A DNA stretch of 64,000 bases from an uncultured Gemmatimonadales bacterium (GTDB lineage: Bacteria > Gemmatimonadota > Gemmatimonadetes > Gemmatimonadales > GWC2-71-9): positions 347,067 to 411,066 of the forward strand of contig CAVPLK010000006.1 in the NCBI GenBank assembly GCA_963705985.1, read 5' to 3'. Position numbers and translations under genes: made by a program. Under the pieces are notes generated by a model, which was given only the letters and a program-made list of their open reading frames with translations, did no database searches and had not been told where the DNA came from. Within the stretch, counting starts at the first letter, position 1, and every line of letters begins with the position of its first letter. Positions 1 to 64,000 of this stretch are shown here, piece after piece.

Positions 1-22
1 CCTCACCACCGGGTGGGCGCGC

Positions 23-328
23 ATGATCGCAGGTCGTCGCTACTGGATTCTGATCTGGTACGGGTTTCTCCTCATCGGCGTGGCTGGTGCGGTGGCCTCG
101 GCCTATTGGGGGCGGCGGCACCCCGGCCGAAACGTCGACGAGGTCCTTCGCGCCGTCGCCACGATTCTCCTGTCGGTCGGCATGCTCCTCTTGCTCTATG
201 ATGTGGCGACGATGGTGGGCCGGGTCCTCCTCGGCGTGGCGGTCGCCCTTTTTTTCGCGGCGTTCTGGGTGGGCCGCCGGACCGGGCGACCGCCCCCGAT
301 CGGTTCGGGGCGCCCCCACGGTCGCTGA
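23..328 (+). CDS. hypothetical small membrane protein
   Basis: 101-aa ORF with three hydrophobic stretches (YWILIWYGFLLIGVAGAVASAYW, ILLSVGMLLLLY, VLLGVAVALFFAAFWV). No family recognised. Confidence 0.35.
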   Translation: MIAGRRYWILIWYGFLLIGVAGAVASAYWGRRHPGRNVDEVLRAVATILLSVGMLLLLYDVATMVGRVLLGVAVALFFAAFWVGRRTGRPPPIGSGRPHGR

Positions 329-388
329 TCCGCCTCACGCCCCGGCCCTGCCGGGGTTATTCTTTTTGGTCACTTCCCCCGGGACATC

Positions 389-2847
389 ATGCGCTTCCGT
401 TCCGCCGTCACGGCGCTTTCGACCGGCCTGCTGCTCTGTGCCACTCCGCTCGTTGCCCAGCTCGGGCCGCCATCGACTGGCGGCGCGGTGGCGGCGGAGC
501 ACGCGCGCCGGATGCTGGGCCATGACAAGCGGGTCCTGGTCATCGGGGCGCATCCGGACGACGAAGACACCGACCTCATTACCGTGCTGGCCCGTGGCGA
601 GGGGGCGGTCACGGCCTATCTGTCCCTCAACCGCGGGGAGGGGGGGCAGAACCTCATTGGTCCGGAACTGGGCGAGGCGCTCGGACTCCTGCGCACCGAG
701 GAACTCCTCAGCGCCCGCACCCTCGACGGCGGGCGCCAGTACTTCACCCGGGCCTACGACTTCGGCTACTCCAAGGGCCTCGAGGACACCTGGGCCCACT
801 GGCCGAGGGACTCCATCCTGAAGGACGTGGTGCGGGTCATCCGCGCATTCCAGCCGCAGATCATCGTGTCGGTCTTCAGTGGGACCGCGGAAGACGGCCA
901 CGGCCAGCACCAGGCGGCGGGGTGGGCGGCGCACACCGCCTTCGACGCCGCCGCCGACCCGACGCGTTTTCCGGAACTGGCGACGGAGGAACGGCTCCAG
1001 CCGTGGCGGGTGGAGAAGCTCTATCGCGCGACACGATTCACGCCGGCTCCGGTGATGGATACTATCCAGACCGGCGGGCTCGATCCGGCGGTCGGCCAGT
1101 CCTACCACCAGATCGCCATGGCCAGCCGCAGCCGGCACCGGTCCCAGGACATGGGCACGTTGCAGCGCCCGGGACCGGCCTCGACGCGGGTGGCGCTGGT
1201 CACGGACCGGACCGGCCGGGGAAGCGAGTTCTGGGCGGGGATCGATACCACGCTGCCGGCGGCCGAGCCTGCCGGACGGTCGGCGGCGTCGCGGGATCAG
1301 GAGGCCTTCCTCGCCATTGCCCGGGCCAATGAGCGAGGGATCATTCTCGACGCGGTGGCGAACTGCCGCCAACGTGATTGCGGGGCAACCGGTCGAAGTG
1401 ACCCTCTCGCTGTGGAATGCCGGGACAACGCCGGCACGCGCCCAGCTTGGCGTCACCGGGGCCACCGTGACTCGTCCGCCGCACGATGTGGTCGTGCTCC
1501 CCGGCGCAGATGGCGACCGTGACGGATACTTTCACTCTCCCGACCTCGGCAAGCACCGAACCCTACTTTCTGCGGCTGCCACGCGATGGTGCGATGTACC
1601 GGTGGGAAAGGTCGCCGATGGCAGGCCAGCCCGCATCCCTTCCCCTGCTGACCGCCAACGCCGTGCTCGACGACGGCCTCTCGATGACGCGCGAGGTGAC
1701 GTACCGCTGGGCCGACCCGGCGTTTGGCGAACGGCGGCAACGGCTGCTGGTGGTGCCGCGCGTCGGAGTCCGGCTGGACCGCGCCGTCGTCGTGTGGCCG
1801 CTCGCGTCGCGCGACGCCCGGACGATCAACGTCACGCTCCATCACGCCACGACCGACACCACCACGGGCGAGGTGCGGCTGGAGGTGCCCGCGGGGTGGG
1901 TGGCGCCGCCCCCGCAGCCATTCCGGCTGACGCGGAAGGGGGAGGAGGCCACGTTCCGCTTTGCGGTGACGCCTCCGGCGGCGCCGACGGCGGGGTCGTT
2001 CGAGATCCGCGCGCTCGCCGTGGCGTCCTCGGGTGAGCGCTACACCGAGTCAAGCGAGCTCATCGACTACCCGCACATCGCGCGGCGGGGGATGAGCCGT
2101 CCTGCCACGGGAACGATCCAGGTCATGGACATCGCGGTGCCGCCCTTGCGCGCGGTCGGCTACGTCCGCGGGGCGGCGGACGGAGTCCCCGAGGCGCTCG
2201 CCGGTCTTGGGATTCCCGTGGTCGAGTTGACGGCCGACTCGCTGGCGCGGGGCGACCTCTCCAAGTTCGACGCGGTGGTGATCGGCAGCCGGGCCTACGA
2301 GACGGTGCCGGCGGTCAGGGAGTTCAATGCGCGCCTGCTGGCGTATGCGCGGGCGGGCGGGCTCCTGATGGTGCAGTACCAGCAGTACGAGTTCTTCCGC
2401 GGTGGCTTCGCGCCCTTCCCGATGACCGTCGGCGGGGCGTCGCTGGCCTCCATGCTGGCGGGCAAGGCGCCGGAGCGGACGCCGGGCGATCGTCCCGACT
2501 CGCACGACCGGGTGACCGACGAGAATGCGCCGGTGCGGATCGTCGACCCCTCGAGCCGGGTGGTCAACGCGCCGAACGCGATCGGCTCCGCCGACTGGGA
2601 CGGCTGGGTGCAGGAGCGTGGATTGTACTTTGCCCGTGAGTGGGCGCCGGAGTATCGGCCCGCGCTCTCGATGAACGATCCAGGCGACCCCCCGCTGGAG
2701 GGGGGGCTCCTCGTCGCCCCGCTGGGACAGGGAACCTACGTCTATACCGGCATCGCCTTTTTCCGGGAACTCCCGGCGGGCGTCCCCGGCGCCTATCGGC
2801 TGTTCATGAACCTGCTGGCGCTGCGGCCGTCGGGGGCGATGCCGTGA
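389..2847 (+). pseudogene. large PIG-L/LmbE-family deacetylase with C-terminal ThuA/GATase1-like domain, interrupted by two frame changes
   Basis: The N-terminus has a signal peptide and the PIG-L motif VLVIGAHPDDED. The protein continues across three ORFs: 389..1522, then 1317..2036 (AANVIAGQPVEVTLSLWNAGTTPA), then 1486..2847 (ATVTDTFTLPTSASTEPYFLRLPRDG...). Frame switches are near 1366 and 1505. Confidence 0.7.
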
Positions 2848-3878
2848 TGGGGCGGCGGTGGATCCTCGCCGCGACGGCCGGAGTGCTGGCGTGCGGGGGT
2901 GACGCGCGCACGCCGGTGGTGGTGTATTCGCCGCACGGGCGGGATCAACTCCAGCTGCTTGAGAAGGCGTTCGAGCAGTGGCGGCCCGACATCGATATCA
3001 AGTGGCTCGACATGGGGAGCCAGGAGGTCCTCGATCGGCTGCGCTTCGAGAAGGTGAATCCCCAGGCCGACGTCTGGTTCGGCGGCCCGACGACCATCTT
3101 CGATCGGGGCGTCAGCGACTCCCTCCTCGCCCCCTACCGCCCGTCATGGGCCGGGTCGGTCGGGCCGGAGGGCGTCGGCCCGGCGTCGTTGTACTGGCCG
3201 GTGTATCGCACGCCGGTCATCATCGCCTTCAACAACAAGGCGGTCAGCGCCCCGGAGGCACCGCAGGATTGGGACGATATTCTCGCGCCGCGCTGGCGCG
3301 ACCTGGTGTTGATCCGCGACCCGATGGCGAGCGGGACCATGCGCGCCATCTGGGGGTACATCATCGAGCGCGGCCTCCGGGAAACAGGCGATACCACCGC
3401 TGGCATGGCCTGGCTCCGTGCGCTCGACCGCAACACCAAGACCTACGCCCTCAACCCGGCCATCCTCGACCAGAAGCTGGCGCGCGAGGAAGGCGTCGTC
3501 ACCCTCTGGGACCTCCCCGACATCCTGATCAGCAAGGGGAAGGGCATGCCATTCGGCTACCTCTTCCCGCGCAGCGGCACCGTCGTGATCGACGACGCCA
3601 TCGGCCTGGTGGCGGGGTCGCAGCACCCGGAGGCGGCGCAGGCGTTCATCGACTACGTGGGGGAGACGGAGGCGCTGCTGCTCGCGGCGCGCCAGGTGTA
3701 CCGACTTCCCGCCCGGCGGGACCTGCCCCTTGATTCGCTGCCCGAGTGGGTGGCGGAGGTGGAGCGCACCATGAAGGTGGTGCCGATGGACTGGACACTC
3801 CTGGCGCGCGAGGGGGCGGGGTGGATGAGCTATTGGGATCAGCATGTGCGCGGGACGGGGAAGGACCTGAGGGACTGA
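2847..3878 (+). CDS. ABC transporter substrate-binding protein (Fe(III)/family-1 solute-binding type)
   Basis: MGRRWILAATAGVLACGG lipoprotein-like signal. Family-1 solute-binding-like sequence. The ATG overlaps the upstream stop (TGATG). It is followed by ABC ATPase and permease genes. Confidence 0.8.
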   Translation: MGRRWILAATAGVLACGGDARTPVVVYSPHGRDQLQLLEKAFEQWRPDIDIKWLDMGSQEVLDRLRFEKVNPQADVWFGGPTTIFDRGVSDSLLAPYRPSWAGSVGPEGVGPASLYWPVYRTPVIIAFNNKAVSAPEAPQDWDDILAPRWRDLVLIRDPMASGTMRAIWGYIIERGLRETGDTTAGMAWLRALDRNTKTYALNPAILDQKLAREEGVVTLWDLPDILISKGKGMPFGYLFPRSGTVVIDDAIGLVAGSQHPEAAQAFIDYVGETEALLLAARQVYRLPARRDLPLDSLPEWVAEVERTMKVVPMDWTLLAREGAGWMSYWDQHVRGTGKDLRD

Positions 3879-3901
3879 GGACTGCGGGCAAAGGAGTGTG
3901 A

Positions 3902-4951
3902 GTGGGCTTTCTCGAACTCGATGCACTGACGAAGACCTTTGAGGGGCAGCGGGCCGTGGACGGGCTCTCGCTCACGCTTGAACGTGGGGAGGTGCTCGCG
4001 CTGCTGGGGCCAAGCGGGAGCGGCAAGACCACGACGCTCCGGCTGTTGGCGGGGTTCGAGTCGCCCGACGGCGGCCGCGTGGTCCTCGACGGGCGGGACG
4101 TAACGTCGCTCGCGCCGGTGGCGCGGCGCTTCGGGATGGTCTTCCAGCACTATGCGCTCTTTCCCCACCTCGACGTCGGTGCCAACGTGGCGTTCGGGCT
4201 CGAGAGCCGTGGTGTTCGTGGCGCCGAGCTCGCCCGCCGGGTGACCGAGGCGCTCGCACTGGTGGACATGGCAGGATTCGAGCGACGTCCGGTGGCCAAC
4301 CTCTCGGGGGGACAGCAGCAGCGGGTGGCCCTGGCCCGCGCGCTCGCGCCGGAGCCCAGCGTCCTGCTGCTCGATGAGCCGTTGTCGAACCTCGACCCCG
4401 CGCTTCGGGAGCGGACGCGCCACGAACTCCGGACGCTGGTGCATCGGCTGGGCATCACCGCAGTGGTCGTGACCCACGAGCAGGAGGACGCCTTCGACCT
4501 CGGCGACCGCATCGCGCTGCTCCGCAACGGCCACCTCGAGCAGCTCGGCACGGCGGACGAGCTCTATGCCACGCCGGCCACGTCGTTCGTGGCCGCCTTC
4601 ATCGGCCGGGCGAGCGAGGTGCCCGCGACGGTGCTCTCCGACCGCGAGGCGCGGGTGCAGGAGTGCGTCTGGCCGATCCGCTGGGGTGGCCCCGGCCCCG
4701 CGACACCCGGGGCCCAGGCAAGGCTGCTCGCGCGCCCTGAGGGGCTCCAGATCACGGCACCGCAACCGGGCCGCCTGGCGGGTACCGTTACCAATCGGCG
4801 CTTCACCGGCGCGGTGGCCTACTTCTCGGTCCAGACCCCGACCGGCGTCGTTCTCGAGGTGGCCGGCGAGCCGACCTCGGCGCGTGAGGGGGATGCGGTC
4901 GGCATCGAACCGACGGGGGCCGGCCTGCATCTCTATCCGGTGGCGCCATGA
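3902..4951 (+). CDS. ABC transporter ATP-binding protein (FbpC/PotA-like, with C-terminal TOBE-like domain)
   Basis: Walker A GPSGSGKTT, signature LSGGQQQRVALARAL, Walker B LLLDEP. Confidence 0.9.
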   Translation: MGFLELDALTKTFEGQRAVDGLSLTLERGEVLALLGPSGSGKTTTLRLLAGFESPDGGRVVLDGRDVTSLAPVARRFGMVFQHYALFPHLDVGANVAFGLESRGVRGAELARRVTEALALVDMAGFERRPVANLSGGQQQRVALARALAPEPSVLLLDEPLSNLDPALRERTRHELRTLVHRLGITAVVVTHEQEDAFDLGDRIALLRNGHLEQLGTADELYATPATSFVAAFIGRASEVPATVLSDREARVQECVWPIRWGGPGPATPGAQARLLARPEGLQITAPQPGRLAGTVTNRRFTGAVAYFSVQTPTGVVLEVAGEPTSAREGDAVGIEPTGAGLHLYPVAP

Positions 4952-6606
4952 CCCCGGCCCGCCGTGCGGGGTGGGCGGGCTGGCTGCTGGTGGCGGTGCT
5001 GGCCTGGCTCGTCGCCTATCCGCTCGTCCTGGTGCTCCTCGAGGGGGTACGGGGCTCCACCGGATGGACCCTCGACGAGGTGCGCCGCTTCGCCAGCCGG
5101 CCGACCGAGTGGCAGGCGCTCTGGGCGAGTCTCTGGCTCTCGATGGCCAGCGTCGTGCTGGCCGGCGCCATCGGCGTGCCGCTCGCCTTCCTCTTCGAGC
5201 GGGTGGATTTTCCCGGCCGCAAGCTGCTGGGCATGCTCGTCGCGCTGCCGGCGGTGCTGCCGCCGCTGGTCGGCGTCGTGGCGTTCCTGTTTCTCTATGG
5301 TGAGACCGGGTTCATCGGTCGGTTCGTGCAGTACCTGCTGGGGCTCGAGAACCCGCCGTGGCGCCTCGCGGGGCCCGGCGCGATCCTGCTGGTGCACGCC
5401 TACTCGATGTACGTGTACTTCTACCTCTTCTGCCGCGCGGCGCTCTCGCGTCTCGACGGCGCGATGCTGGAGGCCGCCTCGGCGCTGGGCGCCGGCCGGT
5501 GGCGGACGCTGTTCCGCGTGGTCCTGCCCCACCTGCGGCCGGCCATCGCGGGCGCGGCCCTCCTGACCTTCATGACCTCGCTCGCCTCCTTCAGCGCGCC
5601 GTACATCTTCGGTGGAGGGTACCGGGTCATGACGACGCAAATCGTCTTCACCCGGCTCAACGGCGACGACCGCCTGGCCATGGTCGAGACCGCGGCGCTG
5701 ATGCTCCTCGCGCTCGGCGCCATGGCGCTCTTCCGGCGCGCCGATCCCGGGGGCTCGCTGGCCGGCGTGGGCAAGGGCACGGCGCCGTCGCTCGCCCGGG
5801 CCGGCAGCGCCCGGACCCGCGCGGGCATCGCGATCGCCGCCTGGGTGCTCGCCGCGCTCCTGTTGCTGCCGCACCTGACGCTCCTGCTGGTCTCGTTCGT
5901 CCCGGTCGGCACCTGGACCACGGAACCGTGGCCTCCGGTGTTCTCCCCCGGCAATTACGCCGCGCTCTTCTCGGAACCGGAACGCTTCCGGCCGCTCTTC
6001 AACAGTCTCTGGATGGCCACCGCCGCCACGGTGGCCGCCGTCGGGATCGCGCTGGCCGCGGGGTCGCTGGTCGTCCGCCGTCGTGTGTCGGCCGGCCGGC
6101 TGATCGAAGGGCTCCTCGGCCTGCCATGGGCGGTGCCCGGGACGGTGTTCGCGATCGCGCTGGCGGCGCTTTTCAGCGTGGATTCGCCCCTGACGCTGCG
6201 GGCGGTCCTGGTGGGCACCATCTGGATTCTTCCGCTCGCGTACCTGGTACGAAACCTCCCCATCGCCGGGCGAGCGGTGCTGGCCGGCTTCCGGCAGCTC
6301 GACGCCTCGCTGGAGGAAGCGGCCGCCTCGCTGGGCGCCGGCCGCCTGCGCACCCTCCGCCGGGTCATCCTGCCGGGCTTGGCACCTGCGCTCGCGGCCG
6401 GTGCCACCCTGGCCTTCGTCACGTCGCTCGGGGACTTCGTGACCTCCATCATGCTCTACACGTACGACACCCGGCCGATCTCGCTCGAGATCCTCGGCAG
6501 CCTCCGGCAGGGCGACATGGGCGTCGCCGCCGCGTACGGGGTGTTGCTGATGATCGCGAGCGCGGCGGTCTTTGCCCTGGGCGCGCGCGGGGAGGCACGG
6601 ACATGA
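4948..6606 (+). CDS. iron(III)-type ABC transporter permease (two fused permease domains)
   Basis: 552-aa polytopic protein with duplicated permease domains. It overlaps the ATPase stop by 4 nt. Confidence 0.85.
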   Translation: MTPARRAGWAGWLLVAVLAWLVAYPLVLVLLEGVRGSTGWTLDEVRRFASRPTEWQALWASLWLSMASVVLAGAIGVPLAFLFERVDFPGRKLLGMLVALPAVLPPLVGVVAFLFLYGETGFIGRFVQYLLGLENPPWRLAGPGAILLVHAYSMYVYFYLFCRAALSRLDGAMLEAASALGAGRWRTLFRVVLPHLRPAIAGAALLTFMTSLASFSAPYIFGGGYRVMTTQIVFTRLNGDDRLAMVETAALMLLALGAMALFRRADPGGSLAGVGKGTAPSLARAGSARTRAGIAIAAWVLAALLLLPHLTLLLVSFVPVGTWTTEPWPPVFSPGNYAALFSEPERFRPLFNSLWMATAATVAAVGIALAAGSLVVRRRVSAGRLIEGLLGLPWAVPGTVFAIALAALFSVDSPLTLRAVLVGTIWILPLAYLVRNLPIAGRAVLAGFRQLDASLEEAAASLGAGRLRTLRRVILPGLAPALAAGATLAFVTSLGDFVTSIMLYTYDTRPISLEILGSLRQGDMGVAAAYGVLLMIASAAVFALGARGEART

Positions 6607-7817
6607 GCACAGCCGCCTCGCCCCCGCTCGACCAGTCCGACCTCCGCAAGCTGCTCGTGCTGATCGCCGCGAGCGCGGTGGACATGATCGGTTTCGCGAT
6701 CGTCCTGCCGCTGCTGCCCTTCTATGCCGAGAATCTCCACGCCAGCTACGCGACGATCGGGTGGATCATCGCGTCGTTCTCGATCGCGCAGCTGATTGCG
6801 GCGCCGCTCTGGGGCCGGGTGTCGGACCGCTACGGCCGGCGCCCGGCGCTGCTCATCGGTCTCTCCGCGTCGGCGGTGGCCTATGTCGCCTTCGGCCTGG
6901 CCAACACCGTGGCCTGGCTCTTCCTCTCCCGGATCATCCAGGGGGCGGGCGGTGGCACGACGGGCGTGGCGCAGGCGTACGTGGCCGACTCCATCCCGGC
7001 GGCCGGCCGGGCCCGCGCGCTCGGCTGGCTCTCGGCGGCCACTTCGCTCGGGGTGATGATCGGTCCGGTGGTGGGCTCCCTCGCCGCTCACTGGGGGCGG
7101 GCGGCCCCGGGCTTCGTGGCCGCGGGACTCTGCGTCGCAAACGTCATCTTCGCCTGGAAGTATCTGCCGGAGAGCCGCCGGCCCGGGGCGCACGCCCCGG
7201 CGCGCAAGCCGGTGTGGCACGCGGCCTGGCAGGTCTTTCGTCAACCGGGCACGCCGGTCGCCCGGCTGGTCTGGATCTACGCGGTGGGCATGCTGGCCTT
7301 CACCTGCCTGACCAGCGTCCTGCCGCTCTTCCTCGGGGCCGAATACGGGGTGACGGAGAAGACGATCGGGTATTTCTTCCTCTACGTCGGCGCCCTGTCG
7401 CTGATCATGCGCTCGATCTTCCTCGGGCCGATCGTCGACCGGGTGGGGGAGGCCTGGGCGATGCGGATCGGCGGCGGATGCCTGGTCGTCGGTCTCCTGC
7501 TCTACCCCGCGGTGTCGACGCTCTGGGGGCTGGCGCTGATCATCCCCTTCGTGCCGGTCGGGACGGCGTTATTGTTCCCATCCACCACGGCGTTGATGTC
7601 GCGCGCCGCCGAGAAATCGGAGTTGGGCACGGTCATGGGATCGGCGCAGACCTTCGCGGGTATTGCGCGCGTCGTGGCTCCGATCCTGGCCACCCGCGCG
7701 TTCCAGGACTACGGGCACAACTGGCCCTTCTACATGGCGGCGGCCACGGTGGCCCTCGTCAGCATCCTGGCCTTCCGGCTCGGTCCGGTGGCCGAGCCCA
7801 ATCCAGCAGGCGCCTGA
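6603..7817 (+). CDS. MFS transporter (TetA-like efflux type)
   Basis: The internal start MSTAASPPLDQSD overlaps the permease stop (ATGA). MFS motif GRVSDRYGRRP. About 12 hydrophobic segments. Confidence 0.8.
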   Translation: MSTAASPPLDQSDLRKLLVLIAASAVDMIGFAIVLPLLPFYAENLHASYATIGWIIASFSIAQLIAAPLWGRVSDRYGRRPALLIGLSASAVAYVAFGLANTVAWLFLSRIIQGAGGGTTGVAQAYVADSIPAAGRARALGWLSAATSLGVMIGPVVGSLAAHWGRAAPGFVAAGLCVANVIFAWKYLPESRRPGAHAPARKPVWHAAWQVFRQPGTPVARLVWIYAVGMLAFTCLTSVLPLFLGAEYGVTEKTIGYFFLYVGALSLIMRSIFLGPIVDRVGEAWAMRIGGGCLVVGLLLYPAVSTLWGLALIIPFVPVGTALLFPSTTALMSRAAEKSELGTVMGSAQTFAGIARVVAPILATRAFQDYGHNWPFYMAAATVALVSILAFRLGPVAEPNPAGA

Positions 7818-9532
7818 TGTCAGAAACGTCCGTGACGCTGCCCGTCCTGCCTGAGTCGCCGGCCGCCTTCGCCGACGCGATTTGGGGCGAGATTCTTCCC
7901 TGGTACGAGGCGCTTGCGGGAGTCCCGCTGGACGCCGACTCGGTCGGCCCCTGGCTGGCGGCGTGGTCGCGTCTCGAGGAGCTCGTGACCGAGGCGGCGG
8001 CGGAGGCGATGATCGCCTACACCGGCGACACGCGCGACGCCGCGAAGGAGGCGGCCCATCTCCGCTTCTCGGCGGAGATCTTTCCCCAGCTGGAAGAGCA
8101 GGGGGTCCGGCTCGCGCGTCGGTTGCTCGCCACCGGGTTCACCCGGCCCGATCTCGAGGTGGTGCTCAAACGGTTCCGCTCGCAGATCGAGATCTTCCGC
8201 GAGGAAAACCTCCCCCTCTTCAGCGAGCTGGAAGAACTTTCCGCCCGGTACCAGCGCCTGACCGGCGGGATTACCGTGGAGTGGGAGGGGGAGACGCGTA
8301 CGCTGCCGCAGATCGGGCCGTTCCTCAAGAGCCCCGACCGGGCGGTCCGCGAGCGGGCGTTTCGCACGATGGGTGCGCCGTACCTTTCCTTGCGGGACGA
8401 ACTGTCGGCGCTCTTCACCGAGATGTACGAGCGCCGCCAGCGCGTCGCCAGGAACTCCGGATTCGCGGACTTCGAGGCGTACAGCTTCGCCGCCAAGTGC
8501 CGATTCGACTACACTCCGGATGACGTCACCCGCTTCCACGAGGCGGTGGAGGCGGAGGTCGTTCCTGCCGTGGAGCGCATCCTCGAACGCCGGAAGGCGG
8601 CGCTCGGGCTCGAGGTGCTTCGCCCCTGGGACCTGGACGTCGATCCCTCCGGGCGGCCGCCGCTCCGGCCGTTCCGTGATTCGGCCGAACTCGTCGAGAA
8701 GGCGTCGCGCGTCTTTCACGCCGTGGCGCCCGCGCTGGGCGCCGAGTTCGACCTGATGCGCGGCGAGCGGCTGCTCGACCTGGAGAGCCGTGCCGGGAAG
8801 GCCCCGGGCGGTTACTGCGAGACCCTCCATTTCCGCGGGCGCCCCTTCATCCACATGAACGCGGTCGGCCTGCTGGACGACGTCAACACCCTGCTCCACG
8901 AGTCGGGCCATTCCTTCCACGCGTTCGCCTCACACCGCCAGCCGCTGCTCTGGCAGCGCTACGTCGGCTCCGAGTCGGCCGAGCTCGCCTCGATGTCGAT
9001 GGAATTGCTCGCGGCGCCCTACCTGGCGGAGCCGGGCGGGATGGCCTCGGCCGAAGAACTGCGGCTGGCGCGGATCGAGCATCTCGAGGAGGTCCTGATG
9101 ACGCTGGCGCACGTGGCGGCGGTCGACGCCTTCCAGCGCTGGATCTACACGAGCGGGGAGGGCGCCGACGCCTTGGCCCGGGATGAGGCGTGGCAGCGCA
9201 TTCGGGATCGGTTCCAGCGCGGGGTGGACTGGTCCGGCCTGGAGGACGAGCGCCTCACCCGCTGGTACCGCCAGCTGCACATCTTCCTCTACCCGTTCTA
9301 TTACATCGAGTATGGGCTGGCTCAACTCGGGGCGCTGCAGATCTGGCGGCGCAGCCGGATCGACCAGGCGGGGGCGGTGCGGGACTATCGGGAGGCGCTG
9401 GCCCTTGGCTGTACGGTGGGCCTGCCGGCGATGTACGCCAGGGCGGGAGCCCGGTTCGGCGCGGATCAGGGGCTGATCCGCGAGCTGGTGGCCCTGGTGG
9501 AAGGCGAACTGGCGGTGCTCGGGGCGGCCTGA
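7817..9532 (+). CDS. pepF: M3-family oligoendopeptidase F
   Basis: Start MSETSVTLPVL overlaps the MFS stop (TGATG). Zinc motif HESGHSFH. PepF-like length and sequence. Confidence 0.85.
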   Translation: MSETSVTLPVLPESPAAFADAIWGEILPWYEALAGVPLDADSVGPWLAAWSRLEELVTEAAAEAMIAYTGDTRDAAKEAAHLRFSAEIFPQLEEQGVRLARRLLATGFTRPDLEVVLKRFRSQIEIFREENLPLFSELEELSARYQRLTGGITVEWEGETRTLPQIGPFLKSPDRAVRERAFRTMGAPYLSLRDELSALFTEMYERRQRVARNSGFADFEAYSFAAKCRFDYTPDDVTRFHEAVEAEVVPAVERILERRKAALGLEVLRPWDLDVDPSGRPPLRPFRDSAELVEKASRVFHAVAPALGAEFDLMRGERLLDLESRAGKAPGGYCETLHFRGRPFIHMNAVGLLDDVNTLLHESGHSFHAFASHRQPLLWQRYVGSESAELASMSMELLAAPYLAEPGGMASAEELRLARIEHLEEVLMTLAHVAAVDAFQRWIYTSGEGADALARDEAWQRIRDRFQRGVDWSGLEDERLTRWYRQLHIFLYPFYYIEYGLAQLGALQIWRRSRIDQAGAVRDYREALALGCTVGLPAMYARAGARFGADQGLIRELVALVEGELAVLGAA

Positions 9533-9630
9533 GGACTGTTGCGTAATGGCGGCCGCGGGGCAAGATTCCCCGCGTTCCCTGCGCGGCCCGGACCGCCGGC
9601 CGCGAGTGTCCCAACCCTGGAGTGGCTTGG

Positions 9631-9849
9631 ATGGCGAAAGAAGAAGGCATCGAGATGGAAGGGGTGGTGACGGAAGTCCTGCCCGATCGAAATTACCGGG
9701 TGCTGCTGGAGAACGGCCACTCGATCCTGGCTTACGCCGCCGGCAAGATGAGCAAGTTCAAAATCCGGGTCCTCGAGGGAGACCGGGTGAGTGTGGTCCT
9801 CTCCCCGTACGACCTGACCCGTGGCCGGGTGACGTACCGGCACAAGTAG
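9631..9849 (+). CDS. infA: translation initiation factor IF-1
   Basis: 72 aa beginning [30 protein letters not shown]...[13 protein letters not shown]. Collinear with E. coli IF-1. Confidence 0.95.
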
Positions 9850-9878
9850 CTCGCTCCGATTCATGCGGGACAAACGAC

Positions 9879-9905
9879 GCGGGCCGCTCCTTGGGAGCGG
9901 CCCGC
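9879..9905. terminator. bidirectional stem-loop terminator between convergent infA and the csp gene
   Basis: GCGGGCCGCTCC-TTG-GGAGCGGCCCGC: perfect 12-bp GC stem lying between the two stop codons. Confidence 0.6.
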
Positions 9906-9932
9906 TGACGTTTCGGCCCCTGCTCTCTGGAG

Positions 9933-10142
9933 CTAGACCTTGGTGACGTTCTCGGCCGCGGGGCCCTTGGCGCCCTGGACAATGTCGAACTCGACCTTGT
10001 CGCCTTCGGCGAGGCTGCGGAAACCCTCAGCCGAAATGGCCGTGTGGTGGACGAAGCAGTCCTTCTCGCCGCTCTCGGGGGTGATGAATCCAAATCCCTT
10101 CGCGTCGTTGAACCACTTCACGGTGCCGGTTGTACGTGCCAT
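9933..10142 (-). CDS. cold-shock protein (CspA family)
   Basis: [36 protein letters not shown] contains RNP1/RNP2-like motifs. The upstream 33 codons of the tracked ORF were judged to be 5' UTR. Confidence 0.9.
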
Positions 10143-10242
10143 GAGTCCTAACTCCAGTGTGGTGTGTCCAAACGCCCGGACAGGATGCCCCGGGCGGTGT
10201 GCCGGTGTGGCCCGGACAATTTCCCGCAAAATCCCGGTCAAG

Positions 10243-12007
10243 TCAAGAGGAGCGGCCCGGATCGGTCCCTCGCCACCAGCGGGCGGCCGCGCGAGCCCAT
10301 TCGCCGCTGCGCTCGCGGACCTTGCGGCCCATGGCCCGCTGGAGCGCCTGCAGGAACTCGGCGGCCGAGGGGTAGCGCGCCTCGACCTCGTTCCGCAGCG
10401 CCCGCTGCAGGACCTGTTCGAGCGCCTCCGGCACGTCGGGACGTTTGGCGCGCAGGTCGGGGAACCGGTCGGTGGTTTGCCGTGCGAGGATCTGCTCCGG
10501 CGTCCCGCCCGGAAACGGCGTCTCCCCCATCAGGACGAAATAGGCCACCGCGGCCAGGCTGTAGAAGTCGCTGCGCTGGTCCACCCGCTCGCCGAGGAGC
10601 TGTTCCGGGCTGGCGAACTGCGGGGTCCCGCTCTGACTGGTGGCGCCACCGAACTTCCCTTCGCCGCGCAGGGCCAGGGCGAGGCCGAAGTCGGTGATGC
10701 GCAGCGTCCCGTCCGGGGCCAACAGCAGGTTCTCGGGTTTGATGTCCCGGTGGACCAGCCCCGCGCCGTGGGCGTGGGCGAGGGCGAGCAGCGCCTGATG
10801 CAGCATCTGGAGCACCAGGTCGAGCGGGAGGGGCCCTTCCCGATCGACCAGCTGGGCGAGGTTGGGGCCCTTCACGTATTCCATCGTGTACCAGAGCAGT
10901 CCTGCTCGCCCGGCGATGTCGTAGATGTTCACGATGTTCGGGTGATGGAGTCGGGCCGCGAGCTGCGCTTCCCGCCGGAACCGCTCCACAACGGGCGGGT
11001 CGGCGGTGAGGTAGGGATGCAGGATCTTGAGCGCCACTTCGCGCTCGAGATGCAGGTCGCGGACGCGATAGACCCGGCCGAAGCCGCCCGCGCCCGAGCG
11101 CCTCGAAGAGTTCATAGTCGTCGCCGAGCGCGCGCCGCAACCGCTTCTCCCAGTGCTCGGTGTCCTGCAGCGGTGCGCTTTCGCCTGGCGATACCGCGGG
11201 GCTTTCATAGGTCCCCGCGTCCGAGGCGAAATCTTCCAGCATTTCGGCGGGTGTCAGGTAGCGGTCGTCGGGCGCGGCGCGCAGCGCACGGAGCAGGATG
11301 CGGTCGAACGCCTTCGGACAGGTCGGGCGGATGGCGGATGGGCGTTCGACGTGGCGCACGTCCAGCGGCGGTTCCCGGCCGGTGATCGCGTAGTAGAGGA
11401 TGGCCCCGGCGGTGAAGACGTCGCTGGCGGGGTCGCCCCGCGCGCCGTCGCGCACCTCCGGCGCCATGAACTCGAGCCCGGTCGGCTCGTGACCCGCGGG
11501 AATGGTTGAGAGCGTGTGGCTGCAGTAGCGGAGGTCGGTCACGGTCCCGCGACCCGTGGGGCCGAGGAGCAGTGAGGCGGGGACGATGCGCCGGACCATG
11601 ATGCCCCGGCTGTGGGCGTGGTCCAGCGCAGCCAAAATGTCGCGGGCCAGGGCGTGGACCGTCGGAATCGGCCGGGGCCCCCGCTGTACGGCATCGAGCG
11701 CACTTTCGCCCTCGATCCAGCTGCCGGTCCGGTAGGCGAGGTCGCCGATGATGCCGGCGTCATAGACGTGCCGGATCGCCGGGTGATCCAACTGGGCCAG
11801 CGCCTCGGCTTCACGCAGAAACCAGCCGCGGACGATGCTGTCCGGGTACATGTTGACCCGCAGGCTGACCCGCCGCTTAAGGGTGAGGTCGTAGGCATGG
11901 AAGAGGACCCGCTCCCGGGAGGCCGCGACCAGCTTGTCGAGGCGGTAGCGGTGGCCCAGGGCGGCCTGGGTCCGCTCGGTGTAGAGCCCGGGGTCAGTCA
12001 GCGACAT
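10243..12007 (-). pseudogene. tandem pseudokinase / Ser-Thr protein kinase, frameshifted at the glycine-rich loop of the active domain
   Basis: The N-terminal domain (ORF 10238..12007) has a kinase fold but lacks GxGxxG, the VAIK lysine, the HRD Asp (VRRIVPAS) and DFG (TDL). The C-terminal domain (ORF 10243..11208) is canonical: GGFGRVYRV, VALKIL, HRDIKPENLLL, DFGLA, SPE. The two join at DDYELFEALG|RGGFG after removing one G near 11085-11092. Confidence 0.75.
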
Positions 12008-12019
12008 GGCCGAGAGGAG

Positions 12020-12562
12020 TCATCGGAGTGCGCGGCGGCGGTCGACTGGAGCGGTGTGCGCGCCGGGCTCGGCGCTGCACCAGGTCCGGCCGTGCCCGGG
12101 GGAGCGGTCCACGAAGAAGAGCGAGCAGGGCTCCGCCCGGCAGCGGTGCACTCGCGCATTGGGGTCAGCGAGGGTCTGGGCGGCGCTCTGGGCAATGGCC
12201 TCCAGCGCGGTCGACGTGCGGGTCGGGGTGAAGCTGAGCTGCCAACTGCCCCCCACCCGTGTCAGCTGGTGGTGTCCCGCCGTGCGGGCGAGCAGGGCGT
12301 TGACCTCGTGAATGGCCGCTGCCGGGGGCGCACGGTCGTCCGCCAGAGCGCTGGCCGCCGTCAACAGGCGGGCCCGAAAGGCGAGCACCTGTTCCCACGA
12401 GAGGTCGTCGCCATCCGGGCCGAGTTTTTCGGCCTTGGTCCAGCGGTGGTAGGCGGCGGGGTCAGCGAGCCCGTCGGGGGGATCGGGTTCGCGGCCGCGC
12501 GCGGTGTTGATGAAGTCGATCCAGAGCGCGTCGCCGAGCAGGATGAATTCGGGGTCCGACAT
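12020..12562 (-). CDS. CGNR zinc-finger / ABATE domain protein
   Basis: The C-terminus RVHRCRAEPCSLFFVDRSPGHGRTWCS matches the CGNR-type zinc-finger pattern. 180 aa. Confidence 0.7.
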   Translation of the reverse strand: MSDPEFILLGDALWIDFINTARGREPDPPDGLADPAAYHRWTKAEKLGPDGDDLSWEQVLAFRARLLTAASALADDRAPPAAAIHEVNALLARTAGHHQLTRVGGSWQLSFTPTRTSTALEAIAQSAAQTLADPNARVHRCRAEPCSLFFVDRSPGHGRTWCSAEPGAHTAPVDRRRALR

Positions 12563-12579
12563 GCAAGCCTCCCGCCGGC

Positions 12580-13917
12580 TCAGAAATCGCCGGCTACCTC
12601 GGCGCGGTTGCCGCCGGCCCGCTTGGCTTTGTACATCGCCGCATCGGCGGCGGCCATCAGGCTGCCGACGGTGCTGCCGTGGCCAGGCGCGGCGGCCACC
12701 CCGAGGCTGATGGAAATCGGGTGACCTTGGCCGAGGTGGGCGAGCGCGGAGAGCCGCGCCTGCAGCCGCCCGACCAGCACCATCGCTTCGCGCGGCGAGG
12801 TCATGGGGAGCATCACGAGAAACTCGTCACCACCGAGCCGCCCGACGACGTCCGGCTGGCGGCACTGCTCCTTGAGGAGGCGCCCGACGGCGCGGAGCAG
12901 CTCGTCGCCGGCGGCGTGCCCGCCGCTGTCGTTGACGAGTTTGAAGTTGTCGAGGTCGAGCATGATGATGGTGGTGTCGAGCTGATGCCGGGTCGAGCGG
13001 GCCAATTCGGCGCCGAGCCGTTCCTCGAGCGCGCGCCGGTTCATCAGCGACGTCAGCTCGTCGGTGTTGGCGGCGGTCTGGAGCTGCTCGACGAGGTGGG
13101 CGTTCTTGAGCGCGATTGCCGCCGCGAAGGAGAGCGTGCCGGCGAGGTCGAGCTCGGCGGGGCCGTACCGGCGGTCGTTCAGCCGCGGTCCAAGGAGCAG
13201 GACGGCGAGGCGCTCAGTGCCGGCGTCGAGCGGGATGACGACTTCCGTGGTGGGCGGCGCGAGCGCGGCCACCGCGATTTCCTGCCCGCCGGTGGCGCCG
13301 GCCCCGGCAGGAAGCACGGAGTCGAGGAGGGCGCGCGCGATTGGCCCCGGCCGGATGCGATCGTCGAGCGAGCGGAAGATGCTGGGCTCGTAGGCCTCCC
13401 CCGCCGGCCGCAGCAGGCAGGCCCACCAGGTGAAGAACACCTCCGCCATGAAGTCGAGGATCAACTGCTCGGTTTCGGCCGAGGAATGCACCGAGCTGAG
13501 GAGCCGGGCGACCTGGCGGAGCGCGCGCAGCTGGAAGGTGGCGTCGTCCAGCGCGGCCTGACGCTCCATGAGCACGCTGCGCAGCTCGACCACCACCGAA
13601 AGGCCGTGCGCCAGCGGGAGGGCGACCACGCGCAGCCGCTCCGCCAGGTCGGGCCCCGCGCTGATGACGACCTCGGTCTCACCGCTCCGGATCTTGGCCA
13701 CCGCCACGGCGGCATCGGAGCCGTCCGCGGGGCCGATGCGCGGTACCGCCCCGAGGGGCGTCGCGATGTCGAACCAGATGTCGGGGGAGTCAAACCGACT
13801 GACCAGGGCGTCTCGACAGCGCTCGAACAACTCGGCATCGGTGCGGGAGAGTCGGCAGGCGGCGGCAAAGGCGCTGGGGAGGGTGCCGAGCGCAGACGGG
13901 GTGACCGAAGGATCCAT
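12580..13917 (-). CDS. GAF-like sensor diguanylate cyclase (GGDEF)
   Basis: The C-terminal domain contains DLDNFKLVND, RLGGDEFLV and AMYKAKRAGGN. Confidence 0.85.
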   Translation of the reverse strand: MDPSVTPSALGTLPSAFAAACRLSRTDAELFERCRDALVSRFDSPDIWFDIATPLGAVPRIGPADGSDAAVAVAKIRSGETEVVISAGPDLAERLRVVALPLAHGLSVVVELRSVLMERQAALDDATFQLRALRQVARLLSSVHSSAETEQLILDFMAEVFFTWWACLLRPAGEAYEPSIFRSLDDRIRPGPIARALLDSVLPAGAGATGGQEIAVAALAPPTTEVVIPLDAGTERLAVLLLGPRLNDRRYGPAELDLAGTLSFAAAIALKNAHLVEQLQTAANTDELTSLMNRRALEERLGAELARSTRHQLDTTIIMLDLDNFKLVNDSGGHAAGDELLRAVGRLLKEQCRQPDVVGRLGGDEFLVMLPMTSPREAMVLVGRLQARLSALAHLGQGHPISISLGVAAAPGHGSTVGSLMAAADAAMYKAKRAGGNRAEVAGDF

Positions 13918-13980
13918 GCTGAATTATACCGGGAGTCCGCTCGGGCCGCCAAGGCGAGGGGCCGCGGGCTCCCTCAGGTG

Positions 13981-14589
13981 TCAGCGGTCGAGCTGCAGCA
14001 GGACGGCGAGTTCCCGGGTCATGGCGGTCAGTTCGTCGAGCATCGCGCGGTTCCGCCACTCCCGGCGGGATTCGAGATGGTCGGCGATCGCGCCGAACCA
14101 CCAGAGGGTGTCGGCCGGGGAGGCGTCGGGGTCGGCGTGCAGGTATTCCGCACCCAGCCGCCGCACCACCCGAATCGCGGCGCCGCAGTTGTGCAGTTCG
14201 TCGGCGGCACAGATGTCCAGCCCGCGCGGTTCCGCATCGGCGATCTGGAGCAGGAATTCCCGCTTGCAGGTCCGCCAGGCACGGAGGCGCCCCAGGGAGT
14301 CGTGGCGCGGCTCGAGAACCTCGCAGGCGGTGGCCAGCACCACCGGCCCGAACTTCTCGAGCACCTTGGCCTCGAGCTCCTCGCGTTCCCGGGGGGCCGC
14401 CTCCTCCAGCACGCGGTGGAGGATTCCGGCGACGACGGTCAGGTCCTCGCAGCCATATCGGGCCAGGATGATGGCGATGTTGGCCGGATGGGCCAGGAAG
14501 GCCATGGTCCGTTCCGGCCCCTGCACGGCGCCGTAGTGCTTGGCGGCGAACGCCAGCGCGTGATTGATGCGATCGGAGTATCCGTGCAT
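13981..14589 (-). CDS. SpoT/Mesh1-like HD-domain protein with substituted metal-binding motif
   Basis: ALAFAAKHYG...AHPANIAIIL...VVAGILHRVLEE follows the RelA/SpoT hydrolase pattern, but it has HR where HD is expected and EE where ED is expected. Confidence 0.6.
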   Translation of the reverse strand: MHGYSDRINHALAFAAKHYGAVQGPERTMAFLAHPANIAIILARYGCEDLTVVAGILHRVLEEAAPREREELEAKVLEKFGPVVLATACEVLEPRHDSLGRLRAWRTCKREFLLQIADAEPRGLDICAADELHNCGAAIRVVRRLGAEYLHADPDASPADTLWWFGAIADHLESRREWRNRAMLDELTAMTRELAVLLQLDR

Positions 14590-14607
14590 AAGACCAGTGC
14601 GTGAGAG

Positions 14608-15246
14608 TCAGGGAAGCCCGATGAGTTTGTGCGTCTGCAGGCTCAGGCGCCAGGACGGATGCGCCAGGCAATACGCGGCCGCGGCCGCGGTGTGGGCCGG
14701 AAGCATCGGCCCGTCCATCGGCTGCAGGAACCGGTGGGTGAACTCGAGATCGGCGAAGCGCTCCGGGGGCGCGGCTTCCTGGGGGAAGACCAGCTTCAGT
14801 TCATCGCCGGACCGGAGCAGCAACGGGGCGTCGGCCTTGGGGCTGACGCAGGTCCAGTCGAGGTTCGGAGGTGCCGGCTGTGTGCCGTTGGTCTCCACCG
14901 CCACTTCGAAGCCCGCAGCGTGCAGGGCATCAACGGCCGCGGCATCCAGCTGCAATAGCGGCTCTCCCCCGGTGCAGACCACGTAGGGGACCCCGTCTCC
15001 CGGGGCACCAGTCCAGGCGGCCTTCACACGGGCGGCCAACTCTTCCGCGGAGGTGAAGCGCCCGCCGCCGGGGCCGTCGGTGCCGACGAAGTCGGTGTCG
15101 CAGAAATTGCAGGTGGCGTCGGCGCGATCCGCTTCCCGCCCGCTCCAGAGGTTGCAGCCGGCAAAGCGGCAGAACACCGCCGGCCGGCCGGCGTGGGCGC
15201 CCTCCCCCTGCAGGGTATAGAAGATCTCCTTGACGGCATAGCTCAT
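14608..15246 (-). CDS. queE: 7-carboxy-7-deazaguanine synthase (radical SAM)
   Basis: [38 protein letters not shown]...CNFCDTDF. The start overlaps the queC stop by 4 nt. Confidence 0.9.
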
Positions 15247-15935
15247 GGCGACTGGTACCTGGCGGGATCGGTGCGTCCCAGCCCGCGGAATCCTTCCAGC
15301 CGGAGCTGGCAGGCGTCGCAGCGCCCACAGGCGGCTCCATCCGGCGCTGGATCGTAGCAGCTCAGCGTCATGCCGAAGTCCACACCGAGCTCGAGTCCCC
15401 GGGCGATGATCTCGGTCTTCCGCATGGTGAGCAACGGCGCGTGGATCGTCACCCGGCGTCCTTCGACGGCGGCGCGCGTGGCGAGGTTGGCCATCCCTTC
15501 GAAGGCGGCCACGTATTCGGGCCGACAATCGGGATACCCGCTGTAGTCCACCGCATTCACGCCGAGGAAGATCTCGGCGGCCCCCAGCACTTCGGCACAG
15601 CCGAGGGCGTAGGAAAGGAAGATCGTGTTGCGGGCGGGGACGTAGGTGATTGGGATGCCGTCGGCGCGGGTGTCGGCGTCCCGGTCCTTGGGCACCGGGA
15701 GGTCGGCGGTCAGGGCGGATCCACCGAAGGCGCGAAGGTCGATCTCGATGATCCGGTGGTCGATGGCGCCCAGGTGCAGCGCCACGGCGGCCGCGCTGGC
15801 GAGCTCCACGGCGTGGCGCTGCCCGTAGCGAAAGCTCAGGGCATGGCAGGCGAACCCTTCGGCGCGGGCGATGGCCAGCGTCGTGGCGGAATCGAGGCCT
15901 CCGCTGAGGAGGACGACGGCCGGTGGAGGGGGCAT
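15243..15935 (-). CDS. queC: 7-cyano-7-deazaguanine synthase
   Basis: [15 protein letters not shown]-loop motif and C-terminal zinc cysteines CGRCDAC. Confidence 0.9.
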
Positions 15936-15956
15936 CCCGCAAAGATACCACGGCGT

Positions 15957-16865
15957 TCAGCGGTCGAGCACCGCCCGCAGGGCGCCGGGGAGGGCCGGGT
16001 GGCGAAAGGCAAAGCCGAGGGCCTCGAGCCGGCTGGGGAACACGCGCTGGCTGGCGAGGAGGGCGGCGTCGGCCATTTCGCCGAAGAGCAGGCGGAGGGC
16101 GAAGGCCGGGGCAGGGATGAGGGCAGGGCGGTGGAGCACTGCGCCGAGTTGGGCGGCGAAGTCGGCGTTGCGGACCGGGTTGGGGGCGACGGTGTTGATC
16201 GGTCCAGCGACCGTGCCATTCTGAATCGCTTCGAGGACGATCCGGATCGCGTCGTCGATCGCGATCCAGCTCATCCACTGTTGGCCGTCGCCGATCGGGC
16301 CACCGGCTCCGAGCAGGAAGGGGCGCACCATCCTGGGGAGAGCCCCACCGTCGCGGGCGAGAATGACCCCGAAACGCAGGTGAACGACGCGGATGCCGGC
16401 GTCGCTGGCCGGTGCGGTCGCCGCCTCCCATTCCCTGCCGACCTCCGAAAGGAAATCGGTGCCGAGTGCACTGTCCTCGTCGAGGATCTCGTCGCCCCGG
16501 TCACCATAGATTCCCATAGCCGAGGCGGAGACCAGGACCTCGGGCCGGACGGGCAGCCGCGCCAGCGATTCGGCCAGGAGCCGGGTGCCGAGCACGCGGC
16601 TGCTGCGGATGCGCGCCTTCTTCGTGGCGGTCCAGCGCCCTTCGGCAATCGGCTCGCCGGCGAGGTGGACGGCAGCGCTGATGCCGGCAAGGGAAGCATC
16701 GTCCATGAACCCCGAGGCGGGATCCCACCGCACCTCGCCGGCAGTGGCGGCTCGGCGCACCAAGGAGCGGTGCCCCCAGCCTGCGGCGGCCAACGCAGGA
16801 AGCAGCGCAGCACCGAGCAGACCGGAGGCACCTGAGACAACGACGGTTCGAGTCATCCTCTCCAT
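15957..16865 (-). CDS. TIGR01777-type NAD-dependent epimerase-like protein (YfcH family, DUF1731 C-terminus)
   Basis: VVVSGASGLLG Rossmann motif and a YfcH-like C-terminal region. 302 aa. Confidence 0.75.
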   Translation of the reverse strand: MERMTRTVVVSGASGLLGAALLPALAAAGWGHRSLVRRAATAGEVRWDPASGFMDDASLAGISAAVHLAGEPIAEGRWTATKKARIRSSRVLGTRLLAESLARLPVRPEVLVSASAMGIYGDRGDEILDEDSALGTDFLSEVGREWEAATAPASDAGIRVVHLRFGVILARDGGALPRMVRPFLLGAGGPIGDGQQWMSWIAIDDAIRIVLEAIQNGTVAGPINTVAPNPVRNADFAAQLGAVLHRPALIPAPAFALRLLFGEMADAALLASQRVFPSRLEALGFAFRHPALPGALRAVLDR

Positions 16866-16901
16866 TATACGTCGGGCGGGGGAGAATGGTCTCCCGCGGC
16901 G

Positions 16902-17747
16902 TTACGACACGGTGAATGTGGTGGTCATCCCGTGGAGCACATGCGACTTGCCGTCTGTCGCGTCACGGACAAAGCAGATGAGGCCGTAGCGTCCCGGCGC
17001 GAAGGTCATGGAGAAATTCTGGGCCTGGCCCGGCCTCAGGTCGGTGAGCCCGCCGGAGGTCATCCCCGGGGGCGGACCCTGGTAGCCTCCCTCCACCCAG
17101 TCGATCCACGGTTGCATCGTCTCCCCTGGCGCGAGCGGAACGATGGCGATCTCATGCGGCTGGTCGGCGTTGTTGGTCACCGCGAACGCATGCGTTCCCG
17201 CTGTCGGTGCCGTCGACAGTGAAAATCCGTAGTTGAAGAGCCCGATCTGAATGTCACCCGCGGGCATGGCGGCGACCGCCCCCGTCGCCGGCTCGACCCA
17301 CATCCCCAGGATCATCCCTTTGGTCAGGTGGGCCGCGCCATCGGGGGCGGGGATGCGACAGTACATCGCGTATTGCCCCGGCTCGAGCACGAGGGTGGCG
17401 TTCACGGAGCTTCCGGGCTGCGCGCCGTTGGGGCCGCCTTCCAGAACCACCCACGCTGGGAGCGCAGCGTGGGCTCCCAGCGCCTCGGCGAGATCGGCCA
17501 CGGTCTTGCCGTCGGTCAGCCGCACGAGCTGCATGTGGTGCAGCTCCTGGCCGTCGTTCACGAGTGTGATGGTCGTGAGTCCTGCGTGGACCGGTGCGGT
17601 CGGCAACTGATAGCCGTACTCCGTGGCAATGATCGCGACTTCCTGCGGAGCGGCAGTGGCAGCTACGTCACTGTCCGGGGCAGGTTCCCTGGCGCAGGCG
17701 AGCGCGAGCACGGCCGCCGGGAGCATGGCGCAGGTTCGAATGGACAA
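16902..17747 (-). CDS. two-domain cupredoxin-like lipoprotein, paralog 1
   Basis: Lipobox LALAC. Each half carries His ... C-x9-H-x4-M (YCRIPAPDGAAHLTKGM and ICFVRDATDGKSHVLHGM). Start assigned to a TTG with GGAG 7 nt upstream; an ATG at 17726 is the alternative. Confidence 0.6.
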   Translation of the reverse strand: MSIRTCAMLPAAVLALACAREPAPDSDVAATAAPQEVAIIATEYGYQLPTAPVHAGLTTITLVNDGQELHHMQLVRLTDGKTVADLAEALGAHAALPAWVVLEGGPNGAQPGSSVNATLVLEPGQYAMYCRIPAPDGAAHLTKGMILGMWVEPATGAVAAMPAGDIQIGLFNYGFSLSTAPTAGTHAFAVTNNADQPHEIAIVPLAPGETMQPWIDWVEGGYQGPPPGMTSGGLTDLRPGQAQNFSMTFAPGRYGLICFVRDATDGKSHVLHGMTTTFTVS

Positions 17748-17757
17748 TGGGGCTCCG

Positions 17758-18582
17758 CTATGAGACGGTGAAGGTGGCGACCATCCCGTGGACGAAGTGC
17801 GGCGCGCCGTCCGGGGCGGGGATGAAACAGAGCAGCCCGTAGGTGCCCGGGGAAAAATTGGCGGTGAAGTTTTGTGTCTGCCCCGGGGCAAAGCCCGACA
17901 GGCCTCCGACCGCCTCCGCTGGGGGCGGCCCCTGCTCGCCGCCCGCCATCCAGCCGACGAACTGTTCGATCGTCGTGCCGGGTGCGAGGCGCACGAGGAC
18001 AACCTCATGGGCCTCGGCGCCCCGATTGACGACCCGCACCGTCTGCGTGCCGGCCGCCGGGGTCTGGGAGAGGGCAATGCTATACTCCGCCAGGATCATC
18101 TCGATATCGCCCGGGGGAAGGGCAGCGACTGCCCCCGTGGCGGGTTGCACTTCGAGCCCGAGGATCATCCCCTTGGCCATGTGCGGCACACCATCGGGCG
18201 ACGGAATGAAACAGACAAGCGCATACGTCCCCGGATCGAGGACGAGGGTCGCGTTGGCTTCGCCGCCGGGTGCCGCTCCGTTGGGCCCACCCATGGCGAT
18301 CGCCCACGCCGGCGGCGGGCCATCGGACTGCACCGCGGTCATGAGGTCGTCCACCGTCTTCCCCTCGGTCAGCCGCACGAGGGTGACGTGGTGGATCTCA
18401 GCGCCCTGGTTGACGAGGGTGACGGTCGTCAGCCCGGCGTGAACTGTCGTCGGTGGCAGGCTGTAGGCGAAGTCCGTCGCCGTGATGGTCACCTGCTGCG
18501 GTGCGGCCGAGGTGTCGACCGGTGGAGCATCCTTGGCGCAGGCGGCGAGCAGGCCGAGCAGCAGAAGGGGGGCAAGGCGCAT
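17758..18582 (-). CDS. two-domain cupredoxin-like lipoprotein, paralog 2
   Basis: MRLAPLLLLGLLAAC lipobox with AAGGAG upstream. Same architecture and motifs as paralog 1 (VCFIPSPDGVPHMAKGM and LCFIPAPDGAPHFVHGM). Confidence 0.65.
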   Translation of the reverse strand: MRLAPLLLLGLLAACAKDAPPVDTSAAPQQVTITATDFAYSLPPTTVHAGLTTVTLVNQGAEIHHVTLVRLTEGKTVDDLMTAVQSDGPPPAWAIAMGGPNGAAPGGEANATLVLDPGTYALVCFIPSPDGVPHMAKGMILGLEVQPATGAVAALPPGDIEMILAEYSIALSQTPAAGTQTVRVVNRGAEAHEVVLVRLAPGTTIEQFVGWMAGGEQGPPPAEAVGGLSGFAPGQTQNFTANFSPGTYGLLCFIPAPDGAPHFVHGMVATFTVS

Positions 18583-18690
18583 GAACGGAGATCTCCTTGA
18601 CTCGGAGGGGAGTGCCCACAACGGCATGGCGCTTTCTCAGGGGGCGGCGGCACCGTATCTTACGCCGAAACCCACGCTGGGAGATACCAC

Positions 18691-20588
18691 GTGACGCGCC
18701 ATCTCGCCAGAGCCGTGCTGCTTTCCCTCGTGAGCGCCTCCGGCCTCGCCGCCCAGGGGTGGCAGCTCTCCCCCTTCCGTCCCCTCGACTTGCCGGGTCC
18801 CAACGAATACCGGGCCGCAAGCGGTCGGCCGGGGCATGCCTACTGGCAGCAGGGCGTGGACTACCGGATCGACGCCACGCTCGATCCGGTGGCCAACGAA
18901 CTCCGCGGCCGGGAGGTGATCAGCTACCACAATCGATCGCCCGACGAGCTCCCCTACCTCTGGATGCACCTGGAGCAGAACATGTGCGCCGCGGGGAGCG
19001 TCACCTCCCAGCTCGACCAGCCGCCGCTCGTGTTCCTCGGTTCCTCATTCGACTTCTCGTGCCAGGGGTTCGCCGGCGGATTCATCCTCGATACGGTGCT
19101 GGTGGGCGGCCGGCCGGTCACCCCGGCGGTGTACGGCACCACGATGCGGCTCGACCTGGCCACGCCGCTGGCGGCCGGAGCGAGCCTCGAGATCGTGATC
19201 CGCTGGCGTTTCAAGGTGCCCGCCTTCGGCGGCGGCCGGATGGGGCACGACGGCACCCTCTACGAGGTGGCCCAGTGGTATCCCCGGCTGGCGGTGTACG
19301 ACGACCTCCGGGGCTGGAACCACGACCCCTACATCGGCGCGGGGGAGTTCTACCTGGAGTACGGCCGGTTCGACGTGGCGCTCACCGTGCCCGTCGAACT
19401 ACATCGTGGCGGCCACGGGCACGTTGCAGAATCCCGAGCGAGGTGTTGTCGCAGGCGCAGCGGGAGCGATTGAAGCGCGCCGCCGGCTCAACCTCACCCG
19501 TGGCGGTCATCACGCGCGAGGAGGCAATGCATCCGCCGCGGCTCGAGGCCTCGCGCGCCGCCACCCTCACCTGGCGCTTCACCGCCGACAGCGTGCGCGA
19601 TTTCGCCTTCGCGGCCAGCCCCGACTTCCAGTGGGACGCGAGCGCGTGGGAGGGCGTGATGATCCACACCCTCTACCGCCCCTCCGCGACCCTCTGGGCC
19701 GAGGCGAACAAGATCACCAACGAGGCGCTGGCGTTCTACAGCCAGCAGTGGCTGCGGTATCCCTATCCGCACTTCACCAGCATCGAGGGCCCGATCGAGG
19801 GGATGGAATACCCGATGATCACCTTCGACCCCACCGGACCGAACCGTGAGGATGTGCACTGGGTGCTGGCGCATGAGCTCGGTCACCAGTGGGTGCCGAT
19901 GGTCGTCGGCTCCAACGAGCGGCTCTATCCCTGGATGGACGAAGGGTTCAACACCTTCATCGACCTCGCCAACGCGGCGCGGTACTTCAAGGGCACCGCC
20001 TACGGCGACTCGATCGAGGTCCACCCGTTGCACCTGTACCCCGATCACGCGGGGCCCGACGAGCAGCCGCTCGGCCTGCGTCCCGTCGAGGTGCACGACC
20101 TCTTCTGGGCGGGGTACCAGAAGCCGGCGCTGATGCTGCAGCTGCTCCGCTACGAGGTGCTGGGGCCGGCGCGGTTCGACGCGGCCTTCCGCCAGTACCT
20201 GGCGGCGTGGGCGTTCCGGCACCCGTCGCCCGCCGACTTCTTCCGCCTGATGCGCGACGCCTCGGGAATGGACCTCGACTGGTTCTGGCGGGAGTGGGTC
20301 CGGACCACGACCCGGCTCGACCAGGCGGTCGAGGGCATCGTGGCCGCGCCCTCCGGCGTCACCGACGTGACGCTCGCGAGCCTCGGCACGATGGTCATGC
20401 CGGCGGAGCTGAAGCTCACCTTTGCCGACGGCTCCACCGAGGTGGTCCGCCTGCCGGTGGAGATGTGGAACCTGGGGCCGACATTCACCTATCGGGTTCG
20501 GGGCAAGCCCGGCGTCAGGAGCGCCGAGCTTGATCCGCGGCAGGCGCTGCCCGATGTCGACCGCGCCAACAACAGGTACCCGCGGTGA
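18691..20588 (+). pseudogene. M1-family metallopeptidase (aminopeptidase N-like) with two frame changes
   Basis: N-terminus in ORF 18691..19473. A short middle piece YIVAATGTLQNPE lies in the frame of ORF 19406. The remainder is in ORF 18597..20588, with HELGHQW and WMDEGF motifs. Apparent extra bases near 19393 and 19439. Confidence 0.75.
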
Positions 20589-20995
20589 CGGGGCGCGACG
20601 CGGGCAACCTGGAGCAGTTCCTTCGAGAGGAAGGGGCGCCTGACTCCGTGGTGCATGGGGGGCTCGAGGTGCTGCTGGTCGGGTGGGAGCGGACAGTCGG
20701 GTCCGTCGAGGCAGGGTACAGCGGCGACTACGAGGACCTGCTCGGTGACCTCGACGGGCGCCAGCTGCTGGCCCAGGCGCTCGAACGGGTCACCCGCGAG
20801 CAGGCGGCGGCGTTCTCCGCGCGACTGATCGAACTCGATCGGCGGATTCGCGCCGTGACGACGCCGGTGCAGCGCTGCCTGTGGGGGAACATCGTGGCGG
20901 ACGAGGAGGGGTGGAGCCCGGAGGACAATTGGTGGTACTACATCAGGCCGGTGGACGGGCCCCCGGACTTCCTGGCGGAGTTCCCAGCCGCGTAG
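20585..20995 (+). CDS. hypothetical protein, translationally coupled to the M1 peptidase
   Basis: 136-aa ORF whose GTG overlaps the peptidase stop (GTGA). Acidic, Trp-rich C-terminus. No family recognised. Confidence 0.45.
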   Translation: MTGRDAGNLEQFLREEGAPDSVVHGGLEVLLVGWERTVGSVEAGYSGDYEDLLGDLDGRQLLAQALERVTREQAAAFSARLIELDRRIRAVTTPVQRCLWGNIVADEEGWSPEDNWWYYIRPVDGPPDFLAEFPAA

Positions 20996-21008
20996 GCGCG
21001 CCCGTCGG

Positions 21009-22132
21009 CTAGCCGGCCCGTGGCGGGAGCTGCTGCCCCGCCTGCCGCACCAGCAGCACATCCTTCACGTTGTCAGCGGTCAGGAGGCCGACCAGCGCCC
21101 CCCGGTCGTCCACGACGGGGAGCGCCGGCAGCCCGCTCTGGACCAGCCGTTCGATCGCCGCCTCGAAGGGGAGCTCGACGGGGACCGACGCGAAGCCGGT
21201 GCTCATGGCCCGTTCGACGGTGGCGCCGACGCCCAGTTGCGAGAGTCCCCGGATGAGTCCGTCGCGCGTCAGGAGTCCCTCCACCTTTCCCCAGTTGTCC
21301 ATGATCGGGAATTCGCTCTGTTCCCCGGCGAGAAGCGCGTCCACCGCCTGCTGCAGGGTGGCGTACACCGGCAGCGCGACGAACTGGGTGATCATCAACT
21401 CCCGAACCGTCAGCCCTCGGCCCGCCGTCCGCGTCTCCACCGCCGCCCCCTCGGCGCCGGCGGCGAGGTAGACGAAGACCGCGATGAGCACCAGCACGAT
21501 GTTCGGGCCGTACCCCCAGCGCGAGAAGAACCCCAGCCCCCAGAGCCCGAGCCCAATGGCGCCGAGCTGCCCCACGCGGGCGGCCAGACGCGTGGCCCGC
21601 TGCAGGCCCATGCGCATGGCGAGGAGCGCGCGGAGCATCCGGCCGCCGTCCATCGGGAAGATCGGGAGGAGGTTGAAGAGGAGGAGGGCCACGTTGATCC
21701 ACATGATCTGCTGGGCGAGCCCGGACTGCGACGGGTCCAACTGGGCGGAATCGAGTGGGCGCCCCCATCCACCGGAGAGCGCCGAAGAGCGGCGAGCGCG
21801 ATGGCGAGGGTGACGGCCGGGCCGGCGGCGGCGATGAGCAGCTCCTGCCGCGGCTCCTCGGGCATCCGCTCGAGGCGTGCGAGGCCGCCGATGGGGAGGA
21901 GAATGACGTCGGGGGTCCGGATGCCGTAGTGCCGCGCCATCAGGATGTGGCCGAACTCGTGGAGCAGGACGCAGGCAAAGAGGGCGAGGAGGAAGGCCAC
22001 CGCCTGCACCGCCGCAGCCTGCCCCCCATCGGTGTAGGCGGAGTACCCCCACCATGCCACGAGGGCGAGGAAAGTGACGTGCAATTTGATGTCGGTGCCG
22101 CCGACCCGGCCGATCCGGAACGACCACTGCAT
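21009..22132 (-). pseudogene. M50 site-2 protease with C-terminal CBS pair, one frame change
   Basis: The N-terminal part (ORF 21410..22132) carries HEFGH. The C-terminal part (ORF 21009..22163) carries NLLPIFPMDGGR and two CBS-like repeats. They join near 21775-21795. Confidence 0.75.
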
Positions 22133-24209
22133 GCCTGCTCCCAGGGTTCAGAAGACCACGCAATCTCGCCCGGTTGGCGCCCCGGCGCGAGGCGGCGGGA
22201 AACTCGCGGGGCGCCGGTTCTTTCGGGGCGAGGTCGTGGGCGTTAACATTGAGGCCGATTCTTCAGCAGGAGTACCGCGATTACGACCGCTACGCCGCCG
22301 ACCACCGCGCCGGCCACCTGGACGCCCCGGGACGCCGAGAAGCTCTACAACATGCCGGGCTGGGGCCTGGGCTTCTTCCGCATCAACGCCGACGGCCACG
22401 TCACCGTGCACCCCGACGGCGACCCCGCGCGACGGCCTCGACCTCTACCAGCTGGCCATGGACCTGCAGGCGCAGGGCGTCGGCCTGCCGCTGCTGCTCC
22501 GCTTCTCCGACATCCTCCGCTCGCGCATCGCGACGCTGGCCGAGGTGTTCAGCAAGGCCATCGGGGAGTTCGGGTACGAGGGGCGTACACCACCGTCTAC
22601 CCGATCAAGGTCAACCAGCAGCGCCACGTCGTGCGAGGAGATCGTCGAGTTCGGCGCCGCCCACGGCGTCGGGCTCGAGTGCGGCAGCAAGCCGGAGCTG
22701 CAGGCGGTGCTCGGCCTGCACGAGAGCACCGACCACCTCATCGTCTGCAACGGCTACAAGGACGAGGAGTTCATGCGGCTGGCCCTCATGGGCCAGAAGC
22801 TCGGCCACCAGGTGTTCATCGTGCTCGAGCAGCTCAGCGAGCTGGACGTGCTGCTGACGGTGGCGCGACGAGATGGGGGTCACGCCCACGCTGGGCGTGC
22901 GCATCAAGCTGGCCACCGAGGGGTCGGGGCGCTGGGCGAAGAGCGGCGGCGAGAAGTCGCAAGTTCGGCCTCAGCGCCGTCGAGCTGATGCGCCTGCTCG
23001 ACCAAGCTCGACCGGCTCGGGCGGAAGGACATCCTCCAGCTGGTCCACTTCCACCTCGGCAGCCAGATCACCGACATCCGCTACATCAAGGCGGGGCTGG
23101 AGGAGATCGCGCCGCTTCTACGTCGAGCTCCGCGCGCATGGGCGTCGACATCACGCACGTGGACGTCGGCGGCGGGCTCGGCGTGGACTACGACGGCTCG
23201 CGCTCGACCCGGCCCGCCAGCGTCAACTACACGCATGCGGGAGTACGCCAACGACGTCGTGTACACCATCGGCGAGGCCTGCCGCGAGCGGGAGCTGCCG
23301 ATGCCCCACCTGATCTCGCGAGTCGGGGCGGGCGCTCACCGCGCACCACGCCCTGCTGCTGGTGAACGTGATCGACGTCGAGTCGCCAGGTGCGAGCCGG
23401 TCCCGCCGGTCCTGGCGAGAGGACGCCGCACCCGCTGCTGCGCGAGATGGCCGAGAACCTCGACGGCCTCGACGCATGCGAGCGGCTCGATGAGGTCTTC
23501 CACGACGCGATCTTCGCCAAGGAGCGCGCCCAGCGAGCTACTTCACCAGCGGCGTGCTTCACGCTGCGCGACCAGGCCGACGCCGAGCAGCTCTACCTCT
23601 GCACGCATCAACGCGCCATGCAGCAGCTCGCTGCGGCGACGACCGGACGTCCTATCCCGAGATCACGGCCGCACATCGAGGCGACCCTGGTGGACCGGTA
23701 CTTCTGCAACTTCTCGCTCTTCCAGTCGCTGCCCGACAACTGGGCCATCGACCAGCTCTTCCCGATCATGCCGATCCACCGGCTCGACGAGGAGCCGACG
23801 CGGCGCGGCACGCTGCAGGACATCACCTGCGATTCCGACGGCAAGATCGACCGGTTCGCCGGCGGGCCGCAAGGGGAAGCCGTCGCCTGGAGCTGCACGC
23901 CGTGTCGCCGACGGCGAGCCGTACATCCTCGGCATCTTCCTCACCGGCGCGTACCAGGAGATCCTCGGCGACCTGCACAACCTCTTCGGCGACACCAACG
24001 CGGTGCACGTCCGGCCTGACGCCCCAGGGGTACGAGGTGACCGACCTGGTGCACGGCGACACCGTCACCGAGGTGCTCAACTACGTGCAGTTCCACGCCT
24101 CCGACCTGCTGGCGACGTTCCGCCGCAAGGTGACCGCGGCCCGGGATCTCTCCCGGGACGAGGCGAACACGTTCATCGCGGATTACGTGGCGGGACTCGA
24201 GGGGTACAC

Positions 24210-25550
<1,341 letters not shown>

Positions 25551-25643
25551 AGCGCGTTCCTTGATCGTGGGAAGGTGTTGCGGTGACGAGTGGAAAATAG
25601 CCGGAAGGCGGGCCGGGGCAAAGCCGGTTACGTTTGTGCGCCA

Positions 25644-26550
25644 ATGCCTTCCGCCTCCCTCACCGTCGCCGAGCGCGCCCGGGGCGCCCTCCTCGGGCAC
25701 GCCGCGGGGAACGCACTCGGCGTGCCCACGGAGTTCCTCGGGCGGCCCGAGGCGATTCTCGCGGAGTTCCCCGGCGGCGTGCGCGACATTCATCCGGCGC
25801 GACACTCCCGCCAGTCCCTTCGACGATGACGTCGCGATGGCGCTGCTCCTCGCCGAGGAACTCCTCACGGGCGACGTGGACCTCGAACGCCTCGCCCACC
25901 GCTGGATCCACTGGCTCGATGCCGATGGCCGGGGGGCTGGGAACTGGACCCGCACGGCGCTGAACCACATTCGCACCCACGGCAGCCCCCCATCGAGTAC
26001 CGGCGGGCGGGCCCCGAACGGGGCCGTCATGCGCGCCTTGCCGGTCGCCCTCGCCACCCGGGGGTCGCCGACCAACCTCGTGGCGGGCACCTGGCACACG
26101 GCGGCCCTCACCCATCCGGACGACCGCTGTACCTGGAGCGCCGTGGCGGTCAACGTAGCGGCGGCGGAGTTGCTCGCCGGACGGCGGGACTTCCTGGCCG
26201 ACGTGATCGAGGTGCTCCGGGTCAACCAGGCGCCGCCTGAACTGCTGGCCGCCGTCCGGCGCGTGCCGCTCGAGCGCCGGGAGGACCTTCCCCTCCTCGG
26301 CGATCGGGCGTGGGACGCGGTGAGTTGTGTGGAAATTGCGCTGTGGGCCGCCTGGCACGAACCGAACCTCGAGTCCGCACTGATCTGGCTCGTGAACGCC
26401 GGCGGCGACACCGACACCAACGCGGCAGTGGCCGGTGGGCTCCTTGGCGCCCGGGACGGCGAGGGGGCCATCCCCGAACGATGGCTCGCGGCGCTCCCCG
26501 AGGTGGACCGGCTTCGCGAAATTGCGACTCGGCTGGTCGGGGAAGCCTGA
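25644..26550 (+). pseudogene. ADP-ribosylglycohydrolase family protein, one frame change
   Basis: N-terminus MPSASLTVAERARGALLGHAAGNALGVPTEF lies in the frame of ORF 25590. The remainder (FDDDVAMALLLAEEL...GGDTDTNAAVAGGLLGA) lies in ORF 25507..26550. The switch is near 25793-25800. Confidence 0.75.
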
Positions 26551-26632
26551 CCGTCCCCTCGCGTTCCAGTCCCGCTCGCGATATATCTTACGCTTCCCGC
26601 TACCCCTGCCTCCCAACGGAAGGTTCCGACCG

Positions 26633-28153
26633 ATGACACGACGGACGCTCCTCCTGCTCGCCCTCCTCAGCACGCCCCTCGCCGCCCAGACGGTGGACAC
26701 CGCCGGCACCGGCGTCCTGATCGGCGAGGCGATGAACAAGTCCCAGGTGATGACGACCCTGCAGTTTCTCACCGACGTGATCGGCCCCCGGCTGACCGGC
26801 TCGCCGGCGATGAAGCAGGCCAACGACTGGACCGAGGCCCAGTTCAAGCTCTACGGCCTCACGGCCACGCAGGAGGCGTGGGAGTACGGCGTCACCTGGG
26901 AGCGGGGCCCGATCGCGTTCCGCATCGAGGCGCCCTATCCCCGTAACCTGACGGCCCACAGCTGGGCGTGGACCGCGGGAACCGGCGGCAAGACGCTGAC
27001 GGGGCCGGTCGTGCTGGTGGATGTCTCGACGGCCGAGAGCCTGGCGGTCTACCAGGACAAGATCAAGGGCGCGTGGCTGATGCTCCGTCCTGCCGCCGAC
27101 ATCTGGAATCCGGACGGCCCGCCGATGACCGCCGCCGACTCGGCCGCCGCGCAGGCGGAACGGGAGGCGCGCATCGCGGCCTTCCGGGCCGCACCGACCG
27201 ACACCTCCGCGGCAGCGCGCCAGGCCCGGCGGCAGTTCGCGGTGGACCGCAATTACCTCCTCAAGAACGCCGGCGCCCTCGGCGTGCTGACCGACGCGGG
27301 GAAGGAATTCGGCCTGATGAACATGTCGGGTTCGCCCTACAGCGTGTCGCCGCTGCCCAATGTGGTCATCGCGCATGAGGACTACGCCCAGTTCTCCCGG
27401 CTGCTGGAGCACGGGATCACGCCGAGGGTCTCCGGACGGGTCGACAACACGCTCGGCACCAAGCCGGTGACGCAGTGGAACACCATCGGCGAGATCAAGG
27501 GGACGGAATGGCCGGACGAAGTCGTCATCCTCGGCGCCCACCTCGACAGCTGGGACCTCGGCACCGGGACCACCGACAATGCCACCGGTTCGATGGTCGT
27601 GATGGAGGCGGCCCGGGTCATCAAGGCGAGCGGGCTCAAGCCGAAGCGGACCATCCGGTTCATCCTTTTCAGCGGCGAGGAGGAAGGGCTGCTCGGGTCG
27701 GCGGCCTACGCCGCGCAGCACGCGGGGGAGATGGACAAGATCCAGGCGGTGCTGGTGCTCGACAACGGGACCGGGATGATCACCGGCATGGCGTTGCAGG
27801 GCCGCAACCAGGACGCCCAGCTCTGGACCGACCTGCTGGCGCCCGTGGCGGCGCTCGGTGCGGGAAAGGTGCGCGAGGGGAACAAGGGCGGGACCGACCA
27901 CCTCTCGTTCATTCCCTACGGCGTGCCAGGCTGGAATTTCGACCAGGAATCTCGCGGGTATAACCACACCCACCATTCACAGGTCGACACCTACGACCAT
28001 GCGGTGCCGAGCGACCTGCGGCAGGCCTCGGCAGTGATGGCGGTGACGGCGTTCGAACTGGCCAACCTGCCGGCGCTGCTGCCGCGCGGGCCGGTCCGCG
28101 AGGTCACGCCGCGCACGGTGTTGCCACCGAGCCCGGGACTGGTCAAGAAGTAG
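26633..28153 (+). CDS. M28-family zinc peptidase with PA-like insert, secreted
   Basis: Signal peptide MTRRTLLLLALLSTPLAAQ. M28 motifs GAHLDSWDLGTGTTDNATG, FSGEEEGLLGS, GTDH. Confidence 0.85.
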   Translation: MTRRTLLLLALLSTPLAAQTVDTAGTGVLIGEAMNKSQVMTTLQFLTDVIGPRLTGSPAMKQANDWTEAQFKLYGLTATQEAWEYGVTWERGPIAFRIEAPYPRNLTAHSWAWTAGTGGKTLTGPVVLVDVSTAESLAVYQDKIKGAWLMLRPAADIWNPDGPPMTAADSAAAQAEREARIAAFRAAPTDTSAAARQARRQFAVDRNYLLKNAGALGVLTDAGKEFGLMNMSGSPYSVSPLPNVVIAHEDYAQFSRLLEHGITPRVSGRVDNTLGTKPVTQWNTIGEIKGTEWPDEVVILGAHLDSWDLGTGTTDNATGSMVVMEAARVIKASGLKPKRTIRFILFSGEEEGLLGSAAYAAQHAGEMDKIQAVLVLDNGTGMITGMALQGRNQDAQLWTDLLAPVAALGAGKVREGNKGGTDHLSFIPYGVPGWNFDQESRGYNHTHHSQVDTYDHAVPSDLRQASAVMAVTAFELANLPALLPRGPVREVTPRTVLPPSPGLVKK

Positions 28154-28174
28154 CGAACAGCAGGGCGATATGCG

Positions 28175-28212
28175 AAGAGCGGTGCGGGGAGGATCCCCGC
28201 ACCGCTCTTTGA
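28175..28212 (+). terminator. rho-independent-type terminator after the M28 peptidase
   Basis: Perfect 16-bp stem AAGAGCGGTGCGGGGA / TCCCCGCACCGCTCTT with a 3-nt loop and a short T run, about 20 nt after the stop. Confidence 0.75.
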
Positions 28213-28333
28213 CATTCCCTCCCCGTTCATCGCCACGGTCGCGGAGGTGGCGGGGGTGGATCCTGTGAGGCCGGCTCCCGGCCAGCCCCGGGGTGTGCAG
28301 CGGTGTTCATCGTGTCGCTCCTTCGGCTGTGGA

Positions 28334-28579
28334 TCAGCTTGCGGTGTGAGTTTCGAGGTAGTGCACTCGCGCTTCCAGATCCCGGCACTTGATCGCCATG
28401 AGGCCGCCCCACGCCTCCATCGCCCGCATCCATTCCGTCAATCCCGCCGTGCTCCCGGGGTCGGTCGGTGCGATATGCCACGGCGAATCGCCAACCCAAG
28501 TCCAGGTCCAGTCCTTTGGGTCGGGGCCCTTCGTCATGTCCGGGGTCCATCCCGGGTGCTCGCCTGTCGTGGTACTCAT
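28334..28579 (-). CDS. hypothetical small Trp-rich protein
   Basis: 81-aa ORF with GGAGGGG 2 nt upstream of the ATG. It lies 26 nt downstream of the kinase gene on the same strand. Confidence 0.5.
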   Translation of the reverse strand: MSTTTGEHPGWTPDMTKGPDPKDWTWTWVGDSPWHIAPTDPGSTAGLTEWMRAMEAWGGLMAIKCRDLEARVHYLETHTAS

Positions 28580-28605
28580 GTCCCCTCCATTGGTGGGTGA
28601 GAGTG

Positions 28606-31395
28606 TCAGGGTCGCTGTGTGGAGGTGGCTGCCGAGAGCGCCGCCAGGCGGCGGCGGCTCTCGCGCGCGAGTTGCTGATCGCCGATCTGGTCCGCCGCCG
28701 CGGCGCGGATCGACAGGCTCATCGGCAGGAACACGATGTCGGTCACCACCGCCGGGGCGTCCACGATGCTCGCCGCCTGAATGGCGTCGTAGGGTTTGTG
28801 GCGGGCCAGATACAGCTGGGCCAGGAGGATGCGGTCGGCCACCAGCGATTCCCAGGGTTCATAGGGAATCTGGTCCCTGTGGGCCACCGGAGCGTTGGAG
28901 GCCAGGAGGGTCATTGCGCCGACGGTGTCCGCGCGCGCCAGGAGCAGGCGAGCCCACAGGCTGCGCGTGAGCGGCGCCGACGTGCCCCGCCGTCCGAGGG
29001 CCTCCGCATGCAGTCGCTCGGCGGTCGGCAGGTCCCCTCGCCGGGCCGCCCAGATGCCGGCAAGCCACACCGAGCCGTCGCTCACGTCGCGCGGCCGCTC
29101 GGCCATCAGGGCATCGACGTTGGCAGCGAACGCCGTTGCCACGGCGGCGTCGGACGCGCCCGCGACGGCGTCCAGGGTGAGGAAGAGCCCCTTGGCCATG
29201 AGCGCAAACATCGAGTCGGATCCGACGACCCGGCGCGCGCCCGCCGCATTCCCCCGGGCCGTCAGGATCCCCTGCAGCGCGCTCAACGCGGCAAACCGAT
29301 AGGCGTCCGGCGCATCGGCTGTCCCCAAGGCCTCGGCGGCCCCCTGAGCGCACTCCGGCTGGCGAAGCCCGCCGCCGACGAGGACTTGCAGGGCGTTGTA
29401 CACGGCCATCGGGTCGTGCTTGGCCGCGGCCAGCCATGCTGATGGCTCGGTTTCGTTGAGCGCGCAGGTGGTGGCCAGCCGCAGGAAGGCCACTTCCCCC
29501 TCGTCGGGGTGCTGGCGGGCGAACTCGGCGAGGAGTTGCACCGCCGCGCTGTCCCGCTGTCGAAACGCGGCCTCGATCAGGTGGGGAAGCGCCGGGGCAA
29601 AGCCGGGATCGAGCCGATGCGCCTGGGCAAAGGCGTCCTGGGCCAGGGAATCGATCGAGCCGGCGCGCGGGAGGAGATGCGCGTAGACCTCACCGAGCGC
29701 CATCCAGCCGTCCACCGAAGCGGGGTCGCGGTCGAGCGCGGCCGTCAGCCAGGCCACGGCGGTGTCGGCGTGTCCCTGCTGGTAGGCCAGCGCCCCATGC
29801 GCGAAGGCGGCGTACTTGGGAGGAAGCGAATCGAGGCGGTTGCCCATCGACTCGAGCAGCGCTGCTGCGTCGGTCGACTGATTCAGCCAGCTGGCGGCCT
29901 GGGCCGCGCGCAAGGATGCGTAGGTGAAGAGGGAGTCGCTGGCCAATGCCGAGCGGTAGTGAGCCAGTGCCTCGACGAACGATGCCCGGTGATAACTGTC
30001 CTCTCCAAAGTAGAACTCAGCCAATGCCGCAGGCGTCCTCCCTTCGAGCAGGGGGAGGGGCACGTCGGCTGACGAGGTGCGGAGCAGCCGTCCGATCAGC
30101 CGCGTGGCGGCTTCCTGCCCAACGGCCCAGGTGGCGGCGTCCAGCGGCTTCGCGATGATCGGCACCGCGGCGTTCAGTCCGTCGGGGGTCCGGATGGCCA
30201 GCGTGAGCCGCAAGGAGTCTCCGCCGAGCACCGATCCTTCCACCCAGCGGAGCAGTCTCGCGGCCCGGGCGGCCTGCTCCGGGGTCTTGCCCGCTGGGAC
30301 GGCGAACTCGACCGCGCTGATGAAGCCGCTGGAGTTGAGCGCTGCCACCAACGCGCCGGCAATCTGAGTGGCACGCGCCGAATCGGCACTGTCGGCCGGG
30401 GTGGCGGTCACGAACACGCCGACCCGATCGGCGACCATCGCGGTCCGTTTCGGTTGGTACAACGCCCAGACGACCAGTGCGCCCAGCAGGAGCCCGCCGA
30501 CAGCAAACAATCCGCGCCAGCTGCGGCGTCGGGCGGGGAGCACAGCGGTCGGGAACGGGGTCGAGGCCGTCTGCAGCGCGCGGGCCACCTCCTCGGCGCC
30601 GGCCGGCCGGTCCGCCGGGAGCTTTCGGAGCAGGCGGTGGACGAGATCGGCGAGCGCCGCCGGGACGGCCTCACGCAGCACGGTGATCGGGGTGGGCGTG
30701 TCGTGGCTCTGGCGGGCCATGATGGCCTGTGCGCTGCCGCCGGAGAAGGGCGGCTCGCCGCCGAGCATCTCGTAGAGCACGGTGCCCAGCGCGTAGAGGT
30801 CGCTGCGGGCGTCGAGAACGGCTGCCCCGCTTGCCTGCTCGGGGCTCATGTACAGCGGCGTCCCCACGACCAGTCCGCTGGTCGTGATCACGTCACTCGC
30901 AGTGGCATGGATGGCGCGGGCGATGCCGAAGTCGGCGACGCGCGCCTCGCCGCCCTCGAGCAGGATGTTCTCAGGCTTGATGTCGCGGTGAATGATCCCT
31001 TGCCCGTGCGCATAGGCCAGGGCGGACGCCACGTCCCGCGCGATCTTGACGGCTTCCTCGATGGGGATCGGGCGCTCACGAGTGAGCCGCTCGCGCAACG
31101 ATTCCCCGGTCACGTAGGGCATCACGAAGAAGACCAGCTCGTCGGCGACGCCGGAATCGAAGAGCGGAAGAATGTGGGGGTGGGAGAGCCGCGCCGCGAC
31201 CGAGATTTCCCGTTCGAAGCGTTCCGGCCCGAGCGCGGCCAGCACGGCGGGCCGGATGACCTTGACCGCGACCTGGCGGCCGTGCCGGGGGTCGTCGGCG
31301 AGGTACACCACTGCCATCCCGCCGTGCCCCAGCTCACGGTGGATGGTGTAGCGACCGGCAAGCGCTGCGCTGACGCGGGCGAGCAAATCCGCCAC
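28606..31395 (-). CDS. Ser/Thr protein kinase with one TM segment and a large TPR-like extracytoplasmic region
   Basis: GHGGMAVVY, VAVKVI, HRDIKPENILL, DFGIA, SPEQ. A hydrophobic segment (LFAVGGLLLGALVVWALY) follows, then a helical repeat region. 929 aa and intact. Confidence 0.9.
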   Translation of the reverse strand: MADLLARVSAALAGRYTIHRELGHGGMAVVYLADDPRHGRQVAVKVIRPAVLAALGPERFEREISVAARLSHPHILPLFDSGVADELVFFVMPYVTGESLRERLTRERPIPIEEAVKIARDVASALAYAHGQGIIHRDIKPENILLEGGEARVADFGIARAIHATASDVITTSGLVVGTPLYMSPEQASGAAVLDARSDLYALGTVLYEMLGGEPPFSGGSAQAIMARQSHDTPTPITVLREAVPAALADLVHRLLRKLPADRPAGAEEVARALQTASTPFPTAVLPARRRSWRGLFAVGGLLLGALVVWALYQPKRTAMVADRVGVFVTATPADSADSARATQIAGALVAALNSSGFISAVEFAVPAGKTPEQAARAARLLRWVEGSVLGGDSLRLTLAIRTPDGLNAAVPIIAKPLDAATWAVGQEAATRLIGRLLRTSSADVPLPLLEGRTPAALAEFYFGEDSYHRASFVEALAHYRSALASDSLFTYASLRAAQAASWLNQSTDAAALLESMGNRLDSLPPKYAAFAHGALAYQQGHADTAVAWLTAALDRDPASVDGWMALGEVYAHLLPRAGSIDSLAQDAFAQAHRLDPGFAPALPHLIEAAFRQRDSAAVQLLAEFARQHPDEGEVAFLRLATTCALNETEPSAWLAAAKHDPMAVYNALQVLVGGGLRQPECAQGAAEALGTADAPDAYRFAALSALQGILTARGNAAGARRVVGSDSMFALMAKGLFLTLDAVAGASDAAVATAFAANVDALMAERPRDVSDGSVWLAGIWAARRGDLPTAERLHAEALGRRGTSAPLTRSLWARLLLARADTVGAMTLLASNAPVAHRDQIPYEPWESLVADRILLAQLYLARHKPYDAIQAASIVDAPAVVTDIVFLPMSLSIRAAAADQIGDQQLARESRRRLAALSAATSTQRP

Positions 31396-31468
31396 GGACC
31401 GCTCCTGTAGCCGACCGGGGCAACCTACCCGGGTCGGCTGAAAGTGCCAGAGGAGCGGCGGGGGGGGA

Positions 31469-31864
31469 CTAGGCGGTGGGCGTCGGCAAGGTCACGCTGC
31501 AGGTGGTCAGGAACCCACCGCGGACGTTGTAGATCGTCTCGACCGTAAGCGACTCGGGCGTGAGCACCTGGTACAGGTCCTCGGCGATCTTCGCCGTGGC
31601 GTGCTCCTGGTAGATGCCCACGCTGCGGTAGCTGGTGACGTAGTACTTGAGGCTCTTGAGCTCGATGCAGGAGCCGTTCGGCACGTACCGGACGGTCAGC
31701 GTGGCGAAGTCGGGGAGCCCGCTGTAGGGGCAGACGGCGCTGAACTCGTCGGTGGTGGTGACGATTTCCTGCGCGGGCCCGTCGTACGGGAAGGTCTCCA
31801 GCACGGCGACGTCCACCTGCTCGGGGCCGGTGAAGGGGAGGGAGCGGCCTTCGGGAGTCGGCAT
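31469..31864 (-). CDS. queF: NADPH-dependent 7-cyano-7-deazaguanine reductase (unimodular type)
   Basis: EFSAVCPYSGLPDFATLTVRY and GIYQEHA motifs. The start MPTPEG lies immediately after the upstream stop. Confidence 0.85.
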   Translation of the reverse strand: MPTPEGRSLPFTGPEQVDVAVLETFPYDGPAQEIVTTTDEFSAVCPYSGLPDFATLTVRYVPNGSCIELKSLKYYVTSYRSVGIYQEHATAKIAEDLYQVLTPESLTVETIYNVRGGFLTTCSVTLPTPTA

Positions 31865-31865
31865 C

Positions 31866-33722
31866 CTAGTCGTCCCGCACCATGCCGGATTCCACCCAGG
31901 CATACCTGCCCGCCGTCGTCTTCTGCGCGACGGCGTAATTGATCACGTCGTCGTTATCGAAGAGCGCGGCGAAGCGGTCGTCGATCCGGCGGCGCGCGTT
32001 CCGGGCGAAGGCGTCGGCCAGCTCGATGGGCGAGCGATCGGCGGGGTTCTTGGTGACCATCGCCTGGGCGCGGCTGATGGTGGCCGAGATGGCGAAGAGC
32101 TCGGCGCCGATCTCGACCAGCCGGCCGAGTACGGCCTGGCGCTTCTCGAGCTTGGGGCCGAAGCGGATCATGGCGTGGAAGAGCGACCGCGCCAGCTTCC
32201 GCGAGCGCCGCTCGGCGAAGCGGAGGTGGGTGGCGAGCGGCCCGAAGGCGCCGTACCCGAAGCGGCCCTTCAGCCCGATCCAGAGCTTCGGGTACCAGAG
32301 GGCGTAGAAGGCGCCGGCGCCGAAGAGCGCCTTCACCTTGGTGCCGGTCGAGGACTTCGGGTCGATCAGCGCGCCGGCCACCTTGAGGTGGGTGTCCACC
32401 GCCTCGCGCGCGATGAAGAGCCGCATGATTTCGCTGGAGCCCTCGAAGATCAGGTTGATGCGGTAGTCGCGCATCATCCGCTCCACGGGGTCGGGGCGCT
32501 CGCCCCGACTCCGCAGGCTGTCGGCGGTCTCGTAGCCGCGCCCGCCCTTGATCTGCAGCAGGTCGTCCACGATCCGCCACCCGACCTCGGAGTTCCACAT
32601 CTTGGCGATGGCCGCCTCGAGGCGGATATCCACGGTGCCCTTGTCGGCCATGAGGGAGGCGAGGTCGCTCACCGACTCCATGGCAAAGGTGTCGGCCGCC
32701 ATTTTCCCGAGCTTCTGCGCCACGGCGTCGTGCTTCCCGATGGGCGCGCCCCACTGCTGCCGCTCGGCCGCCCAGATGCGGGCAATCTCGAGTGAGCGCT
32801 TGGCGCCGGCCGCGCAGGAGGCGGGGAGGGTCAGGCGCCCGGTGTTGAGCGTGACGAGCGCGAGCTTGAGCCCCTTGCCCTCGCCCCAGATGATGTTCTC
32901 CGCCGGCACTTTCACGTTGGTGAAGCGGATCAGCCCGTTCTCGATGGCCTTGAGCCCCATGAAGTGCAGCCGCTCGACCACCTCGACGCCGGGCCAGTCG
33001 GCCTCGACGATGAAGGCGCTGATCTTCTTGCCGGTCCGGGCCATGACCACCATCAACTCGGCGATGGTGCCGTTGGTGCACCAGAGCTTCTCGCCGTTGA
33101 GGATGTAGTGGCTGCCGTCGTCGGAGAGCACCGCCGTCGTGGCGACACCGGCGGGATCGGAGCCGACCCCGGTCTCGGTGAGCGCGAACGCGGAGATGGC
33201 GCCCCTGGCGAGCCGGGGGAGATACTTCTTCTTCTGGGCGTCGGTGCCGAACAGCTTGAGCGGCACCGGCACGCCGATCGACTGGGCGGCGGACAGCAGC
33301 GCCGTCATGCTGCCGTCGTTGCTGGTCACCAGGCTGATGGCCTTGGTGTAGCTGTACTGGCTCAGCCCCAGCCCGCCGTACTCCTCGCCGATCTTGAGCC
33401 CGAACGCGCCCATCTGGCGGAGTTCCTCGATGATTTCCGGCGGGATCTTTCCTTCCCGGTCAATCTTGTCGCTGTCCACCTTCTCGCGCATGAACTTCTC
33501 GAGCCGCTCCATCAGCGGCCTGGCCTTGGCCAGGTCCGTGGGGTCGGGCTCGGGGAAGGGGTGGATCAGGTCGAGGTCGTAGTCCCCCTCGAAGAGTTCG
33601 CGGACGAAGCTCCGGGACGACCAATCCTGCTCGCGTGCGGCCTCGGCAACGTCGCGGGCTTCCTGCTCGGTCGTCTTCGGCGCGAGGTCGCGGTGGGTCG
33701 GTTGCTTGATGGCGGTTGTCAT
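31866..33722 (-). CDS. long acyl-CoA dehydrogenase (FadE-like, about 618 aa)
   Basis: ACAD-like N-terminal, middle and C-terminal regions (GLSQYSY, FALTETGVGSDPAG, IFEGSSEIMRLFIAREA) plus a C-terminal extension. Confidence 0.85.
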   Translation of the reverse strand: MTTAIKQPTHRDLAPKTTEQEARDVAEAAREQDWSSRSFVRELFEGDYDLDLIHPFPEPDPTDLAKARPLMERLEKFMREKVDSDKIDREGKIPPEIIEELRQMGAFGLKIGEEYGGLGLSQYSYTKAISLVTSNDGSMTALLSAAQSIGVPVPLKLFGTDAQKKKYLPRLARGAISAFALTETGVGSDPAGVATTAVLSDDGSHYILNGEKLWCTNGTIAELMVVMARTGKKISAFIVEADWPGVEVVERLHFMGLKAIENGLIRFTNVKVPAENIIWGEGKGLKLALVTLNTGRLTLPASCAAGAKRSLEIARIWAAERQQWGAPIGKHDAVAQKLGKMAADTFAMESVSDLASLMADKGTVDIRLEAAIAKMWNSEVGWRIVDDLLQIKGGRGYETADSLRSRGERPDPVERMMRDYRINLIFEGSSEIMRLFIAREAVDTHLKVAGALIDPKSSTGTKVKALFGAGAFYALWYPKLWIGLKGRFGYGAFGPLATHLRFAERRSRKLARSLFHAMIRFGPKLEKRQAVLGRLVEIGAELFAISATISRAQAMVTKNPADRSPIELADAFARNARRRIDDRFAALFDNDDVINYAVAQKTTAGRYAWVESGMVRDD

Positions 33723-33748
33723 ATGAGCCTCACGCTTAGCTTGGGGAG

Positions 33749-34405
33749 TCAGGACTGGGACCGACCGAGCGTGCCCGAGAGCACGAGGTCGATGACATGG
33801 CGCTTGCGCGCCACGAGGAATTCGGGCGTCGTCGCGTTGATGCCCAGGGCGCGGAGCATCGTCTTGGAGTGCACCAGCGGGAACCAGCAGAGGCCGATCA
33901 CGCTGAGGAGGAGCTGGGCCGCCTCGCCGGGGTTGGCGGGGTCGAGCGCCAGCTCATCGCTGAGGGCGGCGAGGGCTTCCTGTGCCGCCTCGACGTGCGG
34001 CGGCACTTCCTCGAGCGTCCGGCCCCCGGTCAGCGCCTCCCATTCGATGAGGCGCACGAAGTAGGGATTGGCGGTGATGAAATCGAAGTACTCGGAGACG
34101 ATGCCGGCCAGTACCTTGTCGGCCGACTCGCCGCTGGCCATGGCCCGGGCCCGCCCGCTCCGCACGGCGCTCCGCACCTCGGAAAAACAGCGCTCCAGCA
34201 CCGCACGATAGAGGTCGGCCTTGGAGCCGAAGCAGTACCCGGGGGTGCCACGGGAGACTCCGGCCGCCGTCCCCACGTCGTTGAGACTGGTGGCCTCGAA
34301 CCCCCGCTCGGCGAAGAGCCGCTCGGCGGCATCGAGCACCGCCTCCCGCGTGGCGCGGGAACCGGGCTTCTCGGGCTCGAGCAGTTGAGGGGCAACAGAA
34401 GCCAT
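33749..34405 (-). CDS. TetR/AcrR-family transcriptional regulator
   Basis: The N-terminal HTH region REAVLDAAERLFAERGFEATSLNDVGTAAGVSRGTPGYCFGSK follows the TetR pattern. Confidence 0.85.
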   Translation of the reverse strand: MASVAPQLLEPEKPGSRATREAVLDAAERLFAERGFEATSLNDVGTAAGVSRGTPGYCFGSKADLYRAVLERCFSEVRSAVRSGRARAMASGESADKVLAGIVSEYFDFITANPYFVRLIEWEALTGGRTLEEVPPHVEAAQEALAALSDELALDPANPGEAAQLLLSVIGLCWFPLVHSKTMLRALGINATTPEFLVARKRHVIDLVLSGTLGRSQS

Positions 34406-34422
34406 GGTGCCTCCAGAATGGC

Positions 34423-34444
34423 ACTTGCTTGACGTATAGCAAGT
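34423..34444. promoter_or_regulatory. candidate TetR operator (inverted repeat)
   Basis: ACTTGCT-TGACGTAT-AGCAAGT: 7-bp perfect inverted arms, 18-39 nt upstream of the tetR ATG, in a locally AT-richer stretch. Confidence 0.45.
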
Positions 34445-34605
34445 TGGCGAAATCGGCCTCAGAATACAAGCTTCTGCGGTAACAGCTTTTCAACGCGAAG
34501 ACGCGAAGAGGCGCGGAACTCCACGCCCTGCCCCAGATCACAATCGGCCGCAGTGACCGAGGTGTTGCGGCGTAACCAGTTGCACCACAACGCTTTGGAT
34601 TCTCG

Positions 34606-34635
34606 CACTGGACCCCGGCTTTCGCCGGGGTGACG
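34606..34635 (-). repeat. REP-like palindromic element, family 1 (half copy)
   Basis: The reverse complement CGTCACCCCGGCGAAAGCCGGGGTCCAGTG matches the copies at 57122, 62520 and 62684. It lies 4 nt downstream of the dinB stop. Confidence 0.7.
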
Positions 34636-34638
34636 GGC

Positions 34639-35871
34639 CTATTGCCCAGCAGCCCCGCTGCCCCCCTGCCCAGCCGTCCCGCTTCCCCGCTTCCCCGCCT
34701 TCCTCACCAGACTCCCGGCCTTCGCCGCATCGAACCCGAACCGCTCCCTGACCCGGTCCACCGCCGAGGTCAGCTGCCGCAGCCTGGTCCGTTCCGGCGG
34801 CTCGAAGAGGTCGGGCATCGGCGCCTCCACCAGGTTGGTCGCCGCCACGCCGATCAGCCGCACCCCCCGGCCGCGGGTGCGGACTTCCCCAAAGGCGGTC
34901 TCCAGGAGCACGCGGGCGGCGCCGATCAAGTCGGCGTCCAGATCGGTGGCGGCCGTGAGGGTCTGGCTGCGCGTGATGGTGACGAAGTCCCCGTGGCGGA
35001 GCTTGAGCGTCACGGTCCGCGCGGCCAGCCCCTCCTTTCGCAGCTGACTCGCCACGTGCGTGGCGAGGCGCAGCAAGATCTGTTGGAGACGCGATTGATC
35101 CGCGGTGTCGCGATCCAGGGTCGTCTCCCGGCTGATGGACTTCGTTTCCTGCCGTGCCCGGAGTACCCGCCCGCCGTGCCCGTGCGCCCGCCGCTTGAGG
35201 TGCTTCGCCTCGTCGCCGATCAATTTCGCCAGCTCGGCGACCGACCGCGCCTGCACCTGCCACACTTCGGTCAACCCGAGCGACTCCAGCCGCCTGGCCG
35301 ACTTCGGCCCGACCCCAGGCAGGGCCTTGAGCAGGAGGCCAGCCACGAACCCCTCCTCCCACCCCTCACGGACCTCCATCAATCCACGGGGCTTGGCGGC
35401 ATCGGAGGCGAGCTTGGCGACCATCCGGTTCGGGCCGATGCCGATGCTGCAGTCGAGCCCCGCCTCGGCCCGCACCCGGTCGCGGAGTTGCTCCGCCACC
35501 GGCAGGAGCGACACCGGGTAGAGCCGGTCGGTGCCGGAGAAATCGAGGTAGCCCTCGTCGAGCGACGCCATGACCACCAGCGGCGAGAATTCCTGCAGCA
35601 CGCCCCGAACGGTGCGCGACGCGCGGCGGTAGTCGTCGAAGGCAGTCTGCACGAAGGTGGCGCCGGGGCAGCGCCGCGCCGCCTCGCTCGAGGCCATGCC
35701 CGCCCGCACCCCGAACGCCCGCGCGCCGTACGATGCCGACTGCACCACGCCGCGTCCCGTCGGCTGCCCTCCAACGATCAGGAGGTCCACCGCGCGGAGC
35801 TCCGGCCGGAGCTGGCGGCAGACCTCCACGAAGAAGGCGTCGAGATCGACGTGCAGAAAGCGGATCGTCAC
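34639..35871 (-). CDS. dinB: DNA polymerase IV (Y-family)
   Basis: LHVDLDAFFVEVC, SASYGARAFGVRAGM, SLDEGYLD. The Gly/Ala/Gln-rich C-terminal tail is encoded by octamer-repeat-like DNA. Confidence 0.9.
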   Translation of the reverse strand: MTIRFLHVDLDAFFVEVCRQLRPELRAVDLLIVGGQPTGRGVVQSASYGARAFGVRAGMASSEAARRCPGATFVQTAFDDYRRASRTVRGVLQEFSPLVVMASLDEGYLDFSGTDRLYPVSLLPVAEQLRDRVRAEAGLDCSIGIGPNRMVAKLASDAAKPRGLMEVREGWEEGFVAGLLLKALPGVGPKSARRLESLGLTEVWQVQARSVAELAKLIGDEAKHLKRRAHGHGGRVLRARQETKSISRETTLDRDTADQSRLQQILLRLATHVASQLRKEGLAARTVTLKLRHGDFVTITRSQTLTAATDLDADLIGAARVLLETAFGEVRTRGRGVRLIGVAATNLVEAPMPDLFEPPERTRLRQLTSAVDRVRERFGFDAAKAGSLVRKAGKRGSGTAGQGGSGAAGQ

Positions 35872-35875
35872 CGGG

Positions 35876-36856
35876 TCAAGGGAGCGTCACCGCCGCCACG
35901 CTGGCGCCCGTGATCGGCTGCCCGGCGTTGGCGCCGATGGGGAGGTTCAGGTTTGCGAGATACATCGTGTTGCCCAGCCTGGTGAGTTCGGCGGGGAAGC
36001 GGAGGGCGTTGTCCGCGCCGCCCGGCGCGCTCGACACCACGATCGTCACCGTCCCGTCGGGCCCGATGCGCGCCAGCGTGTTCCGGTAGTTCGCGGCGAC
36101 CCAGAGGTTGTCCTGGTCGTCGAAGACCAGCCCGTCGGCCCCGATGAGGCGGTCATCCTGAACGAACCTGGCGATCGACCGCGGCAGGTACCCGGCGCCG
36201 ATGACCAGGCTGGTGATTTCCCCGGTGCCGGTGTTGGCGGTGAAGACCACGCCCTTGCTGTCGATGGCCACGCCGTTCACGGAATAAGGCCGCACCGGCA
36301 GGGTCGTGTCGGGGGCGATCCTCGAGTACCCCATGGCCGCGATGGCGGCCGGCCCACCACCCGGACCGACGTGATAGAGGTTGCCGGTCGACCCGCCGGA
36401 GATCCAGAGATGCCCGCCCGCGTGATCGAACGCCAGCGCGTTCGCGCCGTCGGCCCCGGTGGCGAAGACGGTGGCGTCCCGTGCCGGGTCGAAGTCCCTT
36501 GCCCCGAGGCGACCGGCCGCCACCCGGTACACGGTGCCCGACTCCGGCACGGCCAGGTAGAGGTTCCCCATCGTGTCCATCCGCATCCCGAGCACCGCGC
36601 TGCCAGGGGGGACCGGGAGCGCGCCGACTGCCCGGGGGACCGGGTCCGTCGGATCGATCCGATAGATCGTCCCGTCCTTCCAGTCGCAGACGTAGAGCAG
36701 GCCGCCGAACTCCGCGATGCCCTCGATGGTGGAGCCGCTGTCCCCGACGGTCGTCAGCACCGATTGACCCGCCGTGGGAACCGGGGCCTTCCGGTCGGCA
36801 CGCTCGCCGCAGGCGATCGTGGAGAGCAGGAGGAGGGAGATGATCGCGCTGCGCAT
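35876..36856 (-). CDS. SMP-30/gluconolactonase/LRE-like beta-propeller lipoprotein
   Basis: MRSAIISLLLLSTIAC lipobox with GAGGA 8 nt upstream. Repeated blade-like segments (LYVCDWKDGTIYRID, NLYLAVPESGTVYRV, GNLYHV, NLWVAANYRNTLARI). Confidence 0.7.
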   Translation of the reverse strand: MRSAIISLLLLSTIACGERADRKAPVPTAGQSVLTTVGDSGSTIEGIAEFGGLLYVCDWKDGTIYRIDPTDPVPRAVGALPVPPGSAVLGMRMDTMGNLYLAVPESGTVYRVAAGRLGARDFDPARDATVFATGADGANALAFDHAGGHLWISGGSTGNLYHVGPGGGPAAIAAMGYSRIAPDTTLPVRPYSVNGVAIDSKGVVFTANTGTGEITSLVIGAGYLPRSIARFVQDDRLIGADGLVFDDQDNLWVAANYRNTLARIGPDGTVTIVVSSAPGGADNALRFPAELTRLGNTMYLANLNLPIGANAGQPITGASVAAVTLP

Positions 36857-36870
36857 GGAATGATTCCTCA

Positions 36871-37935
36871 CTACACGAGGTGAATCGCGGTGGCCTTGAC
36901 GGTGACGACGACCTCGACCCCGGCGCCCAGGCCCAATTCGTCGGCGGAGGCGGTGGTGACGGCGGCGGTCAACGGCCGGCCCGCGTCGAGATGGACATAG
37001 CTCACCGGGCCAACCCGCTCCACCCGGCTGACCACGGCGGCGAACCGGTTGCGGGCGGAGCCGGGCAGCGGCTCGCGGCTGAGGAGGAGATCCTCCGGCC
37101 GCAAGACGGCGTGGGCGGGCCCCTCCCGCTCCGCGACCACTTCGAACCTGAGGGGCGCGCTCTCAAACCAGGCGGCGAAGGGACCGTCGCCCTCCCCCGC
37201 CTCCTGGCGGCTCACCTCACCGCGCAGCACCGTGCCGGTCCCGATGAACCTCGCCACGAACGCCGAATTGGGGAAGCGAAAGACCTCCTCCGGGCGACCG
37301 AGCTGGGCGATCCGCCCCTCGGCCAGGACCGCCACCACATCCCCGAGGCGGAGGGCCTCGTCGAAATCGTGCGTCACCTGCAGCGTCGTGACCTGTTCGT
37401 GCGCGTGAATGGCGCGCAGTTCCCGGCGGAGCATGTGGCGGGTGGCGGGATCGACGGCCGCGAACGGCTCGTCGAGCAGGAGGATGCTGGGCCGCGGGGC
37501 GAGCGCCCGGGCCAGCGCCACCCGCTGCGTCTCCCCGCCGCTCAGTCCGTGGATCGAACGGCCGAGCAGCGACTCGATGCCGAGCAGGGCGGCGAGCTCC
37601 CGGACCCGCTCGAGTTGTCCGGCGGGGGGGAGGGATCCGCGGAGGAGCCCGTAGCGGATATTGTCGCGCACATCGAGATGGGGAAAGAGGTGGTAGTTCT
37701 GGTAGACGAAGCCGACGCCGCGCCGTTCGGGCGCGACCGCGGTGACATCCTCGCCGTGCAGGTGGATCCGGCCGTGGAGTGGGGGGACATGCCCCGCCAC
37801 CGTCTCGAGGAGGGTGGTCTTGCCGGAGCCTGAAGGGCCGATGAGGAGCCCGTACCCACCACTCGGCACCTCGAACGAGATGTCCTCCAGGGAGAAGTCG
37901 CCGACCCGGACCGACAGCCGATCGAGGCGGATCAT
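36871..37935 (-). CDS. ABC transporter ATP-binding protein (molybdate/tungstate/sulfate type with TOBE-like C-terminus)
   Basis: GPSGSGKTT, LSGGETQRVALARAL, LLLDEP. The start overlaps the permease stop (ATGA). Confidence 0.85.
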   Translation of the reverse strand: MIRLDRLSVRVGDFSLEDISFEVPSGGYGLLIGPSGSGKTTLLETVAGHVPPLHGRIHLHGEDVTAVAPERRGVGFVYQNYHLFPHLDVRDNIRYGLLRGSLPPAGQLERVRELAALLGIESLLGRSIHGLSGGETQRVALARALAPRPSILLLDEPFAAVDPATRHMLRRELRAIHAHEQVTTLQVTHDFDEALRLGDVVAVLAEGRIAQLGRPEEVFRFPNSAFVARFIGTGTVLRGEVSRQEAGEGDGPFAAWFESAPLRFEVVAEREGPAHAVLRPEDLLLSREPLPGSARNRFAAVVSRVERVGPVSYVHLDAGRPLTAAVTTASADELGLGAGVEVVVTVKATAIHLV

Positions 37936-38756
37936 CGATGTTCCGCCGGTTGAAGGATCCGGACCAGGGCAAAGACCCCGAGGGCCACGGCCAGGAGCAG
38001 CAGGGCGGCGGGGACGGCGGCGGGGAGACCCAGGGTGGTGAAGCGGTCGTAGATCAGGACGCTGGCCACCTGCGGGTTGTAGGTGAGGATGACGATGGCG
38101 CCGAACTCGCTCACGCTGCGGGCCCAGGCGAGGACGGCGGCCGCCAGGATGCCCCGGCCCGCGAGGGGGAGGGTGACGCGCCGGAAGACGATGGCCGGGG
38201 AGTCGCCGAGGGTGCGGGCCACCCGTTCGAGGCGGGGGTCCACGGCGCGGAACGCTTCCCGCGCGCCGCTCACCAGGATCGGGACCGAAACGAAGAGCAT
38301 CCCCGCCACGATGCCGGGGATATGACTGACGAATTCGATGCCCAGCCTGGCGAATGCACCGCCGACGGTCGAGTTCCGGCCGAGAAACAGCAGGAGCGCG
38401 ATGCCGGCGACGGGGTGGGGAATCACGACCGGCAGCTCGACGACGGCCTCGATGAACCGGCGGCCGCGGAAGGATCGGCGGGCCAGGAGGTAGGCGAGCG
38501 GGATACCGAGGCACGCCCCGATGAGGGTCGCCGCGGTGGCGGTGCCGAGGGTGAGCGCGATCGATGCGACGAGTTCCTGGTCGCGCACGGCGTCGCTCAG
38601 GCTGGCGGGGGTGGCCAGAAAGAGGAGGCGAAGCAGGGGCCCGACGATGAACAGGACGAGGAGCGCACCCAGTGCGGCGAGCGCGACGCTACTCCAGGAG
38701 AGGCGCGTCGGCATCGATGACGAGGCCCCGGGGGGCAGGCTATCTTTGGGGGTCAT
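37932..38756 (-). CDS. ABC transporter permease (CysTW/ModB-like)
   Basis: Six hydrophobic segments and the loop motif ARSVSEFGAIVIL. No cognate binding-protein gene is adjacent. Confidence 0.8.
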   Translation of the reverse strand: MTPKDSLPPGASSSMPTRLSWSSVALAALGALLVLFIVGPLLRLLFLATPASLSDAVRDQELVASIALTLGTATAATLIGACLGIPLAYLLARRSFRGRRFIEAVVELPVVIPHPVAGIALLLFLGRNSTVGGAFARLGIEFVSHIPGIVAGMLFVSVPILVSGAREAFRAVDPRLERVARTLGDSPAIVFRRVTLPLAGRGILAAAVLAWARSVSEFGAIVILTYNPQVASVLIYDRFTTLGLPAAVPAALLLLAVALGVFALVRILQPAEHR

Positions 38757-38833
38757 GGCTCGCGCGTAGCGTACGCCCCCCCGGGGCTGGCGTCAACGGT
38801 GAGCCTCGAACCCCCAGTGAGTCCGGAGGCAAC

Positions 38834-39334
38834 ATGCAAATCGGGAAGGCCGTGCAGGCCGCCATGAACGACCAGATCCACAAGGAACTCGAGTCAGCGT
38901 ACCAGTATCTGGCGATGTCCGCGTATTTCAGCGGCATCAACCACCCCGGTTCCGCCTCCTGGATGCGGATCCAGGCGCGGGAGGAGCTCGGCCACGCGAT
39001 GAAGTTCACCGACTTCGTCGAGGACCGCGGCGGGGCGATCGTCCTGCGCGAGCTGGCGGCGCCCCCGAGCAGCTTCACGTCGCCGCTCGCCGCCTTCGAA
39101 GCCGCCGTGCACCAGGAGGCCACGGTCTCCGCCAGCATCAATGCGCTCTTCGAGCTGGCCGCCAAGGAAAAGGACTACGCCTCGCAGGCGCTGCTGCAGT
39201 GGTTCATCACGGAGCAGGTGGAGGAGGAGAAGACCAGCCGCGGGATCGTCGACACGCTCCGACTCATCGGCACCAACACCTCCGGGCTGTACATGTTCGA
39301 CCGTGAACTCGGCCGCCGCGGTCAGGCCGGCTGA
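38834..39334 (+). CDS. ferritin-like iron storage protein
   Basis: MQIGKAVQAAMNDQIHKELESAYQYLAMSAYF...EELGHAMKF...EQVEEE shows ferroxidase-centre residue spacing. Confidence 0.85.
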   Translation: MQIGKAVQAAMNDQIHKELESAYQYLAMSAYFSGINHPGSASWMRIQAREELGHAMKFTDFVEDRGGAIVLRELAAPPSSFTSPLAAFEAAVHQEATVSASINALFELAAKEKDYASQALLQWFITEQVEEEKTSRGIVDTLRLIGTNTSGLYMFDRELGRRGQAG

Positions 39335-40221
39335 TGCGCATCGCCTTTCTCGGGCTCGGCGCCATCGGGACGCCCATGGCCGTCCACGTCGCCAAGGCCC
39401 ACGAGCTCCGCGTGTGGAATCGCACCGGTGCCAAGGCCACGGCGTTTGCCGCGGCGCACCCTGCCACCGTGGCCGCGACGCCCCGTGAGGCGGTGGCCGG
39501 TGCGGAGGTCGTCATCACCTGCCTTCCCACCTCCGCCGACGTCGAGGCGCTGCTCGACGGCCCCGACGGATTGCTCGCCGGGATGGGGCGGGGGACGCTG
39601 TTCCTCGACTGCACCTCGGGAGATCCCGGCACGACACGGAGGATCGGGGCGCGGCTCGCATCGCTGGGGGTCGAGTTTGCCGACGCGCCGGTGAGCGGCG
39701 GGACCAACGGCGCCGTAGCCGGCACCCTCACCGTCATGGTCGGCGGCAGCGACGAGGTCTTTGCGCGCGCCCGTCCGGTGCTGGAGTGCTTCGGCCGGCG
39801 GGTGGAGCAGATGGGACCGCTGGGGGCGGGCCATGCGATGAAGGCGGTCAACAACGCGCTGCTGGCGGTCAACCTCTTCGCGGTGGGCGAGGGCCTGGCT
39901 GCCCTGGTGAAGAGCGGCATCTCCGCCCAGAAGGCGGTGGAGGTCCTCAACGCGTCGAGCGGCCGGAGTTTCGTCAGCGAATACCTGGTGCCGGAGCGGG
40001 TCCTGACGCGGCTCTGGCCGCTCAGCTTTCGGCTCGCGCTGCTCGACAAGGACGCCCGCATCGGCGCGGAGTTCCTCGAGGGGCAGGGGGTCGCCGGCCC
40101 GGTCCTGCACCTGACCTCGGAACTGCTGGGCCAGGCGCGTGCCGTCCTCGGCGAGGAAGCCGATTACCTGGCGCCGATCCAGCTCATCGAGCAAGCGGCC
40201 GGGGTGGAGTTGCGCGGGTGA
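39334..40221 (+). CDS. NAD(P)-dependent oxidoreductase, 3-hydroxyisobutyrate dehydrogenase family
   Basis: MRIAFLGLGAIGTPMA Rossmann motif, DAPVSGG, GAGHAMKAVNN. Confidence 0.85.
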   Translation: MRIAFLGLGAIGTPMAVHVAKAHELRVWNRTGAKATAFAAAHPATVAATPREAVAGAEVVITCLPTSADVEALLDGPDGLLAGMGRGTLFLDCTSGDPGTTRRIGARLASLGVEFADAPVSGGTNGAVAGTLTVMVGGSDEVFARARPVLECFGRRVEQMGPLGAGHAMKAVNNALLAVNLFAVGEGLAALVKSGISAQKAVEVLNASSGRSFVSEYLVPERVLTRLWPLSFRLALLDKDARIGAEFLEGQGVAGPVLHLTSELLGQARAVLGEEADYLAPIQLIEQAAGVELRG

Positions 40222-41018
40222 CCGAGCATTCCCAGCCGAATCCGGGCGGGGCGCCCATCCTGGTGCTCGTGGCCCCGCAGGACATCGTCAACATCGCGAG
40301 CGCCGTCCGACTCGCCAAGAATTTCGGGATCACCGGCATCCGGCTGGTGAACCCCGAAGTCTTCGATCCGTGGCGGATCGAGGGGATCGCGCACAACACC
40401 GCCGACCTCGTGGCCCGCATCGAGACGTTCACGTCGCTGTCCGACGCGCTCGCGGACACGGTCTACAGCGTGGCCCTCACCGCCCGGGGGCGCGCCGCCA
40501 AGCGGACGGTGCTGGAGCCGCGCGAGGCGGCCACGGAGCTGGTGGCGAACGCGGGAGCCGGGCCGGTGGCGATGGTGTTTGGCCGGGAAGACAAGGGACT
40601 GAGCAACGACGAACTGGATTTCTGCCGGGCGCTGGTCTCGATCCCGACCAGCGCGGAGTACACCTCGATGAACCTGGCGCAGGCCATCGGGGTGATGAGC
40701 TATGAGACGTGGCGGGTCCGGATCGGCGCGGACATTCCGACCAAGCCCCCCCGGCGGCGCGCGGCGGCGGCGGCGGCCGACCAGATCGAATGGCTCTTCA
40801 CCGACTGGACGCGCGCACTCTGGGCCATCGACTTTTTCAAGACGCGCCGCCACGACCACGTGATGCGCTCCTTCCGGGAGATCGTCTTTCGGGCCGGTCT
40901 CGACGGACGGGAGGCGTCGCTGCTTCGGGCCATGGGGATCGAAGTGCGCCGCTATCTGGAACGGGCGGGCGTGGCGCCGGCAGGTGAGCCGCCCGGGGCG
41001 GACGCCGACGAACCGTGA
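40218..41018 (+). CDS. SpoU/TrmH-family RNA 2'-O-methyltransferase (TrmJ-like)
   Basis: The GTG overlaps the upstream stop (GTGA). Motifs VFGREDKGLSNDEL and IPTSAEYTSMNLAQAIGV. Confidence 0.8.
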   Translation: MTEHSQPNPGGAPILVLVAPQDIVNIASAVRLAKNFGITGIRLVNPEVFDPWRIEGIAHNTADLVARIETFTSLSDALADTVYSVALTARGRAAKRTVLEPREAATELVANAGAGPVAMVFGREDKGLSNDELDFCRALVSIPTSAEYTSMNLAQAIGVMSYETWRVRIGADIPTKPPRRRAAAAAADQIEWLFTDWTRALWAIDFFKTRRHDHVMRSFREIVFRAGLDGREASLLRAMGIEVRRYLERAGVAPAGEPPGADADEP

Positions 41019-41216
41019 TACGGGGCCGCCGTACCACGGTTCTGGCTCGCTGAGCCGGGCACGACCGTCCACAGTCGCAATGCTCGCGGCCGCGCCGGGG
41101 CGAGTTGGCTATGGAGACGACCGTCCGCCGCCGGTCGCGCACAGGCGGGCGCTTCCCTCCGCCGCCGGCTCCCCCGTAGATTTCCGGATCCTCTCCCCTT
41201 TCGGACGGAGCCACCC

Positions 41217-41702
41217 TTGGCGCGATCGAGTTCCTACTGGCAGGGCAATCACTATCCCGACTCGTCCGCCGAGCCGGAGGCCAAGGCGCCGCTGAAGGAC
41301 CTGCCGGCCCCCGTGGCCGCCCGGTTCAGGCTGGTCCGCGAAGGGCTCCGCGGCATCCCCGGCGTCATCGAACATGTGAAGTTCCTCGGTCCCCAGTGGC
41401 GATGGGCCTGGGAGTACACCCTCGGCAACCGGAAGCTCTGCTGGATGCACATCATGCACGACGGTGTGAGCGCCACCTTCACCATCTCGGATGTCGAGGA
41501 GCGAAAGGTGGATGACGCCCGCCTGCCGGCGTCGGTCGTTCACGCGATTGCCGAGGCGCAGCGCACCGGTCCAGTGCGCTGGTGCTGGCTGGCGCTCTCC
41601 GATCAGCGGCTGGCCACGGCGTTTCTGGGCTTCGCAAAGAAGAAGGCGGAGTGGATGCGTGCGGAGGCCCCGCCAGGCTCCCTCCGGCGGGCAGCAGGGT
41701 GA
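41217..41702 (+). CDS. hypothetical protein
   Basis: 161-aa ORF with ordinary composition. No family confidently recognised. Confidence 0.5.
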   Translation: MARSSSYWQGNHYPDSSAEPEAKAPLKDLPAPVAARFRLVREGLRGIPGVIEHVKFLGPQWRWAWEYTLGNRKLCWMHIMHDGVSATFTISDVEERKVDDARLPASVVHAIAEAQRTGPVRWCWLALSDQRLATAFLGFAKKKAEWMRAEAPPGSLRRAAG

Positions 41703-41751
41703 GTTTCGCAATCCCGAGTGACGGAGTCGTCTATCGTACCGCGGGGCAGGG

Positions 41752-41779
41752 TTGTGATTCCTTTGGGTGGGCATATAAT
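41752..41779 (+). promoter_or_regulatory. candidate sigma70-type promoter upstream of actA
   Basis: TTGTGA-N16-TATAAT. A perfect -10 hexamer is conspicuous in this GC-rich DNA. It lies 107 nt upstream of the actA ATG. Confidence 0.4.
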
Positions 41780-41826
41780 ACGGCCTGCGCAGGGCAAGGC
41801 GATTCCCTCCGCTGCACTTGCGACTT

Positions 41827-41842
41827 CGTGAATTGTTTCACA
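41827..41842. promoter_or_regulatory. candidate CRP/FNR-family binding site upstream of actA
   Basis: CGTGA-ATTGTT-TCACA matches TGTGA-N6-TCACA at 9 of 10 arm positions. It is centred about 51 nt upstream of the actA ATG. Confidence 0.4.
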
Positions 41843-41885
41843 AATGGCAGTTCCGGCTCTCCCTCCTGGACTATGGTGATGGCTC

Positions 41886-42479
41886 ATGCGTAAGCTGGCC
41901 TCGGTGTTCGGCGGAACGCTGCTCCTGACCCTGGCCGTGGCGTTGCTCGCCCGAGACGCCGCGGCAACGAGGCAGGCGGCGCCGGCCGTCAACGACTCGC
42001 TCCTCGCCCCGGTCCTGACCGCCGCCGATTCCGCGGCGCTGAAGGGCCCGCGCCAGCCGATTTTCTTCCGCCACGACATTCACGCCGGCCAGTTCAAGAT
42101 CAACTGCCAGTACTGCCACTACTCGGTCTCGGTCTCCTCGGAGCCTGGGATCCCGAGCATGAGCACCTGCATGAACTGCCACCTGGTCATCGGCGGCACC
42201 GACTCGACGGCGCAGCGGGAAATTGCCAAGGTCCGCGAGTCCTACAACACCAGCACGCCGGTCGAGTGGAACCGGGTCTATTTCCTGGCCCGCCACGCGC
42301 ACTTCCCCCATATGCGGCACATCAACGCGATGGGACCGAACGCCTGCGCCACCTGCCACGGCGACGTGACGCGGGCGCCCCAGGTGTTCAAGGTGAACAA
42401 CGTGAACAACATGGGCTTCTGCATCAATTGCCACCTGGAGCGGAACGTGTCGCGCGACTGTTCCGTCTGCCACTACTAG
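41886..42479 (+). CDS. actA: Alternative Complex III subunit ActA, pentaheme cytochrome c
   Basis: Five CxxCH motifs (CQYCH, CMNCH, CATCH, CINCH, CSVCH) and an N-terminal membrane anchor. Confidence 0.9.
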   Translation: MRKLASVFGGTLLLTLAVALLARDAAATRQAAPAVNDSLLAPVLTAADSAALKGPRQPIFFRHDIHAGQFKINCQYCHYSVSVSSEPGIPSMSTCMNCHLVIGGTDSTAQREIAKVRESYNTSTPVEWNRVYFLARHAHFPHMRHINAMGPNACATCHGDVTRAPQVFKVNNVNNMGFCINCHLERNVSRDCSVCHY

Positions 42480-42505
42480 CGACTGCCAGCCCTCGAGGCG
42501 CAGCA

Positions 42506-45500
42506 ATGGACGAGACGCAAGACACCGGGATGGACCGACGGCGATTCCTGACCGTGCTCGGCGTGACCGGGGCCGGCACGGCGGCGCTGACCGGCTGCTC
42601 CACGGACCGGGTCCAGAAACTGATTCCGTACCTGGTGCAGTCCGAGGACCAGGTGCCCGGCATCCCCACCTTCTATTCCAGCACCTGCACCGAATGCGCC
42701 GCGGGGTGCGGCCTGCACGTGAAGACGCGTGAGGCGCGCGCCATCAAGCTCGAGGGCAATCCTGCGCACCCGGTCAACGCCGGGAAGCTTTGCGCGCGGG
42801 GTCAGGCAGGGCTCCAATCACTCTACAATCCGAACCGGGTACGCGGGCCGAAGAAGCGCCTGGCCGACGGCGGCATGGCGGATATCCCCTGGGCCGACGC
42901 CGTCGCCGAGCTCGCCGCCAAGGCGGCCGCCGCCGGCGGGAAGGTGGCCGTCATTTCGGGGGCCGGTCGCGGCACCTTCTCCGACCTGCTCGCGGCGTGG
43001 ACCGCGGCGCTGGGCGGCAAGGTGGTCCGGTACCAGCCGTTCGATCACGAGCCGATGCGGGCCGCCAATCGCCAGGTGTTCGGGGTGGACGGCATCCCGG
43101 CGCACGACTTCGCCTCCGCCAAGTTCGTGCTCTCCTTCGGCGCCGACTTCCTCGAGACCTGGCTCGCCCCGGTCGAGAACCAGCGCGGCTTCGCCGCGTC
43201 GCACGGCTATCACGACGGCGCGATGTCCCGCCACGTGGCGCTCGCGCCGCGCATGTCGCTGACCGGGATGAACGCCGATGAGTGGTTTGCCATCGTGCCC
43301 GGCGCCGAGGCGACGATTGCCCTCGCCATGGCGCAGGTGATCCTGGCGGAGCGGAGCAGCGCGCCGTCGGACGCCGTGGCGCTCCGCGGGATGCTCGCGG
43401 CCTACGCCCCCGGGCAGGTGGCGCAGCAGACCGGCCTCACGGCGGAGCAGATCACGCTGCTGGCCCGCGAGTTCGTGTCGGCCGAGCCGAGCCTGGCGGT
43501 GGCCGGCGGCATCGGCAGCCAGCACGCCGGCGCCGCCCAGGTCTGCGCCGCGGTCAACATCCTGAACTATGTGGCCGGCAACGTCGGCCAGACGGTCCGC
43601 TTCGGCGCCGATCTCGAGTCGAGCGACGGGTACGCCGCACTCGCCGCGCTCCAGAAGGACATGGAGGCCGGCCGGATCGCGGTGCTGCTGGTGCACGACG
43701 CCAACCCCGCCTACGCCCTGCCGAAGAGCTCCGGTTTCGCGGCGGCGATGGCCAAGGTGCCGTACAAGGTGTCCACCGCCCTGGTATTCGACGAGACCGC
43801 CGCGCTCTGCGATCTCCTCCTGCCGCAGTCACATGGCCTCGAGCGCTGGGACGACTTGCGCCCCCGTGCCGGCATCCAGTCGCTGATGCAGCCGGTCATG
43901 GAACCGGTGTTCGACACGCTGCCGACGGGTGACGTGCTCCTGCGGGTGGCCAAGGCGGCGGGTGGTCCGCTCGCCGGGCTCCAGGCGGCATCGTGGGAGG
44001 CGTACCTGAAGGCGGAATGGCAGGGCGTGGCCCGTGGCCGCGGGGTGCTCGACTTCCCCTCCTGGTGGGTCAACACGCTGGCCCAGGGCGGCCTCTACGA
44101 CGCGGCGCCGGTACCGACTGCGGTGCGTCTGGCCGCCGGCGCCCAGCAGGTGGTCGGCGCCTCCCCCGCCTTTGCTGGTGAGGGGGACTTCCTCTTTGCG
44201 CCGTCCGCCTCACCGATGCTCTACGACGGGCGCGGCGCCGACAAGCCGTGGCTGCTCGAGAATCCGGACCCCGTCACCAAGATCACCTGGCAGTCGTGGA
44301 TCGAGATCCATCCCGAGACGGCGGCGGAACTCGACATCCGGGAGGGGGAGATCCTCCGGCTGGTGTCCGCCTCGGGCAGCATCGAGGCGCCGGCCTACCT
44401 CTATCCGGGTGTTCGTCGCGACGTGGTCTCGGCGCCGCTCGGGTACGGGCACACCAGCTTCGGGGACTATGCCACCGGCCGCGGCGTCAACGCGCTCGAT
44501 CTGCTGGCCGCCCCGGGCGACGCCCCCTTCGTGTCGTACCTCTCCACCCGGGTCTCGGTGGAAAAGACCCGTCGCTACCAGAAGGTGGCCAAGACAGAAG
44601 GCAACAACCGGCAGCTCGGGCGTGGGATTGCCGAGGCGATGCCGCTCGCGGCCGCGCGGAAGGGGATGACGCCGGAAGAGGCGCACCACGAGGAGGCGGG
44701 CGGCGGGGCGCACGAGATCAACACGCCGCGCGAACTGGAGGCGATCGCCGGATTCGCGGCGGCGCAGAAGGCGGCCACGCTCAAGGGCAACTATGTCGGC
44801 GACCATCCGCAGTGGGGGATGACCATCGACCTGGCCAAGTGCACCGGCTGTTCGGCGTGCGTCACGGCCTGCTACGCCGAGAACAACATCCCGACCGTGG
44901 GCGAGTCGGAGGTGCTGCGCGGCCGGGAAATGAGCTGGATGCGCATCGAGCGGTACTACGAGGGTGGGGAGGAGGGGGCGCCGCTGGAGACGCGCTTCGT
45001 GCCGATGCTCTGCCAGCACTGCGCCAACGCGCCCTGCGAGCCGGTCTGCCCGGTGTACGCCGCCTACCACACGCCGGACGGCCTCAACGGCCAGGTGTAC
45101 AACCGGTGCGTCGGCACCCGGTACTGCAGCAACAACTGCCCCTTCAAGGTGCGGTACTTCAACTGGTTCGCCTACAACAAGAAGGCGTTTCCGGAGCCGC
45201 TCCACCTGCAGCTCAACCCCGACGTGACGGTGCGGGCCCGCGGCGTGATGGAAAAGTGCACCTTCTGCGTGCAGCGGATCCGCGGCGCGCAGAACGAGGC
45301 GGCGCTGGAACACCGCGGGCTCCGCGACGGTGACGTCACCAGCGCCTGCGCCCAGGCCTGCCCCTCGGACGCCATCATTTTCGGCGACCGGATGGACCCG
45401 AACAGCCGGGTGGCGCTGAGCGCCGCGGACCCGCGCGGGTACCACGTCTTTGAGGAGACCAACGTGCGGCCGTCCGTCACCTATCTGGCCAAGGTCCTCA

Positions 45501-45517
45501 ACGGGGTGGAGGCGTAG
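42506..45517 (+). CDS. actB: ACIII subunit ActB (fused molybdopterin-oxidoreductase-like B1 and 4Fe-4S B2 domains)
   Basis: Tat signal DRRRFLTVLGVTGAG. Molybdopterin-family N-terminal part. Ferredoxin clusters CTGCSACVTAC, CQHCANAPCEPVCP, CVGTRYCSNNCP. Confidence 0.9.
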   Translation: MDETQDTGMDRRRFLTVLGVTGAGTAALTGCSTDRVQKLIPYLVQSEDQVPGIPTFYSSTCTECAAGCGLHVKTREARAIKLEGNPAHPVNAGKLCARGQAGLQSLYNPNRVRGPKKRLADGGMADIPWADAVAELAAKAAAAGGKVAVISGAGRGTFSDLLAAWTAALGGKVVRYQPFDHEPMRAANRQVFGVDGIPAHDFASAKFVLSFGADFLETWLAPVENQRGFAASHGYHDGAMSRHVALAPRMSLTGMNADEWFAIVPGAEATIALAMAQVILAERSSAPSDAVALRGMLAAYAPGQVAQQTGLTAEQITLLAREFVSAEPSLAVAGGIGSQHAGAAQVCAAVNILNYVAGNVGQTVRFGADLESSDGYAALAALQKDMEAGRIAVLLVHDANPAYALPKSSGFAAAMAKVPYKVSTALVFDETAALCDLLLPQSHGLERWDDLRPRAGIQSLMQPVMEPVFDTLPTGDVLLRVAKAAGGPLAGLQAASWEAYLKAEWQGVARGRGVLDFPSWWVNTLAQGGLYDAAPVPTAVRLAAGAQQVVGASPAFAGEGDFLFAPSASPMLYDGRGADKPWLLENPDPVTKITWQSWIEIHPETAAELDIREGEILRLVSASGSIEAPAYLYPGVRRDVVSAPLGYGHTSFGDYATGRGVNALDLLAAPGDAPFVSYLSTRVSVEKTRRYQKVAKTEGNNRQLGRGIAEAMPLAAARKGMTPEEAHHEEAGGGAHEINTPRELEAIAGFAAAQKAATLKGNYVGDHPQWGMTIDLAKCTGCSACVTACYAENNIPTVGESEVLRGREMSWMRIERYYEGGEEGAPLETRFVPMLCQHCANAPCEPVCPVYAAYHTPDGLNGQVYNRCVGTRYCSNNCPFKVRYFNWFAYNKKAFPEPLHLQLNPDVTVRARGVMEKCTFCVQRIRGAQNEAALEHRGLRDGDVTSACAQACPSDAIIFGDRMDPNSRVALSAADPRGYHVFEETNVRPSVTYLAKVLNGVEA

Positions 45518-46853
<1,336 letters not shown>

Positions 46854-46854
<1 letters not shown>

Positions 46855-47363
46855 TGGCGACCATGACGCCCGGCGTCCTCGCCAGCTTCGTCCACGTCGA
46901 TGCCGCGACGGATGCCATCCGCGCCCTCAAGGCGCAGGGGCACACGGACCTGACCGTCTACACCCCGGCGCCCAACCATGAGATCGAGGAGGCGCTCGAT
47001 CATCCGGTGAGTCCGGTCCGCCTCTTCACCCTGGTCGGCGGGCTGACCGGGTGCGCCGCGGGCTTCGCGATGACCTTCTGGATGTCCAACAACTGGCCGT
47101 TGCTGGTCGGCGGCAAGCCGATCGCCACGGTGCCGCCGTACGTGGTGCTCGGGTTCGAGCTGATGATCCTCCTCGGCGCGCTCAGCACGGTGGCGGGCAT
47201 GATCATCATGTCGGCGGTGAACGCCCGGAAACGGGTCCCCTACAGCGAGAAGTTCTCCGATGACCAGATCGGCGTGTTCGTGCCCTGCCGCGCCGAGCAG
47301 GCCGCCGCGGTCGAGACCCTGCTCAAGCGCGCCGGCTCGGTGGAGGTGACGCATGCGTCGTAG
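46854..47363 (+). CDS. actD: ACIII subunit ActD
   Basis: 169 aa. The ATG overlaps the actC stop. Position and two central hydrophobic helices fit ActD. Confidence 0.75.
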
Positions 47364-47931
47364 CGCGCATCCGGCCTTCGCCCTGGGGCTGCTGCTGGCG
47401 GCCACCACGGGATGCAACACCTGGTACAACGACGTGCCCTCGCCGGACACCCTCGTGGCCCAGGTGCCGTGGTTCGATCACATGATCTCGTCGCAGGCCG
47501 TCTTCCCGTATTCCCGGCTGGGCATTCCGCGGAACACTCCTCCCGGGACCGTCCCGGTCACCGGGGGCGAGGTGGACTGGTCGGCCGAGTGGGCCACCGG
47601 CACCACCACGACGGCCGACAAGCTGGTCAATCCGGTCGCCGGTGTGCCCAGCGCCCGCGGCGACACCCTTTACCACACCTTCTGCGCCGTCTGCCACGGC
47701 GTGGCGGGGGCGGGAGACGGGCCGGTCGGACCGAAGGTCGCGGCTCCTTCCATCCTGACCCCGCGCGCCATCGGCTACTCCGACGGGTACCTCTACAGCA
47801 TCACGCGCTACGGCCGGGGCATCATGGGCAAGTACGGCGACAAGATCACCGACCAGGATGACCGCTGGCAGGTCGTCAACTACGTGCGCCAGCTGCAGTC
47901 GGCGGCGCCCCAGTCGACGGGAGGCCAGTGA
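47353..47931 (+). CDS. actE: ACIII subunit ActE, monoheme cytochrome c lipoprotein
   Basis: Lipobox LAATTGC and a single CAVCH motif. Confidence 0.85.
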   Translation: MRRSAHPAFALGLLLAATTGCNTWYNDVPSPDTLVAQVPWFDHMISSQAVFPYSRLGIPRNTPPGTVPVTGGEVDWSAEWATGTTTTADKLVNPVAGVPSARGDTLYHTFCAVCHGVAGAGDGPVGPKVAAPSILTPRAIGYSDGYLYSITRYGRGIMGKYGDKITDQDDRWQVVNYVRQLQSAAPQSTGGQ

Positions 47932-49274
47932 TGCGCGACGCCAAACTGCAGAGTCGACTCTCCGGCCATGCCCTCGGCGGCCGCTTCCAGCTCTTCGTGC
48001 TCGGCGGCGGCGTCCTGGCGCTCGCCGGGGCCGCCCTCTTCGCGATGTCGCTCTCGGGCGCCGAGGCCGATCGGGCCTGGCAGCTCTTCCACGTCAATTG
48101 GCTCTATTTCACCGGGCTGGCCGGCGGGTCGGTGGCTCTCGCGGCGGTGCACAAGATCGTCAAGGCGAAGTGGTCGGGCGTCGTGCTCCGGTTTGCCGAG
48201 GCGGCGGTGGCCTTCTTCCCGATTTCGCTCCTCGGGCTCGTGCTGATCTTTACCCTTGGATACGACCACATCTACGGGCCGATGCACGAGCAGCTGCACT
48301 CGCTGGCGCACGGCAAGGCGCTCTGGCTCTCGAAGCCGTGGATGTTTGGCCGGCTCTTCGTCGGTCTCTGCGCGCTCTACTACCTCGGGTGGCAATTGAT
48401 CCGGGCCGACCTGCTGCCGGACCTGGCCGACACCCTCGAGCAGGCCGACGGCCCGCGCCGGGCGCGGTACGAGCGGATGCTGGCCGGCTTCGACAACAGC
48501 GCGGAGGGCCGCGCCGCCAACGAGGCGCGCCTGGCCCGCCTCGGCCCGATGTTCGCCGCCACCTACGCGATGGTGTTCACCCTGGTGGCGTTCGACGGCA
48601 TCATGGCGCTGCAGCCGCACTGGTTCTCGAACCTCCTCGGCGGCTTCTACTTCATGGGCTCGTTCCTCGGCGCCCATATGCTCCTGGCGCTGACGGTCAT
48701 GTACGCCGGCAACCAGACCGGCGTCTGGAACCTGATCTCGCCCAAGCAGCGCCACGACCTGGGCAAGCTCTGCTTCGGCTTCACGGTGTTCTGGGCCTAC
48801 CTGATGTTCGCCCAGTTCCTCGTCATCTGGTACGGCAACCTCCCCGAAGAAACCGGGTTCGTCTTCGCCCGGCTCTGGGGCACCTGGCTTCCGATCGGCC
48901 GCGCCGTCTTCCTCGGGATGTTCCTGATCCCCTTCCTCGGCCTCCTCGGCGTCTCGGCGAAGAAATTCCCCGGCACGATGGCGCTCTTCGCCACTGTCTC
49001 GCTCGTGGCGCTCTGGCTGGAGCGGTACCTGCTGGTGATGCCGTCGGTGACCGAACTCGAAGGCCCGAACTTCGGCCTCCCGGAACTCGGCCCGACGCTC
49101 CTGATGGCCGGCCTCTTCTTCCTGGCCTACGGGCTCTTTGCCCGGCGCTTCCCGATGGTCTCGCCGCGCCTCGCCGAGATCACCGTCCTGGCCGAACGCC
49201 ACCACGCGATCGAGGATCATTTCGATCATGATGAGAAGGCGACAGACTTCCTTGCGGAGCCCGAGGCGAGCTGA
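47931..49274 (+). CDS. actF: ACIII membrane subunit ActF (NrfD-like paralog of ActC)
   Basis: Polytopic membrane protein directly after actE. The ATG overlaps the actE stop (TGATG); a GTG at 47928 is the alternative start. Confidence 0.8.
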   Translation: MRDAKLQSRLSGHALGGRFQLFVLGGGVLALAGAALFAMSLSGAEADRAWQLFHVNWLYFTGLAGGSVALAAVHKIVKAKWSGVVLRFAEAAVAFFPISLLGLVLIFTLGYDHIYGPMHEQLHSLAHGKALWLSKPWMFGRLFVGLCALYYLGWQLIRADLLPDLADTLEQADGPRRARYERMLAGFDNSAEGRAANEARLARLGPMFAATYAMVFTLVAFDGIMALQPHWFSNLLGGFYFMGSFLGAHMLLALTVMYAGNQTGVWNLISPKQRHDLGKLCFGFTVFWAYLMFAQFLVIWYGNLPEETGFVFARLWGTWLPIGRAVFLGMFLIPFLGLLGVSAKKFPGTMALFATVSLVALWLERYLLVMPSVTELEGPNFGLPELGPTLLMAGLFFLAYGLFARRFPMVSPRLAEITVLAERHHAIEDHFDHDEKATDFLAEPEAS

Positions 49275-49310
49275 ACTCGCGGCGGGGCAGCGGGGCCGCA
49301 GGGCCGGGCG

Positions 49311-49395
49311 GCAGGGAGGCAGAAAATCGAGCGGGGGGTTCCCAAAGTGGGAGCCCCCCGCTGTTACCTTCGCCCTGCCTCCATCCTCCCTGCCT
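49311..49395. terminator. long imperfect hairpin between convergent actF and the anti-sigma gene
   Basis: Core stem AGCGGGGGG (49330-49338) pairs with CCCCCCGCT (49354-49362). It is flanked by outer complementary GGCAGGGAGGC / GCCTCCCTGCC-like arms. Confidence 0.55.
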
Positions 49396-49430
49396 CCCCG
49401 CCTCCCCGCCTCCCCGCCTCCCTGCCGCTC

Positions 49431-50456
49431 CTACTTCACCCTCAGCATGAACGCCTTCAGCGAATCGGACGGGGCACTCCCGAAGATGGCGAGGGTGCGC
49501 GGCGCATTGCCGGGCGTCGCCAGGCTTGATCCGTCGGGGCTCAGCGGAGGTGCGGTGAGTTCCATGTCCTGCAGTTCGGCGCTGGCGCTCTGGCCCGGCT
49601 GCTGGGAGAGGAGCGCCGCCACCTCGGTGGCCGGACCCTCGACGGTGCTGATGACCTCGCCGTTGGCGAGCAGCTGCGTCACCAGCGTGATCGGCCGGCC
49701 TCCCTGGGGAGCCTGCCTCTGCTTCACCTGCACCACCGGCACTCCCTCAACCCTGGGCACCCACTCCTCCTGCGACGACTGGCTGTTGGTGAACGCAACC
49801 GTCCGCCAGACGCCCGAGAGTACCGGATCCCGGGTGGCCGACGTGCCGTCGAGCGAGGCCAGGGAGGTGCCGACTGGCCTCGGGGGTTCGACCGATTCCA
49901 CCGGCATCACCTCGGGCTGGGTCGGGGTCCGGGGGGAGGGGGTGACCCGGGAGGCCGGCCGGTCGGAGGCGCCCACAGCGCGGGTTGGGGTGGGGCTGAG
50001 GGTCCGAGCCGGAGTGATGGCGAGCGTTGCGGGAGGAAGTTCGGCAGTGATCGGGGGCGCCTGCACCGGTGCCGCGTTCCCCGAGGCGATGGGGCCTGCC
50101 GGAACACCCCGGTCCCACCATTGATTCAGTCCCCAGCCGAGGCCAAGGGCGGCGACCACAGTGGCGGCCCAGGCGGCATCGCGCAGCCGGTGGCTCCGGT
50201 GGGAGCTGTGCTGCTGGAATGCCGTGGAGAGCTCGGCGTAGGGCCGGGGGCGGATTCGGCGCGGCGCTGCGGTTACCAGGAGGGCGGTGGTCCGGTCGCG
50301 GAGCGCGGCGATCCCGTCGCGCTCGGCCCGGCAGCCCTGGCACCCGGCCAGGTGGTGCTCGATCTCCACGCACTGCGACCGGCTCAGCGCCTGGTCGAGG
50401 TAGGCGTGCAGCTCTTCTTCCGGGATATGGCGCAGGGGTTCAGGCGTGCGCGGCAT
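49431..50456 (-). CDS. anti-sigma factor (zf-HC2 N-terminus, one TM segment, Pro/Thr-rich linker)
   Basis: HAYLDQALSRSQCVEIEHHLAGCQGCRAE carries the H-x3-C-x2-C motif. It follows and overlaps the ECF sigma gene. TM segment AAWAATVVAALGLGWGL. Confidence 0.8.
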   Translation of the reverse strand: MPRTPEPLRHIPEEELHAYLDQALSRSQCVEIEHHLAGCQGCRAERDGIAALRDRTTALLVTAAPRRIRPRPYAELSTAFQQHSSHRSHRLRDAAWAATVVAALGLGWGLNQWWDRGVPAGPIASGNAAPVQAPPITAELPPATLAITPARTLSPTPTRAVGASDRPASRVTPSPRTPTQPEVMPVESVEPPRPVGTSLASLDGTSATRDPVLSGVWRTVAFTNSQSSQEEWVPRVEGVPVVQVKQRQAPQGGRPITLVTQLLANGEVISTVEGPATEVAALLSQQPGQSASAELQDMELTAPPLSPDGSSLATPGNAPRTLAIFGSAPSDSLKAFMLRVK

Positions 50457-50961
50457 GGTTCCGTTTCCGTTCGACTTCCATTCGGTCGTGCGCCTCGATG
50501 AGGCGCTTGCGGGCGCGCGCCAGGGTGGTCCCCACGGCACCGACGGCGAGCCCCGACTGTTCGGCAATCTCCGGGTAGCTGAGGCCCGCGTCCCAGAGCA
50601 GGAGCACGTCGCGGTCGCGCTGGGAGAGTTCTGCCAGGGCGGCCCGGACCTTTACCATTTTCTCGTCGTGCTCGAGGTTCTCTTCGCCTTCCGGCTCCAC
50701 CTGGTGCCGCTGCGTCGGTTCGTTGGTCAGCAGGGTCAGGTGCTTCCGCCGCCGGATGGCCGACCGAGCCTCGTCCCGGGCCAGGTTGGCGGCCACGGCA
50801 AAGACCCAGGCGCGGGGCTTTTCCGGCCGATGGCGCATGGCCCGGACGAACACCTCTTGCGCGAGATCCTCCGCCCGGTCGGCGTCCCACACCTTTCGGT
50901 ACAGGAACCGCACCACCGCGGCGTAGGTCGTCAGGTACAGGGTCTCGATCTCGTCGCGCAC
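50440..50961 (-). CDS. ECF-type RNA polymerase sigma-70 factor
   Basis: Region 2 (DAEDLAQEVFVRA) and region 4 (LSQRDRDVLLLWDAGLSYPEIAEQSGLAVGAVGTTLARARKRL). GTG start. Confidence 0.85.
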   Translation of the reverse strand: MRDEIETLYLTTYAAVVRFLYRKVWDADRAEDLAQEVFVRAMRHRPEKPRAWVFAVAANLARDEARSAIRRRKHLTLLTNEPTQRHQVEPEGEENLEHDEKMVKVRAALAELSQRDRDVLLLWDAGLSYPEIAEQSGLAVGAVGTTLARARKRLIEAHDRMEVERKRNHAAHA

Positions 50962-51094
50962 GCGGGGCCTTTGGGACAGGGGAGCACGGCTACAAGTCTA
51001 TGTAAGATATGATGATCTTGCGGCCAATTGCCATCTGGGTAGGGGACGTCTGGGTGGGGGGTATCTGCACATCGCCCCGGCGGGGGAGGCACCT

Positions 51095-51206
51095 CGTGCG
51101 CGGGCGGACCGACCGGGGTGGGCATGGGCCCCGATGTGCTTCACGAACCCGTGCGCGGGCGGACCGACCGGGGTGGGCTCACGCCCACCCCTATTCAAGC
51201 GAACGC
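51095..51206 (+). repeat. REP-like element family 2: 29-nt direct repeat plus palindrome
   Basis: CGTGCGCGGGCGGACCGACCGGGGTGGGC occurs at 51095-51123 and again at 51150-51178. The second copy runs into the hairpin GGGGTGGGC-TCAC-GCCCACCCC and then TATTCAAGCG. A related copy lies at 62578-62614. Confidence 0.7.
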
Positions 51207-51306
51207 GCCGCTTCGTCCCGGATGCCAGGAATCCCCCCGGTTGACCAATTCCGTGAGGCTGACGCTTGACGCCATCAGTGGGCGTTCGCACCTTCGGCCC
51301 CGCTGC

Positions 51307-52062
51307 CTACCTGCCTCGCCGCCCCGACGCAAAGACACACCCCGGATGCATGAGGTCCCCCCCCTCCGGCCAGGTGCTGCAGAGGTCCGGTTTGGCCGGT
51401 CGGCCGTCTTCCCGGAGCCGGCCATGGAGGCTGCAGGCCACGCCGTCCTCGCCGAGGTATCCGCAGGCGGAGATCATCTCGGACTCGATCGAGTCTTCTT
51501 CGTCGCGATCGGTCTTGCAGAGATAGGGGGACTGGCGTGCCCGGACCAGTGCCTCGAGGTGTGTCTGCTCCCGGGTGCACATGATCTCGACCTGGAGGTC
51601 GCGGCAGCAGGCGGCGCTCCGGGTATGATCGGCGGTCCTGCACCGGGCGCCGAGGCAGGGGTTGGTACCGAGCACGGGGAGCCCCGCCTTCACGTCCACC
51701 GCGGGCCGGGCGACGAGGCGGCCCTGGTCGACGAGGCGAAAGCGACTCCCGCCCAGTTGTCGGGGCTGCGTGGGGCGGCGGGGACGGGGAGGGGAGGGGG
51801 CGCGGAAGCCGTGTGCAGCGCAGCGGGCCTGCCCGTCCTTCTCTTTCAGGTACTTGCAGGGGACGTGCAACCGGGTGTCGACCAGCAGGTCGCCTTTCCT
51901 GCGGTGCAGCCTTCCAAAGTCCATCCGGTCGGTGTGACCGAGGAGCCAGGTCGCCTCGTGGTCGAGGGACTCCTGACCATCCTCCAGTTTACCGATTCGG
52001 AGGGTGACGTCGAGCGACCGGCACTGGCGGCCGAGGGCGGTGCAGGCAGGGGGCGTGGGCAT
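51307..52062 (-). CDS. Cys-rich YkgJ/UPF0153-like putative Fe-S or zinc-binding protein
   Basis: Cysteine clusters CLGARC...AACCRD and CGYLGEDGVACSLHG...PDLCSTWP resemble the CxxCxxCC family. 251 aa. Confidence 0.55.
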   Translation of the reverse strand: MPTPPACTALGRQCRSLDVTLRIGKLEDGQESLDHEATWLLGHTDRMDFGRLHRRKGDLLVDTRLHVPCKYLKEKDGQARCAAHGFRAPSPPRPRRPTQPRQLGGSRFRLVDQGRLVARPAVDVKAGLPVLGTNPCLGARCRTADHTRSAACCRDLQVEIMCTREQTHLEALVRARQSPYLCKTDRDEEDSIESEMISACGYLGEDGVACSLHGRLREDGRPAKPDLCSTWPEGGDLMHPGCVFASGRRGR

Positions 52063-52243
52063 GGGCTTCCGGATTGAGTGTTCGCCAAAATGCTGGCGCG
52101 AATGATAGCCCCGCAGGGGGAGGCTCGCGTGGTAGGGGGTCGTCGGTTATCTTTGCGCCTTCGTTCACAAGGGAATCCGCACTTGTGAGCCTGGGGAGGG
52201 CGGACACGGGCGGGCGGGACAACTCATCAGTTCTTTTGGAGGT

Positions 52244-52726
52244 TTGGCAGCGATGCAGAAGATCAGCTTGGTGGCAGGTTTGGCCGTCCTGGTGGCGGCG
52301 TGTGGCGGCGAGAACAAGGCTCCGGAGCAGGCTCCGGCGGCGACCCCGGCGGCTGACATGGCTCCGGCAACGGCGCCCGCGGCGACCGGTGCGACGCACG
52401 ACGTCAAGATGGAGTTCGATGGCAAGATCTACCACTTCGTTCCCGCGACGCTGACCATCAAGGCCGGCGATGTCGTGAACTTTCACAACGTCAGCGGCGG
52501 CCCGCACAACGTCGCGTTCTGGGCTGACAGCATCCCGACCGGCGCAGCGGCCGTGCTCGGCGCCAACATGCCCGACCAGCTCCAGCCCCTGTCCGGGACG
52601 ATGTTGGTGGTGCAGGACGCCGTGTACAGCATCTCGTTTGCCGGCGCCCCAGAGGGCGAGTACAAGTACTACTGCCTGCCGCACCTCGCGATGGGTATGC
52701 GCGCCGTCATCACGGTCGACGACTGA
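52244..52726 (+). CDS. blue (type 1) copper protein, plastocyanin/auracyanin-like lipoprotein
   Basis: Lipobox LVAAC, then an Ala/Pro-rich tether, then a cupredoxin domain. Cu ligand pattern GGPHNVAF ... YYCLPHLAMGM (H, C-x2-H-x4-M). Confidence 0.85.
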   Translation: MAAMQKISLVAGLAVLVAACGGENKAPEQAPAATPAADMAPATAPAATGATHDVKMEFDGKIYHFVPATLTIKAGDVVNFHNVSGGPHNVAFWADSIPTGAAAVLGANMPDQLQPLSGTMLVVQDAVYSISFAGAPEGEYKYYCLPHLAMGMRAVITVDD

Positions 52727-52763
52727 CGATGGCGCCGTAGTCAGGCGGGGCAGGGCGGCAGCT

Positions 52764-52796
52764 GGGCAGGGAGGCGGTTAGACGGCCTCCCTGCCC
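52764..52796. terminator. 12-bp perfect hairpin between the convergent cupredoxin and PAP2 genes
   Basis: GGGCAGGGAGGC-GGTTAGACG-GCCTCCCTGCCC. The loop contains the PAP2 stop codon. The arm motif is shared with the 49311-49395 hairpin. Confidence 0.55.
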
Positions 52797-53629
52797 ACCT
52801 GCCTCCCGGCCTCCCTGTAGCCCCCCCCTGCCCACCACGCCCCCGCCCCCACCACGATCCCCGTCAGCGCGTCGATGCCGTAGTGCATCTGGCAATACAC
52901 CACCGAGATGATGAGCAGGCCAGCCGGGAGCAGCATCGCCATGCCGAGCCGGCGGTCGCCACGCCAGGCTCCGGAGGTGGCCGCCATCGTTGCCGCGACG
53001 TGTGACGACGGAAACGCCGCCCCGTAGGAACTCCCCGTGGCGAGCATCGCATACACGAGGCGGGCCGGGGGGTTGTCGAGGAACCAGGCATCGGGCCGCG
53101 CGAACTCGTAGTACGGCCCGACCACCGGCCAGGTCAGGAACACGAGGTAACAGGCGAGCAGCGTCAGGATGACCACATACATGGTGCGGCGGAGCGAGAA
53201 CCAGTCCCGGCGCGCCGCGAAGTAACCGACCGGCAGGAGCAGGAGCGGGTAGTAGCTCCAGTACGACGCGTGCAGGATGGTCGAGAGGAGGGTGCTCGGG
53301 AAACGGTCCCGCCAGAGGGTCTGGCTGACCTGTTCGCCGAAGAGGGCCAGTTCCCAGCGCTGCACCGTGGCGTCGTGGATGACGATGCCACCGGCGTTGA
53401 GTATGTCGATTTCGCTGTAAAAGAGAATCAGGAGAATGACGGGGTAGATCTCCCGGATGACCCGCCCCACCGGCCCGAGCCCCGGGCGCGTCACCAGCAG
53501 GATGAGCACCACCACCAGCGCATGGGCCGCCAGGAGCCACCAGCACCCCGGCGTCGTCGGCGTCCGCCAGAGCGCGAGTCCCGAGACGACCGCGACGTAG
53601 CCGAGAATCAGTTTGTCCAGCGTCCGCAT
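52778..53629 (-). CDS. PAP2-superfamily membrane protein (phosphatase or phosphotransferase fold)
   Basis: Polytopic protein with PSSHVA and HYGID motifs. The start MRTLDK overlaps the upstream stop (TGATG). Confidence 0.75.
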   Translation of the reverse strand: MRTLDKLILGYVAVVSGLALWRTPTTPGCWWLLAAHALVVVLILLVTRPGLGPVGRVIREIYPVILLILFYSEIDILNAGGIVIHDATVQRWELALFGEQVSQTLWRDRFPSTLLSTILHASYWSYYPLLLLPVGYFAARRDWFSLRRTMYVVILTLLACYLVFLTWPVVGPYYEFARPDAWFLDNPPARLVYAMLATGSSYGAAFPSSHVAATMAATSGAWRGDRRLGMAMLLPAGLLIISVVYCQMHYGIDALTGIVVGAGAWWAGGGYREAGRQVGREAV

Positions 53630-54597
53630 CAGATCCACCGCTCGGCGCGATACCACGCCATCGTCTCTGCCAGCCCCTTCGCGAGGTCCGTGGATGCACG
53701 CCAGCCGGTGTCGGCCATCAGCGCCGCGGGGCTGCCGGTCCACGCTGCCTCGAAGAACTCGTCGGCCTTTTCCGAGGAGAGGACGCTCGCGGTGCCGGTC
53801 AGCTTGGCCGCCCCGCCGATGGCGGCCAGCAGCCCGCGGCCGATGGGCTCCGGCACCGAGAGCACCAGCACGTCCCGGCCCACCGCCGTGCCGATCTGGC
53901 GGGCGAGGGCACCGGAGGTGAACACCTCAGGATGGCAGGGGAGGTAGGTCTTCCCGATCGTGTTGGGACTGGTGCCCACGGCAATCAGCGCCCCGGCGAG
54001 ATCGGGCCCGAAGATGGCCGAGAGTTCCTGCTCGCCCTTGCCGAAGACCGGCGCGAGTCCCCAGCGCGCCAGCTTGAAGAGCTTGAGGACTTCGGTGTCG
54101 CGCGGGCCGTAGACCATCGGGGGGCGCAGGATGACCCACGGAAGGGGGCTGGACCGGACCACATCTTCGCCCGCCAGCTTGCTCCGGCCGTAGGCGGTGA
54201 CGGGCCGGGGGGGCTCGCCACCGACGAGCGGGGTACCCCGGGCGGCGGGTCCGGCGGCGGCCAGGCTGGAGACGAGGACAAACCGGGGGGCACCGGACTG
54301 CTGGGCGGCGGTGAGGAGGTTGGTGGTGCCGGTGCGGTTGGCCAGCAGGAACTCGGCGTCATCCCGTGCCGCCACCCGGCCCGCCACGTGGTAGATCACC
54401 TCCACCCCTTCGGCGGCCTCGCGCAGGGCGTCGAGGGCGTCGAGGTCGCCGCGGACGAGCCGGACGCCGCGGTCGGCCAGTCCGGCGGCCTTGGCCGGGG
54501 TCCGGACCAGCGCGGTGACCTCGTCGCCGCGCTTCAGCAATGCATCGATGAGGTGACTGCCGACGAAGCCGGTACCGCCGGTGACGAGCGTTCTCAC
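53629..54597 (-). CDS. NAD-dependent epimerase/dehydratase-family SDR; candidate ceramide reductase (CerR-like)
   Basis: VTGGTGFVGSHL Rossmann motif and catalytic YGRSK. It overlaps both neighbouring genes by 4 nt or 1 nt. Confidence 0.8.
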   Translation of the reverse strand: MRTLVTGGTGFVGSHLIDALLKRGDEVTALVRTPAKAAGLADRGVRLVRGDLDALDALREAAEGVEVIYHVAGRVAARDDAEFLLANRTGTTNLLTAAQQSGAPRFVLVSSLAAAGPAARGTPLVGGEPPRPVTAYGRSKLAGEDVVRSSPLPWVILRPPMVYGPRDTEVLKLFKLARWGLAPVFGKGEQELSAIFGPDLAGALIAVGTSPNTIGKTYLPCHPEVFTSGALARQIGTAVGRDVLVLSVPEPIGRGLLAAIGGAAKLTGTASVLSSEKADEFFEAAWTGSPAALMADTGWRASTDLAKGLAETMAWYRAERWI

Positions 54598-55838
54598 AGC
54601 GGTCGGTCGTACATCCGGAGCGTCTGGTACACGGTGAAGCCCATTTTGGAGAGCCCGAGGTTCATGGCGGGATTGTCCTCCAGGATCCAGCCCCCTTCGC
54701 CCCAGTAGATCCCGTGCTCCGCGGCCTTGGTCCAGACCGCGTGGTAGAGCACCGAGTCGAGGCCGCGGCCGCGGAATTCCGGCACGACGCCGAGGAGGGG
54801 GATGCGGCAGCGGCGGAGTTTCTCGCGCTTGAGCGCCCAGAGCAGCCGGACGATGACCCAGGGCGTGAGACGGCCCTGCCGGTTGGAGCGGAAAATGACG
54901 TTGAAGTCGGGGATGGCCAGCGAGAACCCGACCGGGACCCCGTCCTTCTCCGCGAAGGTGATGAGGTCGGGGACGATGACCGGCTTGAACTGCTTGGCGA
55001 GGTGGTCGATTTCGTGGTCGGTCATGGGGACGAAGCCCCAGTTCTTTTCCCAGGACCGGTTGTACAGCGACTTGACCAGCTCGATCTCCTCGTGGAACCG
55101 CGTCATGTCGATCGGCCGGAGCGTGACGCCCATCCGGGTCTGCATGATGCTCACCGCGCGGGTGAGCCGTTCATGCACCGGCTTGTATGCCCGGAAGGTG
55201 AGGTCGCCGCCCTGGTAGATGAGCAGGTCCTTGGCTTTCACGAACCCGGCGTGTTCCACCAGCGGCACGTAGTAGGGCGGGTTGTGCGGCATCATGATGG
55301 TCGGCGGGGTGTCGAATCCGTCCACCTTGAGGCCGCACTCGTCGTTCACCGAGAAGGAAGCGGGGCCCCGCATGGTGTCGAACCCGCGGGTCCGGAGCCA
55401 GGCGGCGGCGGCGTCGAAGAGCGCGTCGGCGATGCCCTGGTCGTTTTCGCACTCGAAGAAGCCGAAGAAGCCGACCTTGTCCTCGTGGATCTGGTTGTGG
55501 AGCGTGTTGGTCTGGGCGGTGATGCGGCCGACGACGGCCCCGGCCCGCGTCGCGAGGAAGTACTCCGCCTCACCGTGTTCGAAAAAGGGGTTCTTCTTGC
55601 GGTCGAGGAGGGTCCGGACATCCATGCGCAGCGGCGGAACCCAGTTCGGGTCCGCCGCGTGCAGCCGATAGGGCAGGGCGATGAAGGCGTTGAGATCCGC
55701 GCCGGTGCGGACCGGCGTGACCTGGAGGGCTCCGTTCAGATGACGCCGAGCTCGCGACCGATTCTCGCGAAGGCCTCGAGCGCGAAATCGATCTGATCGA
55801 AGGTGTGCGTGGCCATGAGGCTGGTCCGGAGCCGGCAC
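54594..55838 (-). CDS. large GNAT-like N-acyltransferase; candidate bacterial ceramide synthase (bCerS-like)
   Basis: About 380-414 aa with two GNAT-like halves (GRITAQTN...GFFGFFE and VVPEFRGRGLDSVLY). The start is uncertain. The ATG at 55838 overlaps the upstream gene by 103 nt, and no ATG, GTG or TTG lies nearer to the upstream stop. Confidence 0.65.
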   Translation of the reverse strand: MPAPDQPHGHAHLRSDRFRARGLRENRSRARRHLNGALQVTPVRTGADLNAFIALPYRLHAADPNWVPPLRMDVRTLLDRKKNPFFEHGEAEYFLATRAGAVVGRITAQTNTLHNQIHEDKVGFFGFFECENDQGIADALFDAAAAWLRTRGFDTMRGPASFSVNDECGLKVDGFDTPPTIMMPHNPPYYVPLVEHAGFVKAKDLLIYQGGDLTFRAYKPVHERLTRAVSIMQTRMGVTLRPIDMTRFHEEIELVKSLYNRSWEKNWGFVPMTDHEIDHLAKQFKPVIVPDLITFAEKDGVPVGFSLAIPDFNVIFRSNRQGRLTPWVIVRLLWALKREKLRRCRIPLLGVVPEFRGRGLDSVLYHAVWTKAAEHGIYWGEGGWILEDNPAMNLGLSKMGFTVYQTLRMYDRPL

Positions 55839-56944
55839 TGGGCCGGGGGGACGGCCGGCGGGGCCACCGGGTTGGTGAAGACGCCGGCGTCGAACAGCTT
55901 TCGCCAGAAGAGGAAGGTGGTCTCGAGGGGGCCGATCAGTACCGGCACGATGGGGGTCTCGGTCGGCCCGATGTCGAAGCCGAGGGTACGGAACCCATCC
56001 TGCAGGCGCCGGGTGTTGGCCCAGAGGGCCTCGCGGCGTTCCGGCTCCTGCTGCATGACTTCGAGCGCTGCGAGCACGCCGGCGGTGTTGGCCGGGGGGA
56101 GCGAGGCGGTGAAGATGAGCGGCCGGCAGTGGTGGCGCAGGTAGTCGATGACGTTGGCGCGGGCGGCGACGAACCCGCCGATGGAGGCCAGTGACTTCGA
56201 GAAGGTGCCGGCGATGATATCGACGTCGTCGGTCATGCCGAAATGGGCGGCGGTGCCGTCGCCCTTGGGCCCGAGGACACCGAGGGAGTGGGCGTCGTCG
56301 ATGGCCAGGGCGGCGCCGTGCTTCCGGGCCAGGCCGGAGAGGCCGGCAACGTCGGCGATGTCGCCTTCCATGGAATACACGCCGTCCACGATGATCATCA
56401 TCCCGCGGCCGGCGGCGGCGTCGGGGGCCATCTTGCGGTCGAGCTGGGCCAGGTTGCCGTGGTTGAAGCGGCTGGTGGTCCCGTAGGACATCTTGGCGCC
56501 ATCGACGATGGAGGCGTGGTCGAGCTTGTCGAGGTAGACGACGTCATCCTTGCCGACGAGGGCGGAGATGAGGCCGAGATTGGCGTTGTAGCCGGTGGAA
56601 AAGACGAGGCAGTCTTCCTTGCCGACAAACTGGGCGAGGGCGGCTTCGAGCTGCTGGTGCAGGTCGAGGGTGCCGTTCAGGAAGCGGCTGCCGGTGCACC
56701 CCGATCCGTAGCGGTGCAGGGCGGCGGACGCCGCCTCGAGCACCTTGGGGTGGTGGGTCAGGCCGAGGTAGTTGTTCGAGCCGAGCATGATCCGCTTTTC
56801 GCCTTCGATGACCACCACGGTGTCTTCCGACTCCGAAATGGGCTTGAAGTACGGATACAGCCCGGCTGCCCTGATCTCATCGACCTTGGTGAAATCACGG
56901 CACTTGTCGAACAGCGCGACGTGCGGAATGGTCTGAGTGGTCAC
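55736..56944 (-). CDS. PLP-dependent alpha-oxoamine synthase, serine palmitoyltransferase-like
   Basis: LGSNNYLGL, FSTGYNANLG, DDAHSLG and the PLP-lysine motif GTFSKSLASIGGF. Overall collinear with Sphingomonas Spt as I recall it. Substrate specificity is not determinable by eye. Confidence 0.8.
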   Translation of the reverse strand: MTTQTIPHVALFDKCRDFTKVDEIRAAGLYPYFKPISESEDTVVVIEGEKRIMLGSNNYLGLTHHPKVLEAASAALHRYGSGCTGSRFLNGTLDLHQQLEAALAQFVGKEDCLVFSTGYNANLGLISALVGKDDVVYLDKLDHASIVDGAKMSYGTTSRFNHGNLAQLDRKMAPDAAAGRGMMIIVDGVYSMEGDIADVAGLSGLARKHGAALAIDDAHSLGVLGPKGDGTAAHFGMTDDVDIIAGTFSKSLASIGGFVAARANVIDYLRHHCRPLIFTASLPPANTAGVLAALEVMQQEPERREALWANTRRLQDGFRTLGFDIGPTETPIVPVLIGPLETTFLFWRKLFDAGVFTNPVAPPAVPPAQCRLRTSLMATHTFDQIDFALEAFARIGRELGVI

Positions 56945-57024
56945 GGAACCTCGGACGGGCTGGATGGTCCTGAGGGTCGCCCCCCATCGCTATGTAACAG
57001 AACGGCTTAAACTACAAAATTGGC

Positions 57025-57060
57025 GGGCAGGGCACAAGCTTGGGGGGCAGGGGGGGGGGG
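57025..57060 (+). repeat. G-tract cluster with a G11 homopolymer (G-quadruplex-capable)
   Basis: GGG-CA-GGG-CACAAGCTT-GGGGGG-CA-GGGGGGGGGGG, located in the divergent intergenic region between the spt-like gene and the M6 peptidase gene. Confidence 0.7.
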
Positions 57061-57121
57061 CGGTCACCTCGGCTCCTCCCGCCCGACACCTCCACCTGCG
57101 TCCCACGCCCACGCACCCGAC

Positions 57122-57188
57122 CGTCACCCCCGCGAAAGCGGGGGTCCAGTGCCATGAGCCCTGGATTCCCGCTTGCGCGGGAATGACG
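57122..57188 (+). repeat. REP-like palindromic element family 1 (full copy, two hairpins)
   Basis: CGTCACCCCCGCGAAAGCGGGGGTCCAGTG...CTGGATTCCCGCTTGCGCGGGAATGACG with hairpins CCCCCGC-GAAA-GCGGGGG and ATTCCCGC-TTGC-GCGGGAAT. Near-identical to 62684-62750. Confidence 0.8.
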
Positions 57189-57203
57189 TGGTGGCCAGCG
57201 TCG

Positions 57204-57259
57204 GCCCCGCTGCCCCGCTGCCCCGCTGCCCCGCTGCCCCGCTGCCCCGCTGCCCCGCC
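57204..57259 (+). repeat. tandem octamer repeat (GCCCCGCT) x6 plus one degenerate unit
   Basis: Six perfect 8-nt units from 57204 to 57251, then GCCCCGCC. Confidence 0.9.
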
Positions 57260-57343
57260 CCGGCAATCCGGCGCATTGAGTTTCTGTAATCCGGGCGGTA
57301 TGTTCTGCCACCCCACTTTCGTCTCCCAAACCGGAGTCGTCCA

Positions 57344-59344
57344 TTGCGGTTCAATTCGGTCATTCCGTCCCTGATCGGGACGGCGGTTGTTCTGCTGGCT
57401 GGAGTCGCGCCGGCTGAGGCGCAGTACCCTCGGGCGCGTCCCGGGCAGTTTGAGGTCCGGGGCCTCGATTTCCGGCCCTCCGGTGCCTGGCGGAAGCGGA
57501 CCGCTGCCATTCGGGCCACCCGGCAGTCGCTGCTCGCGGCCGGTCAATTCGGGTCGCTGAACGCCAGCATGCCGGGCGCGTCGGCCACGGTCGTCACCGG
57601 CACCTTCGTGATCCCCGTGGTGGCGATTCGATTCTCGAACACCGACACCCTCACGCTGTTCACCACGGCGCAGTACCAGGACGTGCTCTTCTCGCCGGCG
57701 CCGGCGGTGAATCCCTACAGCCTCAAGACCTACTACGAGCAGCTGGCCAACGGCAACATCACGATGACCGGCGTCGTGTTTCCCTGGGTCGCGGCCGATT
57801 CGAGCGCAGCCTACTACGAAAACGGCTGTAACGGCATCGGCGTGCAGAACCCCTGCCCGGACGGCGGCGCCCGGTTCGGCACCATGCTGATCGGCGCGCT
57901 GACCAAGTTGTCCAATCGCGCCGACTCGTTGACGGTGTGGGCGGCCTTCGACAACGACGGCCCGGACGGCGTCCCCAACTCCGGGGACGATGACGGGTAC
58001 GTGGACTTCGTCACCTTTATCCAGCCCGAGGTCGATGGCGCCTGCGGCACCGTCCACATCTGGGCCCACCGCTGGGTCATGGAAGGGTGGACCGGCGGGT
58101 CGCCGTTCGTGACCAAGACCGACCGGGCCGGCGGCGGCAAGATCCGGGTGTCCGACTACACCATCCAGAGCGGCCAGGGCGGCAACAGCTCCTGCACGGC
58201 GGGCCAGATCATGCCGATCGGCACGGTGGCGCACGAGACCGGCCACGCCTTCGGCCTGCCCGACCTCTATGACACCCAGACCGGGACCCAGGGCATCGGC
58301 GAGTTTGGCCTGATGGGCTCCGGCAACTACGCCCGCGCCTACAGCCCCTCCCGCATGGAGGGGTGGTCGCTGCTGGAACTCGGCTGGGTCAAGGCCGACA
58401 CCATCTCGACGACCGGGACCGTCACCATGAATCCGGTGGCCACCGCCGACACGGTGCGGATCCTCACGACCCCGACGTCGGGCGAGTACTTCATTCTCGA
58501 GAACCGCGCGGCGATCGAGAGCGACACCGCGCAAATGAACCCGGCCTACAGCCGGGCCAAGTCGCCGGGGCTCTACATCTGGCACATCGACCAGTCCCGG
58601 ATCAACGCCGGCCTCAACACCAACACCGTCAACACCGGGAGCATCCAGGGCGTGGCGCTGATGCAGGCCGACGGCCTGAACCAGCTCCGGGCGCCGTCCG
58701 GACAGAATAATCGCGGCGACCTGGGCGATGCCTTCCCCGGATCGACCGGCAACACCGTGTTCAATTCCAACACGAATCCGGCGTTCCGCACCAATGCCGG
58801 TGCGGCGCTTCCGGGCCTGATCGACTCCATCCGCATCGGCGGCGGTCAAGCCGTGCTCTTCCGGTACCGGAAGGAAAACCTGCTGCGGGTGACCAAGTTC
58901 GGCACCGGCACCGGGACCATTCAGTCGACCGTGCCAGGCGACCTGGCGGCCGGCGTGAGTGTCACTCCGGGTACGGTGGTGACCCTGACGGCCGTCCCCA
59001 CCGCGGGGCACAACTTTGCCGGCTGGGCGGGCGATACCACCTCCACCAACCTGGAGATGATCGTCACCATGGACCGGAACTGGGTGCTCACCGCCCAGTT
59101 CACCTTCGTGGCGCCGTTCACCACCACGGCAGCCGCCAACGACCTGCTGGGCGTCCCGTCGCTCTCCGCGGCGCAGCGCGCGCTGCTGGACGACGAGGGC
59201 AACGACAACGGCACCTACGACCTCGGCGACTTCCTGGCCTGGGTCGACGCGTCGAGCGCGGGTGTTCCCCCTGAATTGCTGGCCAAACTGCTTGCCGCGG
59301 CAGGCCCGACTACGGCGCAGACGCCGAAGGGAGTGACCCCATGA
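57344..59344 (+). CDS. secreted M6-family (immune inhibitor A-like) metallopeptidase with C-terminal repeat and dockerin-like segment
   Basis: Signal peptide, zinc motif HETGHAFGLPDLYD, GLMGSGN, the repeat VTLTAVPTAGHNFAGWAGD and DDEGNDNGTYDLGDFLAWV. Confidence 0.85.
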   Translation: MRFNSVIPSLIGTAVVLLAGVAPAEAQYPRARPGQFEVRGLDFRPSGAWRKRTAAIRATRQSLLAAGQFGSLNASMPGASATVVTGTFVIPVVAIRFSNTDTLTLFTTAQYQDVLFSPAPAVNPYSLKTYYEQLANGNITMTGVVFPWVAADSSAAYYENGCNGIGVQNPCPDGGARFGTMLIGALTKLSNRADSLTVWAAFDNDGPDGVPNSGDDDGYVDFVTFIQPEVDGACGTVHIWAHRWVMEGWTGGSPFVTKTDRAGGGKIRVSDYTIQSGQGGNSSCTAGQIMPIGTVAHETGHAFGLPDLYDTQTGTQGIGEFGLMGSGNYARAYSPSRMEGWSLLELGWVKADTISTTGTVTMNPVATADTVRILTTPTSGEYFILENRAAIESDTAQMNPAYSRAKSPGLYIWHIDQSRINAGLNTNTVNTGSIQGVALMQADGLNQLRAPSGQNNRGDLGDAFPGSTGNTVFNSNTNPAFRTNAGAALPGLIDSIRIGGGQAVLFRYRKENLLRVTKFGTGTGTIQSTVPGDLAAGVSVTPGTVVTLTAVPTAGHNFAGWAGDTTSTNLEMIVTMDRNWVLTAQFTFVAPFTTTAAANDLLGVPSLSAAQRALLDDEGNDNGTYDLGDFLAWVDASSAGVPPELLAKLLAAAGPTTAQTPKGVTP

Positions 59345-59751
59345 ACTCGATCGTGACTCGGGGCTCCGCCCTCCTCGCCGCCCTCGTGGTGGCCAGTGCG
59401 TGCAGCAGCAGCGACGGCGGCGGTGGCCCGACCGGGCCGGTACCCGGCCCGGTTCGGGTGCTGCTGACCAGCCCCAACACCGACGACGGCGCCATCATGT
59501 TCCAGGTCACGGGCGTGGTCGATTCCGTGGCCGCCCCGGCCGGGCTGACGCTCTACCAGTCGAGCCCCGGCCCGAACGTGATCCGCGCCATCGTGACCGG
59601 CAACGTTGCCACGGGAAGCAATCTGCTGACCCTCTACGTGGCCGACGTCGGCAATACGTCCGGCATCACGACCCAGATGCTGCAGGTGGCCGCGCGGGTC
59701 ACCTATACGCAGCGCCCCGTGGGCAGCTACAGCCTGCAGGTGCAGAAGTAA
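59341..59751 (+). CDS. hypothetical lipoprotein coupled to the M6 peptidase
   Basis: The ATG overlaps the peptidase stop (ATGA). Lipobox VVASAC followed by a Gly/Pro linker. Confidence 0.6.
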   Translation: MNSIVTRGSALLAALVVASACSSSDGGGGPTGPVPGPVRVLLTSPNTDDGAIMFQVTGVVDSVAAPAGLTLYQSSPGPNVIRAIVTGNVATGSNLLTLYVADVGNTSGITTQMLQVAARVTYTQRPVGSYSLQVQK

Positions 59752-59817
59752 CTCTTCCCGCTTGACGCCGCCCGGGGGAGTGCCGTTAGTTCAGGCACTC
59801 CTTTCCGGGTCGGCACC

Positions 59818-60276
59818 GTGCAGTACACCCTCCGCATCAACGGCATCTCCACCGACGTGGACGTCGATCCCGACACGCCCCTCCTCTGGGTGTTGCGGGA
59901 CCATCTCCACCTGACCGGCACCAAGTTCGGGTGCGGCGTCGGGCAGTGTGGCGCCTGCACCGTGCACCTTGACGGGGAGGCCACCCGCTCCTGCCAGTGG
60001 ATCGTCCGCGACATCGGGTCGAGACGGATCACGACCATCGAGGGGCTCTCCGATGACGGGAGTCACCCGGTCCAGCAGGCGTGGCTGCGGGAACAGGTTC
60101 CGCAGTGCGGGTATTGCCAGGTCGGGCAGATCATGTCGGCATCCGCGCTGCTCGCCGCCACGCCCCATCCCACCGACAGCGACATCGACACCGCCATGGC
60201 CGGGAATATCTGCCGGTGCGGCACCTACGAGCGGATTCGGCGGGCCATCCACCGCGCCGCGGGAGACGCAGCGTGA
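59818..60276 (+). CDS. (2Fe-2S)-binding small subunit of an IorAB / aldehyde oxidoreductase-type molybdoenzyme
   Basis: [11 protein letters not shown] and CGYCQ...CRCGTY cluster motifs. GTG start. Confidence 0.85.
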
Positions 60277-62482
60277 GTGGCCGGGCAGGTGTTACCCGGC
60301 GGGATTTCGTGAAAGCGGCTGCGGCCGCCGGCACGGGGTTGACCCTGGCCGTCTACTTCCAGGGGTGTGGCAACGGGGCGCCCGCGGCGCCGGAGGGCGT
60401 GTTCGCCCCCGACGCCTTCCTGCGACTCGCTCCCGACGGCACGGTGACGGTGGTGATCGGCCGATCGGAAATGGGGCAGGGCCCGACGACCGGCCTGGCC
60501 ATGGTGCTCGCGGAGGAGCTCGATTGCGACTGGAGCCGAGTCGGGTTTGTGCAGGGTCCAGCCGCGAAGGCCTATCTACAACCCGGCGATGCAGGCCCAG
60601 GTGACCGGTGGGAGCACCAGCATCCGGACGGGGTGGCTCCCGATGCGCGAGGCGGGTGCCACCGCGCGTGCGATGCTGGTCGCGGCCGCGGCCGGGCGGT
60701 GGGGAATTCCCGCGGCCTCCTGCAGCACCGCGGCCGGCCGGGTCCACAACGACGTCACGGGCGAGGAACTCGAGTACGGCGCGCTGGTGGCGGAGGCCAG
60801 TGCGCTGCCGCTCCCGAAGGATGTGCCACTCAAGGATCCGAAGGAGTTCCGGATCATCGGCACGTCGCGGGACCGGCTCGACAACCCGGACAAGGTGCGC
60901 GGGGTGGCGACCTTCGGGATCGACGTCCGGCTGCCGCGGATGGCATACGCGTCTGTCGAGCGGTGCCCCGTGGCGGGGGGGCAGGTAGGCGGGGTGGCAG
61001 GGGAGGCAGAGGCGTTGGCGACCACGGGTGTGCTGAGGGTGGTCCGGCTGAAGGATCGGGTCGCCGTGGTCGCGGAGCATTACTGGCAGGCGGTGAAGGG
61101 AAGGCGCGCGCTCGACATCACCTGGGACGAGGGCGCCGGGGCGCGAACTCTCCAGTGCCCGGATCGCCGAGCAACTGCAGTCGCTGCTGGTGTCGGACAA
61201 GGCGCGGGTGGCGCGCGAGGTGGGCGATGCGGAGGGCCTGCTCGCGCAGAGCCACAGTACGATTCACGCGAGCTATGAGGCGCCCTACCTGGCCCACGCC
61301 ACGATGGAACCGCAGAACTGCACCGCCTGGGTGCACGACGGCCAGGTGGAGGTCTGGGCGCCGACCCAGTTCCAGATGGGCCCCGGATTTCTCAACAAGG
61401 GGGGAGCGCGCGGGGTGGCGGCGGACGCCGCCGGCGTGTCGACGGACGACGTCACCATCAACACCACCTTCCTGGGCGGCGGCTTCGGCCGGCGGCTGGA
61501 GGTGGACTATGTGACTGAGGCGGTCCAGGTCGCAGCGCAGCTCGATCGACCGGTCCAGGTCATCTGGAGCCGGGAAGACGACACCCGGCACGACTTCTAT
61601 CGGCCAACGACCGCGCACGCCCTCTCGGCGGTGCTGGGGCCGGACGGCATGCCGCAGGCCTGGCGGCAGCGCATCGCCTGCCAGTCGATCATCCGGAACT
61701 GGGTGCCGGGGTGGGTGCCCGACTTCGCGATGAGCCTGACCGGCGCGCTCGAGCACGGCGTGGACCCCTCTGCGGTGGAGGGGTCGGCCGACCTCCCCTA
61801 TGCGGTGCCGAACATCCTGGTCGACTGGCGGGAACTCACGCTGCCGGTGCCCGTGGGCTTCTGGCGCTCGGTGGGCCACTCCCAGAATTCCTTCGTGACC
61901 GAGAGCTTCGTCGACGAGCTCGCGGCGGCGGCGGGGCAGGATGCTGTGGCCTACCGCCGGGCGCTGCTCAAGGACGAGCCGCGCATGCTGGCGGTGCTCG
62001 AGCTGGCAGCCACGAGGGCGGAGTGGGGCAGCCCGGTCCCCGCCGGACGGGCGCGGGGCGTGGCGATCGTGCGTTCCTTCGGCAGCATCGTGGCGGAGGT
62101 CGCGGAGGTGTCGGTCTCACCGGCGGGGGTCATCCAGGTGCACCGGGTGACGTGCGCGGTGGATTGCGGCACGCCGGTCAACCCGGGGCTGATCACGGCA
62201 CAGATGCAGGGTGGAGTCGTCTTCGGGCTTACCGCCGCACTGCATGGGGAGATCACCATCGCCAAGGGGCGGGTGCTGCAGAGCAACTTCTATGATTACG
62301 AAATGGTGCGGATGCCGGAGGCGCCGGTGGTCGCGGTGCACATCGTGCCGAGCGCGGAGCCGCCGGGTGGGGTGGGGGAACCGGGTGTGCCACCGATCGC
62401 GCCGGCGGTGGCGAATGCGGTGTTCGCATTGACGGGGGAGCGGCTGCGACGGTTGCCGCTGCGCCCTGGAGCTCGTGGCTGA
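60273..62482 (+). pseudogene. molybdopterin-dependent oxidoreductase large subunit (IorB-like), two frame changes
   Basis: Tat signal TRRDFVKAAAAAG (frame of ORF 60081), then ORF 60547..61278 (IYNPAMQAQVTGGSTSIRTGW), then ORF 61190..62482 (AHATMEPQNCTA...GGGFGRR...EPGVPPIAPAV). Switches near 60568-60575 and 61140-61147. Confidence 0.8.
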
Positions 62483-62519
62483 AGCCACGGCTCTGAAGCG
62501 ACACGGCTTCCCTCCCGCT

Positions 62520-62551
62520 CGTCACCCCCGCGAAAGCGGGGGTCCAGCGTG
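62520..62551 (+). repeat. REP-like family 1, half copy
   Basis: CGTCACCCCCGCGAAAGCGGGGGTCCAGCGTG, identical to the first hairpin of the copy at 57122. Confidence 0.75.
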
Positions 62552-62577
62552 TCCAACAACCCCATGCGCGGGCTCAT

Positions 62578-62614
62578 CGACCGGGGTGGGCATATGCCCA
62601 CCCCTATTCAAACG
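62578..62614 (+). repeat. REP-like family 2 copy
   Basis: CGACCGGGGTGGGCATATGCCCACCCCTATTCAAACG contains the perfect palindrome GGGGTGGGCATATGCCCACCCC. Confidence 0.75.
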
Positions 62615-62683
62615 GGTTCAACCAGACGTGCCAGATGAGGCGATCACCCCGGTTGAGGGCTCCGTGAGCGCTGCCTCCCTGAT

Positions 62684-62750
62684 CGTCACCCCGGCGAAAG
62701 CCGGGGTCCAGTGTTGTGGCCTCTGGATTCCCGCTTGCGCGGGAATGACG
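62684..62750 (+). repeat. REP-like family 1, full copy
   Basis: CGTCACCCCGGCGAAAGCCGGGGTCCAGTG...CTGGATTCCCGCTTGCGCGGGAATGACG. Confidence 0.8.
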
Positions 62751-62783
62751 GGAAGGCGACCTTCGGCCCCGCTGTCCGCGCCG

Positions 62784-63413
62784 TTACGCCGTGACCAATC
62801 CCAACCCCAGCGCCGTCGCCGCCTTCACGCCTTCCTGCATTCGCTCCTCCGCGCCGGGGAGCATCATCCCTTCGGCCGCGACGATCGACACGTCCTCGAT
62901 CCCCATGAAGCCGAGCAGGGTGCGGAGGTGGGGCTCGAGGTGGTTGTACTCTGCTTTGCCCGATTCCGGACTGTAATCGAAGCCGCGGGTGATGACGGCG
63001 TATGCGGGGCGCCCGCCGAGGAGGCCGGTGGCGCCCTCGGCGCCGAGGGAGAAGGTCCAGCCCGGGCGGATGATGAGGTCGAAATAGTGCTTCAGCGCGT
63101 AGGGGAGGCCGAAGTTCCACATCGGGGTGACGAAGAGGTAGGCGTCGGCGGCGATGAACTGGGTCACCAGCTTGTCGAGCGCGCGGCGCCGCTGGGCCAG
63201 GAACTCCTCCGGCCACGCGGACGGCTGGTCGAAGAGGACGGCGACCATCGGGTCGTCCAGCGGCGGAAGTTCCAGCTGGGTGAGGTCGAGGGTCTCGACG
63301 CGGTCGGTCGGGTGCACCGTCTCCCAGCCCTGCAGGAAGGCGTCGGCCAGCTTGCGGGTCTGGGAATTCCCGTTCTGGTGCGGCGTGGCGATGATCTGGA
63401 GCAGCGTGGACAC
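62784..63413 (-). CDS. azoR: FMN-dependent NADH-azoreductase / flavodoxin-like quinone reductase
   Basis: GTG start. STLLQIIATPH...SQTRKLADAF...FVTPMWNFGLPYALKHYFD fits the AzoR family pattern. Confidence 0.8.
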   Translation of the reverse strand: MSTLLQIIATPHQNGNSQTRKLADAFLQGWETVHPTDRVETLDLTQLELPPLDDPMVAVLFDQPSAWPEEFLAQRRRALDKLVTQFIAADAYLFVTPMWNFGLPYALKHYFDLIIRPGWTFSLGAEGATGLLGGRPAYAVITRGFDYSPESGKAEYNHLEPHLRTLLGFMGIEDVSIVAAEGMMLPGAEERMQEGVKAATALGLGLVTA

Positions 63414-63628
63414 GCGGACCTCCGGTCGAATGGCGCAGGGGGCGATGACATTTACGCTAGCGGTCGCTCGTTGAATGCGGCGTGACGTGGGGGTGAAGAG
63501 AGGTTCATGCGGAATTGTCCCGGGCGGCCTCATCCTGGCCTTATTGTACCAGGGCGAACGCGTGCAGCATGCGGGTCCCCGCCGGAGACGGCACTCCGCA
63601 CCGAACGCGGGATACGAGGGGCGCTCAG

Positions 63629-64000
63629 ATGACCTGGCACGTCGAGTCCGTGGCGAGTGTGGCGATCGCCGTCGCCACCGACGTCACTTCGGGATTGCCC
63701 GGATCGGAGGCAGCCCGCCGGCTGGCTGCGGACGGTCCCAACACCCTCGTCACCCGGCGCGGGCCCGGGCCGCTTCGGAGGTTCCTGGCGCAGTTTGCCG
63801 ACGTCCTGGTGATCCTGCTGCTCCTGGCCGCGGCGGTGGCGGGTGCCGTCGGCGAACCCGTTGATGCCGCGGCCATTCTCGCGATCGTCGTGCTCAATGC
63901 CACCTTCGGATTCCTGCACGAGCGCCGCGCCGAGCGGTCGCTCGCCGCCCTGCGCGCGCGCTCGGCGCTGCGCGCCCGGGTCCGGCGCGACGGCAGGGTA
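63629..64000 (+). CDS. cation-transporting P-type ATPase, N-terminal fragment (runs off the window)
   Basis: Open frame from ATG 63629 to the window end. GLPGSEAARRLAADGPNTL...LRRFLAQFADVLVILLLLAA is typical of the Cation_ATPase_N segment and TM1. Confidence 0.7.
   Translation, partial: MTWHVESVASVAIAVATDVTSGLPGSEAARRLAADGPNTLVTRRGPGPLRRFLAQFADVLVILLLLAAAVAGAVGEPVDAAAILAIVVLNATFGFLHERRAERSLAALRARSALRARVRRDGRV

Follow-up and report, generated by a model that had tools for sequence, protein, structure and literature searches.

Residual indels in metagenome-assembled genomes built from long reads give rise to false pseudogenes, and more so at low coverage (PMC8103633). The raw error of PacBio CLR reads is given as about 8% insertions versus 3% deletions (10.1101/2021.08.23.457338, the proovframe preprint), and a passage of PMC9262707 describes the classical residual error of Nanopore data as an error of homopolymer length. 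Genes can also be interrupted for biological reasons. In reductive evolution, as in bacteria that have recently become restricted to a host, many conserved genes are cut by frameshifts, and in programmed +1 frameshifting of the prfB/RF2 type one extra base is offset by a +1 shift, in a slippery or stop context that is kept in orthologues. Gene decay in bacteria is biased toward deletion, as reportedly described by Mira, Ochman and Moran in 2001.

The stretch of DNA analysed here, called hereafter the window, is 64,000 nt long and identical to positions 347067-411066 of contig C6 in a deposited genome (G000; 6 contigs, 2.89 Mb, 68% GC). It resembles long-read assembly errors in that private single-base indels fragment conserved genes, with an excess of insertions as in PacBio CLR data; such errors are commoner under poor coverage or polishing, and they inflate pseudogene counts while completeness remains high (95.7% for this genome). 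Unlike in Nanopore errors, 80% of the extra bases have no identical neighbour, and GCG and CGC are enriched. Unlike in the pseudogenes of reductive evolution, the indels have neither a deletion bias nor a homopolymer context, nonsense mutations and relaxed selection are absent, single-copy core genes are among those broken, the events are patchy, and sister assemblies are affected at unrelated sites. Unlike in programmed frameshifting, neither a motif nor conservation of the sites is found. On these sequence comparisons, the frame disruptions are very probably errors of the assembly consensus and not mutations of the organism.

Frame-disrupted genes along the window

The comparison drew on five syntenic congeneric genomes, six genomes in all with that of the window (contig numbers: G000, 6; G001, 9; G002, 7; G005, 20; G008, 30; G003, 100). 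Searching the window by tblastn with the intact G008 and G003 orthologues spread each of eight genes (PIG-L, tandem kinase, M1, M50, speA, ADP-ribosylglycohydrolase, actC and IorB-like) over two to three reading frames. Extra bases were positioned on gene-level MAFFT alignments, with a precision of about 5 nt per junction, and domains were identified with Pfam. At each junction, the extra base is absent from all 4-7 congeners, which encode one uninterrupted protein. This privacy is judged by comparison between species: an exact look-up of the protein of one neighbouring gene gave no same-species match, the best hit among JGI metagenome contigs anchored on citrate synthase had 84% amino-acid identity, and the best hit to the C-terminal piece of the ADP-ribosylglycohydrolase had 93% identity.

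A first-pass annotation of the window had proposed that at least nine genes are frame-disrupted and had suggested a comparison with related genomes. Private extra bases were indeed found in these genes, citrate synthase was added to them, and the orthologues proved intact in all relatives. The numbers of changes proposed for the PIG-L, kinase, M1, ADP-ribosylglycohydrolase and IorB-like genes (two, one, two, one and two, respectively) agree with the MAFFT alignments. The PIG-L-domain gene (407-2844, + strand, PF02585) is thrown into three frames by extra bases at ~1364 and ~1508, and is uninterrupted in the relatives (811-813 aa). The tandem Ser/Thr kinase (12007-10246, - strand, 594-600 aa in the relatives), with PF00069 on both pieces, has one extra base at ~11093, in the second kinase domain and within its glycine-rich loop; removal of a single base restores GRGGFG, as had been reported. 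In the Peptidase_M1 gene (18685-20585, + strand, PF01433, 633 aa in G008), the extra bases lie at 19394-19397 and 19432-19439, some 40 nt from each other. The exact VPSNYIV and NPEEVL restorations that had been proposed are only one among several equivalent placements.

Three neighbouring genes share a dense patch, at 21.7-25.8 kb, which covers the M50 protease gene, speA and the tail of citrate synthase. Its left border is the Peptidase_M50+CBS site-2 protease gene (22135-21015, - strand, 374 aa in G008), with PF02163 split over both pieces; the alignment gives two insertions, at 21756 and 21790-21794, and not the single change first counted. The core of the patch is speA, encoding the biosynthetic arginine decarboxylase (~22300-24220, + strand; G008 orthologue of 645 aa with PF02784, PF17810 and PF17944). 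It contains about 25-30 insertion events between 22431 and 24013; a single 1-nt deletion, at 22584, and an excess of about 30 private substitutions come on top of them. In the citrate synthase gene (~24270-25550, - strand, PF00285), the body is clean and insertions at 24279-24313 turn the last 15 codons into a 43-residue out-of-frame tail; a further extra base, at 25563, is intergenic, in the 5' leader of the gene. Multi-base insertions are also present at 24230-24300, in the spacer that separates the convergent speA and citrate synthase genes, and some may be natural length variation instead of error.

The ADP-ribosylglycohydrolase gene (ADP_ribosyl_GH, 25659-26547, + strand, PF03747) is broken behind codon 44 by one extra base, at 25789. 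Its product is about 296-301 aa long in the relatives, and the ~40 closest database homologues are all intact, at about 301 aa. For actC, which encodes the NrfD-family membrane subunit of alternative complex III (ACIII; 45520-46851, + strand, 441 aa), the earlier estimate of one to two changes could be settled as two, at 45542 and 46152. They break the gene after codon 8 and at codon ~208, so that the N and C halves of PF03916 fall on separate pieces; the adjoining ACIII genes are intact. The gene for the IorB-like molybdopterin-binding subunit (MoCoBD, 60303-62464, + strand, PF20256/PF02738, 724 aa in G008) has extra bases at 60575 and ~61144. Besides the one at 25563, private intergenic extra bases were found at 13979, 33741 (between the genes for acyl-CoA dehydrogenase and TetR) and 41857; the last three show that coding sequence is not a specific target of the insertions.

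Direction, context and distribution of the extra bases

Relative to the five syntenic congeners, private extra bases in the window number about 50, as against a single private 1-nt deletion, the one at 22584. With this deletion counted apart, the frame-shifting events in the gene alignments amount to 38 insertions and no deletions, which bears out the proposed +1 offset of the downstream frame. Outside the 21.7-25.8 kb cluster, every one of the 13 events in coding sequence is a +1 insertion (sign test, p = 2e-4). When the validated private 1-nt indels of the window and of the region C3:520-540 kb are taken together, there are 54 insertions versus 4 deletions (p = 3e-12).

The homopolymer context that the first-pass annotation had proposed to test for turned out to be the reverse of the expected signature. 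The inserted base differs from both neighbours in 43 of 54 cases (80%, versus 0.54 in the background, p = 1e-4), homopolymer runs of at least 3 account for 7% of insertion sites versus 15% of the background, and the trinucleotides GCG and CGC are enriched at insertions (31% versus 8.3%, p = 9e-7). Given this avoidance of homopolymers, the extra bases are unlike natural slippage mutations, and the error is not of the classical homopolymer type either. Homopolymer-type error, as of Nanopore R9, 454 or Ion Torrent, was rejected because the extra bases avoid homopolymer runs. The missing homopolymer context fits poorly with the best-known error mode of Nanopore, 454 and Ion Torrent, as far as a passage of PMC9262707 describes it.

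Frame junctions were then counted over the whole genome with a Viterbi frame caller based on codon usage. It placed about 327 junctions, an approximate count, as the caller overlooks junctions when the low-scoring sequence between them exceeds 60 nt, and makes roughly one false call in every ~14; 246 were net +1 versus 81 +2 (p = 2e-20). In 5-kb bins the junctions were clustered, with a dispersion index of 2.97 (p = 7e-113), and 29 bins had at least four junctions versus 1.4 expected. Polishing failure dependent on GC content was considered and rejected, junction density and GC being uncorrelated (Spearman 0.06, p = 0.15). Alignment of a region predicted to be hot (C3:520-540 kb) revealed 21 private insertions, in agreement with the predicted junctions, and a region predicted to be clean (C3:780-800 kb) had no private insertions in coding sequence. 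Within the window, the background is about 1 extra base per 5 kb, and patches of 2-4 kb contain about 1-2% extra bases.

Sister assemblies were inspected in the same way. In the synteny block of the window, G001, G002 and G005 each have 5-8 private frame-changing insertions. In C3:780-800 kb, G001 has 42 private 1-nt insertions, 22 of them frame-changing, and in C3:520-540 kb, G005 has 27, of which 19 are frame-changing. The private insertion clusters of these three assemblies (7-20 contigs) are at other loci than those of G000. G008 and G003, with 30 and 100 contigs, have almost no private insertions; a private 1-nt deletion in coding sequence of G008, at window-equivalent position 7109, shows that these cleaner assemblies are not perfectly clean. 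Over the six genomes, with contig number as a proxy for technology, the error load appears to follow the assembly and not the lineage.

Biological and artificial alternatives

If the disruptions were the organism's own, they could reflect genuine and very recent pseudogenisation, with hundreds of real single-base insertions arising, for instance, in an insertion-biased hypermutator or through an extreme bottleneck. In that case speA, ACIII, the M50 protease and further functions would be missing from the organism. The extra bases do stand in the deposited sequence, and the genes that they break are real and otherwise conserved. However, other signs of gene decay were looked for and did not accompany them. 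Across ~19,500 aligned residues there was no genuine in-frame stop substitution: of two stops that had been flagged, one fell in a spurious antisense ORF and the other in an off-frame one. No larger deletions were found. Median Ka/Ks was unchanged: the broken pieces gave 0.11, and intact genes gave 0.09-0.10 (Mann-Whitney p = 0.47 and 0.59). The excess of ~54 insertions over 4 deletions also speaks against decay, as does their avoidance of homopolymers, in which natural slippage indels gather. The genes hit include core genes present only once, citrate synthase and speA among them, whose loss is implausible; this counts further against genuine pseudogenes. Finally, long clean stretches adjoin the 2-4 kb patches, in which extra bases make up about 1-2%, and like patches occur at other loci in the assemblies of independent species, among few-contig assemblies only. 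Pseudogenisation is thus considered very unlikely.

Second copies of the broken genes were also sought. None was found in the genome for PIG-L, M50, speA, citrate synthase, ADP-ribosylglycohydrolase or actC, and rescue by paralogues was therefore rejected for these six genes. M1 and the IorB-like subunit have distant paralogues, with 30-51% identity.

The extra bases might instead be real and be tolerated or corrected by the Gemmatimonadales of this genus, as a result of patchy insertion-biased mutation or of the removal of single nucleotides at the RNA level. The coding sequences of hundreds of genes would then contain +1 interruptions, a situation that we regard as highly improbable. Under recoding, the proteins would be made intact by way of programmed +1 frameshifting, four-base decoding, slippage during transcription or deletion editing of the RNA. 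Nearly all events are +1 and, beyond each junction, the orthologous protein is always resumed in the new frame, as recoding would have it, but inspection of the eight resolved junctions revealed no shared slippery motif or four-base word (TGCC, GGGC, GAAC, CTCG, ATTC, GTAT, TATC and CGAA, all different). Moreover, the sites are conserved in no congener, event positions differ among the few-contig assemblies, extra bases are equally found in the intergenic spacers, and speA alone would require about 30 events in 1.9 kb. Recoding is therefore hardly credible.

Deliberate alteration, with bases added to the record after assembly, had been put forward by the first-pass annotation as an engineered sequence, and the near-pure +1 pattern outside homopolymers does look artificial; it is nevertheless extremely unlikely, since the window is identical to the deposited genome of the species, the same kind of events extends in patches across 2.9 Mb and is seen in three other assemblies of the genus, and the GCG/CGC context bias and the excess mismatches of speA are expected of a noisy consensus and not of planted bases.

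Probable consensus error and its consequences for reading the genome

The reading that we prefer remains consensus error, and the technical origin that had been deduced from the insertion bias is now backed by the privacy of the events, the lack of nonsense codons, Ka/Ks, the affected core genes, the patchiness and the sister assemblies. The genome is a few-contig, metagenome-assembled Gemmatimonadales genome, most likely obtained from error-prone long reads, whose consensus would have kept spurious extra bases where depth or polishing fell short. The outcome would be a low background together with dense patches of 2-4 kb, such as the one at 21.7-25.8 kb. As to the platform, the insertion-dominated, non-homopolymer profile seems closer to raw error of the PacBio CLR type than to that of Nanopore. 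The patchiness may be due to locally low depth, to stretches left unpolished or to mixed strains.

The frame disruptions are thus judged to be no real biological feature, and are to be taken as a warning on data quality. The genome is a species representative, and its spurious frameshifts are put at some 300-450; roughly one in ten genes may therefore be split. Automated annotation will derive false pseudogenes, truncated proteins and missing pathways from it, and other odd findings in G000, G001, G002 and G005 should first be checked for this artefact. As for the organism itself, ACIII, arginine decarboxylase, citrate synthase, the M1 and M50 peptidases and the products of the other listed genes should be assumed to be working.

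Broken genes in the window

The window is identical to positions 347067-411066 of contig C6 of its genome (G000; 2.89 Mb, 6 contigs, 68% GC, completeness listed as 95.7%). The closest named database proteins come from Gemmatimonadales MAGs, and neither DNA nor protein of the same species turned up in the metagenome contigs and protein collection searched. The whole window is syntenic, at 77-90% identity, with five congeneric genomes (G005, G001, G008, G002 and G003), and two more match part of it only. The window was compared with its relatives by a 20-kb multiple alignment, by pairwise blastn with indel bookkeeping, and by tblastn of the relatives' ORFs against it. All three methods were concordant on the broken genes and confirmed the claim of the first-pass annotation that conserved genes are frame-disrupted. 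Each of these genes, as seen in the comparison with related genomes that the annotation had called for, is a single uninterrupted ORF in G008 and G003 and, in the window, is split across two or three frames. Gene-level MAFFT alignments placed an extra base private to the window at every junction. Pfam supported every gene identity; two pieces of a gene often carried half each of a single domain.

On the plus strand, extra bases were found in the PIG-L-domain gene (407-2844; at ~1364 and 1508), the M1 peptidase (18685-20585; ~19394-19397 and 19432-19439), the ADP-ribosylglycohydrolase (25659-26547; ~25789), actC (45520-46851; ~45542 and 46152) and the IorB-like subunit (60303-62464; ~60575 and 61144). 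The plus-strand arginine decarboxylase gene speA (~22300-24220) carries ~25-30 events between 22431 and 24013. On the minus strand are the tandem kinase (12007-10246; ~11093) and the M50/CBS protease (22135-21015; ~21756 and 21790-21794). All the genes listed by the first-pass annotation were thus broken; its list missed citrate synthase (sole copy in G000), where insertions at 24279-24313 replace the last 15 codons by an out-of-frame tail. Its counts need one correction, two events rather than one in the M50 gene; for actC, the true number is the upper of the one or two proposed. Intergenic extra bases occur at 13979, 25563, 33741 and 41857. No second copy of the PIG-L, M50, speA, citrate synthase, ADP-ribosylglycohydrolase or actC gene was found in G000. 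The alternative complex III genes neighbouring actC are intact.

Some other features were observed. The PIG-L-domain protein (811-813 aa in relatives) has its PIG-L domain only at residues ~44-178 and no Pfam match in its C-terminal 448 residues; it is a conserved fusion with a C-terminal part without assigned function. A Ser/Thr kinase gene of 920-929 aa (28636-31395, minus strand) encodes an N-terminal Pkinase domain followed by 650 aa without Pfam match. It lies in a segment (28219-31478) that G005, G001 and G008 lack at the syntenic site and that matches G002 at only 74% identity; from this comparison, the segment looks like a strain-variable insertion. Outside the window, tblastn with a kinase orthologue revealed an unusually large tandem array of kinase genes, with ~25 paralogous Ser/Thr kinase domains in ~80 kb (G000:C4:398000-476000), almost all of them minus-strand. 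The 67-aa cold-shock-domain gene at 9936-10136 (minus strand; PF00313) occurs in 3-4 copies, with nucleotide identities of 77-86%, in all genomes of the genus and of the order.

Spectrum and distribution of the extra bases

The gene alignments contained 38 frame-shifting insertion events versus 0 deletions. For single-base events in the window and in C3:520-540 kb, 54 insertions were counted versus 4 deletions (p = 3e-12); the only private 1-nt deletion in the window is at 22584, so that the proposed direction of the changes holds. The sites, for which a homopolymer-context test had been suggested, are not in homopolymers: 43 of the 54 inserted bases differed from both neighbours, versus 54% for background trinucleotides (p = 1e-4), and the insertion created GCG or CGC in 31% of cases versus 8.3% (p = 9e-7). 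Homopolymers are the preferred sites of natural slippage indels, and gene decay in bacteria is biased towards deletions. An insertion-biased spectrum outside homopolymers thus fits genuine mutation in neither respect.

High GC content leaves all six frames full of ORFs, and therefore a codon-usage model, trained on 478 long ORFs of G000, was used to drive a seven-state Viterbi frame caller. It detected ~327 same-strand frame junctions other than gene boundaries, with a net shift of +1 at 246 and +2 at 81. They were strongly clustered (dispersion index 2.97 in 5-kb bins, p = 7e-113), 29 bins having four or more junctions versus 1.4 expected, and no link between GC content and junction density was seen across G000. 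In a comparative check, the predicted hot patch C3:520-540 kb contained 21 private insertions and 3 deletions, matching predicted junctions almost one to one, and the predicted clean patch C3:780-800 kb had 0 coding events. The hot patch of the window spans 21.7-25.8 kb, the remainder having ~1 event per 5 kb.

Private events in sister assemblies

Private single-base events were tallied for each of the six genomes in turn. In the synteny block of the window, G002, G001 and G005 (7-20 contigs) had 5-8 private frame-changing insertions each, whereas the private single-base insertions of G008 (30 contigs) and G003 (100 contigs) were all non-coding. Two extra regions were inspected. Both contained dense patches: G001 had 42 private insertions in ~20 kb, precisely in the stretch that is clean in G000, and 27 were counted for G005 in ~20 kb of the other; over both, G008 had 0 frame-changing insertions and G003 one insertion and one deletion. 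Since the private insertion clusters differ by assembly and lie at unrelated sites, the defect tracks the assembly, not lineage or locus, in this small sample of six genomes, with contig number serving only as a proxy for sequencing technology. Independent origin in four species at unrelated sites would not be expected of real biology, and is predicted by consensus error.

Frame-changing private insertions were located at L020 and L133/L137 in G001, L002/L019 and L120/L125 in G005, and L005/L012/L022/L035 in G002. G008, although a cleaner assembly, still has an occasional frameshift: a private coding 1-nt deletion (G008:C11, window-equivalent 7109) leaves the orthologue of window gene 6594-7814 in two parts, 183 and 234 aa long.

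Origin of the extra bases

The frame disruptions are very probably a technical artefact, not a real biological feature; the spurious extra bases would be consensus errors of the G000 assembly. The technical origin already proposed is supported by the private insertions, their spectrum, the lack of other decay, the patchiness and the assembly-specific test. Genuine mass pseudogenisation is improbable and contradicts every indirect test. Besides the insertion-biased spectrum outside homopolymers, no real in-frame stop substitution was found in ~19,500 aligned residues, and Ka/Ks was unchanged (the median versus G008 or G005 was 0.11 in the broken pieces, as against 0.09-0.10 in neighbouring intact genes; Mann-Whitney p = 0.47 and 0.59). 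In speA, ~30 excess private substitutions accompany ~40-48 private inserted bases, and an indel to substitution ratio near one would fit a noisy consensus, not a decaying gene. A planted or engineered sequence, also raised by the first-pass annotation, is unlikely: the extra bases belong to the deposited genome and are spread throughout it, they are context-biased and accompanied by mismatches, and events of this kind are seen in sister assemblies. Read-through of the extra bases by programmed frameshifting or four-base decoding is excluded, as the junctions (TGCC, GGGC, GAAC, CTCG, ATTC, GTAT, TATC, CGAA) have no common motif, every orthologue lacks the extra base, and extra bases also occur in intergenic DNA.

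Consensus error has precedents. It is well documented that residual indels in long-read MAGs create false pseudogenes, the more so at low coverage (PMC8103633; PMC9262707). The insertion excess outside homopolymers in G000 is like the raw PacBio CLR error quoted in the proovframe preprint, ~8% insertions versus 3% deletions (10.1101/2021.08.23.457338), and less like the homopolymer error mode of Nanopore. This likeness suggests a PacBio CLR-like platform for G000.

If the disruptions were real, six single-copy genes would be hit, including speA, actC and citrate synthase. The artefact is a data-quality warning for G000, and likewise for G001, G002 and G005, and findings from these genomes need caution.

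What the first reader, a model, noticed from the sequence alone, without database searches (positions are those of the whole stretch)
16902..18582. Tandem paralogous two-domain lipoproteins with four cupredoxin-like sites that use an unusually long C-x9-H-x4-M loop
Two adjacent minus-strand genes encode clearly homologous lipoproteins of roughly 275-280 aa. By eye, well over half the positions are identical. Each protein is an internal duplication. Each half has a conserved upstream His (ELHH/EIHH and QPHE/EAHE) followed by a Cys-x9-His-x4-Met motif (for example LVCFIPSPDGVPHMAKGM). That is the ligand order of a type 1 copper site, but the Cys-His loop is much longer than the 2-4 residues of classical cupredoxins. 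I do not recognise the family. It could be a novel copper-binding or electron-transfer protein, or a copper chaperone or sequestration protein.
Basis: partly seen in the sequence, partly recalled or inferred. Interest (0 to 1): 0.6.

Follow-up and report, generated by a model that had tools for sequence, protein, structure and literature searches.

The report
Tandem double blue-copper lipoproteins
Two neighbouring genes of a soil Gemmatimonadales bacterium each encode a membrane-tethered protein made of two auracyanin-like blue-copper domains with an unusually long copper-binding loop; they are most likely periplasmic electron carriers from a large family that nobody has studied experimentally.

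Summary
Genes A (17758-18582, minus) and B (16902-17747, minus) are 54% identical lipoproteins. Each is an internal duplication of a cupredoxin domain (hhalign E 3.7e-39).

Evidence for type-1 copper sites:
- Each of the four domains has His...Cys-x9/10-His-x4-Met. Three loops are x9; gene B domain 2 is x10.
- All eight ligand positions are 96-100% conserved in 142 representatives that are at most 50% identical to each other.
- AlphaFold models are confident (pLDDT 92.5 and 94.8).
- The nearest solved folds for one domain are the auracyanins (TM 0.61-0.66).
- In profile alignments the four residues fall on the copper ligands of auracyanin and of copper nitrite reductase.

The loop is longer than AcoP's "unusual" CX6H and nitrite reductase's CX7H. 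The sequence has no multicopper-oxidase or nitrite-reductase catalytic His motifs and no EfeO M75 domain.

The top 80 genome hits are all Gemmatimonadota. The family occurs in 103 of 201 sampled genomes and has no conserved redox or copper-resistance neighbour. The window also carries the Alternative Complex III operon.

Best reading: tethered two-site blue-copper electron carriers. The redox partner is unknown. I could not measure ligand distances because no model coordinates were available. First readers of this scan noted the same family three times on other DNA.

The parts
17758..18582 (-). Gene A: 274-aa lipoprotein made of two cupredoxin domains (P0001)
   Evidence: ORF and translation. 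Full-length homologues. AlphaFold2 pLDDT 92.5, pTM 0.86.
18538..18582 (-). Gene A signal peptide ending in lipobox LLAAC (Cys15), followed by a low-confidence tether of about 12 residues
   Evidence: Sequence. pLDDT is 50-60 for residues 1-20. Lipobox-like N-termini occur in about 74% of the family.
18139..18504 (-). Gene A domain 1 (residues 27-148), auracyanin-like cupredoxin; N-terminal His ligand H64 at 18391-18393
   Evidence: Single-domain model pLDDT 94.8. Foldseek best hits are 1qhq, 6kol and 2aan, TM 0.61-0.66.
18166..18213 (-). Gene A domain 1 ligand loop C124-x9-H134-x4-M139 (CFIPSPDGVPHMAKGM)
   Evidence: Conservation 97-98%. The Cys, His and Met align with those of auracyanin 6kol and of the nitrite reductases.
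17761..18117 (-). Gene A domain 2 (residues 156-274), second cupredoxin; His ligand H192 at 18007-18009
   Evidence: hhalign of domain 1 against domain 2, E 3.7e-39. Strand pattern repeats.
17782..17829 (-). Gene A domain 2 ligand loop C252-x9-H262-x4-M267 (CFIPAPDGAPHFVHGM)
16902..17747 (-). Gene B: 281-aa paralogous lipoprotein (P0272); TTG start, lipobox Cys18 at 17694-17696
   Evidence: 54% identical to gene A. Orthologue P0048 has the same N-terminus.
17313..17360 (-). Gene B domain 1 ligand loop C-x9-H-x4-M (CRIPAPDGAAHLTKGM)
16926..16976 (-). Gene B domain 2 ligand loop C-x10-H-x4-M (CFVRDATDGKSHVLHGM), the family's usual domain-2 spacing

Best explanation
Each gene encodes a periplasmic protein that is lipid-anchored through an N-terminal Cys and a short flexible tether. 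The protein consists of two rigidly packed auracyanin/azurin-type cupredoxin domains. Each domain binds one type-1 (blue or green) copper through an upstream His (H64 or H192) and a Cys, His and Met from the loop between the last two strands. That loop is unusually long (Cys-x9/10-His). With two redox-active coppers and no catalytic site, the proteins most likely act as membrane-tethered one-electron carriers of the respiratory chain, taking electrons from a membrane complex and passing them to a terminal oxidase or reductase. The genome has Alternative Complex III, and its operon lies in the same window. The two paralogues arose by tandem duplication in an ancestor of this sub-lineage and may differ in redox potential or in partner.

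Shown here: fold, domain duplication, ligand conservation, export signal, and absence of catalytic motifs.
Inferred: copper binding, ligand geometry, electron-transfer role, and partners.
For: - Fold: AF2 whole protein pLDDT 92.5, pTM 0.86; single domain pLDDT 94.8. Foldseek with the single domain ranks auracyanin B 1qhq, Roseiflexus auracyanin 6kol and auracyanin A 2aan first (TM 0.61-0.66, 24-27% identity). Next come B. anthracis Cupredoxin_1 4hcf, azurin, AcoP and the EfeO Cup domain.
- Ligands: the profile-to-PDB alignment puts the family's His, Cys, His and Met on the ligand residues of 6kol (E 0.0025). It puts Cys, His and Met on the type-1 loop of the nitrite reductases 1kbv, 2dv6 and 6the. 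The window's own canonical plastocyanin-family protein gives the same register.
- Topology: Cys sits at the end of the penultimate strand, His in a short helix, and Met at the start of the last strand.
- Conservation: all eight ligand positions are 96-100% conserved in 142 divergent representatives. The other conserved positions are mainly Gly, Pro and Tyr.
- Export: lipobox or signal peptide throughout the family.
- No catalytic sites in the sequence: there are no HxH pairs and no His next to Cys.
- Possible partners in the genome: ACIII operon at window 41886-49274, a caa3-type COX2 and NosZ.
- From general knowledge rather than these tools: auracyanins are the tethered acceptors of ACIII in Chloroflexi.
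Against: - No model coordinates were available, so the clustering of the four ligands and the Cu-Cu distance were not measured.
- No redox partner gene is linked. Across 80 related loci and 6 further contigs the neighbours are housekeeping or variable genes: M50/CBS protease, M1 peptidase, epimerase-DUF1731, queC, queE, GHL10, Omp85 and HD.
- ACIII is in 190 of 201 sampled genomes but the family is in only 103, so ACIII does not require it.
- A canonical single-domain cupredoxin lipoprotein (52244-52726) lies much closer to the ACIII operon and is the more obvious ACIII partner.
- PF00127 is just under its cut-off (20.3 against 21.2 bits), and Cupredoxin_1 covers only the N-terminal part.
- There are no experimental data on any member.
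Confidence: 0.6

Rival explanations
1. Periplasmic copper-homeostasis protein, in the manner of CopI or a sequestration/chaperone protein. The cupredoxin sites would buffer or hand over copper rather than carry electrons.
For: Cupredoxin folds are used for copper handling (CopC, CopI and CupA are listed in PMC10804444). The family is accessory, with 1-5 copies (103 of 201 genomes). The protein is exported and tethered.
Against: No His/Met-rich tracts are present; the conserved positions are the four ligands per domain plus structural Gly, Pro and Tyr. No cop, cus or P-type ATPase genes were seen next to it in any of the contexts examined. A buried His2-Cys-Met set with an axial Met is the electron-transfer signature and does not release metal easily (general knowledge).
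Confidence: 0.15
2. Catalytic copper enzyme: a two-domain multicopper oxidase or nitrite-reductase relative that forms its catalytic copper site at an oligomer interface.
For: The whole-protein Foldseek hits are two-domain multicopper oxidases, small laccases and copper nitrite reductases (E about 3e-9). The Cys-His loop resembles the nitrite reductase type-1 loop in length and pattern.
Against: The global superposition is poor (TM 0.26, rmsd about 17 A), so the domain packing differs. None of the four HxH motifs is present, and there is no His flanking the Cys; the preceding residue is V, I, L or Y. TIGR02376 does not match these genes at E <= 0.001 in the genome search.
Confidence: 0.06
3. 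EfeO-like metal (iron) uptake component that uses a cupredoxin domain.
For: There are weak NCBIfam EfeO hits to the N-terminal 60-70 residues (E 6e-8, 32 bits). The EfeO Cup domain 7wgu is among the structural neighbours (TM 0.54).
Against: The score is far below the cut-off (32 against 270 bits). There is no M75 peptidase-like domain. No efeU or efeB neighbour was found.
Confidence: 0.04
4. The two paralogues form a heterocomplex, a four-copper relay, rather than acting as independent carriers.
For: Tandem pairs recur. They are seen in L003, L009, L010, L011 and L015, and separately in a Longimicrobium-like contig, where the upstream 287-aa gene is also a family member (E 2e-100). The A and B clades are each conserved.
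Against: Most genomes carry a single copy, for example L007 and L008. No complex could be modelled with the tools at hand.
Confidence: 0.1

Closest known systems
Auracyanins A/B of Chloroflexus aurantiacus and auracyanin of Roseiflexus castenholzii (PDB 2aan, 1qhq, 6kol)
   Same: Best structural match for a single domain (TM 0.61-0.66, 24-27% identity) and best profile-to-sequence match (6kol, E 0.0025). All four ligand residues are aligned. Both are membrane-tethered periplasmic proteins. The organism has Alternative Complex III.
   Different: Auracyanins have one domain and a C-x4-H-x4-M loop. This family has two fused domains, and its Cys-His loop carries a 5-6 residue insertion (x9/x10). 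The identity is too low for PF00127 to pass its cut-off.
Type-1 copper domain of copper nitrite reductases (AniA 1kbv/5tb7, HdNiR 2dv6, 6the)
   Same: Both have a long ligand loop of similar pattern: CavaPvGmHiAnGM against CfiPsPdGvPHmAkGM. Both are two-cupredoxin-domain polypeptides. AniA is also a lipoprotein (general knowledge).
   Different: The nitrite reductase loop is x7. Nitrite reductase has a type-2 catalytic copper bound by a His next to the Cys and by His residues from a neighbouring subunit, and only one type-1 site per chain. Here both domains keep a type-1 set and there are no type-2 ligands. The domain packing also differs (TM 0.26).
AcoP of Acidithiobacillus ferrooxidans (PDB 7z3b/7z3g), green single-domain cupredoxin
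   Same: It is a structural neighbour (TM 0.55-0.61). It has a helical, extended Cys-His loop, which its authors describe as of unusual length (CX6H, PMC10804444). Its ligand set is His2-Cys-Met.
   Different: AcoP has a single domain and a shorter loop. It comes from an acidophile, and its gene is linked to cytochrome oxidase genes.
Pfam PF13473 Cupredoxin_1 / B. anthracis uncharacterised cupredoxin (4hcf) and the EfeO Cup domain (7wgu)
   Same: PF13473 is the only Pfam model passing its cut-off (gene A, 33.8 bits, residues 7-78). Both structures are structural neighbours, TM 0.5-0.54.
   Different: The Pfam match covers only the N-terminal strands, not the copper loop. Gene B is below the cut-off (24 bits). 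EfeO adds an M75 domain that is absent here.

Membership tests
Cupredoxin / type-1 blue copper proteins | Greek-key beta-sandwich cupredoxin fold | tested here: met
   AF2 pLDDT 92.5 and 94.8. Foldseek probability 1.00 to auracyanins, azurins, AcoP and plastocyanin, TM up to 0.66.
Cupredoxin / type-1 blue copper proteins | Ligand set His (after strand 4) ... Cys-Xn-His-Xm-Met in the loop between the last two strands, conserved | tested here: met
   96-100% conservation in 142 representatives. Columns align with the ligands of 6kol and of the nitrite reductases. Strand positions are as expected.
Cupredoxin / type-1 blue copper proteins | The four ligand side chains converge on one site in 3D | not testable with these tools
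   Structure prediction returns no coordinates. Convergence is inferred from homology only.
Cupredoxin / type-1 blue copper proteins | Binds one Cu per domain with a ~600 nm charge-transfer band and narrow EPR hyperfine splitting | not testable with these tools
   Needs recombinant protein.
Pfam PF00127 Copper-bind (plastocyanin/azurin family) | Score at or above the gathering cut-off of 21.2 bits | tested here: not met
   Gene A scores 20.3 bits (residues 231-273). Gene B has no hit.
Pfam PF13473 Cupredoxin_1 | Score at or above the gathering cut-off of 27 bits | tested here: inconclusive
   Gene A scores 33.8 bits (passes, N-terminal part only). Gene B scores 24 bits (fails).
Auracyanin | Single cupredoxin domain with a C-x4-H-x4-M loop | tested here: not met
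   Two domains; loops are x9/x10.
Auracyanin | Membrane tether, and ACIII present in the same organism | tested here: met
   Lipobox. ACIII operon in the window. Whether the proteins actually interact is untested.
Two-domain multicopper oxidase / copper nitrite reductase | Type-2/type-3 copper ligands (HxH motifs; His adjacent to the type-1 Cys) | tested here: not met
   The only His residues conserved in at least 80% of representatives are the four ligands plus H65 (80%). H265 is at 65%. The residue before Cys is hydrophobic.
Two-domain multicopper oxidase / copper nitrite reductase | Same mutual arrangement of the two domains | tested here: not met
   Whole-chain TM 0.23-0.29, rmsd about 17 A.
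EfeO (NF041757) | Cup domain plus M75 domain; score at or above 270 bits | tested here: not met
   32.1 bits, covering residues 12-70 only.
CopI-type copper-resistance cupredoxin | His/Met-rich region and a copper-resistance gene neighbourhood | tested here: not met
   No such tract. No cop or cus neighbours.

The most novel reading that the evidence does not exclude
The family is a 'double auracyanin' specific to Gemmatimonadota. It would be a lipid-tethered protein with two type-1 coppers whose record-length Cys-x9/10-His loops give perturbed (green, T1.5-like) sites of different potential. It would then work as a built-in two-step electron relay between a membrane complex (ACIII or a cytochrome b complex) and periplasmic or terminal reductases. 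Tandem paralogues would extend the relay or tune it to different partners.
Probability: 0.25. Interest if true: 0.55.

Novelty: new variant of a known kind. Interest (0 to 1): 0.42.

Why it matters
Gemmatimonadota are abundant soil bacteria and many reduce N2O, yet their periplasmic electron carriers are essentially uncharacterised. This family is large: 631 representative clusters at E <= 1e-30, and about half of the sampled genomes of the phylum carry it.

It combines two features that are rare among cupredoxins. One is two complete type-1 sites in a single non-enzymatic chain. The other is a ligand loop longer than any I could find described; AcoP's CX6H is already called unusual, and nitrite reductase has CX7H. 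Loop length is a known determinant of type-1 site geometry and potential, so the proteins are natural test cases for that question. They are also candidate missing links in the ACIII-based respiratory chains of this phylum.

This is still a variant of a very well known protein class, not a new principle.

Tried and rejected
- Gene neighbourhood as a guide to function. I clustered all ORFs of 80 related loci and annotated the recurrent ones. I also read 6 further contigs. This gave two synteny types (M50-CBS/M1 peptidase | gene | epimerase-DUF1731, queC, queE; or ArsR-DUF5937, aspartyl protease | gene | GHL10) plus several unrelated ones. No redox or copper gene is linked.
- PQQ dehydrogenase lead. 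An earlier first-reader note mentions a PQQ dehydrogenase next to a family member elsewhere. None of the contexts I annotated showed this.
- Co-occurrence across 201 genomes of the phylum. ACIII is nearly universal (190/201), so it is uninformative. For NosZ the table is 61 with both, 42 with the family only, 20 with NosZ only and 78 with neither. The association is confounded by phylogeny, and 42 genomes have the family without NosZ, so NosZ is not an obligatory partner.
- Fusion partners in longer homologues (DUF1264/beta-propeller, SnoaL, RskA-like) gave no coherent hint and may be gene-call artefacts.
- Sequence search of the PDB with the whole protein found nothing useful. Only the domain profiles worked.
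- Literature searches on Gemmatimonadetes + cupredoxin, COG4454, Gemmatimonas + blue copper protein, and two-domain cupredoxin found nothing on this family.
- The promoter/terminator scan found nothing.
- Ligand distances could not be measured because no coordinates are returned.

Full report
**The genes.** On the minus strand, gene A runs from 18582 to 17758 (274 aa). Gene B runs from 17747 to 16902 (281 aa). Gene B starts at a TTG 10 nt after gene A's stop, preceded by GGAG. The orthologue P0048 has the same MSIR..C N-terminus. Both proteins begin with a signal peptide that ends in a lipobox Cys (LLAAC and LALAC). The two are 54% identical (E 4e-103). The assembly is known to carry frame errors elsewhere (earlier notes), but both genes are intact and align end to end with homologues.

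**Internal duplication and motifs.** Profiles of residues 27-148 and 156-274 align over 117 columns with probability 99.96 and E 3.7e-39. Each half contains an upstream His (E-x-H-H or Q-x-H-E) and a Cys-Xn-His-x4-Met loop. n is 9 in three of the four domains and 10 in gene B domain 2. In the family as a whole, domain 1 is x9 (218 of 247) and domain 2 is x10 (201 of 247).

**Conservation.** The family is large. A full HMMER scan found 5304 representative clusters at E <= 1e-3 and 631 at E <= 1e-30. Among 142 representatives at most 50% identical to each other, the eight putative ligands are conserved in 137-142 sequences each. 128 of the 142 have both complete sets, and the 14 exceptions are scattered substitutions or truncated sequences. 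The remaining positions conserved at 80% or more are mostly Gly, Pro and Tyr. The exceptions are H65 (80%) and E193 (90%), which follow the first His ligand and occupy the place of the Asn that follows that His in azurin and plastocyanin; the Asn comparison is from general knowledge. There are no HxH pairs and no His next to the Cys, so type-2 and type-3 copper sites are excluded.

**Fold.** AlphaFold2 with a 53-sequence alignment gives pLDDT 92.5 and pTM 0.86. The model has two all-beta domains. Each domain carries one inserted helix and a short helix that begins at the loop His.
- With the whole chain, Foldseek hits two-domain multicopper oxidases and copper nitrite reductases (E about 3e-9, probability 1.0). 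The TM-score is only 0.23-0.29 and the rmsd about 17 A. The domains are therefore cupredoxins, but they are packed differently from those enzymes.
- A model of domain 1 alone (pLDDT 94.8) is closest to auracyanin B (1qhq), Roseiflexus auracyanin (6kol) and auracyanin A (2aan), with TM 0.61-0.66 and 24-27% identity. Next come the B. anthracis Cupredoxin_1 protein, azurins, AcoP and the EfeO Cup domain.

**Ligand equivalence.**
- Domain profiles searched against PDB sequences find 6kol best (E 0.0025-0.0027). The family's His, Cys, His and Met fall on that protein's QQHN, C, H and M. The family has a 5-residue insertion between Cys and His.
- The type-1 loops of the nitrite reductases 1kbv/5tb7, 2dv6 and 6the also align (CavaPvG-mHiAnGM against ClipspdgvpHlakGM). 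This shows that these nitrite reductases have CX7H-x4-M.
- The window's own canonical plastocyanin-family lipoprotein (52244-52726, C-x2-H-x4-M, PF00127 63.7 bits) aligns in the same register.
- The AcoP structure paper calls CX6H 'an unusual length' (PMC10804444). CX9H and CX10H are therefore beyond what I could find described.
- I could not measure ligand distances, because no coordinates are returned. Convergence is inferred from this homology and from the strand positions.

**Database status.**
- Pfam Cupredoxin_1 passes its cut-off only for gene A and only over the N-terminal strands.
- PF00127 is just below its cut-off.
- The NCBIfam EfeO hits are far below cut-off.
- Sources name members 'hypothetical protein', 'plastocyanin' or 'uncharacterized cupredoxin-like copper-binding protein'.
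- Four literature searches found no study of the family.

**Distribution and evolution.** The best 80 of 552 genome hits are all Gemmatimonadota (Gemmatimonadales, Gemmatimonadaceae, Longimicrobiaceae). The window's genome is 93% identical in gene A to a Gemmatimonadales MAG. In an even sample of 201 genomes of the phylum, 103 carry the family:
- own family: 71 of 96;
- sister family: 27 of 38;
- three other families: 0 of 47 in the genomes searched.
Genomes that carry the family show 1-5 matches. A maximum-likelihood tree places the A and B copies in sister clades inside one 12-row clade (support 100/100). The duplication therefore predates this genus. Tandem pairs also occur in L003, L009-L011 and L015. 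A Longimicrobium-like contig has one as well, where the unannotated upstream gene is a family member (E 2e-100).

**Context and partners.** The neighbours are conserved by synteny but are not functionally related. In the window these are an M1 peptidase on one side and epimerase/DUF1731, queC and queE on the other. Other lineages have different neighbours.
- The genome encodes Alternative Complex III. Its operon lies in this window at 41886-49274, 24 kb from gene A.
- It also encodes a caa3-type oxidase subunit II, a cytochrome b, eight cytochrome c matches, NosZ and two multicopper oxidases. No nitrite reductase match reached the TIGR02376 cut-off.
- ACIII is nearly universal in the phylum (190 of 201), so it does not discriminate.
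- NosZ co-occurs only loosely (61, 42, 20 and 78 in the 2x2 table) and the association is confounded by phylogeny.

**Conclusion.** The proteins are lipid-tethered periplasmic di-cupredoxins. Each almost certainly binds two type-1 coppers. The most likely role is electron carriage in the respiratory chain, by analogy with auracyanin, lipid-modified azurin and similar tethered carriers. The partner is unknown. The canonical cupredoxin next to the ACIII operon is at least as good a candidate for the ACIII acceptor. A copper-handling role is less likely but not excluded. A catalytic multicopper-oxidase, nitrite-reductase or EfeO role fails defining tests. The novelty lies in the architecture and the loop, not in the principle.

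Noticed in passing
window 41886-49274 (+): Complete-looking Alternative Complex III operon. ActA is a multihaem cytochrome (41886-42479). ActB is a molybdopterin/4Fe-4S protein (42266-45517). ActC/ActD have NrfD and ActD domains (45450-47363). ActE is a cytochrome c (47353-47931). A 448-aa ORF without a Pfam hit, possibly ActF, follows (47928-49274).
   Followed up: partly
window 52244-52726 (+): Canonical single-domain plastocyanin/azurin-family lipoprotein (PF00127, 63.7 bits; LVAAC lipobox; C-x2-H-x4-M). It lies about 3 kb downstream of the ACIII operon and is a more obvious candidate for the ACIII electron acceptor than the two-domain proteins.
   Followed up: partly
window 18691-20588 (+): The divergent M1 peptidase gene (HELGHQW) is split between two reading frames around 19400-19470. 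The orthologue in L003 is an intact 631-aa gene. This fits the assembly-error pattern already noted for this genome.
   Followed up: partly
L006 5968-6831 and 7001-7867: A Longimicrobium-like contig carries its own tandem pair of the same two-domain cupredoxin. The upstream copy has no precomputed Pfam hit. This suggests recurrent tandem duplication in the family.
   Followed up: partly
proteins P0196, P0184, P0258 (metagenomic homologues): Some longer homologues fuse the di-cupredoxin to SnoaL-like domains or to a DUF1264/beta-propeller region, or repeat it four times with some Cys-less copies. In P0196, domain 1 has lost Cys and Met while domain 2 keeps them.
   Followed up: partly
genome contigs C4:516888-519081: The NosZ gene (690-aa ORF with nos_propeller and a weak cupredoxin match) is preceded by a cytochrome c gene. 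The genome seems to have no match reaching the TIGR02376 cut-off for copper nitrite reductase.
   Followed up: no
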